A DNA stretch of 64,000 nt from Candidatus Sumerlaeota bacterium. Lineage in GTDB: Bacteria; Sumerlaeota; Sumerlaeia; JAFGJS01. The DNA lies in assembly GCA_016928995.1 (NCBI GenBank), contig JAFGJS010000094.1:311-64310 (forward strand), given 5' to 3'. Positions 1-64,000 of the stretch are shown one piece after another. Position numbers and translations under genes: made by a program. How positions within the stretch are numbered: position 1 is the first letter of the stretch; each line of letters begins with the position of its first letter. The notes under the pieces are model-generated. The model searched no databases and was not told the DNA's origin. It saw nothing but the letters and a program-made list of their open reading frames with translations.

Positions 1-2250
1 ATCGGAAACGTTCACGAGTTTGAAAATGATATCGCCGGTTCCGGAATCCCTGACGCAAGAGGCGGCGGCGGAACTGATCCTTGGATCGCCGTCTTCGGCG
101 AAATCGTGAATCAACTCGCCATCCAGCCAGCACGTCACTCTCTCGCCGGTGACTTCAATCTTGATGTCATACCACCGGTTGGATTCGACGTGCCCCTCGG
201 TTTGCACGCCGATCGAGCTTCGGTTGCCGTTATGCGCGACTTCGATGCAATGCCGGGTGTTGCGCCAGCCGCCGATGTTCCACCAGAAATAATTGTCGGC
301 GTCGATCGCGCCGAATCCAATCAGAAAACCTTCGGCGCCGCTGGACTTTTTGGCCCTAAGTGTCAAGACATACCCGGATTGGTCGTCCGTAAAAGCCAGC
401 CGGGAGAGCGCCGGCGATTCACTGGAGGTCTGGCAATAAACGCCGTCAACAGCTTCCCAGCGTCCTGAAAGCGGCATCCAATCTTTCGGCAGAGCCTCGT
501 CAAACGACTCCTCGATCAACGTTCCAGTCTGATTGACCAGCATCACGTCGTCGAATTGAGCCTGAGTGTCCCAGGCGCCCAGCATGATCCCGTTGACTGT
601 CCATGATTCGAGCTCCAACTCAACCTTCGTCGGCAAATAATAATCCCCCTCATTGACGCTGAAGAGCTGCTGAGCGTAATAATTCGCCGTGCGAAGGATT
701 TCCGTATTGTTGAAATAGATCAGATTGGGATTCCACTGCGTGTGGTGCTCTTTGCCCAGCATCGGGGCGTATGAGGCGAAGGGCACAATGTCGCCGTTGC
801 GCTCCAGCGATGTCATATAAGCCGCCTCGGCCAGCGCTGAGCGCAAGGTGTTCCTGCGATCTCTGTCGTGCGCGGCGTACTCGCCAAGATAAACTTTGGA
901 TTTGTCGCGGTCATAGTCGTCATAACGATTGAGCATGGCGAGAAAAACGCCCGGTCCAAGGTAATAATGCTCATCCACCATGGGAATATTCAGTTCATTG
1001 GCGAATTTCCAGCCTTCATCAAAATCACCGCCAGACGGCGCCGGACCGACGGTGCCGATGATCGTGATCTCCGGATGCTTTTCGCGCATGGCATCGTAGA
1101 TCATTTTGAATCGCTCGCGGAACTCCGGAGTTTGTTTATCCTCATTGCCGACGCCGATATATTCCAGGTTGAACGGCTCGGGGTGTCCGGCATCCGCCCG
1201 CTTGGCGCCCCAGGTTGAAGTCGCCGGACCGTTGGCGTATTCCACCAAGTCGATCACCTCCTGCACGTAATCCGGCATTTCCGCCATCGGCAAGCCCTGT
1301 TGGCCTCGATGAAAATTCTGGCAGCAAACACCGGCGGGAACGACTGGAATCGGCTTCGCTCCGATGTCCTCGCAAAACTGAAAGTACTCGAAATAGCCCA
1401 GCCCCATAGTCTGGTGATAATGCCAGATGTTGAATTGTTCCTTACGCTCTTCAATGGGACCGACCGTGTCTTTCCAGCGGTACATGTTATCGAGTCCATA
1501 GCCATGCACCAGGCAGCCTCCCGGGAAACGCATGAACTTGGGCTTCAGATCAGCGATCACCTGCGCCAGATCGGCGCGCAGGCCATTGGGACGGTTGCGG
1601 AAAGTCTTGTCCGGAAAGAGCGAAATCACATCGAGATGCAGCTCGCCCTCGCCAGACGCCAACACAACCAGACGGGCATCGCCGGCGCCCGGTACGCTTT
1701 TAATCGTGGCCTTGTATTGCGCCCAGTCCTTCGTTAATCCGGAGAATTCCGCTTCGCCAAGAAGCGCGCCGTTTCGGCCTTCCAGTCGAACGACAAGCGG
1801 CTCCGGCGATCCGCTGGCCACACGGGCGAAGAGCGAGACATTGTAATTCTCACCGGCATTCAGCGTAATGCCGTCGAAGCCGGCGTTGAGCAACCCGACT
1901 CCCGAACCGGCTTGATCAATGGTCAAAATGGCGTAATGTGGATTATTGGGATGCAAAGGACCGCTATCTCCCACCCTGACTGCGCCCTCGCCGCCGTAGC
2001 GCTTGATCAGATCCCAAGCCGTCAGCGCATGCCAGTGCCGCACTCTGGCGTCCGAATACTCAAATGAGCGGTTCTGGATCAATTCCGCGTAAAGCCCGCC
2101 GTCAGCGGCGTAATTGATGTCCTCAAAGAAAATGCCGAAGAGATCGGGGCTGATCGCCTTGCCTGGCTCGCTCACCGTGACTTTGACTGTCGCTTCCTGC
2201 GCCCATGTAGACAGCGCAACCATTGACAACATCACAATCCATTTCTTCAT
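1..2250 (-). CDS. Secreted alpha-L-arabinofuranosidase (GH51), 3'-truncated by the window edge
   Basis: Minus-strand translation from ATG 2250 (AAAGGA upstream): MKKWIVMLSMVALSTWAQ signal peptide, then ISPDLFGIFFEDINYAADGGLYAELIQNRSFEY, the typical GH51 N-terminus; later RFPGGCLVHG and YIGVGNED. No stop seen before position 1, so it is absent from the ORF track. Confidence 0.9.
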   Translation of the reverse strand, partial: MKKWIVMLSMVALSTWAQEATVKVTVSEPGKAISPDLFGIFFEDINYAADGGLYAELIQNRSFEYSDARVRHWHALTAWDLIKRYGGEGAVRVGDSGPLHPNNPHYAILTIDQAGSGVGLLNAGFDGITLNAGENYNVSLFARVASGSPEPLVVRLEGRNGALLGEAEFSGLTKDWAQYKATIKSVPGAGDARLVVLASGEGELHLDVISLFPDKTFRNRPNGLRADLAQVIADLKPKFMRFPGGCLVHGYGLDNMYRWKDTVGPIEERKEQFNIWHYHQTMGLGYFEYFQFCEDIGAKPIPVVPAGVCCQNFHRGQQGLPMAEMPDYVQEVIDLVEYANGPATSTWGAKRADAGHPEPFNLEYIGVGNEDKQTPEFRERFKMIYDAMREKHPEITIIGTVGPAPSGGDFDEGWKFANELNIPMVDEHYYLGPGVFLAMLNRYDDYDRDKSKVYLGEYAAHDRDRRNTLRSALAEAAYMTSLERNGDIVPFASYAPMLGKEHHTQWNPNLIYFNNTEILRTANYYAQQLFSVNEGDYYLPTKVELELESWTVNGIMLGAWDTQAQFDDVMLVNQTGTLIEESFDEALPKDWMPLSGRWEAVDGVYCQTSSESPALSRLAFTDDQSGYVLTLRAKKSSGAEGFLIGFGAIDADNYFWWNIGGWRNTRHCIEVAHNGNRSSIGVQTEGHVESNRWYDIKIEVTGERVTCWLDGELIHDFAEDGDPRISSAAASCVRDSGTGDIIFKLVNVSD

Positions 2251-2560
2251 TGATCTCATTCCTTTATGTTTATTTGGCGTTCAACCGCCAGGACTATACT
2301 CTCGTATCTATCCTTCGGAAATACAATGTTTTGGATTGAAACATCGATACTATCTTTCAGTCAACTCAAACATCTCGCCCGATAAACTATACTCGTGTAA
2401 AGTGTCAGCAAAAAAATGTAGTCACGCATGACAAAACGCCTGAAGGATTATCACGCCAACTTTGTCTCCGCGCTTAACGCCCTTAATGCTTGCTCCTGAT
2501 TTTTATATCGGCATAGGATCGGACTAGATGATAGTCATATAAGTTTGATTGGTTGATTTA

Positions 2561-3205
2561 ATGATTACAACTTTAATCTTCGATTTGGACGGCTTGCTCG
2601 CGGATACGGAGAAACTCCATTTTCAGGCCTACCGGGATGTCTTTGCGGAGTTGGAGCTGGAGCTGCCCGAATGCGACTACGAGGAACACTGGATCCGTGA
2701 CGGCAAGGGCATTGCCCAATACATCGAAAAGCGGCAACTGCCATTCACCGTGGAAGAGATATTTCCGAAAAAGACGCAACACTATGAGCAACTGGTGAAG
2801 GATCATGCGGAACCCATGCCCGGCGCGCTGAACGCCCTACGTGCGTTTCACGGCCGCAAGCGCCTGGCCCTGGCCACGTCGTCGTATCGATGCTCGGCGA
2901 CTGCCGTGCTGCGCGCGCTGGACATCGCGCATTACTTCGAATGCATCGCGACCAAGGAAGACGTCGAACGGTTGAAACCCTTCCCGGACATCTTCCTGCA
3001 TACTGCCAGGACTCTCGGCGCCGCGCCGGACGAGTGCCTCGTGCTGGAGGACGCCGAAAAGGGCATCCTCGCCGCGCACAACGCCGGTATGCGCAGCATC
3101 GCCATCCCCAACCGGCACACGCAACACAACGACTTCTCCAAAGCAACCCTAACCCTCGCCTCCCTCACCGAGCTCACGCCGGACTTGATTGAAACTCTGG
3201 AATAA
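2561..3205 (+). CDS. HAD-superfamily phosphatase (beta-phosphoglucomutase/CbbY-like)
   Basis: Motif I IFDLDGLLADTE, motif II LATSS, KPFPDIF, motif IV VLEDAEKGILAAHNAGM. Confidence 0.9.
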   Translation: MITTLIFDLDGLLADTEKLHFQAYRDVFAELELELPECDYEEHWIRDGKGIAQYIEKRQLPFTVEEIFPKKTQHYEQLVKDHAEPMPGALNALRAFHGRKRLALATSSYRCSATAVLRALDIAHYFECIATKEDVERLKPFPDIFLHTARTLGAAPDECLVLEDAEKGILAAHNAGMRSIAIPNRHTQHNDFSKATLTLASLTELTPDLIETLE

Positions 3206-3320
3206 AAAAAAGCGCCCGCCAAACTGTTCTTCCACGCATCGTTCGAGATAAATTTGACATGAAACCAGGATTATGATTACTTTTATTCAACATTGAATCG
3301 AATAAAGCTGAAGGTCTCGG

Positions 3321-3908
3321 ATGAATGCATTCTGGTTGTGTTTCGTTCCATTGTTTGTCGCGGTAGATGCGATCGGCGTGCTGCCGTTGTTTGTCTCGCT
3401 CACCGAGGGGATAAACAAAGCAGGAGTAAAGGCCATTATCGTACAATCGATCATCACCGCTTCGGTTGTCGCATTGGTCTTTCTTGCTTTTGGGCCGTCC
3501 CTGTTAAGGTTCCTTGGCATCTCCCTGCCTGATTTCATGATCGCCGGTGGAATTCTGTTGCTGGCAATTTCGCTCAGCGATCTCCTGACGGGCGAAAAGA
3601 GATTGCGTCAAACAGATCCAGAGAGCCTTGGCGCAGTGCCGATCGGCGTTCCTCTGATCACCGGTCCAGCCGTGCTGACAACGTGCATTCTACTGGCAGA
3701 TATTCACGGGAAACCGCTCACCTCCCTGGCGGTCGTCGTCAACATCATCCTCGCCGGCCTGATCTTCTCATATTCCGATTCGATCACGAATTTCCTGGGA
3801 CGCACGGGGACGAAGACGATTTCCAAAATCGCCAGCATGCTGTTGGCCGCCATCGCAGTGATGTTGATTCGACGAGGCATTATTGATCTGCTGCCTTTGG
3901 CGCAATGA
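3321..3908 (+). CDS. MarC family integral membrane protein
   Basis: FVPLFVAVDAIGVLPLF, FMIAGGILL and AVPIGVPLITGPAVLT motifs; about 6 TM helices; 195 aa. Confidence 0.9.
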   Translation: MNAFWLCFVPLFVAVDAIGVLPLFVSLTEGINKAGVKAIIVQSIITASVVALVFLAFGPSLLRFLGISLPDFMIAGGILLLAISLSDLLTGEKRLRQTDPESLGAVPIGVPLITGPAVLTTCILLADIHGKPLTSLAVVVNIILAGLIFSYSDSITNFLGRTGTKTISKIASMLLAAIAVMLIRRGIIDLLPLAQ

Positions 3909-3964
3909 TAGCTTTTCGAAAATCGCCTTTTCCTCCTCGTGGCGATCAACGTGAAGATTTTTGA

Positions 3965-4462
3965 ATGAACATCACAATTCAAACGATGGATTCTCAAAAC
4001 GCTGCTGCAGTCAGCAGACTGTTAGCCGCGTGTTATGTCTTTTTGGCTGAACGGCAGGGCTTCTCCGATGCGCAGCTGCGGCGATTGCTGAATGAACGGG
4101 CGGCTGAAAATCAAATTCAAAAGTCCAGCCAGGAGTATGAACGGTTCGTGGCCGTGACGGGTGGCGAAATTGCTGGTTTCGTCGGCGTCGAAGGCAACGA
4201 AGTGGCCGAGCTGTTCGTCGCGCCGGAGCGCCAGGGCCAGGGTGTCGGCCGACGGCTGTTCCATCACGCCGAATGGCTGATTTCATCACGAGGACATCGC
4301 ACCCTCACCGTCCACACAACGGGCTACGCCATTCCATTCTACCTGGCCATGGGCATGCACATCGTGGCGGAGATGCCGTGCTCCTACGGCCCTCTCGAAG
4401 GATGGACGCTCACCTATCTCGAAAAGGCGCTCAGTGAACCGGCTGCCAGCGACACCGAATAG
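3965..4462 (+). CDS. GNAT family N-acetyltransferase
   Basis: LFVAPERQGQGVGRRL acetyl-CoA-binding motif A and AIPFYLAMG motif B. Confidence 0.85.
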   Translation: MNITIQTMDSQNAAAVSRLLAACYVFLAERQGFSDAQLRRLLNERAAENQIQKSSQEYERFVAVTGGEIAGFVGVEGNEVAELFVAPERQGQGVGRRLFHHAEWLISSRGHRTLTVHTTGYAIPFYLAMGMHIVAEMPCSYGPLEGWTLTYLEKALSEPAASDTE

Positions 4463-4582
4463 CCGCCATCATGGCGTTCACGCGAAATTCCCCTGGAAGT
4501 TTTGCTTGCCGATGGTGAATGAGAGGGCTATCGTTCCGCCAGATTGACCAAAAACGCTAAAATCCGATCAGGAGACAGGACA

Positions 4583-5326
4583 ATGCATAAGTTAGTGTTG
4601 CTCCGGCATGGCCAGAGCGAATGGAACCTGGAAAACCGCTTCACGGGCTGGCATGACTGCGATTTGACCGAGCAAGGACGCACCGAAGCGGCGAACGCTG
4701 GAAAATTGCTGAAGGACGAGGGCTATCAGTTCGACCTGGTCTATACGTCCGTGCTGAAGCGCGCGATCCGCACGATGTGGCTGGCGCTGGACCAACTGGA
4801 CCAGATGTGGTTGCCCGTGATCCGCAACTGGCGGCTGAACGAGCGCCACTACGGCGGACTGACCGGCCTGAACAAAGCCGAAACAGCCGCGAAACATGGC
4901 GAAGAGCAGGTGCTGATCTGGCGCCGCAGCTACGACGTGCCGCCGCCGCCGCTGGATGAATCGAGCGAGTATTATCCCGGCAAGCTCCGGCGCTACGCCG
5001 GGCTGACCAAGGCGCAATTGCCGCTGACCGAAAGCCTGAAGGAAACCGTGGCGCGCTTCGTGCCATACTGGGAAGTGGAGATCCTGCCGCAAGTCAAGGC
5101 GGGCAAGAACGTGCTGATCGTGGCGCATGGCAACAGCCTGCGCGCGCTGGTGAAGCACCTCGACCAGATGAGCGAAGAGGCGATCCTCAAGCTGAACATC
5201 CCGACGGGCGTGCCGCTGGTGTACGAGTTGGACGACGACCTGCAGCCGGTCAAGCACTACTACCTCGGCGACCAGGAAGCCATCGCCAAAGCCGCCGCCG
5301 CCGTCGCCAACCAAGGCAAGGCGTAA
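4583..5326 (+). CDS. gpmA: 2,3-bisphosphoglycerate-dependent phosphoglycerate mutase
   Basis: [56 protein letters not shown] at 4583 follows AGGAGACAGGA. Confidence 0.97.
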
Positions 5327-5385
5327 GATGTGTAGATGAAAAGATTGGGATGCGTAGAAACCTCTCATCCCTTAAATATTTAATG

Positions 5386-5422
5386 CTGAATCGCCGCAAC
5401 ATAGTTGCGGCGATTCAGTTTT
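5386..5422. terminator. Perfect 15-bp stem hairpin, likely intrinsic terminator between convergent gpmA and the leftward operon
   Basis: CTGAATCGCCGCAAC-ATA-GTTGCGGCGATTCAG followed by TTTT. Confidence 0.7.
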
Positions 5423-5447
5423 CAATGAGATATATAATAGTATTTAT

Positions 5448-5810
5448 TTACGGTATATCTTCCCATAAAATTGATTGGCTTTTACTACTCGCCTTGTCGT
5501 CGACGAACAGAAGAAAACTTAAATGCTTCAATTCATCCGGACTCAATCGATCAATTAATACATGCTTGATGTGAATAGCATCTTCCCGGCTTGCAACATG
5601 TCCGCCGAGATGGGTCGAATATGAAGTATCGTTTGCAGATACAATTCTATCTCTAATTTGAACATCTTCGCTGTCAAGTATTGTGAAAATTTTGCGTTGC
5701 AATCGTCTGGAATCGACTGGTTCTTTTAGTTCCTTAAACAACAGGCCAAATGCAACTATTGCTAAAACAATAGTAAAGATCGTTTTGCCAATCCACATGA
5801 CGGTTTTCAT
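5448..5810 (-). CDS. Hypothetical AT-rich protein with an N-terminal TM/signal anchor
   Basis: 120-aa ORF, AAGGGA upstream, hydrophobic N-terminus (IFTIVLAIVAFGLLF), markedly more AT-rich than flanking genes. Confidence 0.6.
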   Translation of the reverse strand: MKTVMWIGKTIFTIVLAIVAFGLLFKELKEPVDSRRLQRKIFTILDSEDVQIRDRIVSANDTSYSTHLGGHVASREDAIHIKHVLIDRLSPDELKHLSFLLFVDDKASSKSQSILWEDIP

Positions 5811-5831
5811 TTTTTAGTCCCTTGATCAATC

Positions 5832-5860
5832 CTCTGCGTCTCTGCGTCTCTGCGTTAAAT
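5832..5860. repeat. Single arm of the 8-bp-period repeat family, (CTCTGCGT)x3-TAA
   Basis: CTCTGCGT CTCTGCGT CTCTGCGT TAAAT, directly downstream of the NHL gene stop on the minus strand. Confidence 0.85.
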
Positions 5861-5863
5861 CGG

Positions 5864-6901
5864 TTAAAAAATCTGCACACGGTGGTTGTTCGTGTCGGCG
5901 ATGACGAGCTTGCCTTTCGGCGTCACGGCGACGCCCCAGGGACCGGTGAATTGGCCCGGACCATGGCCGAAGCCGCCCCACAGGCCGATGGAATTCCCCG
6001 CTTGGTCGAACGCCTGAATGCGGTTGTTGCCGTATTCGCACACGAAAATCCGCCCCTGTGAATCGACGGCGATGTCATAAGGGAATTTCATCTCCCCCGT
6101 CTGCTGGCCCAGTCCGCCAAAGGCCAGCAGGAACTTGCCGTCCATGTCGAACGCCTGGATGCGGTGATTGCTGGAGTCCGCGACATAGATGCGGCCGGCG
6201 CCGAGAGTGATGGACATCGGGCGATGAAACTGCCCCGGCGCGTCGCCCATGCGGCCCCATTGCTTGATGAACGTTCCGTCCGGTCCGTACTTCAGCACGC
6301 GGTCCCAGGTCAGCTCGCCGTATTCCGTGACGTAGAAGTTGCCGTCGTCGTCGCGTACTACGTCGGTGGGGTAAACCATGCCGCCGTTCTCATAGCCGTA
6401 CTCGCCGAACTGCATGATTTTTTCGCCCGCAAGGTTGTACATCAGGATGCGATTGTAATGCGTGTCGGCCATGACCAGATTGTCGTCCTTGTCGAATGAG
6501 CAGCCGGTCGGCGTGCCCTTGGTGAACTCAGGGAGTTGCCAGATTTTCAGCAGTTTGCCCTCGGCGTTGAAAATCTGCACATTGCCCGCGCGGTCAATCA
6601 CGGCGATGCGATTTCCCTTCGCGTTGATCGCGATAGCGCGCGGCTTGACGAACAGACCGTTGTCATTGCCCCGACCGCCGATGATCAGCGAAGGCTGCTT
6701 GACCGGTAAATGATTGACGTTGCATCCCGCGAGCCAAAGACTGAAAAGCAGAACGATCAAGATAAAAAGAAGTATGAAAACGATAAAACGAAAACTGAAC
6801 GCTGGTCTGCTCTCGTCGCGGTTTTCGCGCAATCTTTTCTGCGCGTCAGGCTGCTGACGTTTCTTTTTTGAAAGCGCAGATGCCACTATGAACCAATTCA
6901 T
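5864..6901 (-). CDS. NHL-repeat (6-bladed beta-propeller) protein, probable lipoprotein or membrane-anchored
   Basis: Repeated G-x-F-x-x-P-x-x-I/V...IYVADSSNHRIQAF units; hydrophobic stretch ending in LAGC. Exact start uncertain. Confidence 0.85.
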   Translation of the reverse strand: MNWFIVASALSKKKRQQPDAQKRLRENRDESRPAFSFRFIVFILLFILIVLLFSLWLAGCNVNHLPVKQPSLIIGGRGNDNGLFVKPRAIAINAKGNRIAVIDRAGNVQIFNAEGKLLKIWQLPEFTKGTPTGCSFDKDDNLVMADTHYNRILMYNLAGEKIMQFGEYGYENGGMVYPTDVVRDDDGNFYVTEYGELTWDRVLKYGPDGTFIKQWGRMGDAPGQFHRPMSITLGAGRIYVADSSNHRIQAFDMDGKFLLAFGGLGQQTGEMKFPYDIAVDSQGRIFVCEYGNNRIQAFDQAGNSIGLWGGFGHGPGQFTGPWGVAVTPKGKLVIADTNNHRVQIF

Positions 6902-6959
6902 CGGATGTTCAGCCCTCGTATGGATATTACATTTTTAACATTCATTTTTAATTTGAGTT

Positions 6960-6983
6960 CTCTGCGTCTCCGCGCCTCTGCGT
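6960..6983. repeat. Single arm of the 8-bp-period repeat family
   Basis: CTCTGCGT CTCCGCGC CTCTGCGT, 11 nt downstream of the AAA ATPase stop on the minus strand. Confidence 0.8.
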
Positions 6984-6994
6984 GAGACATTTTA

Positions 6995-8800
6995 TCATCG
7001 GACGCCCTGCTCCTCGAGATGGCGGATTTCCTCGGCCCAGCGTTGGCGCGCGGATTCGTCGATCTCCGGCTCGGGCAACAGGCTGCGGCGTGTGCAGTTC
7101 ACCAGCGCCTGCAGCGTCTGGTAGCGGCGCGTGTCGCTGATCGCGGGCGGCAGATGGTCTTCAACGACCTTGAGCGCACCCTCAAATTCGAGCGCGCCGC
7201 CCTTGGCTTTGGCCAGCAACTCGGAACGCAACGACGCAAAACTCGCGCTGGAAGCGTTGGGCAACGCCTCGCTAAGCCGGGAGATTTCCTCCGGTTGCGG
7301 CGCGCGTCCGAGCGCCTTTTCCACCGCCCAGATAATGAACTCGCGGCGGTCCTCGCCCTCGGGATCGAGCACGGGAACAATCAGATCGCCCACGCGGCCG
7401 GGACGGCGGATGTCAGGCGAGAGCAGGTGGATGCGCGCGGTCATCAGCAGCCAGATCACGCGGCCGCGCAGTTGTGGATCGCTCATCATCGCCTGCACCT
7501 TGCCAGTCAGGCGGCGCTCCGTGGAGTGCGCATCGGCGCCCACTCCGCCGAGCTGCGTGTCCGCCTCATCGAGAAAGATCACGACCTTGTCGAGCGCCTG
7601 CAGCACACGGCGCAGGCGCTCGAAAATCACGTCGGTCTGGCCGTACCACTGGCTGCGGATGTTCTTCAACACGAGCACGACCATGTCCAGTTCGCCGGCC
7701 ACGGCTTCGAAAATGTACGTCTTGCCGCCGCCGATGGGGCCGCCGACCGCCGCGCCCGGCAGCGCATCCGGACCGGCGGACTTGAATCGCGGAATCATCT
7801 CTTCGCGCAGGAATTGCTTCAACTTGCCGAAGCCGATCAGGTCGTCGAGCGAATGCGTTGGCTTTTTGAATTCCACAATGTCGTCGCCGAGCTGCGCTTG
7901 AATGAAGTCTTCGACCTTGGCGATCACGTCATCGAGTTCCAGCGGCCGGTCTTGATACGCCGCGCCCTTGAGCAGCTGCATCAGCGCATGCAGCGACAGC
8001 CCGGCGGTGTAGCGCACGAGATCGTCCTGCGTGCTCCAGAATTTCAGGCGGCCTTCGGCGTCGTGCGCGCGGTAAAACCACTCGATAAAACGGCGGCGCG
8101 CGTCGGCGTCCGGCGCGGGGATGTCCGCTTGCAGCAGCTGCGGCAGCCGCGCCACGCGCTGGTTGAGCTGGCTGCGTGATTCGGCGATCATCACGACGCT
8201 GTCCTGCGCGTTCATGAAGCCCGGATCGCTGAACCAGTCGTGGCAGATGCTCACGCGATGCCGGTCGGCTTCGGATAGGCGGCTGATCTCCCCTTCCGGG
8301 ATGATCATGTCCGCGCCTTCGATCAGAATCAGCAGGTTCTCGCGCAGCATCGGTTCGCCGTTGATCACGGTGCGCGAGCACATGCACATCTGGCGCAGCG
8401 TTTCGAGCGCGACGGTGGGCATGCCGATGGCTTTTTGCAGATTGGCGTCAAAGGACTGGCTCAGCGCGTCGAGCTCGGCTTTCATGCGCTGCTGTTCGAG
8501 CATCTTCTTGATCGCGAGTTCGTTGGAATCCATGCCCGTGCGCCAGCGCAGCCAGGCCTCGCGGAGCTTGTCGCGGTCGGCTTCGCGCACGAAACGGATC
8601 GGGCCGTTGAGTTCGTAAACGACCGGAATCACGCCGTCGAGGGTCCATTTCGCCGCGAGCAATTCGATCAACGGCGTGTAGTCGTCGCGCTCCTCGCAGA
8701 AAAAAAGGTCATGGATCGCGCCGCACAGCAGCAGCGAGCGCGTCTGGCCGGAATTCAGAATCCGCCCCGCCTGCCGCCAGAATTCCAGGTTATCCGTCAT
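6995..8800 (-). CDS. Classical-clade AAA+ ATPase with a degenerate N-terminal AAA-like domain and an active C-terminal domain
   Basis: Walker A GPIGGGKT, pore loop RSQWYGQTD, Walker B VIFLDEAD, second region of homology LSPDIRRPGR. N-terminal half has degenerate motifs (LLLCGAIHD, LILIEGAD). ATG 8800 lies 9 nt after GGAG. Confidence 0.88.
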   Translation of the reverse strand: MTDNLEFWRQAGRILNSGQTRSLLLCGAIHDLFFCEERDDYTPLIELLAAKWTLDGVIPVVYELNGPIRFVREADRDKLREAWLRWRTGMDSNELAIKKMLEQQRMKAELDALSQSFDANLQKAIGMPTVALETLRQMCMCSRTVINGEPMLRENLLILIEGADMIIPEGEISRLSEADRHRVSICHDWFSDPGFMNAQDSVVMIAESRSQLNQRVARLPQLLQADIPAPDADARRRFIEWFYRAHDAEGRLKFWSTQDDLVRYTAGLSLHALMQLLKGAAYQDRPLELDDVIAKVEDFIQAQLGDDIVEFKKPTHSLDDLIGFGKLKQFLREEMIPRFKSAGPDALPGAAVGGPIGGGKTYIFEAVAGELDMVVLVLKNIRSQWYGQTDVIFERLRRVLQALDKVVIFLDEADTQLGGVGADAHSTERRLTGKVQAMMSDPQLRGRVIWLLMTARIHLLSPDIRRPGRVGDLIVPVLDPEGEDRREFIIWAVEKALGRAPQPEEISRLSEALPNASSASFASLRSELLAKAKGGALEFEGALKVVEDHLPPAISDTRRYQTLQALVNCTRRSLLPEPEIDESARQRWAEEIRHLEEQGVR

Positions 8801-8820
8801 AATGCGCAACTCCGAAAACC

Positions 8821-9278
8821 TTTTTTTTTAACGCAGAGACGCGGAGACACAGAGGTCTTACTCCTGCAATTGGTTGACGACGCGATAAATACCGTCCTTT
8901 AAAGCCTTTTCGCCAAAATTAAGGATCAAACCCAATTGAAGTTTGGATAGGCGCAAATAAGTAAGCAATTGGGCCTTGAAAATATTATTAAACTCTGAAG
9001 TTGCCTTGCATTCAACAATGACTCTATCCTCAACAAGCAAATCGATACGGTATTTCGACTGTGTGGATTTGTTTTTATAAATCACCGGCAATTCTAATTG
9101 CCGAACAACCTTCATACCGCGTTCATGCAATTCCATAACCAGACATTCTTCATATACACTCTCCAGCAATCCTGGACCGCCTAAAGTTCTATGCACTTCA
9201 ATCGCAGAGCCAATGATGACATCGGTAATTTGATTCAGTTCCATTTATCTGCGTCTCCGCGTCTCTGCGTTAAAAAAA
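8821..9278. mobile_element. GxxExxY nuclease cassette bounded by ~30-bp inverted arms, inserted between the pspA-like and AAA ATPase genes
   Basis: Left arm TTTTTTTTTA-ACGCAGAG ACGCGGAG ACACAGAG (8821-8854); right arm ATCTGCGT CTCCGCGT CTCTGCGT-TAAAAAAA (9247-9278). The AT-rich CDS fills almost all the space between them. Mobility is inferred. Confidence 0.6.
8858..9244 (-). CDS. GxxExxY protein (PD-(D/E)XK nuclease superfamily)
   Basis: NQITDVIIGSAIEVHRTLGGPGLLESVYEECL (GxxExxY), YRIDLLVEDRVIVECKA (D...ExK), AQLLTYLRLSKLQLGLILNFG; 128 aa. Confidence 0.95.
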   Translation of the reverse strand: MELNQITDVIIGSAIEVHRTLGGPGLLESVYEECLVMELHERGMKVVRQLELPVIYKNKSTQSKYRIDLLVEDRVIVECKATSEFNNIFKAQLLTYLRLSKLQLGLILNFGEKALKDGIYRVVNQLQE

Positions 9279-9282
9279 TCGG

Positions 9283-10119
9283 TCATTCCGGCAGTTTCGC
9301 GTCGGGCGCGTCTTGTTGCGGTTCGGCTTGTTCCTGCGGCGCGGCGTCGGCTTGTTCGGCCAGGCCAACGAGGCGCTCAAACTCGGTGTTGCTTTGCGAC
9401 TCCATCGCGTAACGCAAAAATTCATCCTCCTGCAACTTGGTATCCGTGCCGGCGAGTTCCTTGGAGAGTTTGGCCTCGGCCTTGATCTCGTTGCGCAACC
9501 GGCGCAGGCGCTGAAGCTCCTCGCTCGATTTGTCCACGGCGATACCGCTGAGCAGATCGTTGACTTCTTTCTCCTGCTTGGCCGAGATGATATCGGCGAC
9601 GGCTTCGCTCGATTCGGAGCGGATCTGTTCGATCTCCTGCATGTGGTCCTTCAACTGCAGTTTGTGCTCCGTGATGCTCTTGGTGTACTGCTCGACGTCC
9701 GTCTCCAGCTCAGCGATGTACGTCTGCTTTTCCTGCAGCGAAGATGTAAAGTCGTTGTACGCGCCAAGGCACTTCATGTAGTCGTCGTCGCGCTTGACAT
9801 CGTCCTCCGCGGCGCCTTGCTGCGTCAGCTGCTGCACGCGCTGCCGGGCTTTGGCCAGCGCACCGGCTTTCAGGTTTTCCAGCCGCTCCACTTCGCCGGT
9901 GAGCTGCTTGAGGCGTTCGATTTTTTGCTCCTTCTGCGCCACGAGCGCGCCAAGGGCCTGCTTGTACTGGTCGATCTGCTGCGTGCGTTTTTTGATGATG
10001 CGCTCGTACTTCGTGCGGATCGCCCCGGCGTCGGTGTCCATGCCGCGCCGTGAAGAATCGATCCTGCCTGTCAATAAATCGCCCAACGACCGGAACCAAC
10101 GTCCAATTGCGCCGAACAT
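9283..10119 (-). CDS. PspA/IM30(Vipp1)-like, ESCRT-III-fold coiled-coil protein
   Basis: Amphipathic N-terminal helix MFGAIGRWFRSLGDLLTG, long helical hairpin, C-terminal helices (LQEDEFLRYA...EFERLVGL) and a low-complexity tail; AAGGAG RBS; flotillin/YqiJ context. Confidence 0.7.
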   Translation of the reverse strand: MFGAIGRWFRSLGDLLTGRIDSSRRGMDTDAGAIRTKYERIIKKRTQQIDQYKQALGALVAQKEQKIERLKQLTGEVERLENLKAGALAKARQRVQQLTQQGAAEDDVKRDDDYMKCLGAYNDFTSSLQEKQTYIAELETDVEQYTKSITEHKLQLKDHMQEIEQIRSESSEAVADIISAKQEKEVNDLLSGIAVDKSSEELQRLRRLRNEIKAEAKLSKELAGTDTKLQEDEFLRYAMESQSNTEFERLVGLAEQADAAPQEQAEPQQDAPDAKLPE

Positions 10120-10149
10120 AGTATCGCTCCTTATTCGCTATTTGCTTTG

Positions 10150-10292
10150 TTTAACGCAAAGACGCAAAGGCGCAGAGATATCGTCAGAGCTGAAATTACT
10201 GTGTTGATTGCAAAGCGCCGTTCAAAAAAACCATAATCGATTTCCCATCAAAATCCCTTTGCGCCTTTGCGTCTCTGCGTCTTTGCGTTAAA
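10150..10292. repeat. Paired inverted 8-bp-period arms around a ~80-bp AT-rich non-coding spacer (empty cassette)
   Basis: TTA-ACGCAAAG ACGCAAAG GCGCAGAG (10154-10177) and CTTTGCGC CTTTGCGT CTCTGCGT CTTTGCGT-TAA (10257-10288). Confidence 0.85.
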
Positions 10293-10831
10293 TTTTTCTT
10301 TTTTTGAAACCTATTTTTTCTTTCGCTGTCTATGATATTGAAACAACAGGGAACGGAAAAAGTTCCCATAAAACGCACGAGTCTCTTCGGAGTTTTCCGC
10401 GCATGGCGCGTCAGCGCGGAAATCTTGGAGGAGACGCGGCGAAGGAACGCAGCACAAGGTTCGCCTGCCTCTTCCGATGCGTTTGCGGCCATATCAGGCT
10501 GTCCGCATCCGGCGCACGGGTTTTCCCGGCATGGCGAGCGCCTCACGCGAAAGGCGCTGATGCCGGCCGGGACGCCAGACAAATAACCCAAATATTGTTT
10601 GCATTTCGGCCTGTTTTCTTGAAACTAGACCATGTGCCGCGTTGAAGGCAATCATTTTCCACGCGGCGCATGCATGGCGCGGGCGTCCTTGCCTGGCGCC
10701 GAATCGCAGGCGGCGCGCCTGCCCTCGTTCCCGCGATCCACGCCGGTGGTTTTTGCTTCGCGCGCACGGGCCGAAGCGAATTTCAAGAAAACGCCAGATT
10801 TTAGAAAGTCCGCCCAACGGAGGACAGAACG

Positions 10832-11584
10832 ATGATGGAATTCATCGGCATGTGCTTTGCGACGCAGAATGTGCTTTATACAATTCTGCTGATCTGCGTC
10901 CTGCTCTATTGGTGCATCTACATCACGGGCGCGTTTGGATCGGAAGCGCTCGACCTGCATCTGGATGGGGGGGCGGATGTGGGTGCGGATGCGGATGTGG
11001 ATGTGGGCGGCGTGGATCTCGACGCCGATGCAGGCGGCGAGCTGCATGTTGACGGCGACCTGCATGCGGATGGTTTGGACGCCGATGCGAGCGCGGATGG
11101 CGCGCATGTCGTGGCGCACGAGGGCGGAGACGCCCTGATCAGCACGTTGCGCTTTGTCTGGGCCGGCGAAGTGCCGGTGACGCTGATCTTCACAATCCTG
11201 ATTTTCATGATGTGGGCGTCTTCGATGATGGCTCACAGCATCCTGGGATCGCATTACACGCTGTGGATGTCGCTCTCGCTGATCCTGCCGAACTTTGTGC
11301 TGGGATTGATTCTTACGCGCCTGGCGTTGTGGCCGTTCGTCCCGCTGTTGCGCAACGTGTTTCAATCCGACAGCGATGAAAAACCAGTGATCGGCCATTC
11401 ATGCCGGGTAGTGTCGATGAGCGTGACAGAGGCTCACGGCCAATGCGAAGTGGATTACGAGGATCAATCGATCGTGCTGCAGGTTCGGTCGGCCAGCGGC
11501 GAAACGTTGCGCAAAGGCGACCTGGCCCTAATCAGCCACTACAATAAAGAAAAGGATGCATACATCGTGACGAAGATCGAGTAG
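10832..11584 (+). CDS. YqiJ/NfeD-like membrane protein with C-terminal OB-fold (flotillin partner)
   Basis: N-terminal TM, Asp/His-rich loop, GEVPVTL motif, further TMs, C-terminal VIGHSCRVVS...GQCEV...VLQVRS...LRKGDLALI; directly upstream of a flotillin. Confidence 0.8.
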   Translation: MMEFIGMCFATQNVLYTILLICVLLYWCIYITGAFGSEALDLHLDGGADVGADADVDVGGVDLDADAGGELHVDGDLHADGLDADASADGAHVVAHEGGDALISTLRFVWAGEVPVTLIFTILIFMMWASSMMAHSILGSHYTLWMSLSLILPNFVLGLILTRLALWPFVPLLRNVFQSDSDEKPVIGHSCRVVSMSVTEAHGQCEVDYEDQSIVLQVRSASGETLRKGDLALISHYNKEKDAYIVTKIE

Positions 11585-11681
11585 CAAACATCAGCCGAAA
11601 CAATCGCGCTTGTGAGTGCGTTTAAATCGAAAATAAAATCATAATACTTCATATCTTTCACATCGGAAGGAGACGCAAGCA

Positions 11682-13850
11682 ATGTCACTCGTAACAGGCA
11701 TGGCCAACATTGCGGGGGTTGTTTTGGGGCAAGTGCCCCCAGGGACGATGTTTCAAATTCTCTTCATTCTGGGAATCATGCTGGCCGTTTTCCTCTGTGT
11801 GGCTTTCATCGCAATGGTGTTGCGATGCTACCGCAAAGTTGAGCAAGGCACGGCGTTGATCAAGGTCGGGCCAAAAAATCCGACGGTGCACTTCTCGCGG
11901 GCGATTATCTGGCCGATCATCAACCGGGCGGAGATCATGGACATCTCGGTGAAACGCATCGAAATTTTCCGCCACGGCTCGGAGGGCTTGAACTGCAAGG
12001 ACAACCTGCGCGCGGACATCAAGGTGGCGTTTTTCGTGCGCGTGAATCCATTGCCGCAGGACGTGCTGAAAGTGGCCGGTTCCATCGGCAGCGCCCGCGC
12101 CTCAGAGCCGAAGGCGCTAGTGGAACTATTCGACGCCAAGTTTTCTGAAGCGCTGAAGACCGTCGGCAAAAAGTTCGATTTCGAGCAGCTCTACACCTCG
12201 CGCGATGAGTTCAAGGAAGAGATCATTAAGATCATTGGCCGCGATTTGAACGGCTACTTGCTGGAGGACGCGGCGATCGACTACTTGGAGCAAACGCCTC
12301 TTGAGCAACTGGAGCCGAACAATATTCTCGACGCCGAGGGCATCAAGAAAATCACCGACCTGACGGCGAAACAGGCGAAACTGGCCAATGAGATTCAGCG
12401 CGACAAGGAAAAGGTGATCCGCAAACAGGACGTCGAAGCGCGCGAGACGATCCTTGAACTCGATCGGCAGCAGGCCGAGGCGGAGGAAAAGCAGAAACGT
12501 GAAATCGCCGTGATTGCCGCGCGCGAACGCGCCGAGGCGGCGAAGGTGCAGCAGGAAGAGCATCTGCGCGCCGAGCAGGCCCGCATCCACACCGAGGAAG
12601 AGGTGCAGGTGCAGGAGCAGAACAAGGACCGCCAGATCATCGTGGCGCAACGCAACAAGGAACGCACTGACGGCGTGGAGCAGGAACGCGTGCAGAAAGA
12701 GCGCCAACTCGAGGCGACCGAGCGCGAGCGCGTGGTGCAGCTGGCGCAGATCGAGAAGGACAAGGCGGTCGAGGTCGAGAAGAAGGCGATTCAGGACGTG
12801 ATCCGCGAGCGCGTGATGGTGCAACGCGCCGTGGTCGAAGAGGAGCAGAAGATCCTGGACACGGAAGAATTCGCGAAAGCCGAGCGCGCCAAGCGCGTGG
12901 CTATCGTGGCCGCCGAGAAGGAAGCGCAGGAAGGCCTGGTGAAGCAGGTGAAGAGCGCCGAGGCGGCGCGCGACAGCGCGAAGTTCAAAGCCGAAGAGGA
13001 AGTCACGCTGGCTGAAGCCGAGCGCGCCGCGGCGGAAAAGGAAACAGCCGCGAAGAAGATGCTGGCCGAAGGCATCGCGGCGGAAGAGGCCGCCATAGGC
13101 ATCGCCGAAGCCACGGTGATCGAAAAGAAGGCCCTGGCCGAGGCTGCGGGCTTGACCGCCAAGGCCGACGCCGTGGAGAAACACGGCACGGCGGAGGCGA
13201 CCGTGATCGAGCGCAAGATCACCGCCGAAGCCAAGGGTCAGGAAGCCAAGGCCGTGGCCATCGAGAAACAAGGCGCGGCCGAGGCTGCCGTGATGCAGAT
13301 GAAGTTCGAGGCGGACGCCAAGGGCATCACGGACAAGGCCGGAGCGATGAAAATCTTCAACGAAGCAGGCAAGGAACACGAGGAGTTCAAACTGCGCCTG
13401 CAGAAGGACAAGGACGTGGAACTGGCGGCCATCGACGCACAGCGCAAGATCGCCGAACAGCAGGCCGGCGTGCTGGGCGAGGCGCTCAAGCAGGCCCGCA
13501 TCGACATCGTGGGCGGCGAGACGGAGTTCTTCGACCGCATCACCAAGGCCATCTCGGGCGGCAAGGCCATGGATCGCTGGATCGACAACAGCCGCGTGCT
13601 GACCGACGTGAAGAACACCTTCTTCAACGGCGACAACGCGCAATTCCGCGAGCGACTGCATGACTTCATCGAGCAGTTCGGGCTGGACAGCGAGGACGTG
13701 AAAAACCTGAGCGTGGCCGCGCTGATCGGCAAGTTGATCGGCTTGGCCGACAAAGACGCCGACAAACGCGAACTCAAAAACGTGCTCAACATCGTGCGCA
13801 CGGCCGGCATCGAAGACAAGACGCTCAAAGACCTTGGTCTGAGCAAGTAA
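11682..13850 (+). CDS. Flotillin/SPFH (band 7) family protein, YqiK-like, with extended AEA/EA coiled-coil tail
   Basis: N-terminal TM then YRKVEQGTALI, MDISVKRIEI.R.G.EGLNCKDNLRADIKVAFFVRVN, FSEALKTVG, LDAEGIKKIT, AEA flotillin repeats, ARIDIVGGETEFFDR. Confidence 0.93.
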   Translation: MSLVTGMANIAGVVLGQVPPGTMFQILFILGIMLAVFLCVAFIAMVLRCYRKVEQGTALIKVGPKNPTVHFSRAIIWPIINRAEIMDISVKRIEIFRHGSEGLNCKDNLRADIKVAFFVRVNPLPQDVLKVAGSIGSARASEPKALVELFDAKFSEALKTVGKKFDFEQLYTSRDEFKEEIIKIIGRDLNGYLLEDAAIDYLEQTPLEQLEPNNILDAEGIKKITDLTAKQAKLANEIQRDKEKVIRKQDVEARETILELDRQQAEAEEKQKREIAVIAARERAEAAKVQQEEHLRAEQARIHTEEEVQVQEQNKDRQIIVAQRNKERTDGVEQERVQKERQLEATERERVVQLAQIEKDKAVEVEKKAIQDVIRERVMVQRAVVEEEQKILDTEEFAKAERAKRVAIVAAEKEAQEGLVKQVKSAEAARDSAKFKAEEEVTLAEAERAAAEKETAAKKMLAEGIAAEEAAIGIAEATVIEKKALAEAAGLTAKADAVEKHGTAEATVIERKITAEAKGQEAKAVAIEKQGAAEAAVMQMKFEADAKGITDKAGAMKIFNEAGKEHEEFKLRLQKDKDVELAAIDAQRKIAEQQAGVLGEALKQARIDIVGGETEFFDRITKAISGGKAMDRWIDNSRVLTDVKNTFFNGDNAQFRERLHDFIEQFGLDSEDVKNLSVAALIGKLIGLADKDADKRELKNVLNIVRTAGIEDKTLKDLGLSK

Positions 13851-13859
13851 CGCGAGAAC

Positions 13860-13889
13860 GGAGCGCCGCGATTTACATCGCGGCGCTCC
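13860..13889. other. GC-rich 13-bp-stem intergenic hairpin (REP-like or mRNA stability element)
   Basis: GGAGCGCCGCGAT-TTAC-ATCGCGGCGCTCC, without a strong U-tract. Confidence 0.55.
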
Positions 13890-13908
13890 TTCAAAAGGAT
13901 AACTAGTC

Positions 13909-14103
13909 ATGATTTCCGGCGAAGAAGCCGTGCGGCGCATCAAACGCGTGTCTGAAATGCGCAAGCTGATCCTGACGCTCAAGCGCAATGCGCTGGAGCA
14001 ATGGAAGCGCGGCGAGCTCGACGTGAAGCCGGAGCTCGACATCCGTAGCGATGTGGAATACTGGCAGAATCTTGCAGACCAGCGCTCGCGCAATATGCAT
14101 TAG
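13909..14103 (+). CDS. Small hypothetical helical protein (64 aa)
   Basis: AAAGGA RBS, GC3-biased codons, lies co-directionally between flotillin and the giant ATPase. Confidence 0.55.
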   Translation: MISGEEAVRRIKRVSEMRKLILTLKRNALEQWKRGELDVKPELDIRSDVEYWQNLADQRSRNMH

Positions 14104-14150
14104 CCCGGCCATTCTGAAGGGCTTTCAATCACGATTGAAGAAATTGAACC

Positions 14151-17100
14151 ATGGCTGAAACCAACGAAAATAACATCGTACAAAACGGCGCGGAGAACGG
14201 CGGCGCTGAGCAGCAGCCCAAGGCGCAGGAGCAGCAACTGGAGCGCGGAACGTATGAGATCATCCGCAACCGGTTGAACAAGGCTGGCAAATCCTTGCGC
14301 GAACGGCTGAATTCGCTGAACGACGAGCGCAAGAAAGTCTTCGGCTCCATCGACACGAAGCTGCTCGCCACGGAGCGGATCACAACCGATCATAATTGCA
14401 TCCCGCGCGACATGATCCCGATCGGCGGCGATCGTTTCCTCTTCGGCTACAACGTCATGCTCGGACTGAAGAGCGTGACGGAAATCAGCGACGTCTTCTC
14501 CAAGTACGAGTTCAAGGATCATCAGTTCCACCGGCAAGAGCTGAAAATGCTCGCCGATGAAAACTTCCTGCGGGATTTTCGCGAGCTGTATAAATATTAC
14601 CGCAACACGCAATTCGCCCGGTTCGCGCTCCAGCCGCCGCATCTCTACATGGTTTTCCGCATCAGCCAAGAGCTGAACGACATCAAGGCCTTCAAGTGGC
14701 TGCTCAGCGAGGGCTCGCTGAAATATATCGACAACCGCAGCGACCCAGAGGTGCGCTTCCCCGCGCAGCACGACTTCGTCTGGAAACGCGTGCGGCGCGA
14801 CATGCATATCGGCGGCGAGTTTCCGCACATCTCCATCGAAGACCGCATCTTCGTGGAGACGACCGGCGGCGACCTGACGATCAAGATTGAAAACAACACG
14901 ACGACCGGCGAGGGCATTTACAGCGAACCGGTGGTTGATCCGGACCAGACGCTCGACGATGCGGAGTTTCAATACGCCATCGTGGGCAACCTGATCCTGC
15001 TGCGCATCCGGCCCTATCAGGAGCAGGCGTATCGCTACCTGGTCTATAGCGAGAAAACGCGCGCCGTGAAGCGCATCGACTCCATCGAACATTCGTGCGT
15101 GTTCCTGCCGGACGACCACGGGATCATATTCTCGAACGGTTACTTCCTGCAGACCGGCGAATACAAGGTGTTCGAGAGCGAATTGCGCGGGATGACGTTC
15201 CTGAAAAAAATCCCGTCGCCCAACGGCGAGGATTTCCTTTTCGTCTTCTACAATCGGCGCGAAGGCGTCTACATGCTGCTGCCCTACAATCTCATCGAGC
15301 AGAAATGCGAAAATCCGATTGTGTGCAACGGCTTCTCGCTGTTCGACGACGGCGAGATGATCTACTTCAAGCGCCAGCCGGAACCGCAAAAGCATCACCC
15401 GATCCAGATCTGGCAAACACCGTTCACCAGCGAGGACTACGAACCGCCGCGCGAAACCGACTCCTACCTGTATAAGATCGGCAACAAGGAGATCGTGCGC
15501 GGCATGGCCGAATGCCACGAAGTGCTGCAGCTGATCGGCAAGGAAGACAGTTACGAAAACCTGTTCCTCGATATCACGAAAAACGTCACGGACATTCTTG
15601 ACGCGTATTACTGGATCAGCGACGAGCAGACGTATAATCTGCGGCGCGACCTGGAGCCGATCCGCGAAGCGGCTCAGGCGGCCATCGCCGAGTATGAAAA
15701 AGTCGTGGCTGTGCGGCACAACACAGAGCGGCAATTCAAGAAAGTCTCCGAGCGCACGGCGCAGATCGTGCAAGAGGTTTACTCGCGCCGGTTCGAGGTG
15801 ATCCACGATTTCGTCAAATCGCTTGCGGACTTGCGCGCGGTGCGCGGCGAAATCATCGGCCTGCGCGAACTGCGCTACATCGACAACGCCGCGGTGGATG
15901 CGCTGGAGGCGGAAGTCACCGGGAACACCAACAAAGCCGCCAACCGCTGCGTGGAGTTTCTGCTCAAGCCCGAAGCGCTGACGCCTTATCAGCAAGCAGT
16001 GCAGGAGCATAACAAGGCGATCGACGAGCAAAAGAAAGTCTCCGACGCGAAACGGCTGGAGGAAAAAATCGCCGGCAGCGCGTCCGAACTCGAAATGCTG
16101 ATCGAGATCGTGAGCAACCTGAAGATCGACGACGCGACGCAGCGCACCACGATTATCGACAACATTTCCGCGATCTTCTCGCAGCTCAACCAGACGCGCG
16201 CCGGTCTGAAAAACAGAATCAAGGAACTCGCCGAAGTCGAGGGCGTGGCGGAATTCAATTCGCAGATCAAACTGCTCAACCAAGGCGTGGTGAACTACAT
16301 CGACATCTGCGACACGCCGGAAAAGTGCGAGGAGTACCTGACCAAGCTGATGATCCAGGTGGAAGAACTCGAAGGCCGCTTCGCGGAATTCGACGTATTC
16401 GTCGTCCAGCTGGCGGAAAAACGCGAGGAAATCTACAACGCCTTCGAGTCTCGCAAGCTGCAGCTCGTGGAAGCGCGCAACAAACGCGCCTCGTCGCTGA
16501 TGAGCGCCGCCGACCGCATCCTGAAAGGCATCAAGACGCGCGTCGATTCGTTCGAGGAGATCAATCAGATCAACGGCTACTTCGCCTCGGACCTGATGAT
16601 CGAAAAGGTGCGCGACATCGTCGCTGAACTGCTCGAACTCGACGACACCGTGAAGGTAGACGACATCCAGAGCCGCCTGAAGACGATCCGCGAGGACGCC
16701 GTCCGGCAATTGAAGGACCGGCAGGACCTGTACGCCGAAGGCCCGAACATCATCAAACTCGGCCGCCATCGTTTCTCGGTCAACACGCAGACGCTCGACC
16801 TCACCACGGTGCTACGCGACGGAGAATTGTTCTACCACCTGAGCGGCACGAATTTTTTCGAAAAGATCACCGATCCGGAATTGCTCGTCACGCGCGAATG
16901 CTGGACGCAGGAAGTCGTGTCGGAAAACGGCAAGGTCTATCGGGGCGAGTACCTGGCATATCAAATGTTCAATGCGCTGGAAACGGGCGCCCTGCCGGAC
17001 GCCGCTACTCTGCGCGCCATGAGAGACGGGGATTTGCTGGCTGAAGTGCAGCGCTTCATGGGGCCGCGCTACAGCGAAGGCTACGTCAAAGGCGTGCACG

Positions 17101-19730
17101 ATCACGACGGCCGGAACATCCTGTCCGCCTTGCTGGAAATGGATGCAAGCATCGGGCTGCTGCGATTTCATCCGCGCGCCCGCGCCCTGGCGGCGGTGTT
17201 CTGGCGCCAATACGCGGATCAAGGCCGCAAGCAGCTGATCGCTTCGAAACTCAAAGGCTTTGGCTCCGTTCGCGAGCTCTTCCCTAACGCCGCGAAACAA
17301 GAGGAATACATCGCGGAGTTGCGCGAGTTAATCGAGCAATATGTTCAGGCCTGCGGCTCTTTCGACGCGACGCTCGTAGAGCAAGCCGGAGAATATTTAT
17401 TCGCGGAGCTGATCCAATCGCAACCAGGATTCGTGATCAGCGCCCGCGCGCGCGATCTGCATCAGGCGTTCCGGCAATACCTCGACGAAAAATTCTTCGC
17501 GCAACGCTTCACCGAGTCCATGGACGAAGTGAAAAACGACACGCAGGCGCATTTTCTGCTGCTGCGCGATTGGGTGCAGGCGTTCCTCGAAACGCGCGGC
17601 AACAGCATCGAGAACGATTTCCGCGACGAGGTCGCCATGCTGCTGCTGCAGAACAGCATCGACCTGACGCGCGTTGTGGAAGCGGTCATCGTCAAGGATC
17701 TGCAGGGCATGGTCGGCAGCCACGCAATGATCGAAAACAAAACATACCGGCTGAATTTCAACACATTTATGCACAAATTACGCCGGTACGAACTTGAAAT
17801 CGCGCCCAGGTTCACACGCTACAACGCGCTCAAAAAGGAACTGCTGGAGCGCGAGCGCCACGGCATGCGGCTCGAAGAATTCCGGCCGCGCGTGCTGACG
17901 TCGTTCGTGCGCAACAAGCTCATCGACCAGGTTTACCTGCCGCTTGTCGGCGACAACCTGGCCAAGCAGATCGGCGTGACCGGTGGAGAAAAACGCACCG
18001 ACCGCATGGGCATGCTGCTGCTTATCTCGCCGCCCGGCTATGGCAAGACGACGTTAATGGAGTACATCGCCAATCGTCTCGGCATCATCTTCATGAAGAT
18101 CAACGGCCCCGCGCTAGGGCATAAGGTCACGTCGCTCGATCCCGTGGAAGCCCCGAACGCCGCCGCGCGCGAGGAGATGGTAAAACTCAACCTCGCCTTC
18201 GAAATGGGCGACAACGTGATGATCTACGTGGACGACATCCAGCATTGCAATCCGGAGTTTCTGCAAAAATTCATCTCGCTCTGCGACGCGCAGCGCAAAA
18301 TCGAAGGCGTGTATAAAAACCGCACACGCACCTATGACCTGCGCGGCAAGAAGGTCTGCGTCGTCATGGCCGGCAATCCGTACACCGAGTCCGGCGAGCA
18401 GTTCAAGATTCCGGACATGCTGGCCAACCGCGCCGACACGTACAACCTCGGCGAAATCATCGGCGACAACGCGGACGTCTTCAAAATGAGCTACCTGGAA
18501 AACTCGATGACGTCGAATCCCGCGCTGAACAAGCTCGCCAGCCGCAGCCAGCAGGACGTCTATACCATCATCAAGATGGCGCAGAATCCCGCCGCCGAGC
18601 ACGACGAACTCGAGGGCAGTTATTCCATGGAGGAAACGCAGGAGATGGTCGGCGTGATGCGCAAGCTGATGCGCGTGCGCGACGTGGTGCTGCGGGTTAA
18701 TGAGGAATACATCCGCTCCGCCGCGCAGGCCGACGCTTACCGCACCGAGCCGCCGTTCAAACTGCAAGGCTCGTACCGCAATATGAACCGCATCGCGGAA
18801 AAAGTCGTCGCGATCATGAACGACGCGGAGCTCGAGGCGCAGATCCTGTCGAACTACGAAAACGACGCGCAAACGCTGACCACCGGCGCGGAGGCGAACC
18901 TGCTCAAGTTCAAAGAACTCGCCGGGAACATGGGCGAAACGGAACAACAACGCTGGGACGACATCAAACGCATCTTCTGCCGCAACGTGGAGATGGCGGG
19001 CATCGGCGACGATCAGAAGTTCGGCCAACTCGTGCTGCAACTGCAACACTTCCGCGAAGGCTTGCAATCGATTCATGAGGCGCTGGCGGGCGGCGTAAAG
19101 CAAATGCAGCAGGCAAAGCCCGCCGGCGAAGGCAAGACGCTAACCGCCGCGTTCGACGAGACGACCGTGCAAGCGCTGCGAGAACTGACCGAGTCCGTGC
19201 GGCAAAGCGCCAAGCCGCAGAAAGCGGCAAGCGCGCGGGAGAACATCACCGCCGCCTTTGACCAGCAAACGCTCAGCGCCATGCGCGAATTGATCGCGTC
19301 GCTGCAACAATCCGCCAAGCCGCCGGAAGCCGCGCCTGCGCTGGAAAAATTGACCGCGGCCTTCGACGAGCAAACGCTAACCACGATGCGGCAGCTGATC
19401 GAATCACTCCATACTTTGTCGCAACAAGCGCAAACTCCGGCGCCGCATGCAGCAGCGAAGGGAACTGCGCCCACCGAGGCGCAGCCCCAAAGCATTCAGG
19501 TCGTCACGCGCATTCCGAAGACGATCCTCGGCGTGCTGGAAAAGCAATTCGAGTTGATGGAAGGCTGGCTGGAGCCGCTCAACCGCAAGGAAGCGCTGCA
19601 AGTGCGCGAATTGCGCCACCTGCGCAAACTGCTGGAGGAAAGCCTGGAGAAAAATCAAAACCTGATCCAGGTTCTGCGCCGCGCCTCGGAAAAGCACGAC
19701 GACGATGACGACGAACACGATCTGGAATAA
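14151..19730 (+). CDS. Giant coiled-coil AAA ATPase ('DNA repair ATPase'/DUF3686-like family) linked to flotillin operons
   Basis: N-terminal LERGTYEIIRNRL; beta-rich region; long coiled coil; Walker A LLLISPPGYGKTT (about aa 1290); Walker B MIYVDDIQH; MLANRADTYNLG; FKLQGSYRNMN; 1859 aa. Confidence 0.88.
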   Translation: MAETNENNIVQNGAENGGAEQQPKAQEQQLERGTYEIIRNRLNKAGKSLRERLNSLNDERKKVFGSIDTKLLATERITTDHNCIPRDMIPIGGDRFLFGYNVMLGLKSVTEISDVFSKYEFKDHQFHRQELKMLADENFLRDFRELYKYYRNTQFARFALQPPHLYMVFRISQELNDIKAFKWLLSEGSLKYIDNRSDPEVRFPAQHDFVWKRVRRDMHIGGEFPHISIEDRIFVETTGGDLTIKIENNTTTGEGIYSEPVVDPDQTLDDAEFQYAIVGNLILLRIRPYQEQAYRYLVYSEKTRAVKRIDSIEHSCVFLPDDHGIIFSNGYFLQTGEYKVFESELRGMTFLKKIPSPNGEDFLFVFYNRREGVYMLLPYNLIEQKCENPIVCNGFSLFDDGEMIYFKRQPEPQKHHPIQIWQTPFTSEDYEPPRETDSYLYKIGNKEIVRGMAECHEVLQLIGKEDSYENLFLDITKNVTDILDAYYWISDEQTYNLRRDLEPIREAAQAAIAEYEKVVAVRHNTERQFKKVSERTAQIVQEVYSRRFEVIHDFVKSLADLRAVRGEIIGLRELRYIDNAAVDALEAEVTGNTNKAANRCVEFLLKPEALTPYQQAVQEHNKAIDEQKKVSDAKRLEEKIAGSASELEMLIEIVSNLKIDDATQRTTIIDNISAIFSQLNQTRAGLKNRIKELAEVEGVAEFNSQIKLLNQGVVNYIDICDTPEKCEEYLTKLMIQVEELEGRFAEFDVFVVQLAEKREEIYNAFESRKLQLVEARNKRASSLMSAADRILKGIKTRVDSFEEINQINGYFASDLMIEKVRDIVAELLELDDTVKVDDIQSRLKTIREDAVRQLKDRQDLYAEGPNIIKLGRHRFSVNTQTLDLTTVLRDGELFYHLSGTNFFEKITDPELLVTRECWTQEVVSENGKVYRGEYLAYQMFNALETGALPDAATLRAMRDGDLLAEVQRFMGPRYSEGYVKGVHDHDGRNILSALLEMDASIGLLRFHPRARALAAVFWRQYADQGRKQLIASKLKGFGSVRELFPNAAKQEEYIAELRELIEQYVQACGSFDATLVEQAGEYLFAELIQSQPGFVISARARDLHQAFRQYLDEKFFAQRFTESMDEVKNDTQAHFLLLRDWVQAFLETRGNSIENDFRDEVAMLLLQNSIDLTRVVEAVIVKDLQGMVGSHAMIENKTYRLNFNTFMHKLRRYELEIAPRFTRYNALKKELLERERHGMRLEEFRPRVLTSFVRNKLIDQVYLPLVGDNLAKQIGVTGGEKRTDRMGMLLLISPPGYGKTTLMEYIANRLGIIFMKINGPALGHKVTSLDPVEAPNAAAREEMVKLNLAFEMGDNVMIYVDDIQHCNPEFLQKFISLCDAQRKIEGVYKNRTRTYDLRGKKVCVVMAGNPYTESGEQFKIPDMLANRADTYNLGEIIGDNADVFKMSYLENSMTSNPALNKLASRSQQDVYTIIKMAQNPAAEHDELEGSYSMEETQEMVGVMRKLMRVRDVVLRVNEEYIRSAAQADAYRTEPPFKLQGSYRNMNRIAEKVVAIMNDAELEAQILSNYENDAQTLTTGAEANLLKFKELAGNMGETEQQRWDDIKRIFCRNVEMAGIGDDQKFGQLVLQLQHFREGLQSIHEALAGGVKQMQQAKPAGEGKTLTAAFDETTVQALRELTESVRQSAKPQKAASARENITAAFDQQTLSAMRELIASLQQSAKPPEAAPALEKLTAAFDEQTLTTMRQLIESLHTLSQQAQTPAPHAAAKGTAPTEAQPQSIQVVTRIPKTILGVLEKQFELMEGWLEPLNRKEALQVRELRHLRKLLEESLEKNQNLIQVLRRASEKHDDDDDEHDLE
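19143..19420 (+). repeat. Intragenic 105-bp (35-aa) tandem repeat, about 3 units, in the giant ATPase C-terminus
   Basis: Units start at 19143, 19248 and 19353: TAAFDETTVQALRELTESV..., TAAFDQQTLSAMRELIASL..., TAAFDEQTLTTMRQLIESL. Confidence 0.9.
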
Positions 19731-19741
19731 CCATCCATTTG

Positions 19742-22342
19742 TTATTCCATGTTCAATTCACAATGGTACGATCCGGCCGCGACAGTTTCAGCCTTGCGTC
19801 CATCGGGATATTCGACAGTGGCCGTGGTGTTGGGCGGCACGATGAACTCCAACATCACCTTTCCATTCTTCTTCCGGCGCCAGCCGCTGGAGGCGATGCC
19901 GTAAGGCGTATCCAGCTGGACGCGAGCCCAGTCCAGCCGCTTGTCAATCTTCGGGCGCACAAAGAAATGCTTGTAACCGGGATACTCCGGATCCGGCGCC
20001 AGACCAGCGATGCGTTCATACATCCATTGCCCGATGGCGCCATAGGCATAATGGTTAAACGAATTCATCTCTACGTTGCCGAAACCATCCTCGTGGCTGT
20101 AGCTGTTCCAGCGCTCCCACATCGTTGTCGCGCCCTGGTTGATGGAATAAAACCACGACGGATAGGTTTCCTTGAACAGCAGATCAAAAGCGAGTTCGCT
20201 CGATCCCATCTGATCGAGCACGCCGACGATGTAAGGCGTTCCAAGAAAACCCGTGCGCAGATGACCGTCCGCATCGTGCACGAGGCGCGTCAAATGCCCG
20301 GCGGCTTTTTGCTTCATCTCGGACGGAATAAGATCAAAAGCAATCGCCAGTAGATAAGCAGTTTGGGTTTCCGGCGCATTCTGAAGCCTGCCTCCGGCAT
20401 CGAAGTAGTGTCTAGCAAAGGCTTGCTTCACAGAGTCCGCTTCCGCGGCGTAACGTTTCGCCTCATCCTCGCGATTGAGCACGCGAGCGGCGTTGGCGAG
20501 CAGGCCGGCGCTATGCGCATAAAAGGCCGTGCCGATCAGCGGAGCAGGCGTGTCTCCTTCGTTTTTTTCTGAGTACGGTTGCAGCCAATCCCCGAAGGCG
20601 GCAATCTCCGGAATCAATCCATCCTTCGACTGCGAACGATACCAGGCCACGAGTTTTTCCATCATCTCGAAATTATCGGCCAACACCTCAAGATCGCCGG
20701 TGCGGACGTAAACTTCCCAAGGGATGATGACGGCGGCGTCCATCCAGCCGGGGCTCCCCGCCCAATCAAGCACGCCGGGGATAACATGCGGAATCCGGCC
20801 GTCCGGCAATTGATCGTCGCGCATCGACTCCAGCCAACTCTTCCAAAAAGCATGGCAGTCGTAATTGAACATCGAAGTCGGACAGAAAACCTGCGCGTCG
20901 CCGGTCCAGCCCAGCCGCTCATCGCGTTGCGGACAGTCCGTGGGAATATCGAGAAAGTTTCCGCGCTGCCCCCAAACGATGTTGCTCTGCAATTGGTTGA
21001 GTTTGGCGTGCGAGGATTCAAAAGCGCCAATCCGACTGAGATCGGTATGCAGCACAATCCCGTTCACCCAGTCCTTTTGCGGCTTAGCGCCGGACGGCAG
21101 ACCGGAAAGTTCCACATAACGGAATCCATGAAAAGTGAAATGCGGCTCCCACTCGATGACGCTTGTCTCCGCGGCGGTGTAGCGATCCGTGGATTGGGCG
21201 GACCGGTAATTTTCGGTGTATAGCGTGCCATCCTGGTTGAGCATCTCGGCGAAACGAAGCGTGACGGTTTCATCCTGCTTGACCGGAATCCTCACTCTCG
21301 CCCATCCGACCATGTTCTGACCCAGGTCAAAAACAAAGCGGCCGGGTTCGGGTTCGGTGATTTCTTGTGCCGGAAGAGTCTCCGTTTCCCGCACCGGCGC
21401 GAAGGGCTTGGGAGTCAGTCGCGCAGCGCCAAGACCGCCGCCGGCCACGACCGGCGTCCATCCTGTGATCGCTTTGCGCGCATCGCAAGTTTCGCCGTCG
21501 TAAATGCTGGAGGCAAGGATTGGCCCTTCCCATGTCGCCTCCCAGTTCTCATCAGTACAGATGACGTCGGAAGAGCCGTCGGCATAGGCGATCTCCAATT
21601 GCAATAGCAGTTCGGGATTATTTCCATAAGCGTCGATCCGCTTTTCCCAACCCAGTCGGCCTGCATACCATCCTTTGCCAAGCATGGCGAGCAGCGTATT
21701 CTCCCCTGTTTGCAATTGGCCGGTCACGTCATAGGCGAGGGTGTCGAGGCGCTTGTGATATGAAGTCCAGCCATTGGCAAAGCGATCCCGGCCGACGCGC
21801 GAGTCATTGATGTTTAGCTCGAACAAACCGCGCGCCGTGACATAAAGGCGTGCGGCTGCGACTGGCTCGTTCACGGTGAACGAACGGCGCAGCCAGGCGA
21901 CAGGCTCCTGTTGCGGATCGCTGTTGATTGCCGGACGGATCCACTTCGCCTGCCAATCTTCCTGTGCAAGCAAACCCAGTTCAAAATGGCTCGGTTCGCT
22001 CCATGGATGCTCCCGTCCCGCTTCATCGCGGAACTGGACGCGCCATTCAATCCGGTCGCGCGAGGTCAGCGGCGCGCCGCCATAGGCGGCTAGCGTCGAT
22101 TGATCCGACTCAACCCAACCACTGTCCCAGAGCGGGACGCCAGCTTTCACGGTCTCAATGCGATAGGCCGTCTGTTTTTTCACCCCGGCTGGAAGCTTCC
22201 AGGAGAACACCGGCGCGGGATCATGATATCCGATCGGGTCCGCGAATCCTTCGCCGACAGTCAGCCGCTCAGCGCCCATATTGGAGGCGCAACCGGAGGC
22301 GGCAAGCATCAAAGCGCCTGTTCCTATTCGAATCCAAGTCAT
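19742..22342 (-). CDS. Alpha-L-rhamnosidase (GH78), probable lipoprotein
   Basis: FDLGQNMVGW, FTFHGFRYVE, PTDCPQRDERLGWTGD, GATTMWERWN, MNSFNHYAYG. Likely start MTWIRIG at 22342 with AAGGA RBS and lipobox AASGC. Confidence 0.95.
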   Translation of the reverse strand: MTWIRIGTGALMLAASGCASNMGAERLTVGEGFADPIGYHDPAPVFSWKLPAGVKKQTAYRIETVKAGVPLWDSGWVESDQSTLAAYGGAPLTSRDRIEWRVQFRDEAGREHPWSEPSHFELGLLAQEDWQAKWIRPAINSDPQQEPVAWLRRSFTVNEPVAAARLYVTARGLFELNINDSRVGRDRFANGWTSYHKRLDTLAYDVTGQLQTGENTLLAMLGKGWYAGRLGWEKRIDAYGNNPELLLQLEIAYADGSSDVICTDENWEATWEGPILASSIYDGETCDARKAITGWTPVVAGGGLGAARLTPKPFAPVRETETLPAQEITEPEPGRFVFDLGQNMVGWARVRIPVKQDETVTLRFAEMLNQDGTLYTENYRSAQSTDRYTAAETSVIEWEPHFTFHGFRYVELSGLPSGAKPQKDWVNGIVLHTDLSRIGAFESSHAKLNQLQSNIVWGQRGNFLDIPTDCPQRDERLGWTGDAQVFCPTSMFNYDCHAFWKSWLESMRDDQLPDGRIPHVIPGVLDWAGSPGWMDAAVIIPWEVYVRTGDLEVLADNFEMMEKLVAWYRSQSKDGLIPEIAAFGDWLQPYSEKNEGDTPAPLIGTAFYAHSAGLLANAARVLNREDEAKRYAAEADSVKQAFARHYFDAGGRLQNAPETQTAYLLAIAFDLIPSEMKQKAAGHLTRLVHDADGHLRTGFLGTPYIVGVLDQMGSSELAFDLLFKETYPSWFYSINQGATTMWERWNSYSHEDGFGNVEMNSFNHYAYGAIGQWMYERIAGLAPDPEYPGYKHFFVRPKIDKRLDWARVQLDTPYGIASSGWRRKKNGKVMLEFIVPPNTTATVEYPDGRKAETVAAGSYHCELNME

Positions 22343-22629
22343 TTTAATGTCCTTGATCCTGATGAATGGCTTTGACGGCCGCCAACATCCGATGTGTTTC
22401 TTGAAACGATGACATTGGGAAACTGCTCTCATCAATCCCCAATGATATTTAGATTTTTGCCATTTCGCGAACAATTCCGCCACCTTGAAATCGTCAAAAA
22501 AATCTTAATTTTGTTGAATTTTGCACTTGAATATCGTCCTGAATATCGACAACATCCGCACGAAATCCGCACTACTCTACTTTGCGGAGACCACTCCCTT
22601 GATAGCCAATCCTGGCTTGAAAGCTTATC

Positions 22630-23061
22630 ATGAACAGCCTGAATGCCTTGCGCACACTGAGCGCTGTCACGCCTGTGATTCCACCAATCCCAAGCGAACT
22701 GGTTATCGTACAGATGCCCTCGATGGGAAGAGGAGTCATCGCGACACAATGCTACTATCCCGGCGACTTGATTGAAACCTGTCCGGTGATCGCGATTCCA
22801 GCCGAACAATGCGACGCCTTGTATCAAACCGAGCTTTACAACTACGCCTTTCAATGGAGGCATGACGCGGTGGCGATCGCGCTGGGCATGGGATCGCTTT
22901 ACAACCACTCGTATTCCCCCAACGCGGTGTATCAGTCGCTTCCCGATGACGGCGTCATTCGGATCACGGCGCTGAAGCCGATCCAGCCGGGCGATCAAAT
23001 CTTCATCAATTACAATAAAGACCCCAATGACATGTCGCCGTTATGGTTCGAAGCAAGTTGA
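22630..23061 (+). CDS. SET-domain protein (putative lysine methyltransferase)
   Basis: GRGVIAT, SLYNHSYSPNA, ALKPIQPGDQIFINY. Confidence 0.9.
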   Translation: MNSLNALRTLSAVTPVIPPIPSELVIVQMPSMGRGVIATQCYYPGDLIETCPVIAIPAEQCDALYQTELYNYAFQWRHDAVAIALGMGSLYNHSYSPNAVYQSLPDDGVIRITALKPIQPGDQIFINYNKDPNDMSPLWFEAS

Positions 23062-23090
23062 TCGCCGCATCGCAGCATCAGACCGGATAA

Positions 23091-23128
23091 AATCACAAAG
23101 CCCTTCGCGTCGATAGTGAAGGGCTTTG
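23091..23128 (-). terminator. Intrinsic terminator downstream of ilvC (possibly bidirectional)
   Basis: CAAAGCCCTTCGC-GTCGATA-GTGAAGGGCTTTG hairpin between convergent genes, followed by TGATTTT on the minus strand. Confidence 0.7.
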
Positions 23129-23158
23129 CGGCATCAATGATAACCTCGTGTCAAAGCG

Positions 23159-24271
23159 TTACGATTTGGCCTTCTTGGCGCTTTTCCTGGCCGCTTTCTT
23201 TTTCGCGGGAGCGGCTTTCTTGTTCATGTTTTCCGGACGCAGTTCGCGCACCTTGATGCCGGCCTGCCACATTTCGCTGTCATGGATTTCCTTCAGTTCC
23301 TTGCCCAATTGCGTAGCGTAATCCCGCCGCGAGTTGGCTTTGATTGTGATGCGGGCTTCATTGCCGCTCTTCACGCTCTTGTAGAGTTTCCGGAACACGG
23401 GAAGCACGGCTTTCTTGAACGGACCTTTCCAGTCCAGCGCGCCGCGTTGCGCCGTGGTCGAGCAATTGGCGTACATCCAATCCATGCCGTTCTCGCCCAC
23501 CAGGCGGATCAAGCTCTGGGTCAGTTCTTCCACGGTCTCATTAAAAGCCTCGCTCGGTGAATGGCCGTTCTCGCGCAGCACGTCGTACTGCGCCTCCATC
23601 ACGCCGGCCAGCGCGCCCATCAGCACACCGCGCTCTCCGGTCAGGTCGCTGAGCACTTCCTTCTGGAAGGTGGTCTCGAAGAGATAACCGGAGCCGATGG
23701 CGATGCCCAGCGCCAGGCAGCGCTCGCGCGCGCGGCCCGTAGCGTCCTGGAACACGGCAAAGGAGGAGTTGATGCCCGAGCCGTCGAGGAAGTTGCGGCG
23801 GACGCTCGTGCCGGAGCCCTTCGGCGCGACCATGATCACGTCGATATCTTTCGGAGGAATGACGTTGGTGTCTTTCTTGAACACGATGCTGAAGCCATGC
23901 GAGAAGTACAGCGCGTCGCCCGGCTTCAAATTCGCCTTGACCGTGGGCCAGGCCAGCATCTGGCCGGCGTCGCTGATTAGATATTGAATGACCGTTGCGC
24001 GCTTGACGGCTTCCTCGATGGAGAAAAGGGATTTGCCGGGCTTCCAGCCATCCTTAATCGCCTTGTTCCAATACGCCTTTTCTTCCTTGCGTTGACCGAT
24101 GATGACATTGAAGCCGTTGTCGCGCATGTTGAGCGCCTGCGCCGGTCCCTGGACGCCGTAGCCGATCACGGCGATAACTTCGTTCTTCATAACCTTTTTC
24201 GCTTTTGCGAGCGGGAATTCCTTGCGCATCACGACAGTCTCGCGCATGCCGCCGAAACTTATTTTAGCCAT
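23159..24271 (-). CDS. ilvC: Ketol-acid reductoisomerase
   Basis: AVIGYGVQGPAQALNMRD, YFSHGF, VIMVAPKGSG, SDLTGERGVLMG, SEAFNETVEE, NCSTTAQRGALDW. Confidence 0.96.
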   Translation of the reverse strand: MAKISFGGMRETVVMRKEFPLAKAKKVMKNEVIAVIGYGVQGPAQALNMRDNGFNVIIGQRKEEKAYWNKAIKDGWKPGKSLFSIEEAVKRATVIQYLISDAGQMLAWPTVKANLKPGDALYFSHGFSIVFKKDTNVIPPKDIDVIMVAPKGSGTSVRRNFLDGSGINSSFAVFQDATGRARERCLALGIAIGSGYLFETTFQKEVLSDLTGERGVLMGALAGVMEAQYDVLRENGHSPSEAFNETVEELTQSLIRLVGENGMDWMYANCSTTAQRGALDWKGPFKKAVLPVFRKLYKSVKSGNEARITIKANSRRDYATQLGKELKEIHDSEMWQAGIKVRELRPENMNKKAAPAKKKAARKSAKKAKS

Positions 24272-24455
24272 TTCTGCATCTCCTTACTATGGGTGAATAT
24301 CATATTGCGGTTGCGCCTGAACGCCGTTTCCGCCGAACGTCCCGCCGCAGCTCGTCCCGAACAGCGTATGAGCTTGGTGGGGCGCCAACTAAATGTCAAG
24401 CCCGAAGCGCAGCAAAACAAATCGGGGGCAGCTTAAGTTTATCTGGATTTTAAAT

Positions 24456-24613
24456 TTCTTGCTCTCGCTCTTGCTCATGCTCTTGCTCGTAATCGAATCC
24501 AGGCATCCGGCCTTGGAATTCGAATTTAAATATCTCACGCTGCGTTGAAGCGAAATTTTCGGTTGCGCGGCGGTTTACTAGAGCAAAAGCAAGAGCAGGA
24601 GCAAGAGCAAGAA
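24456..24613. repeat. Paired inverted 6-bp-period arms (CTTGCT)n ... (AGCAAG)n around a ~90-bp spacer
   Basis: CTTGCT CTCGCT CTTGCT CATGCT CTTGCT (24458-24487) and AGCAAA AGCAAG AGCAGG AGCAAG AGCAAG (24582-24611). Confidence 0.85.
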
Positions 24614-24668
24614 AAAACGCGACAAAGTCAAGATGCGCCCACACAAATCCGCCGTATCCGTGGGTCGT

Positions 24669-25904
24669 TTATAGATCGGGAAAACGGTCCGAGCGCAGCA
24701 ATCCTGTGTCAGGATCATAGGTCCATTGCCCGCTGAACGGCTCATCGTACTTCAACTCGCCGTCTTCTTTGACGAGTTCCGGAACATCGGCGATCCGGGG
24801 CGGATAAGCGCCGTGTTCTTCCAGGTATCGCGCCAGTTCACGGCGCATGACACTCAGCCTGCCGCCCATCACCTGGCGAATGACGCTGAGCTTCATCGCC
24901 TCGCCGGTGTCCGGATTCAGATCGAAGCCGTGCTCAGGATCGTCGACCCAATCCGGCAGGACGCCGCGCACAGTGCAGGCTTGAATGATTTGGGCGAAAT
25001 TGCCGCTCAAGGATTCGCCGCTCTGCATCGCCAAATCGGCCATCTGGGTCAGGCGGCCCCAGGAAATATATTCATAGTCCTTCAGGTAACCAGCGGTTTC
25101 CAGCTCCCGTAAATGATGAAGGCCGCGGCCGTTGTCGAGTTTGAACTGCTCGATTTTTTCATTGATCCCGGCCAGCGTCCATCGCTCCAGTGAAATGCGA
25201 GCGCGTTTGCGCCGCATATCACTCATCAACTCGTCTCCGCTGTCCACGGAATCGAACCAGTCTTTGCACCATTTTTCAAAGGCGATTTGATAAAGCCCCA
25301 TTTTTTCGTCGAGGTAGATTCCCATGCCCTCGATCCAGTCCGGAGCGTCGACGCATTTGGCGGCCATGCGCTGATAAAATTTCGCCTTCTTGTATTGATC
25401 ATCGTTGAACGCGCATTGAAACAGAGCAAGGAAGGGAATGCGGTAATAGCGGCGCGGATTGGCATACATGCCTTTGTCCAGCAGTTTCAGCGCGGCTTCG
25501 GTGTCATTGCTATCCTCGCCCATCACCATGGAGCCAAAATCGTACGCATACACCATCCTGGGCTCCAATGTCGTGATCACATCGAAAAGATGCAGGACTG
25601 GCGCATACTCGCGTGAGGAGCGGTAAATGCCGCCAAACACCTGGATTGACCGGAGCCAGAGCAAGTGCGCCGTGATGGTGTCATAGCCGAATGTAATGAC
25701 CTTGCCGAACTCGCCGGAAGGAAGGTTGCCTATGCGAAAGCCCTTCTCCAGAGAAACACGCTCCCGCGTCAACTGATAGCGCTCCTGAATCCAGGCCGAC
25801 GTCCCCAGCAGCGCGGCCAGCAACGCGACGCCGAAGATCAAACCGCCCAGTCGCGCGCTTCCGCGAATAGATCGTCTGCGAGATGTCGGGGATTTTCCGG
25901 GCAT
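24669..25904 (-). CDS. Membrane-anchored TPR-like accessory protein of an ABC system (PilG/XapA-like)
   Basis: N-terminal TM; TFGYDTITAHLLWLRSIQVFG...LFDVITTLEPR...AYDFG...LLDKGMYANP helical repeats; third gene of an ABC ATPase-permease operon. Confidence 0.6.
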   Translation of the reverse strand: MPGKSPTSRRRSIRGSARLGGLIFGVALLAALLGTSAWIQERYQLTRERVSLEKGFRIGNLPSGEFGKVITFGYDTITAHLLWLRSIQVFGGIYRSSREYAPVLHLFDVITTLEPRMVYAYDFGSMVMGEDSNDTEAALKLLDKGMYANPRRYYRIPFLALFQCAFNDDQYKKAKFYQRMAAKCVDAPDWIEGMGIYLDEKMGLYQIAFEKWCKDWFDSVDSGDELMSDMRRKRARISLERWTLAGINEKIEQFKLDNGRGLHHLRELETAGYLKDYEYISWGRLTQMADLAMQSGESLSGNFAQIIQACTVRGVLPDWVDDPEHGFDLNPDTGEAMKLSVIRQVMGGRLSVMRRELARYLEEHGAYPPRIADVPELVKEDGELKYDEPFSGQWTYDPDTGLLRSDRFPDL

Positions 25905-25915
25905 CTTCGCGCTCC

Positions 25916-26863
25916 TTACTTGAAATTCCGCCGGCTGAAGATCAGACAGGCCAGCGTAAGCACTGCAGCGGGATAAATAACGCCGTACAAAATTTCCGAG
26001 CCATAAATCGGCGCCTTGTCTTCATAGATCGCGTCGCTGACCTTGTAAAAGATCGACAGGTTCGGCGCGATAAGGGCGATGACCTGGGCCAACGCCGCCT
26101 TAAAATGCAGGGTCATGTCCGCGCCGCCGGACGCCTGGATCTTGTCTTGCAATTTCCAAACGTAGCGAATGATGTCCTCATTGCCGCGGCCGACGAGGAA
26201 AGTCATGATCGTCATGAACGCACTGAGAATCGGCGTGCTGAAAGACGAGAATAAAATGGCGAAGGCCACGATGATCGCCAGTTCGAAGCAGTTCATGCTG
26301 ATCACAGTCATGATGTTTTTCGTCGCTTCGGTCGGATCGTGGCCGAAGAAAGAGCCGGCGCCCTTGGGGATCGCGCCCAACAGCGCTTTGACGTAGTACA
26401 TGTAGATGTCGGCTTGGGTGTAAGAGCCCTTCTGGCTCGCTAAGTGCATGAAGTAATCATTCATCGTCTGCTGATCCACGACGGAGTAATAGTGTATCGC
26501 CATCAGGAAGAACAGCGTCATAATGATGACATTGGCGTAAATGGTCAGCAACAACCCGAAGTACTTGCCCAGAATGAAGTGCGTGCGATCGATCGGCTTG
26601 CTGACAATGGTGTAGATCGTCTTCTTGTCGATCTCATTGTAGACCAATCCGATTCCAATGAAGACGGCGATCATGATGCTGAAAAAGTTGATGCCAAACA
26701 GACCGATGCTGCGGATCAAGTCTTCCGGGGCGCTCACGGAAAGGTCGCCCATGATGCCGCCGCTGATGATGATCAGTATCGCGAACAGCAAAATCACATA
26801 CAGGATGCGGTTGCGGATCGCCTCCTTGAATGTGTTCAACGCAATCACAAAAATGGAATACAT
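25916..26863 (-). CDS. ABC-2-type transporter permease (PilI-like)
   Basis: IALNTFKEAIRNRILY, EIDKKTIYTIVSKPIDRTHFILGKYFG, C-terminal FSRRNFK. Confidence 0.9.
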   Translation of the reverse strand: MYSIFVIALNTFKEAIRNRILYVILLFAILIIISGGIMGDLSVSAPEDLIRSIGLFGINFFSIMIAVFIGIGLVYNEIDKKTIYTIVSKPIDRTHFILGKYFGLLLTIYANVIIMTLFFLMAIHYYSVVDQQTMNDYFMHLASQKGSYTQADIYMYYVKALLGAIPKGAGSFFGHDPTEATKNIMTVISMNCFELAIIVAFAILFSSFSTPILSAFMTIMTFLVGRGNEDIIRYVWKLQDKIQASGGADMTLHFKAALAQVIALIAPNLSIFYKVSDAIYEDKAPIYGSEILYGVIYPAAVLTLACLIFSRRNFK

Positions 26864-26902
26864 AATCTACGCCCTTGGCAATTGAATGTCATTCGATTAA
26901 CG

Positions 26903-27904
26903 TCAGATGTTCTTCGCTTTCGTTTCTTCGCCGCTTGGCCGCACTTGATCGACGAAGAATTCCTCGAGCGTCTCCTTGCGCGGGGCAAGCGAGATCAAAC
27001 GGCCGTTTTCCGCCAGGCATTTGCGCACGAGCGCCTGCGCAGCCTGTTCGCCTTCGAAGACGAACAAGTGCTCTTCGCCGGCAGCCACGTTGCGCGTCGC
27101 TTGCGATTCGAACTGCTCGACGGTTTCCGAAGAGATGCCAGCCACGGTCACCTCGTATTCCTTGATGCGCGCGGAAAGCAGCTCATTGAGCCGGCCGATG
27201 CTGCTCAGCTTGCCCTTGTGCACAATAGCCACCCGGTCGCAGATCAACTCCGCGTCGCTGAGAATATGCGAAGAGAAAAACACCGTTTTGCCCTGATCGC
27301 GGAGCAGCAGGATCAAGTCGCGCACTTCCTTCCGGCCCAGCGGATCGAGTCCGGATTGCGGCTCGTCAAGAAAGACGATTTTGGGATCGTTCAGCAGCGC
27401 CTGAGCCAGTCCGGCGCGCTGAAGCATGCCCTTGGAGTACCCCTTCAACGGAACGTCCGCCGCATACGCGATGCCGGTGAGTTCGAGCAATTCCTCGGTG
27501 CGCTTGCGGCGCAGGCTCCGCTCCATGCCATAGAGCTGGCCGTAGTAATGAAGGAATTCGCGCCCGGTAAGATAATCGTAAAAATAAGGATTCTCCGGCA
27601 GAAACCCGATCTTGGCTTTGGTCGGCTTGTGCCCCAGCGGATGGCCCATAATTTTCGCCGTGCCGCGCGTGGCGAAATGGATCCCCATCAGAATTTTAAT
27701 CGTGGTCGTCTTGCCCGCGCCATTGGGGCCCAGCAAACCGAAAATTTCGCCTTCCTCCACATCCAGCGTAAGATCCTGAAGCGCGGCGGTGCGGCGGTTT
27801 TTCAACCGGATCTTGAGTCTGCCATGCTCCACGTCAATAAAGTTCTGAACGTAAATCTTGCTCAGATTGCGAATTTCAATCACAGGCGCCATATCAAGAT
27901 TCAT
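26903..27904 (-). CDS. ABC transporter ATP-binding protein (PilH-like)
   Basis: GPNGAGKTT, signature YSKGMLQRAGLAQAL, Walker B VFLDEPQSGLDP, H-loop FSSHIL. Confidence 0.95.
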   Translation of the reverse strand: MNLDMAPVIEIRNLSKIYVQNFIDVEHGRLKIRLKNRRTAALQDLTLDVEEGEIFGLLGPNGAGKTTTIKILMGIHFATRGTAKIMGHPLGHKPTKAKIGFLPENPYFYDYLTGREFLHYYGQLYGMERSLRRKRTEELLELTGIAYAADVPLKGYSKGMLQRAGLAQALLNDPKIVFLDEPQSGLDPLGRKEVRDLILLLRDQGKTVFFSSHILSDAELICDRVAIVHKGKLSSIGRLNELLSARIKEYEVTVAGISSETVEQFESQATRNVAAGEEHLFVFEGEQAAQALVRKCLAENGRLISLAPRKETLEEFFVDQVRPSGEETKAKNI

Positions 27905-28153
27905 CCTTGCTTCAAGTCCGCCGCACGGCTCAAGCGGTTGTTCAACGCATCTTGGCTGACCCGGCGCACAGCGCGACGGCCGCCGGCTGTTCTGACGTCA
28001 GGCCATTCAAAAATGAAGGCTGACTTTGAATTTTAAAATCAGCCGCCAGCCAACCAACAGGCGGAAAATTATTGGTTTGCGCGATGTGCCTGTCAATGAA
28101 AAGACGCACATTTTACCGCGCTCGCTGAGATGATGGAACCGGCGCTGCCGGAA

Positions 28154-28486
28154 TCAGCCGATACGGCGAAGGCGAGTGGTCAGACGGATCTCGCTGAGAA
28201 TGGTTTGCACCCTCCGCGCTTCGGCGTGGGTGGTGATGATGATGAGGCTCTTCTGCATTTTTTCGACGCGCTCCACGATGCCGTCAGCCATTTGCGCGCC
28301 GCATTGCAGCGCCTTCATAACCTGATGCACCACATCCTCACGGTAGTGGCAGGTGTCGTCGTAAAGCACCACGCCCCAGCCCTCTCCCGGCGACAGGTGC
28401 GTTTCCAGGAGTTCATTCAAATGCGACCAATCCGGCTGCTGCGCTTCACTGGAGTTGTCCATTGGTTCGGACATTTTTTGCCTCAT
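28154..28486 (-). CDS. ClpS-like N-degron adaptor (divergent)
   Basis: WGVVLYDDTCHYREDVVHQVMKAL...ADGIVERVEKMQKSLI...EARRVQTILSEIRLTT matches the ClpS core pattern. Start may be 28474. Confidence 0.65.
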   Translation of the reverse strand: MRQKMSEPMDNSSEAQQPDWSHLNELLETHLSPGEGWGVVLYDDTCHYREDVVHQVMKALQCGAQMADGIVERVEKMQKSLIIITTHAEARRVQTILSEIRLTTRLRRIG

Positions 28487-28787
28487 TCAATCTTTCTGAA
28501 CGTATATAATACGGCAAAGATATGCCTTTTTTTGGGAAAATTCAATTATTTTCTACAGGAACGCGAGCCGTTGCGATTCACAATTTTGACGATTGATACA
28601 AAAGAAGTTGGAGCGGCGCCACTGATGCAGAGAATCCAAAACAGGCGGAAAAACGCCGGTTTCTTGAAAACGGGATCAATGGCGATGGATACAATCCATC
28701 AGGCTCTCTTTATGCGCGTAACAATAGTGATGATAGTGAATAATCCTTGATTTTACACGCAGGGCTTTCTACGGTTTTGAACGGCTG

Positions 28788-30203
28788 ATGCATGACCTTA
28801 TGCCAGAACGCGGGAAGGTTCGAAAGTTGGAAACTTTTCGTTTAACATATTTCATCAAGCGTTTGCGCGGGTTCCTACAACGGAGCGATTTTTCCTCCAT
28901 GCGTCTGCTGCTGGCCGACTACAGCGCGCCGGAAATCGGCGATTTGTTCGAACAGCTGGAGTTGGATGAGCAGCTGAAAATTCTGCGCAATCTGGACATT
29001 GAAGATGCGGTGGATATTTTCGCCTGCCTGGAGATCGAGCAGCAGCTGGCGCTGATGAGCGAATTCCGCCAGGAACGCGCCGTGCATTTTCTTCAGGAGA
29101 TGGATCCGGACGACCGGACGGACCTTTTGCAGCGGCTCCCGGATGAAGCGGCTCAGGCGCTGTTCGAGAAACTCCCGGAGGAAGACCAGAAGGAAGTCAG
29201 CGAGCTGATCCGCTACGAGGAGTCGAGCGCTGGCGGCATCATGACCACGGAATATGCCTGCGTGCCGTCAGACGTTTCGGCGGGCGAAGCGCTGGAGATC
29301 ATCCGCTCCAAGCACGAAGATATCGAGATGTCGTGGTATGTTTACGTCGTGGACGATGAGAAGCGGCTGGCCGGAATCCTCACGCTGCAAAAACTGCTGC
29401 TCAATCCGCCGGATACGCCGGTGGAAGAGTTCATGATGCCGCATCCGATCAAGGCCACGCACGACATGGACCAGGAGGATGTGGCGCGCGAGATGGTGAA
29501 ATACGACCTGCTGGCCATGCCGGTGGTCGATTATCAGGATCATATGCTCGGAATCGTGACGTTCGACGACGTGGCCCGCGTGATCGAGGACGAGGCGACG
29601 GAGGATTACGAGCTGTTCGGCGGCGTCATTGCGTCCGACGAAACATACGACAAGGCCAGCATCTGGGGCCTGGTGAAGGAACGGCTCCCGTGGCTGGCCA
29701 TTCTGCTCTTGCTCGGTTCGCTGAATGAGTTCGTCGTCTCCTATTACGCCGGTAAAATCGACTTGGGATTGATGGCGATCCTGACCGGCTTCTTCCCCAT
29801 GGTGCAGTCAACGGCGGGCAACGCCGGCACGCAGTCCGCGGTGATTATCATCCGCGGCATCGCCACGGGCGAGATCAACTACCGCGCGATCGGACTGGTC
29901 TTCGGCAAGGAAGTGCTGGTTGGACTGGCTCTGGGTCTGCTGATCGGCTTGCTGGCTTTCGCGCGGGTGGCGCTGTTCAACCATCAAATGCGCCTGATCG
30001 TCAGCGTCGTCGCGGGCAGCACGATCCTGATTCAGATTTTCTTCTCCACAATGTTCGGCGCGCTGCTGCCGATGATCGTCAAACGCATCGGCCTTGATCC
30101 GGCCACGATGTCAAGCCCGTTGATCACCACGACAGTGGACCTGCTCACCGCGGCGGTGTACCTGAACATGGCCATCATCGTCAGCCACATGCATCACATG
30201 TGA
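28788..30203 (+). CDS. mgtE: Magnesium transporter MgtE
   Basis: Helical N-domain (MDPDDRTDLL), SAGGIMTTEY, CBS pair, RLPWL, GNAGTQS, DPATMSSPLITTTVD. Confidence 0.95.
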   Translation: MHDLMPERGKVRKLETFRLTYFIKRLRGFLQRSDFSSMRLLLADYSAPEIGDLFEQLELDEQLKILRNLDIEDAVDIFACLEIEQQLALMSEFRQERAVHFLQEMDPDDRTDLLQRLPDEAAQALFEKLPEEDQKEVSELIRYEESSAGGIMTTEYACVPSDVSAGEALEIIRSKHEDIEMSWYVYVVDDEKRLAGILTLQKLLLNPPDTPVEEFMMPHPIKATHDMDQEDVAREMVKYDLLAMPVVDYQDHMLGIVTFDDVARVIEDEATEDYELFGGVIASDETYDKASIWGLVKERLPWLAILLLLGSLNEFVVSYYAGKIDLGLMAILTGFFPMVQSTAGNAGTQSAVIIIRGIATGEINYRAIGLVFGKEVLVGLALGLLIGLLAFARVALFNHQMRLIVSVVAGSTILIQIFFSTMFGALLPMIVKRIGLDPATMSSPLITTTVDLLTAAVYLNMAIIVSHMHHM

Positions 30204-30337
30204 ATTTCCTTGATCGCCGGGCGGCAATCACATAAATCTTAATGTAACGATATTATATGATGCCGAATACCACAGAAAGCAATCTGGCGGAGTGGAACGT
30301 TATGCCCGCCGGTCGCGCCGGAGCTAAAACGAAAAAA

Positions 30338-31702
30338 ATGAAACTTCTCAAACGATTAATCCCCGCCGTCCTGATGACGTTGTTCGTGCTGCCGCAATGC
30401 GGCTGTCTCCAAATGGAGGCTTTGCGCAAGGAAAACGGGCAGCTGCGCAAGTTGAACTCCGAACTGGAGGAACAAAACGAGAAATTCAAAACCAACTATT
30501 ACAAGTTGCTTGAACAGAAAAACCAATTGGAAGGCGAGCAACAGAAAGACATTAAAGCGCTTGAGGCCCAGGTGAAACGTTATCGCGACCTGAAATCCGA
30601 ACGTGAGACCTCGCTGGAGGAAAACATCCGCCAGTTGAACTTGCAGCATCAGGGCAAACTGGACGAACAGTCGGGCGAGATCAAACGCCTGAACGACAAA
30701 ATCGTGGACCTGGAGTCGCAAGTGGAGAATGCGAAATCGGCGTTGGCGCAAGCCTCGAACGAAAAAGCGGAATTGCAAAAGAAACAAACCGAATTAGCCG
30801 GCGAACTCGAAACCGCGAAACAGGCGCTGGACGCCAAGGAGCATGAGCTCAAACAGTACACGCAGGTGAAAGGCGACTTGCAGCAGAAAATGGATGAGGC
30901 GCAAAAAACCGCCGCCAACAAGGACGCGACGATTGACGAACTCAAGAAAGAAATCGTCTCCTTGAATGAAAAAATCGAGGATTTGACGGACGACTTGACC
31001 AGCCGCGATGAACGGATTGCGCACTTAAGCAAAGAGAAAAACGTCACGGATCAGGAATTGAAGGATAAAAAGCAGCGCGAGGCGGAAATCGCGCAAAAGA
31101 TCGCCAAACTCGAACAGGCGAATCAGGAGCAGGGAGACGCCCCGCCGGAGGAAATCGCCCAGCGCAAGGCGGAAATCGACCGCCTGACCAAGGAACTGGA
31201 GAGCGTGCGCGCGGAGATGGATAAATCGCCCGCTGAACTGGATCCGGACCTGGCCAAAGTTGAGACGGCCTTGAAGGAAACGCTCAAACCGCAAATCGAC
31301 GCGGGCGAGGTGGAAGTGCTTTGCGACCGGCGCGGCGTCGTGGCGCGCATCAGCAGCGATGTGATTTTCGAACCGGGTTCGGTCGTGATCGACAGCAAAA
31401 TGGAAGGCATGCTGAAACGGCTCGGAACCCAACTCGCGCAATTCAGCGGCAACCCAATCTCCATCGAAGGGCATACGGATAATCAACCCGTGCTCAACCT
31501 GGGATATCCGCACAATCTGGCGCTATCGGCGCAACGCTCCGTGGCGGTGATGCAATTTTTGATTGAACAGGGAGGCCTGGGCGAGCATAATAATGTGCGC
31601 TCCGTCGCGTGGGGCAAGTTGCGGCCTATCGCGCCGAACAACACGCCTGAAAGCCGGAGCAAAAACCGCCGGGTGGAGATTATCGTCGAACCTAAATCTT
31701 AG
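30338..31702 (+). CDS. Lipoprotein with a long coiled coil and C-terminal OmpA/MotB peptidoglycan-binding domain
   Basis: Signal MKLLKRLIPAVLMTLFVLPQCGC; roughly 280 aa of heptad-rich helix; VIFEPGS, ISIEGHTDN, LSAQRSVAV, NRRVEI. Confidence 0.88.
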   Translation: MKLLKRLIPAVLMTLFVLPQCGCLQMEALRKENGQLRKLNSELEEQNEKFKTNYYKLLEQKNQLEGEQQKDIKALEAQVKRYRDLKSERETSLEENIRQLNLQHQGKLDEQSGEIKRLNDKIVDLESQVENAKSALAQASNEKAELQKKQTELAGELETAKQALDAKEHELKQYTQVKGDLQQKMDEAQKTAANKDATIDELKKEIVSLNEKIEDLTDDLTSRDERIAHLSKEKNVTDQELKDKKQREAEIAQKIAKLEQANQEQGDAPPEEIAQRKAEIDRLTKELESVRAEMDKSPAELDPDLAKVETALKETLKPQIDAGEVEVLCDRRGVVARISSDVIFEPGSVVIDSKMEGMLKRLGTQLAQFSGNPISIEGHTDNQPVLNLGYPHNLALSAQRSVAVMQFLIEQGGLGEHNNVRSVAWGKLRPIAPNNTPESRSKNRRVEIIVEPKS

Positions 31703-31730
31703 GCGCCACTCGGTTTACGGCAGGCCTTGA

Positions 31731-31766
31731 AATAAAAACCGCGGCGCGCCGAAACGCCCCGCGGTT
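31731..31766 (-). terminator. Intrinsic terminator of tRNA-Gly
   Basis: Minus strand AACCGCGGGGCG-TTTCGG-CGCGCCGCGGTT-TTTATTT. Confidence 0.7.
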
Positions 31767-31774
31767 ATAAAAAA

Positions 31775-31850
31775 TGGAGCGAGAAACGGGGTTCGAACCC
31801 GCGACCCCCAGCTTGGGAAGCTGGTGCTCTACCAACTGAGCTATTCTCGC
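31775..31850 (-). tRNA. tRNA-Gly (anticodon CCC)
   Basis: Reverse complement GCGAGAATAGCTCAGTTGGTAGAGCACCAGCTTCCCAAGCTGGGGGTCGCGGGTTCGAACCCCGTTTCTCGCTCCA; 76 nt cloverleaf, encoded CCA. Confidence 0.97.
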
Positions 31851-31876
31851 CCTTGTATCGCTTGCTGATGTCATCA

Positions 31877-31906
31877 AGTATGGAGACAAATCGATGGGTG
31901 TGTCAA
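31877..31906 (-). promoter_or_regulatory. Probable sigma70 promoter of tRNA-Gly
   Basis: Minus strand TTGACA-18 nt-CATACT, about 26 nt upstream of the tRNA 5' end. Confidence 0.55.
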
Positions 31907-33990
31907 GAGGCATTCAGCTACGTCAATACTTAAGCGGCCAGCTCAGCGACCAGGTCCACGACTTGGAAAAATCGATCACGACCATTGGCCGTGATGTGAA
32001 TTGCGACATCCGGATTCAGGACGGCAAAACCTCCCGTCTGCACTGCGAGATCATCCTCGAAGACGGCTTCAACGTGCTGATCGACCGGCACAGCACCAAC
32101 GGCACATTCGTCAACAACGCCCGGGTTGTGCACCATATTCTGGAAGCGGGCGACATCATCCAGGTCGGCAACACGCATTTCCTGGTGGAGGGCGCGGCCT
32201 CGACTAAAACCGAGCCGGTGCATTTCGATCAGCAAAGCGAATCCGACATCATCAAGTCGATTCACGTCAAGGACGCCATGCCGCGCTTCGAGCAGCTCGG
32301 GGCTCGCGAGGAATTCAACGGCGAATCGCTGGAAGAGCAGTTCTTCAAGCAATCCGAATACTTTTCAACCCATGACCAGGAAGTGCCGGCGGACTATATT
32401 CCGCGCGTATCGAGCCAGCGCCGTGTCTTGAGCGATTCCGCCATGGAAGCCGAGGGCGGGCATCATCGCCTGGCGCCGCTCGAGCCGAAACCGCGCCCGA
32501 AGCCAAAGGAGGAAGCCCCTCCCCCGGCGCCCAGCGCAGAGGCACAGCCGCCCGTTCCGCCTGAAGCCGAGCAGCTTCTGCCGTCGCAATCTGCGGCGCC
32601 GGAAAAGGCTGCCACGAGCATTGAGCCCCATCCAATGGAAATGCTGCAGGAACTTCGCGTGCTTTACGCCGTGATGGACCGGCTCAATCGGCTGAACAAC
32701 CATGAAGAGCTTTATGACTGCATCGGCCAGATGATCTTCGACGTGTTCAAGAAGACCGAGAACTTCGTGCTGGCCGTATTCCACGAAGGGCAAGCCGATC
32801 CGGACAGTTTTCACGTTGTGCGCAGCTTGCATCAGGGCAACCCCATGGCGGCGGACTCGATCGGCATCAGCCGCACACTGGTGCAGACCGCGATGGAGAC
32901 CCAATCGGGCATCCTGGCTGGCAACGCCTCGAACGATCAGCGCTTCGACGCATCGGAAAGCATGATCCGCTATCAGATCAAGAGCGTGATGTGCGCCCCG
33001 ATGATCAGCGGAGAGCACTGCATCGGCATCGTCGTCGTGGACAATCGCACGGAGCCGTTCTGCTTCACGGAAAAGGATCTGGCGTTATTCACGGCCATGA
33101 CGGCGCAATTCGCCGTGACGCTGGACAAACTGCTGATGACCCACCGGTTGAATCGCGCCTTCCATGAAACGATGCTGTCGCTGATCAACGCCATGGAGGC
33201 GACGGATTCCTACACCCGCGGCCACACACAACGAGTCTGCCAGTACGCCCTGGGCATCGCGCGGCAAATAGGGCTGAATTCCGAACAGCTTTCCGACATG
33301 CAAACGGCGGCGATGCTGCATGACATCGGCAAGGTGGGCATCAAGCAAGGCCTGCTGAATAAAGAAGGCTCGCTCAGCGACACGGAGTTTATCCGCATCA
33401 AGGACCACGTCGAGATGGGCTGCTACATCCTCGAACCCATCGCGTATCTGCGCAAGGTAATCCCGATCATCCGCTCGCATCATGAGCGTTGGGACGGACA
33501 GGGATATCCGGACAACTTGAAGGGCGAAGAGATTCCGCTGCTCGGACGGATTCTGGCCGTCGCGGATTCGCTCGACGCCATGACGACGCAGCGCTCCTAT
33601 AACGATCCGCTCTCCAAGCAGATGGCCGTGCGGCGTTGCCGTGAAGCGGCGGGAACGCAATTCGATCCGAAGGTTGTGGACGCGCTTGAAGAATACATGC
33701 GCCAGTACGACCTGATCACCACGGAAAAAACCTTCATCGGCGATCCGAGCAAATTCCTGCCGCTGAAATTCAACTGGGTTCAGGAGGATTCGGCGCAGAT
33801 AGAACGGCAAGATGACCGGCCGGTGGATCCCAAGGCGCCTTCGGAGCCGTCGCCGTCCATGCCGGCGAGTTTAATGGACTTGATCGAAGCGGAAGCCGAC
33901 GAGGCAAACGGCCGCGAAGCCGATCCAGCCAAGGAAACGATTCGCGCCGACGCTGAATCGCTCGATCTGGAAGATTTGGACCACATCTGA
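31894..33990 (+). CDS. FHA-GAF-HD-GYP cyclic-dinucleotide phosphodiesterase
   Basis: FHA (TIGRD...SRLH...STNGTFVN), Pro-rich linker, GAF (ISRTLV...SVMCAPM), HD-GYP (YTRGHTQRV, LHDIGK, HHERWDGQGYP, ILAVADSLDAMT). Confidence 0.93.
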   Translation: MGVSRGIQLRQYLSGQLSDQVHDLEKSITTIGRDVNCDIRIQDGKTSRLHCEIILEDGFNVLIDRHSTNGTFVNNARVVHHILEAGDIIQVGNTHFLVEGAASTKTEPVHFDQQSESDIIKSIHVKDAMPRFEQLGAREEFNGESLEEQFFKQSEYFSTHDQEVPADYIPRVSSQRRVLSDSAMEAEGGHHRLAPLEPKPRPKPKEEAPPPAPSAEAQPPVPPEAEQLLPSQSAAPEKAATSIEPHPMEMLQELRVLYAVMDRLNRLNNHEELYDCIGQMIFDVFKKTENFVLAVFHEGQADPDSFHVVRSLHQGNPMAADSIGISRTLVQTAMETQSGILAGNASNDQRFDASESMIRYQIKSVMCAPMISGEHCIGIVVVDNRTEPFCFTEKDLALFTAMTAQFAVTLDKLLMTHRLNRAFHETMLSLINAMEATDSYTRGHTQRVCQYALGIARQIGLNSEQLSDMQTAAMLHDIGKVGIKQGLLNKEGSLSDTEFIRIKDHVEMGCYILEPIAYLRKVIPIIRSHHERWDGQGYPDNLKGEEIPLLGRILAVADSLDAMTTQRSYNDPLSKQMAVRRCREAAGTQFDPKVVDALEEYMRQYDLITTEKTFIGDPSKFLPLKFNWVQEDSAQIERQDDRPVDPKAPSEPSPSMPASLMDLIEAEADEANGREADPAKETIRADAESLDLEDLDHI

Positions 33991-34052
33991 AGCCGCACAT
34001 TCAACTGGCGGGCTGATGCGAAGCTCAGACCCGCGGATTGTAGCCTTGCCTC

Positions 34053-35720
34053 ATGCGCCCGCGATTGCTGCTGATTTATCTCACTATTGTGCTCGCCCCG
34101 CTGGGCGTGCTGGCCGCACTCGGTATTCGCATGGCCCAAAGCGAGCATCAAAGCACTCAGCAGCAAATCGAACGCTTGCTGCGCGCTTCGCTGGATTCAA
34201 GCAACGCCCTCGCGGAAGAGCACATCGCCAGCGTCCAGCGCGAAATGCAACGGCTGCTGCCCGAACTTTCGGCGGATCGCACGTTGTTGCGCGAAACCGA
34301 ACGGCGCCACCCGCGCATTTCGCAAATCTTCCTGCTCGACAACGAAGGGACGTTGTTCCATCCATCGCCGAAGGATCCCTCATTGACTGACGATGAGTGG
34401 AGTTTCATCGAACGCACGCGGCGAATCTGGCTGGACAAAGACCTTTACACCATGGCCTTGCAGGCTACAGCCGAATCGCAAAGCAAACGGCAAGTCCAAT
34501 CCGTCTCAAAATCAACTCTGAACGGCGCAAAAAACGGCGCCACATCGCCCATCGTGGATCTGGACCACGGCGAGTACGACGCCGTGCAAGGGCCGGTATT
34601 CGGCTGGTACCCCTGGTTCTGGGGCCGCACGTTCCATTTCATCTGCTGGTATCGCGATCCGGCGGGCAATGTGATCGGCGCCGAACTGAACCGCTCGCGC
34701 TTTCTAGCTGACTTGATCGCGCGGCTGCCGCAAACCAATCCGCAAAAACCCGAGCTGCGGGACGGTCTCATCCGCCTGGTGGATTCCGAGGGGCGCATCA
34801 TCTATCAATGGGGAATGTACCGCCCCAAGACCAAAGACGAAGAGCCTGTCGTCTGGCGCAACTTATCCAAACCGCTCAACGCATGGCGGTTTGAGTACTT
34901 CGCCTCGCTCGACACGCAATACATCAGCTGGAGCACGCTGTTCAACATCATCACCAGCCTGTTCGCCGGCGCCATGGGGCTGGCTGGCCTGGCGATCTAT
35001 TTCTACTATGAAAACACACGCGAGCTGCGCGACGCATCGCAGCGCGTGTCGTTCGTCAATCAGGTCTCGCATGAGCTCAAGACGCCGTTGACCAACATCC
35101 GCATGTACGCCGAACTGCTGGACGACGAGCTCTTCGAAGAAAACGAAAAGGCGCAGCGCTATGCCGAAATCATCGCGCTGGAAAGCCAGCGCCTCACGCG
35201 GCTGATCAACAACGTGCTGAGCTTCAGCCGGCAGAAACGCCAAAAACTAACGCTGCAACTCAGCCGGCAAAATGTGGACGAGACCATCCGCGGCGTGATC
35301 GAGAACTTCGAGCCGTCGCTCGCCGCCGCTGGCATCGAATGCGAATTCCGCGCCGGAGCGGACGCTGAATGCCTGTTCGATTGCGACGCCATTGAGCAGA
35401 TCATCGGCAACCTGCTGAATAACGTGGAAAAGTATGCTGCGCAAGGCAAGCATGCGTTGATCGAAAGCCGCAAGGACGGTTCGACAGTCACGATCACCGT
35501 GACCGATCGCGGCCCGGGGATTCCAATGAAGCAACGGGTGAAAATCTTCGAAGCCTTTTACCGCGTCAATGACGGCCTGACCGACGGCGCGACAGGCACC
35601 GGCATCGGCCTCTGGATCTCGCGCGAACTCGCCCGCAAACACGACGGCGATCTCACGATGCTCGACGCCCCCCAAGGCGCAAGTTTCGAGCTCACCTTCC
35701 GCTGCCAGGATTCGGCATGA
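34053..35720 (+). CDS. Membrane sensor histidine kinase (orphan)
   Basis: Two TMs around an extracytoplasmic domain; H-box VSHELKTPLT, N-box NLLNNVEKY, DRGPGI, GTGIGL. Confidence 0.93.
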   Translation: MRPRLLLIYLTIVLAPLGVLAALGIRMAQSEHQSTQQQIERLLRASLDSSNALAEEHIASVQREMQRLLPELSADRTLLRETERRHPRISQIFLLDNEGTLFHPSPKDPSLTDDEWSFIERTRRIWLDKDLYTMALQATAESQSKRQVQSVSKSTLNGAKNGATSPIVDLDHGEYDAVQGPVFGWYPWFWGRTFHFICWYRDPAGNVIGAELNRSRFLADLIARLPQTNPQKPELRDGLIRLVDSEGRIIYQWGMYRPKTKDEEPVVWRNLSKPLNAWRFEYFASLDTQYISWSTLFNIITSLFAGAMGLAGLAIYFYYENTRELRDASQRVSFVNQVSHELKTPLTNIRMYAELLDDELFEENEKAQRYAEIIALESQRLTRLINNVLSFSRQKRQKLTLQLSRQNVDETIRGVIENFEPSLAAAGIECEFRAGADAECLFDCDAIEQIIGNLLNNVEKYAAQGKHALIESRKDGSTVTITVTDRGPGIPMKQRVKIFEAFYRVNDGLTDGATGTGIGLWISRELARKHDGDLTMLDAPQGASFELTFRCQDSA

Positions 35721-35754
35721 CTATTTGACAAGGATCTTAAGAGAACCTCAAAAA

Positions 35755-35830
35755 TTCAACGCAAAGACGCAGAGGGGCAGAGAGATGATATACGAGTATT
35801 CCTCTGCGCCCCTGCGCCTCTGCGCGATAA
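35755..35830. repeat. Paired inverted 8-bp-period arms with a 19-bp spacer (minimal empty element)
   Basis: ACGCAAAG ACGCAGAG GGGCAGAG (35759-35782) and CTCTGCGC CCCTGCGC CTCTGCGC (35802-35825). Confidence 0.8.
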
Positions 35831-35905
35831 AAATACGTTTATGGCTAACATTGCTTTAAGCTGCCGCCAGGAGTTAACTTGGGCGCCCATCATTTCGCGA
35901 TCCAA

Positions 35906-36628
35906 TCATTGTGGCGATAGCACTTCAATGAGTTTCGTGATCTTATCGCTCTTTTTATAATAGTCATAAATAAAATTCAGGAACAAGATCAGAACATTCC
36001 TTTGCTCCGAACTCATATCATCTAATTTTTGGATTTGATCAGTATGAATCATGCTATTGATGAGAGAAAATCCTGCGTCACTATCACGGATGTCATATTT
36101 CCGGATAAACCAATGCATATACGCAGGCAAATAATATCGATATCCCAAATCGTCAAGAAAAGGGATTCCTCCGACGCCGCTGATATTCTCAAGATCTTCG
36201 TCTTTGACTTCACGCCAATAACGATCAGTATCCTTCTCTCGCATTTTCTTTATTTCTTCACCGGTTGCATAATTATCAATTGCGATTGTTTGATGCAATG
36301 TCACACCGCCGTTTTGTTGATCGTCATGAAATGCCTTTTCGATTTCGTTTATGATCAGAATCGCTTTTTCTTTTTTAATTTCAGATAGCGCTCGCCAGTT
36401 TTCGATTCTTTGCTCATCAGTCGCAGGAGAGCGCACAACGCCTATATAGTATTCTTCGCTCGCGCCAAATTGCATAAAGTTATCCTGGGCTCGCATGAGT
36501 TTAGACATGTAATCAATTGTACCCGGTTTTTCGTCAGTCCAATAGCAAATAGGACACAAACAGTAACTGCCGGGAGTTTGATTTTCAAAAACATAATAAC
36601 CGCAACAGGGACAGGGATATTTCATCAT
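35906..36628 (-). CDS. Cys-rich CPCC-domain protein fused to a helical DUF6714-like domain
   Basis: MKYPCPCCGY...YCLCPICYWTD, then IEKAF...GVTL...FLDDLGYRYYLPAYM; AT-rich. Confidence 0.7.
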   Translation of the reverse strand: MMKYPCPCCGYYVFENQTPGSYCLCPICYWTDEKPGTIDYMSKLMRAQDNFMQFGASEEYYIGVVRSPATDEQRIENWRALSEIKKEKAILIINEIEKAFHDDQQNGGVTLHQTIAIDNYATGEEIKKMREKDTDRYWREVKDEDLENISGVGGIPFLDDLGYRYYLPAYMHWFIRKYDIRDSDAGFSLINSMIHTDQIQKLDDMSSEQRNVLILFLNFIYDYYKKSDKITKLIEVLSPQ

Positions 36629-36656
36629 TTTTTTTCCAACTGGGAATAGAACAACG

Positions 36657-37988
36657 CTAATGGCTGTGATTCGAAGATGCGCCCGGCTGAATCTTCTCAA
36701 TGCGCTTTTCAAGTTTTTCGGCATCTTCGTCACGCTTCGTAGCCCGATACAATTTCGCCAGGTTCTCAAGGCTATGGACTAAATCGGGATGATCTGAACC
36801 CAGCGTCTTTTCCGCGATCGCGAAAGAGCGCTTGTAAAGTGGCTCCGCCTTCGCGTATTGCTCTTGAACGCAGTAGAGTTCGGCCAGGTTATTCAGACTT
36901 ATGCCCACAAAGGGATGGTCCGGTCCCATCGCCTTCTCTCTGAGTTCCAGCGCACGCTTGTAGAGAGACTCGGCCTGCTCGTACTTGCGCTGCATCTTGT
37001 AGAGCTCGGCCAACTTGTCCAGGAAGATGGCCAAATTTTGATTGTCCGGCCCCATCTTCTTCTCCGCGATCGCCAGAGAACGTTTGTAGAGCAGTCCGGC
37101 TTGCTCGTACTGATTCTGTTTTTTGTAGAACTCCGCAAAGTCGTCCAGGATCGTGATTAAATTGAGATTATCCGGCCCCAACGCCTTCTCTTTGATCGCC
37201 AGAATGCGCTGATAAAGCGGTTCTGCCTTCGCATACTGATCCTGGGCGCTGTAAAGCATCGCCAGATCGTTCAGGAGGGCGGCCATAGCGGGATGATCCG
37301 GACCCAACGCCTTCTCTTTGATCTTCAGCGCACGCTGATAAAGCGGTTCAGCCTTCGTGAACTGCTCTTGGATGTAGTAGAGCTTTGCCAGGTCGTTCAG
37401 GTTTGTGGCCACATCGGGATGCTCCGGACCCAGCGCGATCTCGTTTAACTCCAGCGCGCGCTTATAGAGCGGTTCAGCCTTGGGGTACTGCTTTTGGAGG
37501 TAGTAGATCTCAGCCAGGTTCTTCTGGCTCATGGCCACTTCGGGCAGAGCTTTCTCACGGATCTCCTGCACGCGCTTGAAGAGCGGTTCAGCCTTAGCGT
37601 GCTGTTCCTGAATTCGATAGAGCCAGGCCAAATTGTTCAGGTTTGCCGCAACATCAGGATGATCGGGTCCAAGAGTTTTCTCTTGAATTTCCAGCGCCCG
37701 CTTGTAGAGCGGCTCGACTTGCGCGTACTGGCACTGAATCATATAAATCTCGGCCAGTTTGTTTAAACTCGTGACGACGTTGGCATGGTTAGAATCCGTG
37801 TTTTTCTCGGCGACGGCCAGGGCTTGTTGGGCCACAACGATAGCGCGGTCATATGTGCCCGCACTGCAAAGTTCCTCAACCTTCCGATTCAGCTTGCCCC
37901 ATTCGTCGCCCTCTCCATCGGCGAACACGGGCAATGTGGCCGGCATGAAAAATAAAAAAACTAATGCAATGGACCGCAAGTAATTCAT
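36657..37988 (-). CDS. Secreted TPR protein with kinesin-light-chain-type 42-aa repeats
   Basis: Signal peptide then about 9 repeats of LNNLAxLY...Y.KAEPLYKRAL.I.EK.LGPDHP. Confidence 0.93.
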   Translation of the reverse strand: MNYLRSIALVFLFFMPATLPVFADGEGDEWGKLNRKVEELCSAGTYDRAIVVAQQALAVAEKNTDSNHANVVTSLNKLAEIYMIQCQYAQVEPLYKRALEIQEKTLGPDHPDVAANLNNLAWLYRIQEQHAKAEPLFKRVQEIREKALPEVAMSQKNLAEIYYLQKQYPKAEPLYKRALELNEIALGPEHPDVATNLNDLAKLYYIQEQFTKAEPLYQRALKIKEKALGPDHPAMAALLNDLAMLYSAQDQYAKAEPLYQRILAIKEKALGPDNLNLITILDDFAEFYKKQNQYEQAGLLYKRSLAIAEKKMGPDNQNLAIFLDKLAELYKMQRKYEQAESLYKRALELREKAMGPDHPFVGISLNNLAELYCVQEQYAKAEPLYKRSFAIAEKTLGSDHPDLVHSLENLAKLYRATKRDEDAEKLEKRIEKIQPGASSNHSH

Positions 37989-38314
37989 TGGTTCTCTCTT
38001 TCTTTCTGACAGCGATTATGACATGGATGATGCTGCCAGAGGAGCGTTAATTCCAAATTTTCGGCGTATGCCAACTCGATATCATTGCCAAACGAACGAT
38101 ATTGAAAAAATCCAATAACACTCAATACCATTGATCGAGCTTAATACATTGCAGCAAGCGTTGCAAAGCGCATCCGCCGATTCTACATTGAAACAGGTGA
38201 TCACAAGACACAATGTTGTGTCAAACGGATCTTCTAGGAACGTAGCGGGGCAAAGATGCGCCCGGCGAGATCAGGAATTTGCTCAAGTCCGATCGAAGTG
38301 CTTGTTTCTCATTA

Positions 38315-38338
38315 TTCGCTATCGGGATCGGGATCGAT
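38315..38338. repeat. Short 6-bp-period tract (TTCGCT ATCGGG ATCGGG ATCGAT), possible remnant arm
   Basis: TCG recurs every 6 nt in a long intergenic region; no clear partner arm. Confidence 0.35.
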
Positions 38339-38489
38339 TAAACAGGAAACGACTATGGAAAGTTCCTGTCCGCAGGATGCGATCCGCTAAAAATCGCTTG
38401 CCCATGGCTCCGGGAAGCAATAGATTGGCCTCACGTTTCATTCGGGATTGGCCGCTTCATCAACCGCAGCCGTTTGGAGGAGGATTTCC

Positions 38490-39647
38490 ATGACACAAGA
38501 ACATCTCTTTATCGTGCGTGGCGCCGGCAACGACACCGTCGGCCTGGTCGGGAGCATCACAACGCCGATTGCGGAAGCCGGCGGCAATATCCTCGATCTG
38601 CGGCAGGACGTGCTGCATGGCTTGTTCACGATCTTTCTGGTGGTGGACCTTTCCGGCACACAGCTGCACATGAAAGACCTGGAGACGCTGATCGGCGAGA
38701 TCGCGGAAAAGACCGGACTGGAGCTCGCCGTTGATCGCTACTTTCCGACGCCGGGCGCCCCCAAGACACAGAACATGCTGGCGATTCTGATCGGCGGCGA
38801 CAAGCCCGGCATCATCTCGTCGATGTCCGCGACGCTGGGCAAGTACGGAGTCAACATCGAGCTGGCGGAGGCCATCGGCCGCGAAGGATTGTTTTTGACC
38901 GAGCTGATGACCGACGTTAGCCGTTGCGCGATTCCGGTCGAAAACCTGAAGTCCACCCTCGGTAAACTCATGGCCGGGATGAAAATCCAGACGTTCTTTC
39001 AAACCGAGGATGTCTACAATAAAAAAAAGCGGATCGTGTTGTTCGACATCGCTGGCAGCTTGCTGCCTGACGCAGTGCTCAACGAGATCATCCAGCAAAC
39101 CGACCTAACACGTGAGGAAATCGCCGCAGCCTACTCGACTGATGCGTTGCCTGCGCTGCAGAAGGCGGCGCAATGCCTCGATGGCGTGCTCGGCGACACT
39201 GTGGATGCAATCAACGCCGGAGTGCGGCCGACCGAGGGCGTGGTGCAGCTGATCCACACGCTGAAAACGCTGGGCTATCGCTGCGTCCTGACATCCAATG
39301 GATTTTCGCCGTTCATCGCATCAATCCAGCCCAAGCTGGGATTGGACTGCGCCTATGGCGTGCCGCTTAAGATCGATAACGACGAGCAGACGGTCATCGG
39401 CGAGATCACGCAGGCGGATTGCGACGCGAAGGCGCTGGATCGCGTCATCGCCAGCGTGTCGGCGCAGGAATCGGTTGGGCGCGAGGACATCGCGATCATC
39501 GACGACAAGGATCTACCTGAGCCGATCGGCATTCGTTTGCAATTCGAGCTGGACAAGTTGCTGGAGCTTTACAACAAACGGGTGCTCAGCAAGGAGAACA
39601 TGCTGGGCGTGCTGGGGAGTTTTGGCGTTTTGAAGAGCATAAAGTGA
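38490..39647 (+). CDS. Tandem-ACT + HAD-like protein resembling long-form phosphoserine phosphatase SerB, with degenerate catalytic motifs
   Basis: ACT1 (GAGNDTVGLV...ILDLRQ), ACT2 (GGDKPGII...VNIE), KRIVLFDIAGSL in place of FDMDSTL; GGAGGAGG RBS before ATG 38490. Confidence 0.75.
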   Translation: MTQEHLFIVRGAGNDTVGLVGSITTPIAEAGGNILDLRQDVLHGLFTIFLVVDLSGTQLHMKDLETLIGEIAEKTGLELAVDRYFPTPGAPKTQNMLAILIGGDKPGIISSMSATLGKYGVNIELAEAIGREGLFLTELMTDVSRCAIPVENLKSTLGKLMAGMKIQTFFQTEDVYNKKKRIVLFDIAGSLLPDAVLNEIIQQTDLTREEIAAAYSTDALPALQKAAQCLDGVLGDTVDAINAGVRPTEGVVQLIHTLKTLGYRCVLTSNGFSPFIASIQPKLGLDCAYGVPLKIDNDEQTVIGEITQADCDAKALDRVIASVSAQESVGREDIAIIDDKDLPEPIGIRLQFELDKLLELYNKRVLSKENMLGVLGSFGVLKSIK

Positions 39648-39659
39648 GGATCGCTTGAC

Positions 39660-41273
39660 GTGAAATCCGACATTGCCATCGCACAAGAAGCCGCAAAACT
39701 GCCGATTGAAGCCATCGCGGAAAAAATCGGGCTCACTGCAAACGACCTGATCCCCTATGGGCATTACATGGCCAAGACGCCGCTGGATCTTCCCGCAGCG
39801 AGAGACGCGCAGGACGGCAAGCTGATCCTGGTCACGGCCATGACCCCGACGCCCATGGGCGAAGGAAAAACGACGAACACTATCGGCCTGGGCCAGGCGC
39901 TGACGAAAATCGGCAAGAAAACCATGATCGCGATCCGCGAACCTTCGCTGGGGCCTTGCATGGGGTTGAAAGGCGGAGCGGCCGGCGGCGGATATTCGCA
40001 GGTGCTGCCGATGGAGGACATCAACCTGCATTTCACCGGCGACCTGCACGCCGTGACCATCACGCACAACCTGCTCGCCGCGATCATCGATAATCATCTG
40101 CACCAGAAAAACTCGCCCGAGATTCACCCGCGCCGCGTGGCCTGGAAGCGGGTGATCGACATGAACGACCGCTCGCTGCGCAGCATCATTCTCGGGCTCG
40201 ACGGCGCCGGCGTGAATGGCGTGATGCGCGAGGACGGCTTCGAGATCACCGCCGCCTCCGAGATCATGGCGATCCTGTGCCTGGCCCGTGACCTGCGCGA
40301 TCTGAAGGAAAGAATGGGCCGGGTGATCGCGGGCTACGATTCAATGCGCAAGCCCGTCACCGCCGCCGATCTGCGCGTGAACGGCGCCATGGCCGCGCTG
40401 ATGAAAAACGCGATTCAACCCAACCTGGCGCAAACCATCGAGGGCGTGCCGACCTTCGTGCACGGCGGACCGTTCGCCAACATCGCGCACGGCTGCAACA
40501 CGCTGATCGCGACGAAAATGGCCTTGCGCCTCGCCGATTACACCGTCACCGAAGCGGGTTTCGGCGCCGACCTGGGCGCGGAAAAATTCTTCCACATCAA
40601 ATGCCGCGCCGGGAACCTGAATCCGGCGGCGGTCGTGCTGGTGGTGACATCGCGCGCATTCAGCATGCACGGCATCGAGAATGTGCTGAAGCACGTCGAG
40701 AACGTCCGGCACTTTAAGCTGCCCGTCGTGATCTCGATCAACCGTTTCCTCGACGATAGCATTGAATATCTGGTGCACATTAAAAAACTCTGCGAGGATA
40801 ACGGCGTCGAGGCCTCTATCACGGACTTCCGCGAGGCAGGCAGCGACGGCGGCGTCGAACTCGCGGAGAAGGTTTGCGCCCTGTGCGAATCCCCGTCGCA
40901 GATTGAATATCTGTACGAGCTGGATGCGGGAATCGCCGAGAAAATCGAAACCGTCGCCCGGAAAATTTACGGCGCTGGCGACGTTGAGTTTTCCGCGGAA
41001 GCCACGCGCGCGATCAAGCAGATTGAAAACCTGGGGTATGGCGGACTGCCGGTCTGCATGGCGAAGACGCCCGCCTCCCTGACCGACGATCCCAAGGTTC
41101 CCGGTTGCCCGAAGGATTTCACCATCACGATCACCTCGGCCCGCGTCTCGGCCGGAGCGGGCTTTGTCGTCGCCTACTGCGGAAAAATCATGACCATGCC
41201 CGGCCTGCCCAAAGAACCCGCCGCCCTCAGCATCGACATCGACGACCAAGGCAATATTTCAGGCTTGTTTTAA
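39660..41273 (+). CDS. fhs: Formate--tetrahydrofolate ligase
   Basis: TAMTPTPMGEGKTT, REPSLGP, KGGAAGGGYSQV, NLHFTGD, HGGPFANIAHG, TEAGFGADLG, IMTMPGLP. Confidence 0.97.
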   Translation: MKSDIAIAQEAAKLPIEAIAEKIGLTANDLIPYGHYMAKTPLDLPAARDAQDGKLILVTAMTPTPMGEGKTTNTIGLGQALTKIGKKTMIAIREPSLGPCMGLKGGAAGGGYSQVLPMEDINLHFTGDLHAVTITHNLLAAIIDNHLHQKNSPEIHPRRVAWKRVIDMNDRSLRSIILGLDGAGVNGVMREDGFEITAASEIMAILCLARDLRDLKERMGRVIAGYDSMRKPVTAADLRVNGAMAALMKNAIQPNLAQTIEGVPTFVHGGPFANIAHGCNTLIATKMALRLADYTVTEAGFGADLGAEKFFHIKCRAGNLNPAAVVLVVTSRAFSMHGIENVLKHVENVRHFKLPVVISINRFLDDSIEYLVHIKKLCEDNGVEASITDFREAGSDGGVELAEKVCALCESPSQIEYLYELDAGIAEKIETVARKIYGAGDVEFSAEATRAIKQIENLGYGGLPVCMAKTPASLTDDPKVPGCPKDFTITITSARVSAGAGFVVAYCGKIMTMPGLPKEPAALSIDIDDQGNISGLF

Positions 41274-41419
41274 GCCGGGCGCATCTTGGCAAAACTACAT
41301 CTTGGGAAAACAGCCATTATTGAACCGAAGGGACAATATTGGCTGTCGTCAAGATAGGCCCGTTGTCCACAGCAACAACCGATCCGATATAATAACTTTT
41401 TCGGTACTTAGGAGAATAA

Positions 41420-42262
41420 ATGCCAATGGCCGTAGTTAAATATACAATAGTTTTTGAATCGAGAAATGGCAGGCGCAAACTCTTCAAATTATGGTTCGGA
41501 GCTGACGGTTCGTATTACGTTACTGTTCCCTATCATTCGGCAAAAAAGGCAATACTTTTTAAGCAAACAGTAAATTATGCTACATCGGCTTGGCGCACCG
41601 TCGATGATGGCGATTGGATACCTGTCGAACAAGCGATCGATATCGCATCCGCAGACGACGCTCGCATTAAATTATCTCACCATCCGGATGGGTTTCTTCA
41701 GTTTTCGGGAAAGGGCATCCTCTCTGGCAGAAACTCAGATGCTTCTGCAAAGGGCATAGGAACTCTATCATGGCCCTTGAAGCAGGGATGCCATGGCCCA
41801 GCTTTCAGTGTCACGATCAGTGGTGTAGATGATTTTGAGTCTGCGGATACATGTAATGATTTATTCTGTTTATTTCGCGAAACAGATTTGACAGTTATCC
41901 CCGGAGTAGGTCCCCTTGTAATTGAAGGCCATTACTTCCCAGTGATGTGGCGACGATTTGTACAAACTCATTCCGATGGATCAAAGACGATCCCAATTGT
42001 TCATCCATCAGGCGCAGTGCTCAACCTTCGTGTCTTGCTACCTTCTGATAAGTGTCCTATTGGTGGATTTTTTGGATTAGATATCTTCGGAAATCTCGGA
42101 ACGTTCGAGGGGACATTGTCCAAATCCGGATTTGCATTATCAAGTTCAACAGGGAATGTCCGTATGAATGAGCATGGACAAAAAATCGGGGATGGGCTGT
42201 ATTGTTTTTATCCTCGCCCTGACGGAATATGTAAATATAGAAGCATCGATTATCCTCAATGA
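41420..42262 (+). CDS. Hypothetical AT-rich protein
   Basis: 280-aa ORF with AGGAG RBS, atypical low GC, no recognisable motif. Confidence 0.7.
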   Translation: MPMAVVKYTIVFESRNGRRKLFKLWFGADGSYYVTVPYHSAKKAILFKQTVNYATSAWRTVDDGDWIPVEQAIDIASADDARIKLSHHPDGFLQFSGKGILSGRNSDASAKGIGTLSWPLKQGCHGPAFSVTISGVDDFESADTCNDLFCLFRETDLTVIPGVGPLVIEGHYFPVMWRRFVQTHSDGSKTIPIVHPSGAVLNLRVLLPSDKCPIGGFFGLDIFGNLGTFEGTLSKSGFALSSSTGNVRMNEHGQKIGDGLYCFYPRPDGICKYRSIDYPQ

Positions 42263-42531
42263 GTATCATTACTTAAGCCGAACCAAGCGTTTCTGGGGAG
42301 ACACAAACAGCTCGGCCCGCAGAACTACAAGTTCAAAAGTCATCTTGCCAAGTCCCAAAGACATCTTGAGTATCTTCCAGGTATTTCCAAAAAGCCAGCG
42401 GGACGCTGACGCTACATGTTTTCAACGATCTGCTAAAAGATAAATGTCGCCATCGATCAGGATCGATGCGTCTATTAAAGGCGCATTGCTTGCTTGCAAA
42501 GCGTTCGGGGCGTTTGCAGAATGCTTACGCT

Positions 42532-44286
42532 ATGAACGAACCGGAATTGACTTTAAATCCTGAGATCGCGACTCCCCGAGCGGCGGCGAATACGTCTCTA
42601 CGGCCGGCGGTGGAATGGACGATTGCGGCGGCGCTGTGCCTGATCGGGCTGTTTGTGCGTATCTGGCGTATTGATGCGATTCCGCCGGGGCTCTGGATGG
42701 ACGAGGCGATCAACGGCCTGGACGCGTTCCACGTCCTGACGTCCGGGAAATGGCCGATCTTTTTTCAACACGAGGTTTATCCGCGCGAACCGCTTTATAT
42801 CTATCTGATCGTGCCGTGGGTGAAGCTGCTCGGCGCCACGCCGCAGGCGATCCGGCTGACGAGCGTGATGATTGGCGCGCTGACGCTCCCTATCGCCTAC
42901 CTGTTTTTCCGCGAGTGGTTCGGCTGGCGCACGGCGCTGACGGCGCTGGCCTGCCTGGTGTTTCTGCGCTGGCATGTGCATTTCAGCCGCACGGGCTTCC
43001 GCACGATCCTCTCGCCGCCGTTCCTCTTGCTCGGATTTTACTTTCTGCATCGCGGTCTGCGGCTGGAGCGAATGCGCGAGTATATCTTCGCGGGCGTCGC
43101 GTTCGGACTCGGTTTTTACACCTATCTTTCGTTCCGGCTCGCGCCGCTGGTCGGGATCATTTGGCTGGGGGGCTACGTCGCGCTGAACCGCAAGGCGCTG
43201 CCGCAAGGCTTCGGCAAGGGTCTGGCGGCGATGTTCGCGGCGGCGCTGCTGACTTTCACGCCGCTGGGCGTCCATTACCTGCGCGTGCCGTATCACTTCA
43301 CTGGCCGGGCGGACATGGTCTCGGTTTTCGGCGGAGACAATGACAGAACGCTGGGCATGAACCTGATTCAGACGGCGCTCAACGCGCGCGACGTGGCGCT
43401 GATGTTCGGCGTGCGCGGCGATGGCGTGGCGAAGCACAACGTGCCCGCGCGGTATGCACCGCGAACCGACGGCGTTCAAGTGGAAAAACCGCCGATGCCG
43501 GTGTTCGATCCGTTGACCTCCATCGTTTTTTACTGCGGGCTAATGGCGCTGTTTATTCAATTGTGCCGCTGGCGGCGCGACGTGGCGGCAGCGCATGCGG
43601 CGTTGCTGATGCTGGCCTGGCTGGGCGTCATGTCGTTGAATTCGATCCTCTCCAACGATCCGCCGAATCTGCTGCGCACCGTGATTATGACGCCGGCCGT
43701 CGCGTTGACATTGGCGATGGGTTTCCTTGCAATCTACGACCTGCTCGCACAACGATTCAGCCGGAAATGGATCCTGAGCGCATTGCTGGCGCTGGTTTTT
43801 CTCGGCTATGCGGGAAACCAGATGTGGGCTTATTTTTCTCTTTATCCGCGATGTCTGCGCATCTGGGATTTCAATTCCGACCGTTGGCAAATAGGACAGC
43901 TGGCCGCGCGAGAATCGGAGTTTTTTGAGGTTCACATGCCGTCCGACTGGCTGTATCATCCGACTGTGGAGTACGCCTTGTTATCAGCTAAGGGCGAAGC
44001 GCACGAATTGAAATTGCCGGAATCCTTGATGGCGCCGGAGGCGGACGATCAGCCCTTGAATCCCAAACCGCGTTATCTGATCTACACGGACTGGACCGGG
44101 ATCCGGCGGGACATCCACCAGCTTTTTCCCCGCGCGCGTGAAGCGGCGCATATGGATGAATATCGGAAGCCGTACGCTTATTCAATACAACTGATCTACC
44201 CGGAGCTGAAACCGCAAACAGCACGCGACGCATTGACACAACGATTCAAAGATCGCCTTGGTAAAGCGGTCTATCCGGAGCGATAA
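42532..44286 (+). CDS. GT-C fold glycosyltransferase (family 39/ArnT-like)
   Basis: RIWRIDAIPPGLWMDEA, REPLYIY, AIRLTS, WHVHFSR; multiple TM helices. Confidence 0.9.
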   Translation: MNEPELTLNPEIATPRAAANTSLRPAVEWTIAAALCLIGLFVRIWRIDAIPPGLWMDEAINGLDAFHVLTSGKWPIFFQHEVYPREPLYIYLIVPWVKLLGATPQAIRLTSVMIGALTLPIAYLFFREWFGWRTALTALACLVFLRWHVHFSRTGFRTILSPPFLLLGFYFLHRGLRLERMREYIFAGVAFGLGFYTYLSFRLAPLVGIIWLGGYVALNRKALPQGFGKGLAAMFAAALLTFTPLGVHYLRVPYHFTGRADMVSVFGGDNDRTLGMNLIQTALNARDVALMFGVRGDGVAKHNVPARYAPRTDGVQVEKPPMPVFDPLTSIVFYCGLMALFIQLCRWRRDVAAAHAALLMLAWLGVMSLNSILSNDPPNLLRTVIMTPAVALTLAMGFLAIYDLLAQRFSRKWILSALLALVFLGYAGNQMWAYFSLYPRCLRIWDFNSDRWQIGQLAARESEFFEVHMPSDWLYHPTVEYALLSAKGEAHELKLPESLMAPEADDQPLNPKPRYLIYTDWTGIRRDIHQLFPRAREAAHMDEYRKPYAYSIQLIYPELKPQTARDALTQRFKDRLGKAVYPER

Positions 44287-44289
44287 ACG

Positions 44290-47175
44290 ATGAAAACAAA
44301 TCCACATACAAACACCTCTTTTCTTTTGCTTACGTTCATCCTGACGGCGTTGCTGGCGGGCTGCCTCGACGTGGAAGAATACCTGGCGCTGCCTTCGCCC
44401 GACGGGCGTAAACTGCTGGTTCCCGGCCTGCAATACGATTCCGATACGAGCCAGCCGATAGGCGAAATCCTGCTGGCGGCTCCGATTCCTGGCGTGGAAA
44501 TCGACGACTCATTTTCCTCGCCGCTCTGGCGCCATGAGCCGGAATCGGACGATGACAAGCAGCTCGACGCGCCGTTGCGTTTCATCGGCGAGGTGGAACT
44601 GGCCGACGGCTGCGGCTGGTTGAGCGATTCGCGGCATGTGGCGTTTTGCCGGCGCACGGACGGCAACGAAGATATTTGGCTGCTGGACACCGCGGCGGAG
44701 TATGAGAAGGGCCAAGTGCATCGCGCCACGTCACACCTTGCGCGCGACTGGAACCCGGTTCCCGAACCGGGCCGGATGTCGCTGCTGTTTGTGTCCAATC
44801 GCAACGGCGATGCGGATATCCTGCGCTTGCGGCTCGACCGGCTCGGTCGGAACGACGCCGTGGAGCCGGTGGTCGTTGCGCCGCAGGATCAGCTCGCGCC
44901 AACACTTTCCACGGATGGCCGCTGGTTGTTTTACGTCTCATACGAGCAGGTGCGGCCGATGGGATTCGTGCGGGAGCTGAAAACCGGGAGAACCGTCGTC
45001 GTTCCCGGAACGCTCGACGCCGAGGGCTATCCGCCGCAATGGATCGCCTGGCCCGCGGGCTCCAGTGAATTTTACTTCGCGCGGGAGGCCGGAGACGGCT
45101 GGAACTTGACGGGCTGCAATCCGCTCGCTGCGACACCGCAGACACAACTGCGCGATGTGATGGAACTACCAGACGCGCCTCAACGGCTGGCCGCGACGGA
45201 TAGGGCGGATGAATTCCTCTTCACCGGAAAATCCGGCAAGGCATGGCTCTTGCTTATCAACCGGGAAAAACCAGCGGCGCAGGAGCTAAAGTTCGAAGGA
45301 CTGCGCGTCCACGATGTGATTCCCTTCGCGGACGGCAGGCGCGCGACATTGATGGCCGGGGCGTGCGCCGGATTGGCGCGGGCGCCGTTCGAAAAGATCG
45401 ACCAGCGCGTCGATATGCTGGCCGGTTTAAAGGCCGAAGTTGGAGATCGTTCGCCGTTGGACAGCATGAAATGGGTCATGGAACTGCATGCGCAGGGCTT
45501 TGAACGGGAGGCTCGCGATTTTTTCGACTCGTGGATCGACGTCTGCAACGAAGATGTGCGACGGCATTTCCGCATGGAATACGCTCGCTGGCTGGTCGCG
45601 GCGGGAGAGCCGGACAAAGCGCTCAAGTCGATGGACGAATGGCTGGTCCGCCTGTCGATGGACGAAGGCGACGTGTATGAGTTGGGCTTCGACGAAGCCC
45701 TGGTTTATGAGAACCAGGGCGCCAAGGCGTTTCGCTCGCTGGAGCGGCTGGCCTTGCGCGGCCAATTGAAAGCGGAAGACCGCATTCGCGCGTTGCAGTT
45801 GCTGGCGAGCGTGGAGTTCGATGTGTACAAGCAATTCGGCGCGGCGGAGCGCTACTATAAACAGGCGGAAGTGCTGCACCGCGCCAGCCAGATCAAAGAG
45901 CCGCTGAAACTCGACGACCGCATGCGAACATTAGCCACTGAAAATCTGGATTTGATCGAGGCGATGAGCGATTACTTCGAGGCGTCAAAGGAACGCCGCA
46001 TTCGCTTTGAAAACATACAGCCGCCCCGGCGATTGGCGCCGGAACGTGATTTCAAGATGCTGCTGACCGCCGTGCGGACCGCGCCGGATTTCGCGCCCGC
46101 GCTGGAGCGGCTGCCTTTGGCCGCGCAGTCGGAAAAGGATCGCGAAAAGGCGGTGAAGACGCTGCTCTCCATCGAATCAAGCAGCCCGACGTTGATTCTG
46201 CGCATGCTGCTCGAACTGGACGATGTGGATGCGGCGCGCGATTACCTGTTGAAGAATACAAGAAGCGTTGTGCAAAACACAGAAGTGCAAAACGAGCTGC
46301 ACAAACTATTGCGGCAAATCATCACAGTACAGCCATGGCCGGCGGATGCAACAGACTCCGAGCGCTGGGAATTGTTATGGGATGAAAAAACCTTGGAAGC
46401 CATCTCGCAATATTTACCGCAATCGTCCCAGCATTTGTCTGTCGCAGTGAACCTCCGCCGTGCGATGGCAAGCGGTGACACGGCGCAGATCGACGATGCA
46501 ATGCGCGTGGCGTCGTCGTATTTCCTACAGGCCGCCCAACAAAAAATCGATGTGACCGGCGGACTGATACTGATGGCTTGCTGCACGGGTCAAGAGCATT
46601 GGGAGCGCTTCCGCTTCAAAGAGGCTTATACGCAATTCGACTCCGCGCGGCAACTCTTGGCGCAGGCCTACGCGATACAGACCAAAGACGATGCGCCTCT
46701 GCTGGATGCGGCGGAGTATCGCGAACAGAAAATCTGGCTGGACGCCCACGCCGCGCTGATGAAACAGGCGCCGCGCATGGGCAAGCCGTATATCAAATTC
46801 ATGCAAATCACCAGTCCGTTGCGCAAGGCGCGCTATGCCGGAAAAATCGATCCGGATGTCGCTCATCAAATGGCGCAATATTCGCTGACCGCATTGAGCG
46901 CGACGGATGATCCGCAGTTGCAGGCGCTTTGTCTGCTGGCCGCGGCTGACGCCTATGATACGTTGAATCATCCTCGCATCTCCGCGGCCTGTTGCCGCCG
47001 GACGCTGGAGTTGAAGCCCACGATGCCGTTGCGGCTCATGGCGCATTGGCGCTTGCTGCAAAACGCCGAACGCGAGGGCGACACGTGGCTCGTGCGTCAA
47101 CATATGGCCTCCATCCGAGAGCAAATTCCCGGCGATCGACTGTTGCAGGCGCTGTTTGCGGAGGATCAGCCATGA
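44290..47175 (+). CDS. Large lipoprotein with TolB/PD40-like beta-propeller and helical/TPR-like C-terminal region
   Basis: Lipobox LLAGC; SPDGRKL, LFVSNRNGDADI and PTLSTDGRWLFYVS propeller blades; helical C-terminal half. Confidence 0.7.
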   Translation: MKTNPHTNTSFLLLTFILTALLAGCLDVEEYLALPSPDGRKLLVPGLQYDSDTSQPIGEILLAAPIPGVEIDDSFSSPLWRHEPESDDDKQLDAPLRFIGEVELADGCGWLSDSRHVAFCRRTDGNEDIWLLDTAAEYEKGQVHRATSHLARDWNPVPEPGRMSLLFVSNRNGDADILRLRLDRLGRNDAVEPVVVAPQDQLAPTLSTDGRWLFYVSYEQVRPMGFVRELKTGRTVVVPGTLDAEGYPPQWIAWPAGSSEFYFAREAGDGWNLTGCNPLAATPQTQLRDVMELPDAPQRLAATDRADEFLFTGKSGKAWLLLINREKPAAQELKFEGLRVHDVIPFADGRRATLMAGACAGLARAPFEKIDQRVDMLAGLKAEVGDRSPLDSMKWVMELHAQGFEREARDFFDSWIDVCNEDVRRHFRMEYARWLVAAGEPDKALKSMDEWLVRLSMDEGDVYELGFDEALVYENQGAKAFRSLERLALRGQLKAEDRIRALQLLASVEFDVYKQFGAAERYYKQAEVLHRASQIKEPLKLDDRMRTLATENLDLIEAMSDYFEASKERRIRFENIQPPRRLAPERDFKMLLTAVRTAPDFAPALERLPLAAQSEKDREKAVKTLLSIESSSPTLILRMLLELDDVDAARDYLLKNTRSVVQNTEVQNELHKLLRQIITVQPWPADATDSERWELLWDEKTLEAISQYLPQSSQHLSVAVNLRRAMASGDTAQIDDAMRVASSYFLQAAQQKIDVTGGLILMACCTGQEHWERFRFKEAYTQFDSARQLLAQAYAIQTKDDAPLLDAAEYREQKIWLDAHAALMKQAPRMGKPYIKFMQITSPLRKARYAGKIDPDVAHQMAQYSLTALSATDDPQLQALCLLAAADAYDTLNHPRISAACCRRTLELKPTMPLRLMAHWRLLQNAEREGDTWLVRQHMASIREQIPGDRLLQALFAEDQP

Positions 47176-48518
47176 AGATTCTGAGCATGCGCACGCGATT
47201 TATTCTGCTTTGCCTGGCGTCGATTGCACTGCTCGGATTCGCGCTGGCCGTCGTGACAGGCTACGCCGTGCATCGGAAGCGCATGGCCGTCGAGTATGAA
47301 ACGCGCCGCCTCATCCAGGTAAACGGCCAGAAACTTGTGCGTCAATTGGAAGAGACACTCTCCAAGGAATCGGCTAGCGAACAAGAGTCAAAACCCAGCC
47401 GCGTGAGCGATAGCGCGCTGGCGGCGCTGCGCAAGCACCTGGAAAGCATGGATCAGCCCTTTAAGGTTTATTATCGCATCGAAGACCTGAGCGGAAAACA
47501 CAGCATCGAGCATGAGATCATCTCGCTCACGCCAAACACCGCAAGCGCCAGCAACGATCCGCCAGACACGGTGCATTCGGAGCGTTTCATGGTGCATTGG
47601 AACGAACAGGAAGTCGGCGAATTGGTGGTCGGCGCCACGGAGGAGATGGTGCTCGAACAGATTCGGGAATACGGCTCGGATATTTCAACAGTTCTCACGA
47701 TGCTCACCGCGGCGATGTTCGTGCTGATGGTCGCCACATTTTATCTGCTGTGGAAGGCGTTTCAGCATTGGATGCAGCTCGAGCACGACCGCGAGCGTCA
47801 GGAGCGCATGGCCTACATCGGCACGCTAGCCGGAGGATTGGCGCATGAAATCCGCAATCCACTGAACGCGATGAATATCAATCTGGATTTAATCCGCGAA
47901 GAGCTGGAGGATCCGCGCGAGGATTTGCGGCAGCGCACCGGGGAGATGATCTCGCTGTTGCAAAACGAGGCGCGGCAGCTGAACCATACGCTGAGCGACT
48001 TTTTATCGTACGCCATGCCGCGCAATGACGTCATGGGCGCCTGCGATATCGCGGCGGTGGCGCGCCAGACCGCGGCGCTGCTGCGGCCGGAGTATGAGCG
48101 CAAAGGCGCCGAGCTGCACGTGGAAGCGCCGGACAACCTGACGCTGCTGGGCGGCAGCGAACGATTGAGCAAGGCGCTGGCCAATCTGCTGCTCAACGCG
48201 TTACAGGCCATGCGGCCCGATGACGAGGACGATTCCGCGCAGCAGGCGACGGCGAGGACGGATCTTCGCGTCAAGCAAAACGGCGAGACATGCGTGATCG
48301 ACGTGCGCGACACCGGACCGGGCATCTCTCCCGACCAGCGCGAGAAGGTGTTCGAAGTTTTTCACTCGACCAAAAAAGGGGGATCCGGCTTCGGTTTGGC
48401 CATCGCGTTGCGCACCGTGGAGTCCCATGACGGCGCGCTGCGCATCATGGATGTGCCCGAAGGCGAAACCGGCGCATGGTTTCGCATTGAACTCCCGATC
48501 CGCAAGGCGGGAAACTGA
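47172..48518 (+). CDS. Membrane sensor histidine kinase (NtrB/HydH-like, orphan)
   Basis: ATGA overlap with the upstream stop; two TMs; LAHEIRNPL, NLLLNALQA, DTGPGI, FHSTK, GSGFGLAI. Confidence 0.93.
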   Translation: MKILSMRTRFILLCLASIALLGFALAVVTGYAVHRKRMAVEYETRRLIQVNGQKLVRQLEETLSKESASEQESKPSRVSDSALAALRKHLESMDQPFKVYYRIEDLSGKHSIEHEIISLTPNTASASNDPPDTVHSERFMVHWNEQEVGELVVGATEEMVLEQIREYGSDISTVLTMLTAAMFVLMVATFYLLWKAFQHWMQLEHDRERQERMAYIGTLAGGLAHEIRNPLNAMNINLDLIREELEDPREDLRQRTGEMISLLQNEARQLNHTLSDFLSYAMPRNDVMGACDIAAVARQTAALLRPEYERKGAELHVEAPDNLTLLGGSERLSKALANLLLNALQAMRPDDEDDSAQQATARTDLRVKQNGETCVIDVRDTGPGISPDQREKVFEVFHSTKKGGSGFGLAIALRTVESHDGALRIMDVPEGETGAWFRIELPIRKAGN

Positions 48519-48538
48519 ACTTTCACCTGGAGCGAAAC

Positions 48539-50014
48539 ATGAGCCTGTGCGAACGCATCGAACATGACTCCCGGCGGCTGGAAGCGCTGATCGGGGCGCT
48601 GGAGCAAATGGAGCGCGAAATGGAGGCATTACGCAAAAGCGTCGAGTACCATAAACGCAATTATTTCTCCACCGAAGAGCACGATCAGATTGAAAATCTC
48701 CTCTTTCGTTACAACGGCTGCCGGACGGAGCTGTGGCGCATGCTCAACGAATACCGCGAGTGGATCCGCGGAATCGAAGCGCCGCTGGACCGGGCGCGCG
48801 CGTTCCTGATCGGCTACGCGGCGTCGCTCACGCTGTACTACTTCGGCGGGCGCGTGGCACAGTCCTTTCTGCGCTCCGAGGCCGTTCGGTCAAAGCTCAA
48901 CGAACGCTTCTTTCGCTCCGGCATCGAGGCCGGCAGTTTTGATCAGCTTTTTCAGAACCTGACCGATCCGGCGAACTTGCGCGATCTGGAAACGACGAAG
49001 GAAATCTTCAGCGAGGCGCTGAACGACAGGGAGTCCACGCTCTCGCGCCTGCGTGAGGAAGACGCGAAAAGCGCGAAATGGATGCAGCGGATCTTTGAAC
49101 TGCAAATCCGCATCGAGCCGTTGCGCGACGCGATTCTGCGCGATTCCTCGCTCGTTTCGCCCTCCGTGCGCAACGCCCTGCGGCACAATGAAATCGTCAA
49201 ACACGCGCGCTCCATGCTGCAGGCCGGCATGAGCCGCCTGGAAGCCTTGCGGGCGCTGGTGTTCGACCGCGGAGGCCATCTGCGCGCGCCGCTCGCGCGT
49301 TCGCTGGAGTTCGACGACGCGGAACTCGAGGCGATGCGCAAGCTGCTGCGCCCCGGCGACCTGGTATTCACATACACCGAAGGCTTCATGAGCAACCTGT
49401 TTCTGCCCGGCGTGTTCAAGCACGGCATCACCTACGCCGGATCGCCGCAGGAGCGCCGCGCCGCAGGAGTCACACAGCCGCCGGACGGCGCGCCCGAGGA
49501 GTTGCATACGCGTTTCATGGATGCGCTGAACACCGAACGGCTGCCTGACGGACGGATGGCGAATCAGGTGGAAGCCATCGCCGAGGGAGTGATCCTGAAT
49601 TGCTTCGACACGAATGCGCGTAAAAATTGCAACCGCATGACGGCGCTGCGTCCGCGCATCTCGGACGCCGAACGCGCGCGGTTCCTGGCGAACGTGTTTC
49701 GCTTCGTCGGCAACCGCTACGACTTCACGTTCAACTTCAACGACGGCAGCTGCCAGAGCTGCACCGAGGTGATCTACCGCAGCCTGAACAAACTGGGGCG
49801 GGTGAATTTTGCATTGACGCCGCGCATGGGCCGCCCGACGCTTTCGGCGGACGATATCATCCGCCACGCGTTGCCGTCGGACGCGCAATCGCTCGATTTC
49901 ATCTTCCTCGCCGAACGCGACGATTCCCGCGAGGGAAACCGATGCAAATTGCATACCGGCGCGCAGGGTTACGAACGATTGGTTGACTTGATGCGCGAAT
50001 CAAATGGATCATGA
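48539..50014 (+). CDS. Permuted papain-like NlpC/P60 enzyme (YiiX/YebB-like) with a helical N-terminal region
   Basis: LRPGDLVF...SNLFLPGVFKHGITY (His before Cys), YDFTFNF...SCTEVIY. Confidence 0.8.
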   Translation: MSLCERIEHDSRRLEALIGALEQMEREMEALRKSVEYHKRNYFSTEEHDQIENLLFRYNGCRTELWRMLNEYREWIRGIEAPLDRARAFLIGYAASLTLYYFGGRVAQSFLRSEAVRSKLNERFFRSGIEAGSFDQLFQNLTDPANLRDLETTKEIFSEALNDRESTLSRLREEDAKSAKWMQRIFELQIRIEPLRDAILRDSSLVSPSVRNALRHNEIVKHARSMLQAGMSRLEALRALVFDRGGHLRAPLARSLEFDDAELEAMRKLLRPGDLVFTYTEGFMSNLFLPGVFKHGITYAGSPQERRAAGVTQPPDGAPEELHTRFMDALNTERLPDGRMANQVEAIAEGVILNCFDTNARKNCNRMTALRPRISDAERARFLANVFRFVGNRYDFTFNFNDGSCQSCTEVIYRSLNKLGRVNFALTPRMGRPTLSADDIIRHALPSDAQSLDFIFLAERDDSREGNRCKLHTGAQGYERLVDLMRESNGS

Positions 50015-50017
50015 CTC

Positions 50018-50893
50018 ATGCGGATAATTCACTTCAGCGACTTGCACGTTTGGCGGATGCGGCTCGATTGGGACTTATATCCGCGGCGCTTCCTGGGGCT
50101 GGCGAACCTGGCGCTGAACCGAGCGCGCGTGTTCCCTCATCGCGTGGCGGAGCGGCTGGCGCGACAGTTGACCGAGGAAGAAGCGGACGCCGTGATCTTC
50201 TCCGGCGACCTGACCACTACTTCATACTCCGGTGAATTCGACCTGGGCCGAAAGCTGATGACGCCGTTAATGGAGAAGTACGGCGACCGATTCCTCACGA
50301 TTCCAGGCAACCATGACCGCTATACGCCGCGCGTGACACGCGAACGCTGGATGGAACAGCGTTTTTTGCATGGCGAACAGAAGCGCGTGGCGCTGCGTTC
50401 GTTGAGCGAGAAGCTTTCCGCGCTGCTGATCGACGCCTCGTTCCCACAGCTGATTTGGGCGCGCGGAAAAATTGATGCGGAAACGCTGGACGCGATCAGC
50501 GCATTGCTGGAAAACGAAAAACAAAACAAACGCGACGTGATCGTCGTCTGCCATTATCCCATCGCCTACCCTCAGCGGCTGGGCGGACTGCATCGTGCGC
50601 TGGACGGACATGGCTTGATCGGCGAAGCGATGCTGCGCGAGCGGATCGACCAGCCGCCGGTCGTCGCCTATCTGCACGGCCATGAGCATCGGCGTTGGGC
50701 GGTGCGGTTGAATCGCATCGTCAGCCTGAACGCAGGCAGCGCAGGCAAACTTTCCTCACGACCTGCCGACGGACCGGGCTATATTTCCTTCAACATACAG
50801 AACGGCGTTGTGGAAAATGTGGAAGCCGTTTATCTAAGGGCGCCTGATTTCGAGGAATGGACGCGCCGCAATCTCGAAATTGAACCTCTTTAA
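50018..50893 (+). CDS. Calcineurin-like metallophosphoesterase
   Basis: HFSDLH, FSGDLT, IPGNHD, VCHYP, LHGHEH. Confidence 0.92.
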   Translation: MRIIHFSDLHVWRMRLDWDLYPRRFLGLANLALNRARVFPHRVAERLARQLTEEEADAVIFSGDLTTTSYSGEFDLGRKLMTPLMEKYGDRFLTIPGNHDRYTPRVTRERWMEQRFLHGEQKRVALRSLSEKLSALLIDASFPQLIWARGKIDAETLDAISALLENEKQNKRDVIVVCHYPIAYPQRLGGLHRALDGHGLIGEAMLRERIDQPPVVAYLHGHEHRRWAVRLNRIVSLNAGSAGKLSSRPADGPGYISFNIQNGVVENVEAVYLRAPDFEEWTRRNLEIEPL

Positions 50894-51048
50894 TCCTTCG
50901 TGTTTGTACGCTCCAAGGCCAGGCTAGCGGAAAATTGGCTGTCATTGCTTTCAGCGCGGATGATTAATTTGTTGACGACAGATATTTATTTTGTCACTGT
51001 TGTGATCAAATTATTCAATCAACGGCAATATTGGAGGATAGCAGCAAG

Positions 51049-51510
51049 ATGGAATTTAGAAAACGCAAACCTTATCTGGAGCAGGATGTGTGGGTCGCGA
51101 TTGTATCGGCTTATCAACGTTTTTACCCGACCTACGTCGCGCTGTTCCGGCGTTTCGGACTTTCTCCCGAACAATATAATGCCCTGCGCATCCTGAACGG
51201 AGCGGGCGAGGAAGGCCTGCCGGTGAAGGCTATCGCCGCTCGCATGCTGCATCGCACTCCGGACATCACCCGGCTGATCGACCGGCTGGAGCGCGCCGAG
51301 CTCGTGGAGCGCAATCGCACCGCGCTCGACCGCCGCGTTGTGATGGTCACCCTGACTGAAAAGGGGCTCGAACGGCTGGATAACATCGACGAGCCGTTGC
51401 GCGAGCTTCACTTTCAAAATTATCACCATATGGATCCGGAAATCCTGCGCAACGTCACGGAATTCTTGAATCAACTGCAGCCTGGCGAACAAAAAACAGA
51501 ACGGCTATAA
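51049..51510 (+). CDS. MarR family transcriptional regulator
   Basis: GLSPEQYNALRIL...PDITRLIDRLERAELVER...DRRVVMVTLTEKG; GGAGG RBS before ATG 51049. Confidence 0.93.
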   Translation: MEFRKRKPYLEQDVWVAIVSAYQRFYPTYVALFRRFGLSPEQYNALRILNGAGEEGLPVKAIAARMLHRTPDITRLIDRLERAELVERNRTALDRRVVMVTLTEKGLERLDNIDEPLRELHFQNYHHMDPEILRNVTEFLNQLQPGEQKTERL

Positions 51511-51559
51511 ATTTCACTGCGCAAGGAACCGCCAGCGTCAAATCCGAAGCAGGTTCTGC

Positions 51560-52501
51560 ATGATGTTTCACACATTGTGTCATCGCCATCAACGACAGCG
51601 GCTTGGAATCGTTGTCACAACGGCGCTCATCACATTAGGAAGCGCGCTTTGCATCAGGGCGGAGACGAATTCAATTGTCTCCGCCGATTTCTCGTCGAGC
51701 GGCACATTGGTCGTGTTCATCAGCAGCGCGGATCAAAATCAACAGCGGGAATTTTACGAACAATGGCTGCCGCAAATCGAGGCGACGGCCTTGATGCTGA
51801 ATACGCAGGTGTGCATGCACAACGTATCCAACGGCTCGCCCGAGGAGATGACGATCACACCATCGATTTATTTCCAGAATGCTCGCGGACGCTCGCTGTT
51901 TACCGGACGCTATACGCAGCTTGAACAGATCGAGCGTTTCATCCTCGACGCCCGAGCGAATCCATTGACGGAAGTTCAAACCGAGCATGAAAACGTACCT
52001 GTATGGCTGAGCGGCCGCGCCGCCGTTCTCGCGCCGTTCAAAATCTCCCGTTTTCACAGCGAGGATTCCAAACCCGCCGAGCTCAATGAAGTTGAATTTT
52101 TCCAGCGCGCGCATGAAGCTGTGCTGAAGTGCATGCGGAAATTCGAACCGATGAAAACCTTCACGGCGCGACGCATCGACCGGTGTTTTCAAATGGAGTT
52201 TGAGCCCACCCGGCTGTCCATGGGAAAACTCGGCGTCGGCGTGGCGCTGTTTTCACCGTTCGACAGCATCCAACCGGTGTTCCGGCAAGAGCCGGAGCAA
52301 TTGCAGGGAGAATGGAGCGAATGGGAAGAGCTGTTTCAACGCGCCGCGCGCCTGCTTGAAGAGCAAATTTTCCATCAGATGAGCAACTCTGAAACCGGCG
52401 ACGCGTTCCTGCCCGTGCCCATTCATGCCCCGATAAGGAGTTGGGATCAATTAAACCTGTCTTTGCCTGCTGCGCTGGAAAGCCGCGATGCTACTAAATG
52501 A
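51560..52501 (+). CDS. Secreted hypothetical protein, possible thioredoxin-like N-terminal fold without CxxC
   Basis: Signal-like hydrophobic stretch; LVVF...ITPSIYF...GR pattern; directly follows MarR. Confidence 0.55.
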   Translation: MMFHTLCHRHQRQRLGIVVTTALITLGSALCIRAETNSIVSADFSSSGTLVVFISSADQNQQREFYEQWLPQIEATALMLNTQVCMHNVSNGSPEEMTITPSIYFQNARGRSLFTGRYTQLEQIERFILDARANPLTEVQTEHENVPVWLSGRAAVLAPFKISRFHSEDSKPAELNEVEFFQRAHEAVLKCMRKFEPMKTFTARRIDRCFQMEFEPTRLSMGKLGVGVALFSPFDSIQPVFRQEPEQLQGEWSEWEELFQRAARLLEEQIFHQMSNSETGDAFLPVPIHAPIRSWDQLNLSLPAALESRDATK

Positions 52502-52507
52502 AACGCG

Positions 52508-53683
52508 TTACGCCCCCCGCCTACGATGATTTCGAGCCGGACGACCGAAGAAAAAAAGCAAAACGATCAACACAATCGTAGCAACGAGAAGGATAGCGAT
52601 ATTCAGCGGAAAAGCCCCGCCGGACGCGCCGCTTGGCGAATCGGACGCCCGCTCCTCCCAGGGACGTATGCGCGCAATTTTCAAATCGCCGTGGGACGTC
52701 TTGCAGGGCGCAATCACGCCGTCATTTGCACACAGCAGAGCCAGCGGATACGCCGGGGGGCGCTCCATCGCGACACGCCAGGCGTCATGCTGCGGACGCC
52801 ATTCCCGTGCGCCCGGCTCCAAGGTGAAGTAATTGCGCTCAGGATTCTTGTAAAAGTCGTAATAATAAAGCCGCCCGCCGGGATCGGTGAAGCCAAACGT
52901 CTCCCCAATCGGGGCAGGCAGATCAGGCAATGCCGTCCACTTATTCCGCCTCGGAAAATAACACCAGGCTTTTGCGGATCGGGCAAAAGGCTGATTCTGT
53001 TGTTCCGGCTGCGGCACGATGCCGCCGGCGAGATACAACGCGCCGTCCGACGCCAGCAGCACGGGCGAGATGCGCGGCTTGCCGCTCCAAGAGGCAAGTT
53101 CGGACCACTTTCCCTTTGCCGTATCATATTTCCATAAGGGCGTTGCGCCCGCGGATTCAGGATTGTTCGATTCGCCGCCCGCGAGATACAACGCTCCATC
53201 GAGCATCGCGGCGCCCATGCCCATGCGCGCCGACGGCATGGATGGGAGTATCCGAAGTTCCAGCTGTTTTTGGACCGCGTTCCACTCCACTTCCAGCAAT
53301 GCGTCCAGCTCGCCATCCGCGTTAAGTCCGCCCGCGAAATACAAACTCTTGCCGTCTCCCGCCACGGCTCCTCGCGCGGCTGGTTGCGGAAGACTCCCCA
53401 TCAACGCCAATTCCCAATGCTGATCTGCGGCGCTTTGGGTATAAACCCGCGTCGCGCTGCTGAAGGCGTCCTGATGAAAAAGATCCACGCCTTTGCCGCC
53501 GGCGATGATTAACGCGCCGTTGGACATGCCCGCGAATGGATAGCGCATAAACAGCTTTTCGCCGCCCTGCTCCACATCCTGCCAGATGATTGCCGGATCG
53601 GCCGGCGATGTCTGCGCCGTTGCGCTCGCGGTCAAGCCGATGACGGCGAGCATCAAATAAAATAGAACGATGGCTTTACGCAT
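52508..53683 (-). CDS. Kelch-repeat protein with signal peptide and C-terminal membrane anchor
   Basis: LIIAGG, LYFAGG, LYLAGG x2 with W.L..MP/LP spacing; start MRKAIVLF at 53683; C-terminal TM plus RPARNHRRR. Confidence 0.85.
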   Translation of the reverse strand: MRKAIVLFYLMLAVIGLTASATAQTSPADPAIIWQDVEQGGEKLFMRYPFAGMSNGALIIAGGKGVDLFHQDAFSSATRVYTQSAADQHWELALMGSLPQPAARGAVAGDGKSLYFAGGLNADGELDALLEVEWNAVQKQLELRILPSMPSARMGMGAAMLDGALYLAGGESNNPESAGATPLWKYDTAKGKWSELASWSGKPRISPVLLASDGALYLAGGIVPQPEQQNQPFARSAKAWCYFPRRNKWTALPDLPAPIGETFGFTDPGGRLYYYDFYKNPERNYFTLEPGAREWRPQHDAWRVAMERPPAYPLALLCANDGVIAPCKTSHGDLKIARIRPWEERASDSPSGASGGAFPLNIAILLVATIVLIVLLFFFGRPARNHRRRGA

Positions 53684-53760
53684 GGATGAACGTCCGTAAC
53701 TAAGGGTGTCGAGATTGCCCAAGCAGCCGCTGCGGATAAAAGATAGCGCTCCGCCGTGCA

Positions 53761-55704
53761 TTATTCCTCTTGTGCGCCGGAGTAGTATTTGGCTGTGCGA
53801 AAGTTCAGTGTAAGCGGCAAACCTTCCAGCATGCGGCCCGCATCTGAACGAATGCGCCGGTCCAGCCGCACTGTGTAACTCGTGTCTTCCTCCCAATGCG
53901 TATGAAGACGGCAGACCGTCCAACCCGTGCCGGGATGAATGCTTATTTCGATGCGCGGTTTGACGCGCACATGCGGACGAATATCGAACATGCCCTCACG
54001 CAACGTGTCTGGATCCACTTTGCAGTTGAAATAAATCCGCAACGCCGAATCGCTTTCATCCAGCACAGCTTGCGCCGAATCCGATGCGGGCCAACTGGAA
54101 ATGACCGCCGGACCGCTCATGAAGAAACCAAACGCATAGTCTTCTTCCATGCCCAGACCGTCGAAATCCGCAGCTTCCTTGCCGATGGTGACGAGATAGC
54201 GCTGATTGAACTCCAGCGGAGGACGCGCCGATGCGCCGCCGTAAAGTTCGATATAGAGCAGGTCGAAATCGCTTTGCTCATGCTGTTTGCCGATGTAGGC
54301 GCGGAAACTCACATCCGGCTGGATCGTGATGCTGTTCAACACGCTGTCCGGCTGCATTTTCTTGCTGAAACGCACGAGCACCGGCACGCGCTCCGTCAGC
54401 AGCACGTCGCGCTCGCCGTTGCCGGGGCTGGTCGTCATCACGCGCGGCCGGTCGAAAATCCGCTCCAGCGTCACGGGTTCAAGTTCCAGCGCCTCTCCGG
54501 CTTCGAGCGCCAGATTGGTGAGTTGCAACGTTTGATATCCAGCCAGTTGGAAATTCATGGCGTACTGCCCCGCAGGCACGTTGTCGAAACGGAACTTGCC
54601 GCCTGTATCGGTCAGCGAGGTGTACGATGTGCCCAACAAGCCGACAATAATTCCCGACAAGTTCGAAGGATTATCCGACAATAAAACGCTGCCGAAGATC
54701 TTCCCCGGTCCATCCGCTTGTTCCTGTTCCGGCTTCAGCGTGATTTCCAGTCCCATCGCGCTTCGTTGCGACAAATCAAGACGGAATGGTTGACTCGCGA
54801 TGTACCCCGGCGCCCAGGCAAGCAAGGCGTATTCACCCGGCTCAATGCCAGTCAGGGTGAAATTCCCCGCCGCGTCCGGATGCTCCGCGTATTGCGTGTT
54901 TTCCAGCCCGATGATCGCCTTGCCCATCGCTTCTGGCGATGCGTCGCCGCCAAGCAATGCAAGCCTGCCCGTCACCGTGCGCAGCCCGTCGTCCGATTCG
55001 GCCGATTCGACTTCATCGCCGCCGTTTTCGCCGCTACGGGCGAGCATCAGCGCCGGTCCGGTTTCGATCATTCCCTCGCGCACTTCCAGCTCGCGCTGCT
55101 CATTCAAATAGCCCCGGCGCGAAAAGCGCAGCATGTACCGTCCCGGCAACATGTTGATGGAGCGATAGGAACCGTCTCTCATCGTGGCCAGACGTGTCAC
55201 GACGCGCCCTTTTTGATCGTACACGCTGACCATCACGCCTTCATGACTGTCTTGATCCTGAAGCATCGCCACGCCGCGAAAACCGCCCAATTCGGAGGCG
55301 CTCAGCGCCATATCCGGCTCAATCAGCCAGGTCTCCAATGCCACGGGAGAAACGGCGTCCTCCGCCAGCGTGAAGGATGTCAGTTGGGTGTCCTCCATGC
55401 CGAAGCGCTGCGCGTGCAGCATGTAGGTTTGACCGGCGCTCAGGTCATCCAACACGAACCGGCCATCCAGATCCGTCACGCAAAAATGCGGTGTGCCGGG
55501 GATATAGACCATCGTGCCTTGATGCGCCGGCTGCCCGGCGACGCGAACGTGCCCTGTGACTGCGATCAGTTTCGAACGAGCAGGAGGCAAACCCGGCTGT
55601 GCGCCTGAAGCTTGCGGGGCGGGTTTTTTACACCCGCCAAGCATCAGGATCGCCACAGCCCCCAGGGCCGCGCAAAGGCATGCTATGCGTCGAGTCGCCG
55701 TCAT
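53761..55704 (-). CDS. Lipoprotein with about 4 carboxypeptidase-regulatory-like beta-sandwiches and 2 Big_5-like Ig domains
   Basis: Lipobox LGGC; repeated TD..G.F....V..G.Y.L; PRVMTTSPGNG...VRFSKKM...S; AVISSWP...IYFN...DP.T. Confidence 0.8.
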   Translation of the reverse strand: MTATRRIACLCAALGAVAILMLGGCKKPAPQASGAQPGLPPARSKLIAVTGHVRVAGQPAHQGTMVYIPGTPHFCVTDLDGRFVLDDLSAGQTYMLHAQRFGMEDTQLTSFTLAEDAVSPVALETWLIEPDMALSASELGGFRGVAMLQDQDSHEGVMVSVYDQKGRVVTRLATMRDGSYRSINMLPGRYMLRFSRRGYLNEQRELEVREGMIETGPALMLARSGENGGDEVESAESDDGLRTVTGRLALLGGDASPEAMGKAIIGLENTQYAEHPDAAGNFTLTGIEPGEYALLAWAPGYIASQPFRLDLSQRSAMGLEITLKPEQEQADGPGKIFGSVLLSDNPSNLSGIIVGLLGTSYTSLTDTGGKFRFDNVPAGQYAMNFQLAGYQTLQLTNLALEAGEALELEPVTLERIFDRPRVMTTSPGNGERDVLLTERVPVLVRFSKKMQPDSVLNSITIQPDVSFRAYIGKQHEQSDFDLLYIELYGGASARPPLEFNQRYLVTIGKEAADFDGLGMEEDYAFGFFMSGPAVISSWPASDSAQAVLDESDSALRIYFNCKVDPDTLREGMFDIRPHVRVKPRIEISIHPGTGWTVCRLHTHWEEDTSYTVRLDRRIRSDAGRMLEGLPLTLNFRTAKYYSGAQEE

Positions 55705-55710
55705 TTGACG

Positions 55711-57693
55711 TTATTGCTCCGTCGCGGCCTGAGCGGCATCAGACTCGGCCCATTCGATTTGGATTTGCGGCATGATCTGATCCCGGACTTTCGGAATCAG
55801 CGATTCCAACTGGCTCCGCGCCATAATGTTCACCACACGCTCCTTCACGTCCTCGAACTTCTCGGATTCGCCAGGCGTTTTTTGCACCAGCCAGAGCAAA
55901 ATCAATTCGTCATCGAGCCACTGCGGGCCATATAAATAGCCGACGTTCAGCCCTGAAAGTTCGCGGCCCAAAGTCTCGCCGCGATAATTCGCTTCCACGT
56001 CCTTCAAGATTGCGCCGTGCAAGCCGCCTTGTTCCGGCTGCTCCACAAGTTCCTTGGCCTTTTTTTCCACAGCCTCTAACGAATTCAATTCCATCGCAAG
56101 CGTCCGCATCTCATCCAGCATGGCCTGCCGCTCACGTTCATGCGCATCCGCCGGGATCTTGCGGGAAATTTCAATGATATCGTAGCGATCCGGGACGTTG
56201 AAAACCTGCCGGTTTTTCTTGAAAAACTCTTGAGCCGCCGCGTCATCCGTCTCAAACAGCGCAATCGCGCGAGTCATTTCGTAATCGATATAGAGTAGAA
56301 AGTCATTCGCCAAACGCATGATTTCAGCATAGCGCGGACTATCCCAATAATCGTTGCGGTCCATATGCGCATTCAGTGCATGCTCCATCAGCATACGATT
56401 ACGGTAGATTAATTCCTTGCGCTGTTCCACCGCGCCGGGAACCTTGCCCTTCGAATCGTAACGTAAATCCTTCCATCGATATTGCAAATCGCCGAGTTCA
56501 GCTACAACAGTTTCAGGATCGTTGGTCTCCAAGGCCAACGCCTCCTCATTGAACTGAATGCCGGCGGCGGTCATCGCCTGCTGATAAAATTCCCTTTCAA
56601 CCTCTTGCTTGCGCAGGTTCAAGAGAATGGTGCGAATTTGCGGCGCCACTTGCTCGACGGAAGCCGATGTCGCTTTATTTTTCTGCACAACCTTGATGAT
56701 CTGATAGCCGTGCTTGGTTTCCAGAACGGCGCTCACTCCGCCCACGGGCAATTCCATCGCCGTATTGAAAATCACGTCCAACATCGGCGCGTCGCCCTGG
56801 GGGAACGGCCCCAGCACTTCGCCCTTGCGCTCGGATTCGGAATACTCACGCGCGAGCTTGCCGAAATCGCCGCCTTTGCCCAGCTGATCGACTTCCTGTT
56901 TGATCGATTCCATGCGCTTGCGCACTTCCGCCTTTTTCTCCGCGTTCATCGGAGCCAGCACGAGCATGCCCGAGGTCAGCGCAACGGCCTCCTTCACGCC
57001 CTCGCCGTCCGTATGCGGAACGGCTTCCTCCGCCAGCGTCTGGTGCGGCCGCTCCTTGCTGCGAATCAGTTCCTTCTTTTCCACGTCGCCGCTGATTTTC
57101 TCCGCGATCGACTCAAGTGTGTCGCCATCCTGCACCTTATATTCCTCATAGGTCATGAGAAAAATATTCTGGATGAAGAACTGCACGGGTTTGTTGTAAT
57201 CTTCACGGTGCTCTTCATAATATTTTTGAATTTCTTCGCCGTTCACGGCGCCCGCCAGCGCTTTCCGGCGAATTTCCTCGTTAAGCATCGCCCGCGGGAT
57301 GTACTTCATGAGCTGCGTTAAATAGAGCAATCGGTTGCGCGCGATGCTGCCCTGTAAATCGTAATCGGGATCATTCTTCGCCTTGATCGCCATCAGCTCG
57401 CGGTACGCATACTCCAGCGTCGCCGGTTTCAACGTCGTTTCGAAATCGCCGTTCAGGATTTCCTCGATTGATTTGCCGGGAACAAGCGGCTGCAACGCAT
57501 GCAAAATAACCAGGTCCGGCTTAATCAGATCCGCCATCTGATCCGCGACGGGATCATGCATGCGCGCGATAACCTCGCCGGAGGCTGTCCCCTCCTCCTG
57601 CGCATGAAGATTTCCAGCGGATAAAGTCAGCAATAGCGCGGCCAATAGCGCAGTTGCAGTCGTGCTCGAAAGCATCAGGTGTCTTCCACTCAT
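55711..57693 (-). CDS. Secreted parvulin-type peptidyl-prolyl isomerase/chaperone (SurA/PrsA-like) with an inserted LysM-like domain
   Basis: EEIQKYYEEH...GDFGKLAREYSE...GGVSAVLETKHGYQIIKV; a second degenerate parvulin domain; YKVQDGDTLESIA insert. Start MSGRHL at 57693 with AAAGGA RBS. Confidence 0.85.
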   Translation of the reverse strand: MSGRHLMLSSTTATALLAALLLTLSAGNLHAQEEGTASGEVIARMHDPVADQMADLIKPDLVILHALQPLVPGKSIEEILNGDFETTLKPATLEYAYRELMAIKAKNDPDYDLQGSIARNRLLYLTQLMKYIPRAMLNEEIRRKALAGAVNGEEIQKYYEEHREDYNKPVQFFIQNIFLMTYEEYKVQDGDTLESIAEKISGDVEKKELIRSKERPHQTLAEEAVPHTDGEGVKEAVALTSGMLVLAPMNAEKKAEVRKRMESIKQEVDQLGKGGDFGKLAREYSESERKGEVLGPFPQGDAPMLDVIFNTAMELPVGGVSAVLETKHGYQIIKVVQKNKATSASVEQVAPQIRTILLNLRKQEVEREFYQQAMTAAGIQFNEEALALETNDPETVVAELGDLQYRWKDLRYDSKGKVPGAVEQRKELIYRNRMLMEHALNAHMDRNDYWDSPRYAEIMRLANDFLLYIDYEMTRAIALFETDDAAAQEFFKKNRQVFNVPDRYDIIEISRKIPADAHERERQAMLDEMRTLAMELNSLEAVEKKAKELVEQPEQGGLHGAILKDVEANYRGETLGRELSGLNVGYLYGPQWLDDELILLWLVQKTPGESEKFEDVKERVVNIMARSQLESLIPKVRDQIMPQIQIEWAESDAAQAATEQ

Positions 57694-57853
57694 GCCCAAA
57701 CATCCTTTCTTGATCATGCGGCGGAGCGCTCCGCCAGGTTTGTTCTCGCGCCCGTGTGAATGCCTTATTCTTGATAAAAGAAACAGGCATGCAAGGGATT
57801 TCTGCCGTTTCATGCGCGTGAGGACGCATCTCAAATCTGTCCAGGTGTAACGC

Positions 57854-57988
57854 TTCTTGCTCTTGCTCTTGCTCATGATCTTGCTCTCAACCGGGCATGG
57901 ACTATGAATTCCAAACAGAAAACCTGAGAGCCGACACTACAGGCGAAAAATGCATGACAACGTTGCGATTTCGGAGCAAGAGCAAGAA
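57854..57988. repeat. Paired inverted 6-bp-period arms (CTTGCT)n ... (AGCAAG)n
   Basis: CTTGCT x3 CATGAT CTTGCT (57856-57885) and AGCAAG AGCAAG AA (57975-57988); ~90-bp spacer as at 24456. Confidence 0.8.
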
Positions 57989-58218
57989 TTGACATTGGCA
58001 AAGCCAAGACGCGCCCGGTGCATATTATAGACGCCTGCGGGTGATGGGATCGCTGAAACATCATCTGACTCGTTCATATTCCGCCAATACTTTTACATTT
58101 CAGCAAAGTCCATATTGATAGCATTGCCACGTAGAAAACAGTGTAAGGCGAATCAATGATTGAAAGACTGATGCGTTTATGGTAGCTCATTTGTTAAATA
58201 AATACGGAAAGGATCATA

Positions 58219-60087
58219 ATGAAACCGACATTCAGACTTGTGACATTAATCTCCTGCGCGATTCTATTTCATACCTCGTCCGCGCGGTGCGAGCGAGTCA
58301 TGGAACGGCTGGATCGTGGTGTCGTGGCCGTCAGGCAGGAAGCGCAGGGAACATATATTGGTTGGCGCCTGCTGGGCGCGGATTCTCCGGATGTGGCCTT
58401 TAACGTGTACCGGGATGGAGTCAAGTTAAACGAGACTCCCTTGCGGGATTCAACGAACTTCATCGATCCCAAAGGCGCGCCTGAGTCAAGCTACACCGTT
58501 CGCGCCGTCGTTGGAGGCAAGGAACTCGCAGACTCCAAGCCCGTCAAGGCATGGCCTCAGCAATATCTTGAAATCCCCCTGACTCCACCCACCAGCGGGG
58601 CGTTGCCCAGCGGAGAAGAATATAGTTATTCTCCGGGCGATGCGTCGGTTGGCGATCTGGACGGCGATGGCGAATATGAGATCGTATTGAAATGGGAAGG
58701 CGCCTCGCAAGACAGCGCCCGCGGCGGTTACACCAGCCCGGTGATCCTGGAAGGATTGAAATTGGACGGAACCTCGCTCTGGAAAATCAACCTGGGCCAC
58801 AATATCCGCGCCGGCGCGCACTATACGCAATTCATCGTTTACGACCTCGACTCGAACGGCAAGGCGGAGGTCGCCTGCCGCACCGCCGATGGCGCCTATG
58901 ACGGACGGGGCATGGTCATCGGCGATCCGTCGGCGGATTATCGCGACGAGGGCGGCCGCATCAACACAGGGCCGGAGTTCCTGACCATATTCGACGGCGA
59001 AACCGGCGTGGAACTGGCCAGCGCGCCGTATGAACCGGCTCGCGGCAATGTCATGGATTGGGGCGATGGATACGGCAACCGGTGCGATCGGCACCTGGCT
59101 TGCGTGGCGTATCTTGACGGCGAACGCCCCAGCCTGATCATGGGCCGCGGATATTACGGCGGCCAGGGCGGGAATAACGCAAAAAACGCCGTCTCCGCCT
59201 GGAACTGGCGTGACGGGCAACTGACCAACATCTGGAATTTCGTCGCGAACAACGAGCAAAATAAGGAGTATGTCGGACAGGGTTCGCACAGCATCGCCGC
59301 GGGCGACGTGGACGGCGACGGCAAGGACGAGATCATGTACGGCGCCTGCGCCATCGACGACAACGGCGCGGGACTGTACTCCACGCGTCTCGGCCACGGC
59401 GACGCGCACCATTTCGGCGATCTGGACCCGTCCCATCCGGGCTTGGAATTCTACATGCCGCACGAATACGCCAATGCTGGCGGCAGCCCCGGCGTCAGCT
59501 TTCGCGACGCGGGCACGGGCGAGGTGCTCTGGAGCATCCCTGTGGATCGGCGTGCGGACGTGGGTCGCGGCGTTGCGGCCGATATCTCTGCCGAACATCC
59601 TGGCGTGGAATGCTGGGCCGCCAAGGGGTTGGGCCTGTTCGACTGCAAAGGCGAAAACATCGGCCCGAAACCGTCGTCGATCAACTTTCTGATCTGGTGG
59701 GACGCCGATCCCCTGCGCGAACTCCTCGATGGCAATTGGATCGGCAAATTCGCTCCGGGCGAAGAGCACAACACGCGCATGCTGCTTGTCGCGGAAGAAT
59801 GCGAATCCAATAACTGGACCAAGGCGACTCCCTGCCTGAGCGCCGACATTCTCGGCGACTGGCGCGAGGAGGTGATCTGGCGTACGAAGGACAACGCCCA
59901 TCTGCGGATCTACACCACGACTGATTTGACCGGCATGCGCCTGCCCACGCTGATGCACGATCCGATTTACCGTATGAGCATCGCCTGGCAGAACGTCGCC
60001 TACAACCAGCCGCCGCACACCGGCTTCTTCCTCGGCGACGGCATGACGCCCCCGCCCTGGCCCAAGATCGTCTGTCCAGGAAAATAG
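58219..60087 (+). CDS. Rhamnogalacturonan lyase (PL11, YesW/YesX-like)
   Basis: MERLDRGVVAV, WRLLG, DASVGDLDGDGEYEIVLKW, NIRAGAHYTQF, GHGDAHH, ADILGDWREE, QNVAYNQPPH. Confidence 0.95.
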   Translation: MKPTFRLVTLISCAILFHTSSARCERVMERLDRGVVAVRQEAQGTYIGWRLLGADSPDVAFNVYRDGVKLNETPLRDSTNFIDPKGAPESSYTVRAVVGGKELADSKPVKAWPQQYLEIPLTPPTSGALPSGEEYSYSPGDASVGDLDGDGEYEIVLKWEGASQDSARGGYTSPVILEGLKLDGTSLWKINLGHNIRAGAHYTQFIVYDLDSNGKAEVACRTADGAYDGRGMVIGDPSADYRDEGGRINTGPEFLTIFDGETGVELASAPYEPARGNVMDWGDGYGNRCDRHLACVAYLDGERPSLIMGRGYYGGQGGNNAKNAVSAWNWRDGQLTNIWNFVANNEQNKEYVGQGSHSIAAGDVDGDGKDEIMYGACAIDDNGAGLYSTRLGHGDAHHFGDLDPSHPGLEFYMPHEYANAGGSPGVSFRDAGTGEVLWSIPVDRRADVGRGVAADISAEHPGVECWAAKGLGLFDCKGENIGPKPSSINFLIWWDADPLRELLDGNWIGKFAPGEEHNTRMLLVAEECESNNWTKATPCLSADILGDWREEVIWRTKDNAHLRIYTTTDLTGMRLPTLMHDPIYRMSIAWQNVAYNQPPHTGFFLGDGMTPPPWPKIVCPGK

Positions 60088-60091
60088 CGGC

Positions 60092-60141
60092 TTGACACCC
60101 TCCTCCTGTTAATGTATAGTCATACTATACATTAACAGGAG
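60092..60141 (+). promoter_or_regulatory. TA operon sigma70 promoter overlapped by a perfect 18-bp-arm inverted-repeat operator
   Basis: TTGACA (60092)-17 nt-TATAGT (60115); IR CTCCTGTTAATGTATAGT-CAT-ACTATACATTAACAGGAG (60103-60141). Confidence 0.85.
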
Positions 60142-60149
60142 CAATCGCC

Positions 60150-60386
60150 ATGAAAGCCAGCATCGTTGATTTGCGCTATAATATGCGCGACGTAATCAAG
60201 GCGCTTGATCGCAACGAGGATGTGACGATCCTCTATCGCGGCCGCCCCAAGGGCGTCATCAAGCCCCATGATTCCAACAGCGAAAAAAAAGTCGCCAAGC
60301 ATCCTTTTTTTAATATGAATCCCGGCGGCAATTCCGTGGAAGAACAGATGGAGCTCCTGCGGGGAGGGAGGCATCGTGATCTTTGA
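60150..60386 (+). CDS. Phd/YefM-type antitoxin
   Basis: MKASIVDLRYNMRDVIKALDRNEDVTILYRGRPKGVIKP; overlaps the PIN toxin gene. Confidence 0.88.
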   Translation: MKASIVDLRYNMRDVIKALDRNEDVTILYRGRPKGVIKPHDSNSEKKVAKHPFFNMNPGGNSVEEQMELLRGGRHRDL

Positions 60387-60753
60387 CACGGATGTCTTCA
60401 TCTGGATTCAGCGCGGCAATAAAAAAGCCGCGCGGCTGGTGGACCGGGAAGAAGAGCGCCTGCTTTCCGTGCAAAGTTACATGGAACTGCTGCAATGCGC
60501 GCAGGACAAGCGGCAGCATCAGCTCACGCGCGACTTCCTGCGCGATTTCGGCTTCCGTGTGCTGCCGCTGTCGGAAAACATCGGCCATCGCGCGGCGATT
60601 TACATTGAACAATTCACCCTCAGCCATAACCTGCGCGCCGGCGACGCCCTCATCGCCGCCACCGCTGCCGAGCTCAACCTCCCCCTCTGCACCAGCAACG
60701 CCAAACATTACCGATTTATTGAGGACATTCAGTTGAAAACTTTTAAACCATGA
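60376..60753 (+). CDS. vapC: VapC-family PIN-domain toxin
   Basis: MIFDTDVFI, SYMELL, DALIAATA, TSNAKHY. Confidence 0.92.
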   Translation: MIFDTDVFIWIQRGNKKAARLVDREEERLLSVQSYMELLQCAQDKRQHQLTRDFLRDFGFRVLPLSENIGHRAAIYIEQFTLSHNLRAGDALIAATAAELNLPLCTSNAKHYRFIEDIQLKTFKP

Positions 60754-61814
60754 ATGTTAAAAAATTGGTTATATTTATACGCACTGCTTGCAAGCAGCAT
60801 ATGTTATTTTTCCCTTACAAATGTTTCATAGAAATTCTATACAGGCATCTAAAGCTGCCTCTATTTCTACACCTTTATATAATTGTCCCATTTTCTTTTT
60901 TTCTAATCGTATTTCTAGGCTCAACATTCACCCTTCCTCCCGGACCTTTATGCGACGAGGGGATGGTGTTATTTATGGAAGGCGGATGCGACTATGGAAG
61001 AAGCAATGTTTTCTTTTTTGGGAAACTGGGAGCGATCCTGTGCCTGAATCTGTGTTTTCTCGTTTCCTGGAAACTGCAGATAAAAACATTTATCGGCTAC
61101 ATCCCTCTTATAGTCTTTCTTGTTATCACTGCGATTAATTCGTGGAGAGATGAAACAATTGGATACTACAGCCATCCCAACGGCAGCATGGGGCAGATGA
61201 TCCTTGAAGCATGCTCCTTTGCCGTGCTGGGCATTGCGATTGTGCAACGCTTTTCGCAAAGCATCCCGCGCCGATGGCCGCTGGCGATGTTGGTATGGAA
61301 CTTGTTTTACATGGTTGTGTTTTATTTCTGGCTGCTGATAGCCGATCATTGGACTTGGCTGCATACCGTATTGATTACAGCGACGCATCTGCTGCTTGCG
61401 AAATTCTTCTTTCATCAAACCATTCTCCACACATCCGCAACGTTCGATGCCGCCAAGGCCTATACGATTTTAGGCATTTGCGCCGGAGTATTATTGTTCG
61501 TAGGATACGGAACTTCCTATGCAGAGATTCATCGTTCTGGATCTCCGAAGTGGTTTTCATGGGTGACACTGGGGCTGTTCCTGGCGGCGTTGCCAAAGCT
61601 TTTTCTAATGATGCAATGCCGCATTAAAATGCCACGCTTAGGCCACAATTGGATGAATTGGGCCGATTATATCGCGATATCGTTTTTGCTCCCGAAAAAA
61701 ACACTGCGACGCATACCCAATCGCGATGAGATGAGAATGACCCCAGGATATGTGGAAGGAGATGCACTTGAGTGGATTGCCTATATTCAAAATTTGAATC
61801 TTGAACTCAAATAA
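60750..61814 (+). CDS. Hypothetical AT-rich polytopic membrane protein
   Basis: About 8 hydrophobic segments; ATGA overlap with the vapC stop; real start may be further downstream. Confidence 0.6.
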   Translation: MNVKKLVIFIRTACKQHMLFFPYKCFIEILYRHLKLPLFLHLYIIVPFSFFLIVFLGSTFTLPPGPLCDEGMVLFMEGGCDYGRSNVFFFGKLGAILCLNLCFLVSWKLQIKTFIGYIPLIVFLVITAINSWRDETIGYYSHPNGSMGQMILEACSFAVLGIAIVQRFSQSIPRRWPLAMLVWNLFYMVVFYFWLLIADHWTWLHTVLITATHLLLAKFFFHQTILHTSATFDAAKAYTILGICAGVLLFVGYGTSYAEIHRSGSPKWFSWVTLGLFLAALPKLFLMMQCRIKMPRLGHNWMNWADYIAISFLLPKKTLRRIPNRDEMRMTPGYVEGDALEWIAYIQNLNLELK

Positions 61815-61934
61815 TATCGCTCCTTTTCAAATCCCAATCATCCACTCCGGAAATTGCGCTTGATCTTGCGATTCCGATCCTTCATTTTTCCTCCTTAATT
61901 CAATTCGACACATTATCATTCAAGGCAGGGAATC

Positions 61935-63455
61935 ATGGCGAAGGTGCAGACGGCGATTACGCCCACGCGGGCGGAGGATTACGCGGAGTGGTATCAGCAG
62001 GTGATCAAGGCGGCCGACCTGGCCGAGACATCGCCCGTGCGCGGGTGCATGGTGATCAAACCGTGGGGCTATGCGCTGTGGGAAAATATCCAGCGCATCC
62101 TGGACGGCAAGTTCAAGGAGACCGGCCACCGCAACGCATACTTCCCGATCTTCATCCCGAAATCGTTCCTCGAAAAGGAAGCGGAGCACGTCGAGGGCTT
62201 CGCCAAGGAATGCGCGGTCGTCACGCATCACCGGCTGGAGCAGGACGCGGACGGCAAGCTGCATCCGGCGGGCGAACTGGAGGAGCCGCTGATCGTGCGG
62301 CCGACCAGCGAGACGATCATCGGCGCGATGTTCGCCAAGTGGGTGCAGAGCTATCGCGACCTGCCGCTGCTGATGAACCAGTGGGCGAACATCGTCCGCT
62401 GGGAGATGCGCACGCGCCTGTTCCTGCGCACGACGGAGTTCCTCTGGCAGGAGGGCCACACCGCGCACGCGACGCAGGATTGCGCAATGGAAGAGACGCG
62501 AATGATCCTCGACCTGTACGCGGACTTCGCGGAGAACTACCTGGCGATGCCGGTGATCAAGGGCGAGAAAAGCGAGGGGGAGCGCTTCCCCGGCGCGGTG
62601 AACACATACAGCATTGAGGCGATGATGCAGGACCGCAAGGCCCTGCAGGCGGGCACGTCGCACTTCCTGGGGCAAAACTTCGCGCGAGCGCAGGAGATCA
62701 AGTACCTCTCGGAGGAAGGCAAGGAGGAGTTCGCCTGGACCACGTCGTGGGGCGTTTCGACGCGGCTGATCGGTGGGCTGATCATGTCGCATGCGGACGA
62801 CGACGGATTGATCTGTCCTCCGCGCGTGGCGCCGGCGCACGTGGTGATTCTGCCCGTGCTGCACAAGGACGACGTAAAGGGCGAGGTGCTGGAATATTGC
62901 CGGAAGCTGACGGCGGAGCTGCGCGGCGTGATGTACGACGGACGGCCGGTTGTGGTGGAGCTGGACGACCGCGACATCCGCGGCGGCGAGAAAAACTGGG
63001 GCTGGGTGAAGAAGGGCGCGCCGCTGATCGTGGAGGTCGGTCCGCGCGACATCGCGAACGACTCGGTGTTCGTCGGCCGGCGCGACAAATCGCGCAAGGA
63101 GCGCTACGGCCAGTCGCGCGCGGAATTTGTCAGCACGCTGCCGGCCACGCTGGATGAGATTCAGAACAACCTGTTCAGCCGCGCGAAAGCCTATCGCGAT
63201 GAGCATACGCGCAAGATCGGCAACGAGGACGACTTCCGCGCGTTCTTCACGCCTGACAACGCGGAAAGACCGGAAATCCACGGCGGTTTCGCGCTGGCGC
63301 ATTTCTGCGGCGACGCGGAAATCGAAGATCAAATCGCGCGCGAACTGGGCGTCACGATCCGCTGCCTGCCGGTCGAGGGCGAAAAGGAGCCGGGGACGTG
63401 CATCTTCACCGGCAAACCCAGCGCGCAACGCGCAGTGTTCGGCAAGGCGTATTAA
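61935..63455 (+). CDS. proS: Proline--tRNA ligase (eukaryote/archaea-like type, no INS editing domain)
   Basis: DYAEWYQQV, VRGCMVIKPWGY, EHVEGFAKE, VRPTSET, QWANIVRWEMRTRLFLRTTEFLWQEGHT, QAGTSHFLGQNF, C-terminal FGKAY. Confidence 0.97.
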   Translation: MAKVQTAITPTRAEDYAEWYQQVIKAADLAETSPVRGCMVIKPWGYALWENIQRILDGKFKETGHRNAYFPIFIPKSFLEKEAEHVEGFAKECAVVTHHRLEQDADGKLHPAGELEEPLIVRPTSETIIGAMFAKWVQSYRDLPLLMNQWANIVRWEMRTRLFLRTTEFLWQEGHTAHATQDCAMEETRMILDLYADFAENYLAMPVIKGEKSEGERFPGAVNTYSIEAMMQDRKALQAGTSHFLGQNFARAQEIKYLSEEGKEEFAWTTSWGVSTRLIGGLIMSHADDDGLICPPRVAPAHVVILPVLHKDDVKGEVLEYCRKLTAELRGVMYDGRPVVVELDDRDIRGGEKNWGWVKKGAPLIVEVGPRDIANDSVFVGRRDKSRKERYGQSRAEFVSTLPATLDEIQNNLFSRAKAYRDEHTRKIGNEDDFRAFFTPDNAERPEIHGGFALAHFCGDAEIEDQIARELGVTIRCLPVEGEKEPGTCIFTGKPSAQRAVFGKAY

Positions 63456-63518
63456 ACCCATTCCCATCATGCAAACCTTAACTGAATATTGCATGTCATA
63501 CAGCGGAACTCGAAAGCG

Positions 63519-64000
63519 CTATTCGGAATGAACGGTTGTCGCGGAGGGCGAGGCTTGAATCTCGCCTTCCGCCGCCCATTCGGTGACGCGCCGCATCATG
63601 ACGGCTTCGGCGTCGTTGAGCTCGAGTTTGATCTCTCTTCCTTTTTGCTTTCCGCTTTCGTATCGCATAATTTCAAAATCAGGACCGGGGTATTTGATCA
63701 CCTTGCCCAAGGGGACTTTGCCATCGCGGTTCTTATTGTCATTGATGACGAACCAAAAAGGTTCATGGCTGCGGATTTGATCGCGCATGATGGCGAGAGC
63801 TCGTTCACGATCGCGATACATCAGGTCGACGATTTGGATGGGCCGGCCTTCCCGTTCGGCACACTCAACGTCATGGCGCAGTTCGTAGTTGAATCCCTGC
63901 CAGTATCCAGCGATACAGTGGATCGGATAAATTTCACGCATGCGGCGGACGATTTTCTGCACGCCGTTTCCGGGATTCGCCCACCAAGCGATTGTGTTCG
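63519..64000 (-). CDS. C-terminal part of a hypothetical protein (5' end outside the window)
   Basis: The frame stays open from the window edge (NTIAWWANPGNGVQKIVRR...) to the stop at 63519. Confidence 0.6.
   Translation of the reverse strand, partial: NTIAWWANPGNGVQKIVRRMREIYPIHCIAGYWQGFNYELRHDVECAEREGRPIQIVDLMYRDRERALAIMRDQIRSHEPFWFVINDNKNRDGKVPLGKVIKYPGPDFEIMRYESGKQKGREIKLELNDAEAVMMRRVTEWAAEGEIQASPSATTVHSE

What the first reader, a model, noticed from the sequence alone, without database searches (positions are those of the whole stretch)
5832..35830. Element family with (ACGCAGAG)x3 inverted arms: full, empty and half copies at gene junctions
Seen: eight arms of 3-4 tandem 8-bp units (consensus ACGCAGAG/ACGCAAAG, usually edged by a T-run+TAA) at 5832, 6960, 8831, 9247, 10154, 10257, 35759 and 35802. 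Paired arms always face inward, enclosing a 387-bp nuclease gene, an ~80-bp spacer or a 19-bp spacer. Every junction of the leftward operon carries an arm, three of them 8-12 nt after a stop codon, and none interrupts a CDS. No transposase, integrase or target-site duplication is visible. Inference: a REP/MITE-like or cassette system spread by the GxxExxY nuclease, favouring operon junctions; arm pairing in mRNA could loop out the cargo and limit polarity. I know of no mechanistic description, but cannot rule one out without a literature search.
Basis: partly seen in the sequence, partly recalled or inferred. Interest (0 to 1): 0.85.

Follow-up and report, generated by a model that had tools for sequence, protein, structure and literature searches.

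The report
Nuclease gene cassettes with tandem-word arms
The repeats are the inverted end-arms of a widespread family of tiny hairpin elements that travel with a small nuclease gene across bacterial phyla, a partnership that the literature searched does not describe.

Summary
All eight arms of three to four RCRCRRAG units are at the stated places (0.01 expected by chance). In the window they sit at gene junctions.

They are not private to this operon. The genome holds about 117 such arms, 109 of them outside called genes.

Every one of its eight GxxExxY (PD-(D/E)XK) nuclease genes is flanked by short tandem-repeat arrays, inverted at seven. Across 80 GxxExxY genes from this genome, 30 relatives and five other phyla, 57 have such arms, against 10 of 1000 control segments.

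Arm word type follows protein phylogeny exactly at the deepest split: 26 of 26 CRCRRAG sets in one clade, 13 of 13 CRCRRAT sets in the other.

The window protein's nearest homologues, in a Chloroflexia MAG and an unclassified MAG, carry the same ACGCAGAG arms, and those genomes hold 67 and 19 dispersed arms.

In one relative, arm-gene-arm was copied as a unit. A sister-species allele shows a gene-less hairpin arising by internal deletion.

Best reading: a REPIN/RAYT-like system whose partner is a minimal nuclease rather than a Y1 transposase, related in design to 23S rRNA intervening sequences. Mobilisation by the nuclease is inferred, not shown.

The parts
8821..9278 (-). Complete gene-bearing element: T-run/A, arm, GxxExxY ORF, arm, T/A-run. 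It is a compact cassette with no room for its own promoter.
   Evidence: sequence, ORF; the two ends form a closing stem of about 31 bp in both the MFE and the centroid fold (-158.3 kcal/mol, z -6.1).
8858..9244 (-). GxxExxY / PDDEXK_3 gene, 128 aa, a minimal PD-(D/E)XK nuclease core with G25xxE28xxY31, D68 and E78-x-K80 conserved.
   Evidence: family scores. (invariant residues in 14 sequences). (AF2 pLDDT 95.4). (nearest folds are Cas4, lambda-exonuclease/RecB-type domains and Hjc, all weak, E about 1e-3).
8831..8854 (+). Arm 3 nt downstream of the GxxExxY stop codon. It reads as the pyrimidine form in the minus-strand mRNA.
9247..9270 (-). Arm 2 nt upstream of the GxxExxY ATG and 12 nt after the PspA-like stop. 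Its purine form in the mRNA contains GGAG 10 nt before the ATG, a likely ribosome-binding site that the stem would sequester.
   Evidence: The RBS role is inferred from the sequence.
10154..10288 (.). Gene-less element: a 3-unit arm, a 79-nt spacer and a 4-unit arm, in the 5' leader of the PspA-like gene.
   Evidence: (-54.7 kcal/mol, z -6.9); the spacer shows no detectable GxxExxY remnant.
35759..35825 (.). Short hairpin element, two arms and a 19-nt loop. It belongs to a subfamily with a conserved loop (six copies in the genome).
   Evidence: (-34.1 and -42.5 kcal/mol on the two strands, z -4.5 and -5.9).
5832..5855 (-). Solo (half) arm, three perfect ACGCAGAG units, 8 nt after the NHL-repeat gene's stop. 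No partner within the adjacent sequence.
   Evidence: (no structure on its own).
6960..6983 (-). Solo (half) arm, 11 nt after the AAA ATPase gene's stop.

Best explanation
The arms are the cognate terminal repeats of a cross-phylum family of very small selfish or semi-domesticated cassettes. Their characteristic gene is a ~125-aa GxxExxY PD-(D/E)XK nuclease.

A full element is arm, ORF, arm, where each arm is about three tandem 7-10-nt 'words' with core C-R-C-R-R-A-G in this lineage. Gene-less hairpins and solo arms are non-autonomous or decayed derivatives that accumulate in the short gaps between genes.

Shown:
- The arms are dispersed and intergenic.
- They bracket GxxExxY genes in many genomes and phyla.
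- Arm word type co-varies with protein clade.
- Arm abundance tracks the presence of a gene with cognate arms.
- Arm-gene-arm has been copied as a unit with homology ending at the arms.
- A gene-less hairpin arose from a gene-bearing one by internal deletion.

Inferred:
- The nuclease recognises the repeated words sequence-specifically and cuts at or near the extruded hairpin or single strand. That promotes copying by transposition, or by break-induced copying between arm-bearing sites.
- The cassette has no promoter and is expressed by read-through from the host operon. Its ribosome-binding site lies inside the upstream purine arm.
- In the mRNA the arms pair, which would mask that site and create an RNase III-type substrate, as shown experimentally for the related 23S intervening sequence.
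For: (1) Dispersal. 63 strict matches in this genome against 2 for the backwards control. 117 arms with at most 1 mismatch, 8 of them inside called genes against 83% expected.
(2) Association. 15 of 15 GxxExxY genes sampled from 15 relatives have flanking inverted arms. 57 of 80 near-full-length genes overall score 25 or more, against 10 of 1000 random segments.
(3) Co-variation. On a tree of the 80 proteins the deepest split (SH-aLRT 99) separates all 26 G-type arm sets from all 13 T-type sets. Label changes are 15 against 22.2 and 8 against 12.3 in shuffles, reached in 0 of 500.
(4) Cross-phylum transfer with arms. The window protein's closest homologues (65% and 63% identity), in a Chloroflexia MAG and an unclassified MAG, have ACGCAGAG arms. 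Those genomes hold 67 and 19 strict arms. A genome whose homologue lacks arms holds 0.
(5) Reciprocal test. This genome has no T-type-armed gene and 0 T-type arms. Eleven relatives with such a gene have 3-46. Seven genomes without any GxxExxY match have 0-4 arms of either type.
(6) Unit of copying. Two copies in G001 share a 462-bp block at 96% identity, running from the left arm to 14 nt past the right arm, with unrelated flanks.
(7) Decay route. At the same locus G022 and G010 keep both arms but lack about 300 nt of gene interior, joined at an 8-nt direct repeat.
(8) Selection. Between orthologues the element is 97.2% identical and its flanks 91.2%.
(9) Word conservation. Unit positions 2, 4, 7 and 8 are nearly invariant while 1, 3, 5 and 6 vary between A and G. 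The two arms of a pair match only slightly better than random arms (19.1 against 18.0 of 24). This favours a recognition word over a stem kept up by compensation.
(10) Geometry. The purine arm is upstream of the gene in 40 of 46 cases. Cargo is co-oriented with co-directional neighbours in 7 of 7 cases.
(11) The genome's Y1 transposases have their own, different palindromes.
Against: - No biochemical or genetic evidence shows that the protein binds or cuts the arms.
- No target-site duplication or clean empty site for a G-type hairpin was found.
- 23 of 80 GxxExxY genes show no arms by my score, including 3 of 8 from other phyla.
- Some genomes have many arms without a detected cognate gene: G021 has 59 T-type arms and only an A-type-armed gene, and G005, G028 and G010 have 12-18. 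These assemblies are 88-93% complete.
- Unrelated cargo (DMP19-like, a weak zinc-ribbon match, a weak DUF4279 match, and an ORF with no family) sits between the same arms.
- Four-helix-bundle genes, which are not nucleases, are bracketed the same way in 26 of 27 cases. The bracketed gene therefore need not be the mobilising enzyme.
- Co-variation could reflect co-inheritance alone.
- Related genomes are not independent, so the cross-genome statistics are overstated.
- The medium spacers of this genome show no GxxExxY remnants.
- My gene calls come from a home-made ORF caller.
Confidence: 0.55

Rival explanations
1. The arms are host-serving structural elements of REP-like function: mRNA processing or stability sites, RNase III substrates, or insulators between cistrons. 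The small genes are passengers that happen to be tolerated between them.
For: The elements lie almost only between genes, often 3-15 nt after a stop codon (32 of 110 distances), and mostly between co-directional genes. The paired arms fold strongly. RNase III is encoded. RNase III cleavage inside the repeat stem is shown for the Coxiella 23S intervening sequence (PMC4990558, passages read). Element sequence is better conserved than its flanks.
Against: A purely structural role does not need a specific word, yet the word is conserved across phyla and switches with protein clade. G.U and A.C mismatches are balanced on the sense strand (39 against 43, p = 0.74). The arms of a pair are barely more complementary than random arms. 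Solo arms form no structure. Orthologous operons in relatives do without any arms. Arm families are missing from genomes that lack the gene family.
Confidence: 0.2
2. The hairpins are mobilised by some other enzyme in trans, such as a RAYT/Y1 transposase, another transposase or host recombination. GxxExxY and four-helix-bundle genes are favoured cargo, for example addiction or defence genes.
For: Two unrelated protein families and several other ORFs sit between arms of the same design. The largest family here (TCTTGC, 38 pairs) has no bracketed gene in this assembly. The genome has nine Y1_Tnp matches.
Against: Eight of the nine Y1 genes are flanked by their own classical GC-rich palindromes. 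None is flanked by tandem-word arms, and only one has an RCRCRRAG hairpin within 1.5 kb, about 1.3 kb away. A trans-acting enzyme would not explain why word type follows GxxExxY clade, or why arm abundance follows a gene with cognate arms in distant phyla. The TCTTGC arms do bracket a four-helix-bundle gene in relative G006.
Confidence: 0.17
3. The arms arise locally by replication slippage of short words at palindromes and are not mobile. Similar words in different genomes are convergent.
For: Heptamer and other 5-11-nt tandem repeats are reported as over-represented in many bacteria, and polymerase slippage has been proposed as the cause (as cited in PMC4679880 and PMC4692102, passages read). 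Unit numbers vary from 3 to 5.
Against: The same word with the same invariant positions recurs at more than 100 sites. It recurs in other phyla next to the closest protein homologues. Subfamilies share loop or spacer sequence. A block of arm-gene-arm exists at two loci with unrelated flanks.
Confidence: 0.03

Closest known systems
REP/REPIN with RAYT (REP-associated tyrosine transposase) systems
   Same: A low-copy gene is bracketed by inverted copies of its own repeat. The same repeat is dispersed in intergenic gaps as hairpin-forming doublets and singletons. Repeat type follows gene type. (PMC3116915 and PMC3337134: search listing and abstracts seen. Other details recalled.)
   Different: The bracketed gene is a ~125-aa PD-(D/E)XK nuclease, not a Y1 HUH transposase. 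The arms are three tandem 7-10-nt words rather than a single short GC-rich palindrome. The genes are multi-copy (8 here), each with its own word variant. The elements cross phyla, whereas REPIN-RAYT systems are described as mostly vertically inherited (abstract of 10.1101/2022.05.22.493013). True RAYT-like genes with different palindromes coexist in this genome.
23S rRNA intervening sequences carrying an S23p / four-helix-bundle ORF (Coxiella, Leptospira)
   Same: A small ORF is bracketed by terminal inverted repeats that form a stem of about 28 bp inside a host transcript. In Coxiella the 5' part holds three tandem heptamers (GACAGAT) just upstream of the ORF, and RNase III cuts within the stem. 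The element is called selfish, and an ORF-dependent mobility was hypothesised long ago (PMC4990558, passages read). Four-helix-bundle genes of this genome and its relatives are bracketed by tandem-word arms in the same way.
   Different: The elements here lie between protein genes, not in rRNA. The 23S genes of three relatives have normal length, and the 23S of this genome is not assembled. The ORF here is a nuclease. Gene-less copies are numerous.
Intergenic tandem heptamer arrays: cyanobacterial STRR, Xanthomonas GGGAATC, Beggiatoaceae TAACTGA
   Same: These are short tandem words of about 7 nt, abundant in intergenic regions, patchily distributed across phyla, and with suspected horizontal spread 'but no mechanism evident'. 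In Xanthomonas, 70-75 pairs of arrays per genome lie in convergent (inverted) orientation (PMC4692102 and PMC4679880, passages read). STRR is recalled and also cited there.
   Different: Those reports do not connect the arrays to any bracketed gene family (0 occurrences of 'S23', 'four helix' or 'nuclease' in the passages searched). The TAACTGA arrays are nearly all direct, and they are read as G-quadruplex or translational signals.
MITEs (miniature inverted-repeat transposable elements)
   Same: Terminal inverted repeats, small size, intergenic position and multiple copies. At least one gene-less copy is derived from a gene-bearing element by internal deletion.
   Different: No target-site duplication was seen. 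There is no classical transposase. The arms are built from tandem words.

Membership tests
GxxExxY / PDDEXK_3 protein family (the ORF at 8858-9244) | Profile match above the curated cut-off | tested here: met
   TIGR04256 146 bits (cut-off 35) and PF13366 137.1 bits (cut-off 22)
GxxExxY / PDDEXK_3 protein family (the ORF at 8858-9244) | GxxExxY motif and the PD-(D/E)XK catalytic signature D...E-x-K | tested here: met
   G25, E28, Y31, D68, E78 and K80 are invariant in 14 aligned sequences. The confident model has a nuclease-like alpha/beta core, and the nearest folds are Cas4, lambda-exonuclease/RecB domains and Hjc, all weak. No solved structure matches by sequence.
REP/REPIN-RAYT system | Dispersed intergenic repeats occurring as inverted doublets that can form hairpins | tested here: met
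REP/REPIN-RAYT system | The cognate gene flanked by the repeats is a Y1 (HUH) transposase | tested here: not met
   The bracketed gene is PF13366. None of the nine PF01797 matches in the genome lies between RCRCRRAG or other tandem-word arms, and eight of the nine have their own different palindromes.
REP/REPIN-RAYT system | REP is a single short imperfect palindrome with a conserved 5' tetranucleotide (GTAG; recalled, not from a call) | tested here: not met
   Each arm is three tandem 8-nt words and is not self-complementary. A solo arm does not fold.
23S rRNA intervening sequence (IVS) elements | Inserted in a 23S rRNA helix | tested here: not met
   The elements lie between protein genes. 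The 23S of G009, G012 and G018 are 2966-2980 nt for a 2925-position model. No 23S is assembled in this genome.
23S rRNA intervening sequence (IVS) elements | Terminal inverted repeats forming a long stem around a small ORF | tested here: met
   Closing stem of about 31 bp in the MFE and centroid folds of the 476-nt element
23S rRNA intervening sequence (IVS) elements | The ORF is of the S23p / four-helix-bundle family | tested here: not met
   The ORF here is GxxExxY. Sister elements elsewhere in the genome do carry TIGR02436 genes.
23S rRNA intervening sequence (IVS) elements | Excision from the transcript by RNase III | not testable with these tools
   RNase III is encoded. No usable RNA reads were available.
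MITE | Target-site duplication flanking the terminal inverted repeats | tested here: not met
   The bases next to the arms are palindromic extensions (TTTA/TAAA, CTC/GAG), not direct repeats. No duplication is seen at the ends of the copied 462-bp block.
MITE | Derived by internal deletion from a longer gene-bearing element with the same ends | tested here: met
   Shown for one T-type element in genus g2. Not shown for this genome's own spacers: 0 of 19 gene-less spacers of 45 nt or more show a remnant.
Intrinsic (Rho-independent) terminator | GC-rich hairpin followed by a U-run on the transcribed strand | tested here: not met
   On either strand the T-run precedes the hairpin and an A-run follows it.

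The most novel reading that the evidence does not exclude
GxxExxY nucleases, and in parallel the Avd-like four-helix-bundle 'S23p' proteins, define a previously unrecognised cross-phylum class of mobile cassettes. In this class a very small protein reads three tandem 6-10-nt words in each of two inverted arms. If so, the class would give a common origin and a spreading mechanism to three unexplained phenomena: ORF-bearing 23S rRNA intervening sequences, the abundant intergenic heptamer/octamer tandem arrays of many bacteria (STRR-type repeats), and the large paralogous families of these two small proteins. The word-protein pairing would amount to a simple, evolvable nucleic-acid recognition code.
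Probability: 0.35. Interest if true: 0.9.

Novelty: new variant of a known kind. Interest (0 to 1): 0.8.

Why it matters
PF13366/GxxExxY is a large family listed as function 'Unknown' with many horizontal transfers (PMC3424549, table entry read). The results here attach a concrete, testable partner to it: tandem-word inverted arms that co-vary with protein clade and multiply in genomes that carry a gene with cognate arms.

If the nuclease mobilises or processes these arms, three things follow:
- **A second REPIN-like system.** It would be a second, mechanistically different way for bacterial genomes to fill with hairpin repeats.
- **An explanation for older puzzles.** It would account for intergenic heptamer/octamer arrays and intervening-sequence ORFs, both noted for decades without a mechanism.
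- **A compact recognition system.** A ~125-aa protein paired with three short words shows natural specificity variants (G-type, T-type and A-type words) that could be compared directly.

For annotation, it flags many short intergenic hairpins at operon junctions as element remnants that are likely to affect mRNA processing.

Tried and rejected
The single protein worked but used the only genome-contig scan, so Xanthomonas and cyanobacterial genomes could not be sampled.
- **Empty-site test for the window operon.** The nearest relatives are only in the same class (65-67% protein identity). Their PspA...AAA operon has three extra ORFs and no arms, so they are too distant.
- **Sequencing runs.** Only the probable source metagenome holds the stretch, and no RNA holder is listed. 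Laying its contigs and two metatranscriptome contig sets gave only contigs that break at or match the arms. There is no usable evidence on transcripts, ends or empty alleles.
- **Homodimer prediction** gave no verdict.
- **GxxExxY remnants in this genome's medium spacers.** None was found in the 19 gene-less spacers of the 23 spacers of 45 nt or more, and 0 of 460 shuffled spacers hit.
- **Gene conversion between the two G001 copies** is not needed. Identities (96.1, 97.2 and 94.6%) fit an old duplication.
- **A clean filled-versus-empty site in genus g2.** One site was a nest of several repeat families. Another showed full, half and empty states but with unclear edges.
- **Reverse-transcriptase copying.** The genome has one RT gene with arms at its junctions like other genes, and no specific link.
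- **Intervening sequence in 23S.** None was seen in three relatives.
- **Literature.** Seven searches were answered, and one search failed on term syntax. They covered GxxExxY, PF13366, PDDEXK_3, S23/intervening-sequence protein, STRR, REPIN/RAYT, and heptanucleotide inverted arrays. None found a description of tandem-word arms bracketing GxxExxY genes.


Full report
**Observation**

The eight arms are real and lie where stated. A search for (RCRCRRAG)x3 with up to two mismatches returns exactly these sites, with the four-unit arm at 10257-10288 counted in two registers. The chance expectation is 0.01.

Reading the sequence and ORFs gives this order in the minus-strand transcript:
- a hairpin (purine arm, 79 nt, pyrimidine arm)
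- a PspA-like gene
- an arm
- a 128-aa ORF
- an arm
- an AAA ATPase gene
- a solo arm
- an NHL-repeat gene
- a solo arm
- a 120-aa ORF

Arms begin 8, 11 and 12 nt after three stop codons. The small ORF is wedged between its arms, 2 nt from the ATG and 3 nt from the stop. It is a GxxExxY/PDDEXK_3 protein. The third pair, at 35759-35825, has a 19-nt loop. The T-run/TAA edges extend the palindrome, with T-run 5' and A-run 3' on either strand. That is the opposite of a terminator tail.

**Genome-wide picture**

The window lies in a 4.55-Mb, 161-contig assembly.
- Strict matches number 63 against 2 for the backwards control.
- Allowing one mismatch gives 117 arms. With three mismatches the control becomes noisy (173 against 56), so I used at most one mismatch as the anchor.
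- Adjacent arms are mostly purine-arm-first (43) rather than the opposite order (14).
- Spacers range from 11-41 nt through 55-190 and 280-460 nt to 616 and 775 nt.
- Using a self-trained ORF caller (3135 genes, 83% coding), 8 of 117 arms lie inside genes against 83% of random 24-mers. 32 of 110 stop-to-arm distances are 15 nt or less.
- Elements typically fill the whole gap, 4-35 nt to each neighbour. Of 29 short purine-first pairs, 18 lie between co-directional genes, 6 between convergent genes, 4 between divergent genes, and 1 at a contig end.
- Subfamilies share loop or spacer sequence: a 19-nt loop in six copies, and about 150 nt in three copies.

**The key generalisation**

All eight GxxExxY genes and about eight four-helix-bundle (TIGR02436, Avd-like) genes of this genome are flanked by short tandem-repeat arrays, but with different units. 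By score, seven of the eight GxxExxY genes have inverted arms. The eighth, on contig C127 at 29151, has direct arrays.

A TRF-based scan finds 106 inverted against 23 direct neighbouring array pairs, in at least ten families. The largest is the hexamer TCTTGC, with 38 pairs. The finding's family is therefore one of a class.

**Association with the gene beyond this genome**

- In 15 relatives, 15 of 15 sampled GxxExxY genes have flanking inverted arms of 15 to 83 nt, most with CRCRRAG-like words.
- I then fetched nearly all remaining matches and scored them uniformly. Of 95 HMM hits, 80 were kept. I dropped hits covering fewer than 95 profile positions, hits with internal stops, and hits with short flanks.
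- Of those 80, 57 score 25 or more and 53 score 29 or more. The control is 10 and 3 of 1000 random 350-bp segments.
- Five of eight homologues from other phyla have arms.
- The purine arm is upstream of the gene in 40 of 46 classifiable cases.

**Co-variation**

On a maximum-likelihood tree of all 80 proteins (quick search, LG+G4, few columns, many unresolved forks), the deepest split has SH-aLRT 99. All 26 G-type arm sets (CRCRRAG) belong to one side. All 13 T-type sets (CRCRRAT), 4 of 5 A-type sets and both GGAT-type sets belong to the other. No shuffle of 500 gives clustering this tight. Near-copies contribute to this clustering, but the clean partition at the deepest branch does not depend on them.

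**Abundance follows the gene**

- The seven relatives with no GxxExxY match have 0-2 G-type and 0-4 T-type arms. The 24 genomes with a match have a median of 18.5.
- This genome has no T-type-armed gene and 0 T-type arms.
- Eleven relatives with a T-type-armed gene have 3-46. Two of these, G006 and G017, I counted by eye, because their CRCRAAT-like arms were classed 'other' or 'none' by the automatic rule.
- Exceptions exist: G021 (59 arms), G005 (18), G028 (16) and G010 (12) have no detected T-type-armed gene.
- Kinship among genomes inflates the p-values.
- The cross-phylum test is cleaner. The window protein's closest homologues, in a Chloroflexia MAG and an unclassified MAG, carry ACGCAGAG arms, and those genomes hold 67 and 19 strict arms. 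Two Chloroflexota MAGs with CACAGAG-type arms hold 13 and 7. An Acidobacteriota MAG whose homologue has no arms holds 0.

**Mobility and decay**

In G001, two copies at different loci share a 462-bp block at 96% identity. It starts at the left arm and ends 14 nt past the right arm, and the flanks are unrelated.

The locus of one copy is also occupied in sister species G022 and G010. There both arms remain, but about 300 nt of the gene's interior are missing, joined at an 8-nt direct repeat. That leaves a hairpin with a spacer of about 70 nt.

Between orthologues the element is 97.2% identical while its flanks are 91.2%.

At another orthologous intergenic site, three congeners show a full T-type hairpin, a half copy disrupted by other repeats, and no arm. 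Hairpins also nest inside the loops of other hairpins.

For this genome's own medium spacers no gene remnant is detectable.

**RNA or DNA?**

- The whole cassette folds with the arms as a closing stem of about 31 bp, and the gene-less pairs fold well. RNase III is encoded.
- In the Coxiella 23S intervening sequence, a four-helix-bundle ORF is preceded by three tandem heptamers and bounded by a 28-bp stem. RNase III cuts within that stem (PMC4990558, passages read). Processing of operon transcripts at these arms is therefore a reasonable expectation.
- Selection for the sense-RNA stem is not visible. G.U and A.C mismatches are 39 against 43 over 24 oriented pairs.
- The arms of a pair are only about one position in 24 more complementary than random arms.
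- Four unit positions are nearly invariant and four vary only by transitions. Together with the clade-specific words, this points to recognition of the word itself, most simply by the encoded protein.

**The protein**

The confident model (pLDDT 95.4) is a minimal PD-(D/E)XK core. Its nearest solved folds are Cas4, lambda-exonuclease/RecB-type domains and Hjc, all weak. No structure matches by sequence. The catalytic D...E-x-K is invariant.

**Rivals**

- The genome does have RAYT-like Y1 transposases (nine matches). Eight of the nine are bracketed by their own classical GC-rich palindromes and none by tandem-word arms. The REP-RAYT design is thus present in parallel, but it does not explain these arms.
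- That non-nuclease four-helix-bundle genes share the habit (26 of 27 in relatives), and that other small ORFs occur between ACGCAGAG-type arms, keeps open the possibility that the bracketed genes are cargo rather than drivers.

**Comparison and novelty**

The design is closest to REPIN-RAYT systems and to ORF-bearing 23S intervening sequences. It also overlaps the long-noted intergenic heptamer arrays (PMC4692102 and PMC4679880, passages read).

It fails defining features of each:
- no Y1 transposase
- not in rRNA
- no target-site duplication

My seven answered literature searches found no description linking GxxExxY nucleases to tandem-word arms. PF13366 is listed as of unknown function (PMC3424549, table entry read). 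Supplements and subscription journals were not searchable.

I therefore rate it a new variant of a known kind, with high interest. The anatomy and associations are well supported. The mechanism, nuclease-driven copying, is inferred.

Noticed in passing
window 24457-24612; also 57855-57887: A hairpin of a different family: TCTTGC x5, a 91-nt spacer, then GCAAGA-type x5. There is also a solo TCTTGC array. This hexamer family is the largest in the genome (38 inverted pairs, with spacers of 25-36 or 86-97 nt) and has no bracketed gene in this assembly. In relative G006 the same arms bracket a four-helix-bundle gene.
   Followed up: partly
genome contigs C73:55783-56346, C104:12125-12723, C43:13717-14259, C62:59087-59888, C63:4297-4768 and others: Each four-helix-bundle (TIGR02436, Avd-like 'S23p') gene sits between inverted arrays of its own 6-8-nt tandem word. 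26 of 27 such genes sampled from relatives do the same, mostly with heptamers.
   Followed up: partly
genome contigs C148:2954-3508, C130:25098-25547, C67:2427-2882, C25:78223-78669 and five more: Nine Y1_Tnp (RAYT/IS200-like) matches. Eight are bracketed by their own classical GC-rich REP-like palindromes, so ordinary REP-RAYT systems coexist with the tandem-word elements.
   Followed up: partly
window 6995-10119 (minus strand): The host operon pairs a PspA/IM30-like coiled-coil protein (weak Pfam match, below cut-off) with a 604-aa AAA ATPase whose best named hits are CDC48, CdvC and proteasome-activating ATPases. In relatives at 65% identity, three more ORFs lie between the two genes, where this genome has only the GxxExxY cassette.
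   Followed up: partly
genome contig C37:27948-28973: The genome's single reverse-transcriptase gene (RVT_1, 341 aa, YADD motif) has RCRCRRAG arms or hairpins at both of its junctions, like other genes. No specific link was found.
   Followed up: partly
L131 (G001:C55) 10440-10975 against G022:C21: Hairpins of different word families are nested inside one another's loops, and a classical GTAG-type REP lies among them. Intergenic gaps in this genus act as sinks for several repeat systems.
   Followed up: partly
window 36919-37544: A tandem repeat of period 126 nt (about 3.3 copies, 73-79% matches), probably a 42-residue protein repeat. Not examined.
   Followed up: no
genome contigs C97:164940-165470 and C38:8950-9240: Other cargo between ACGCAGAG-type arms includes a DMP19-like protein (PF14300, E 1.9e-18) and a small protein with only weak zinc-ribbon matches, below the Pfam cut-offs.
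   Followed up: partly
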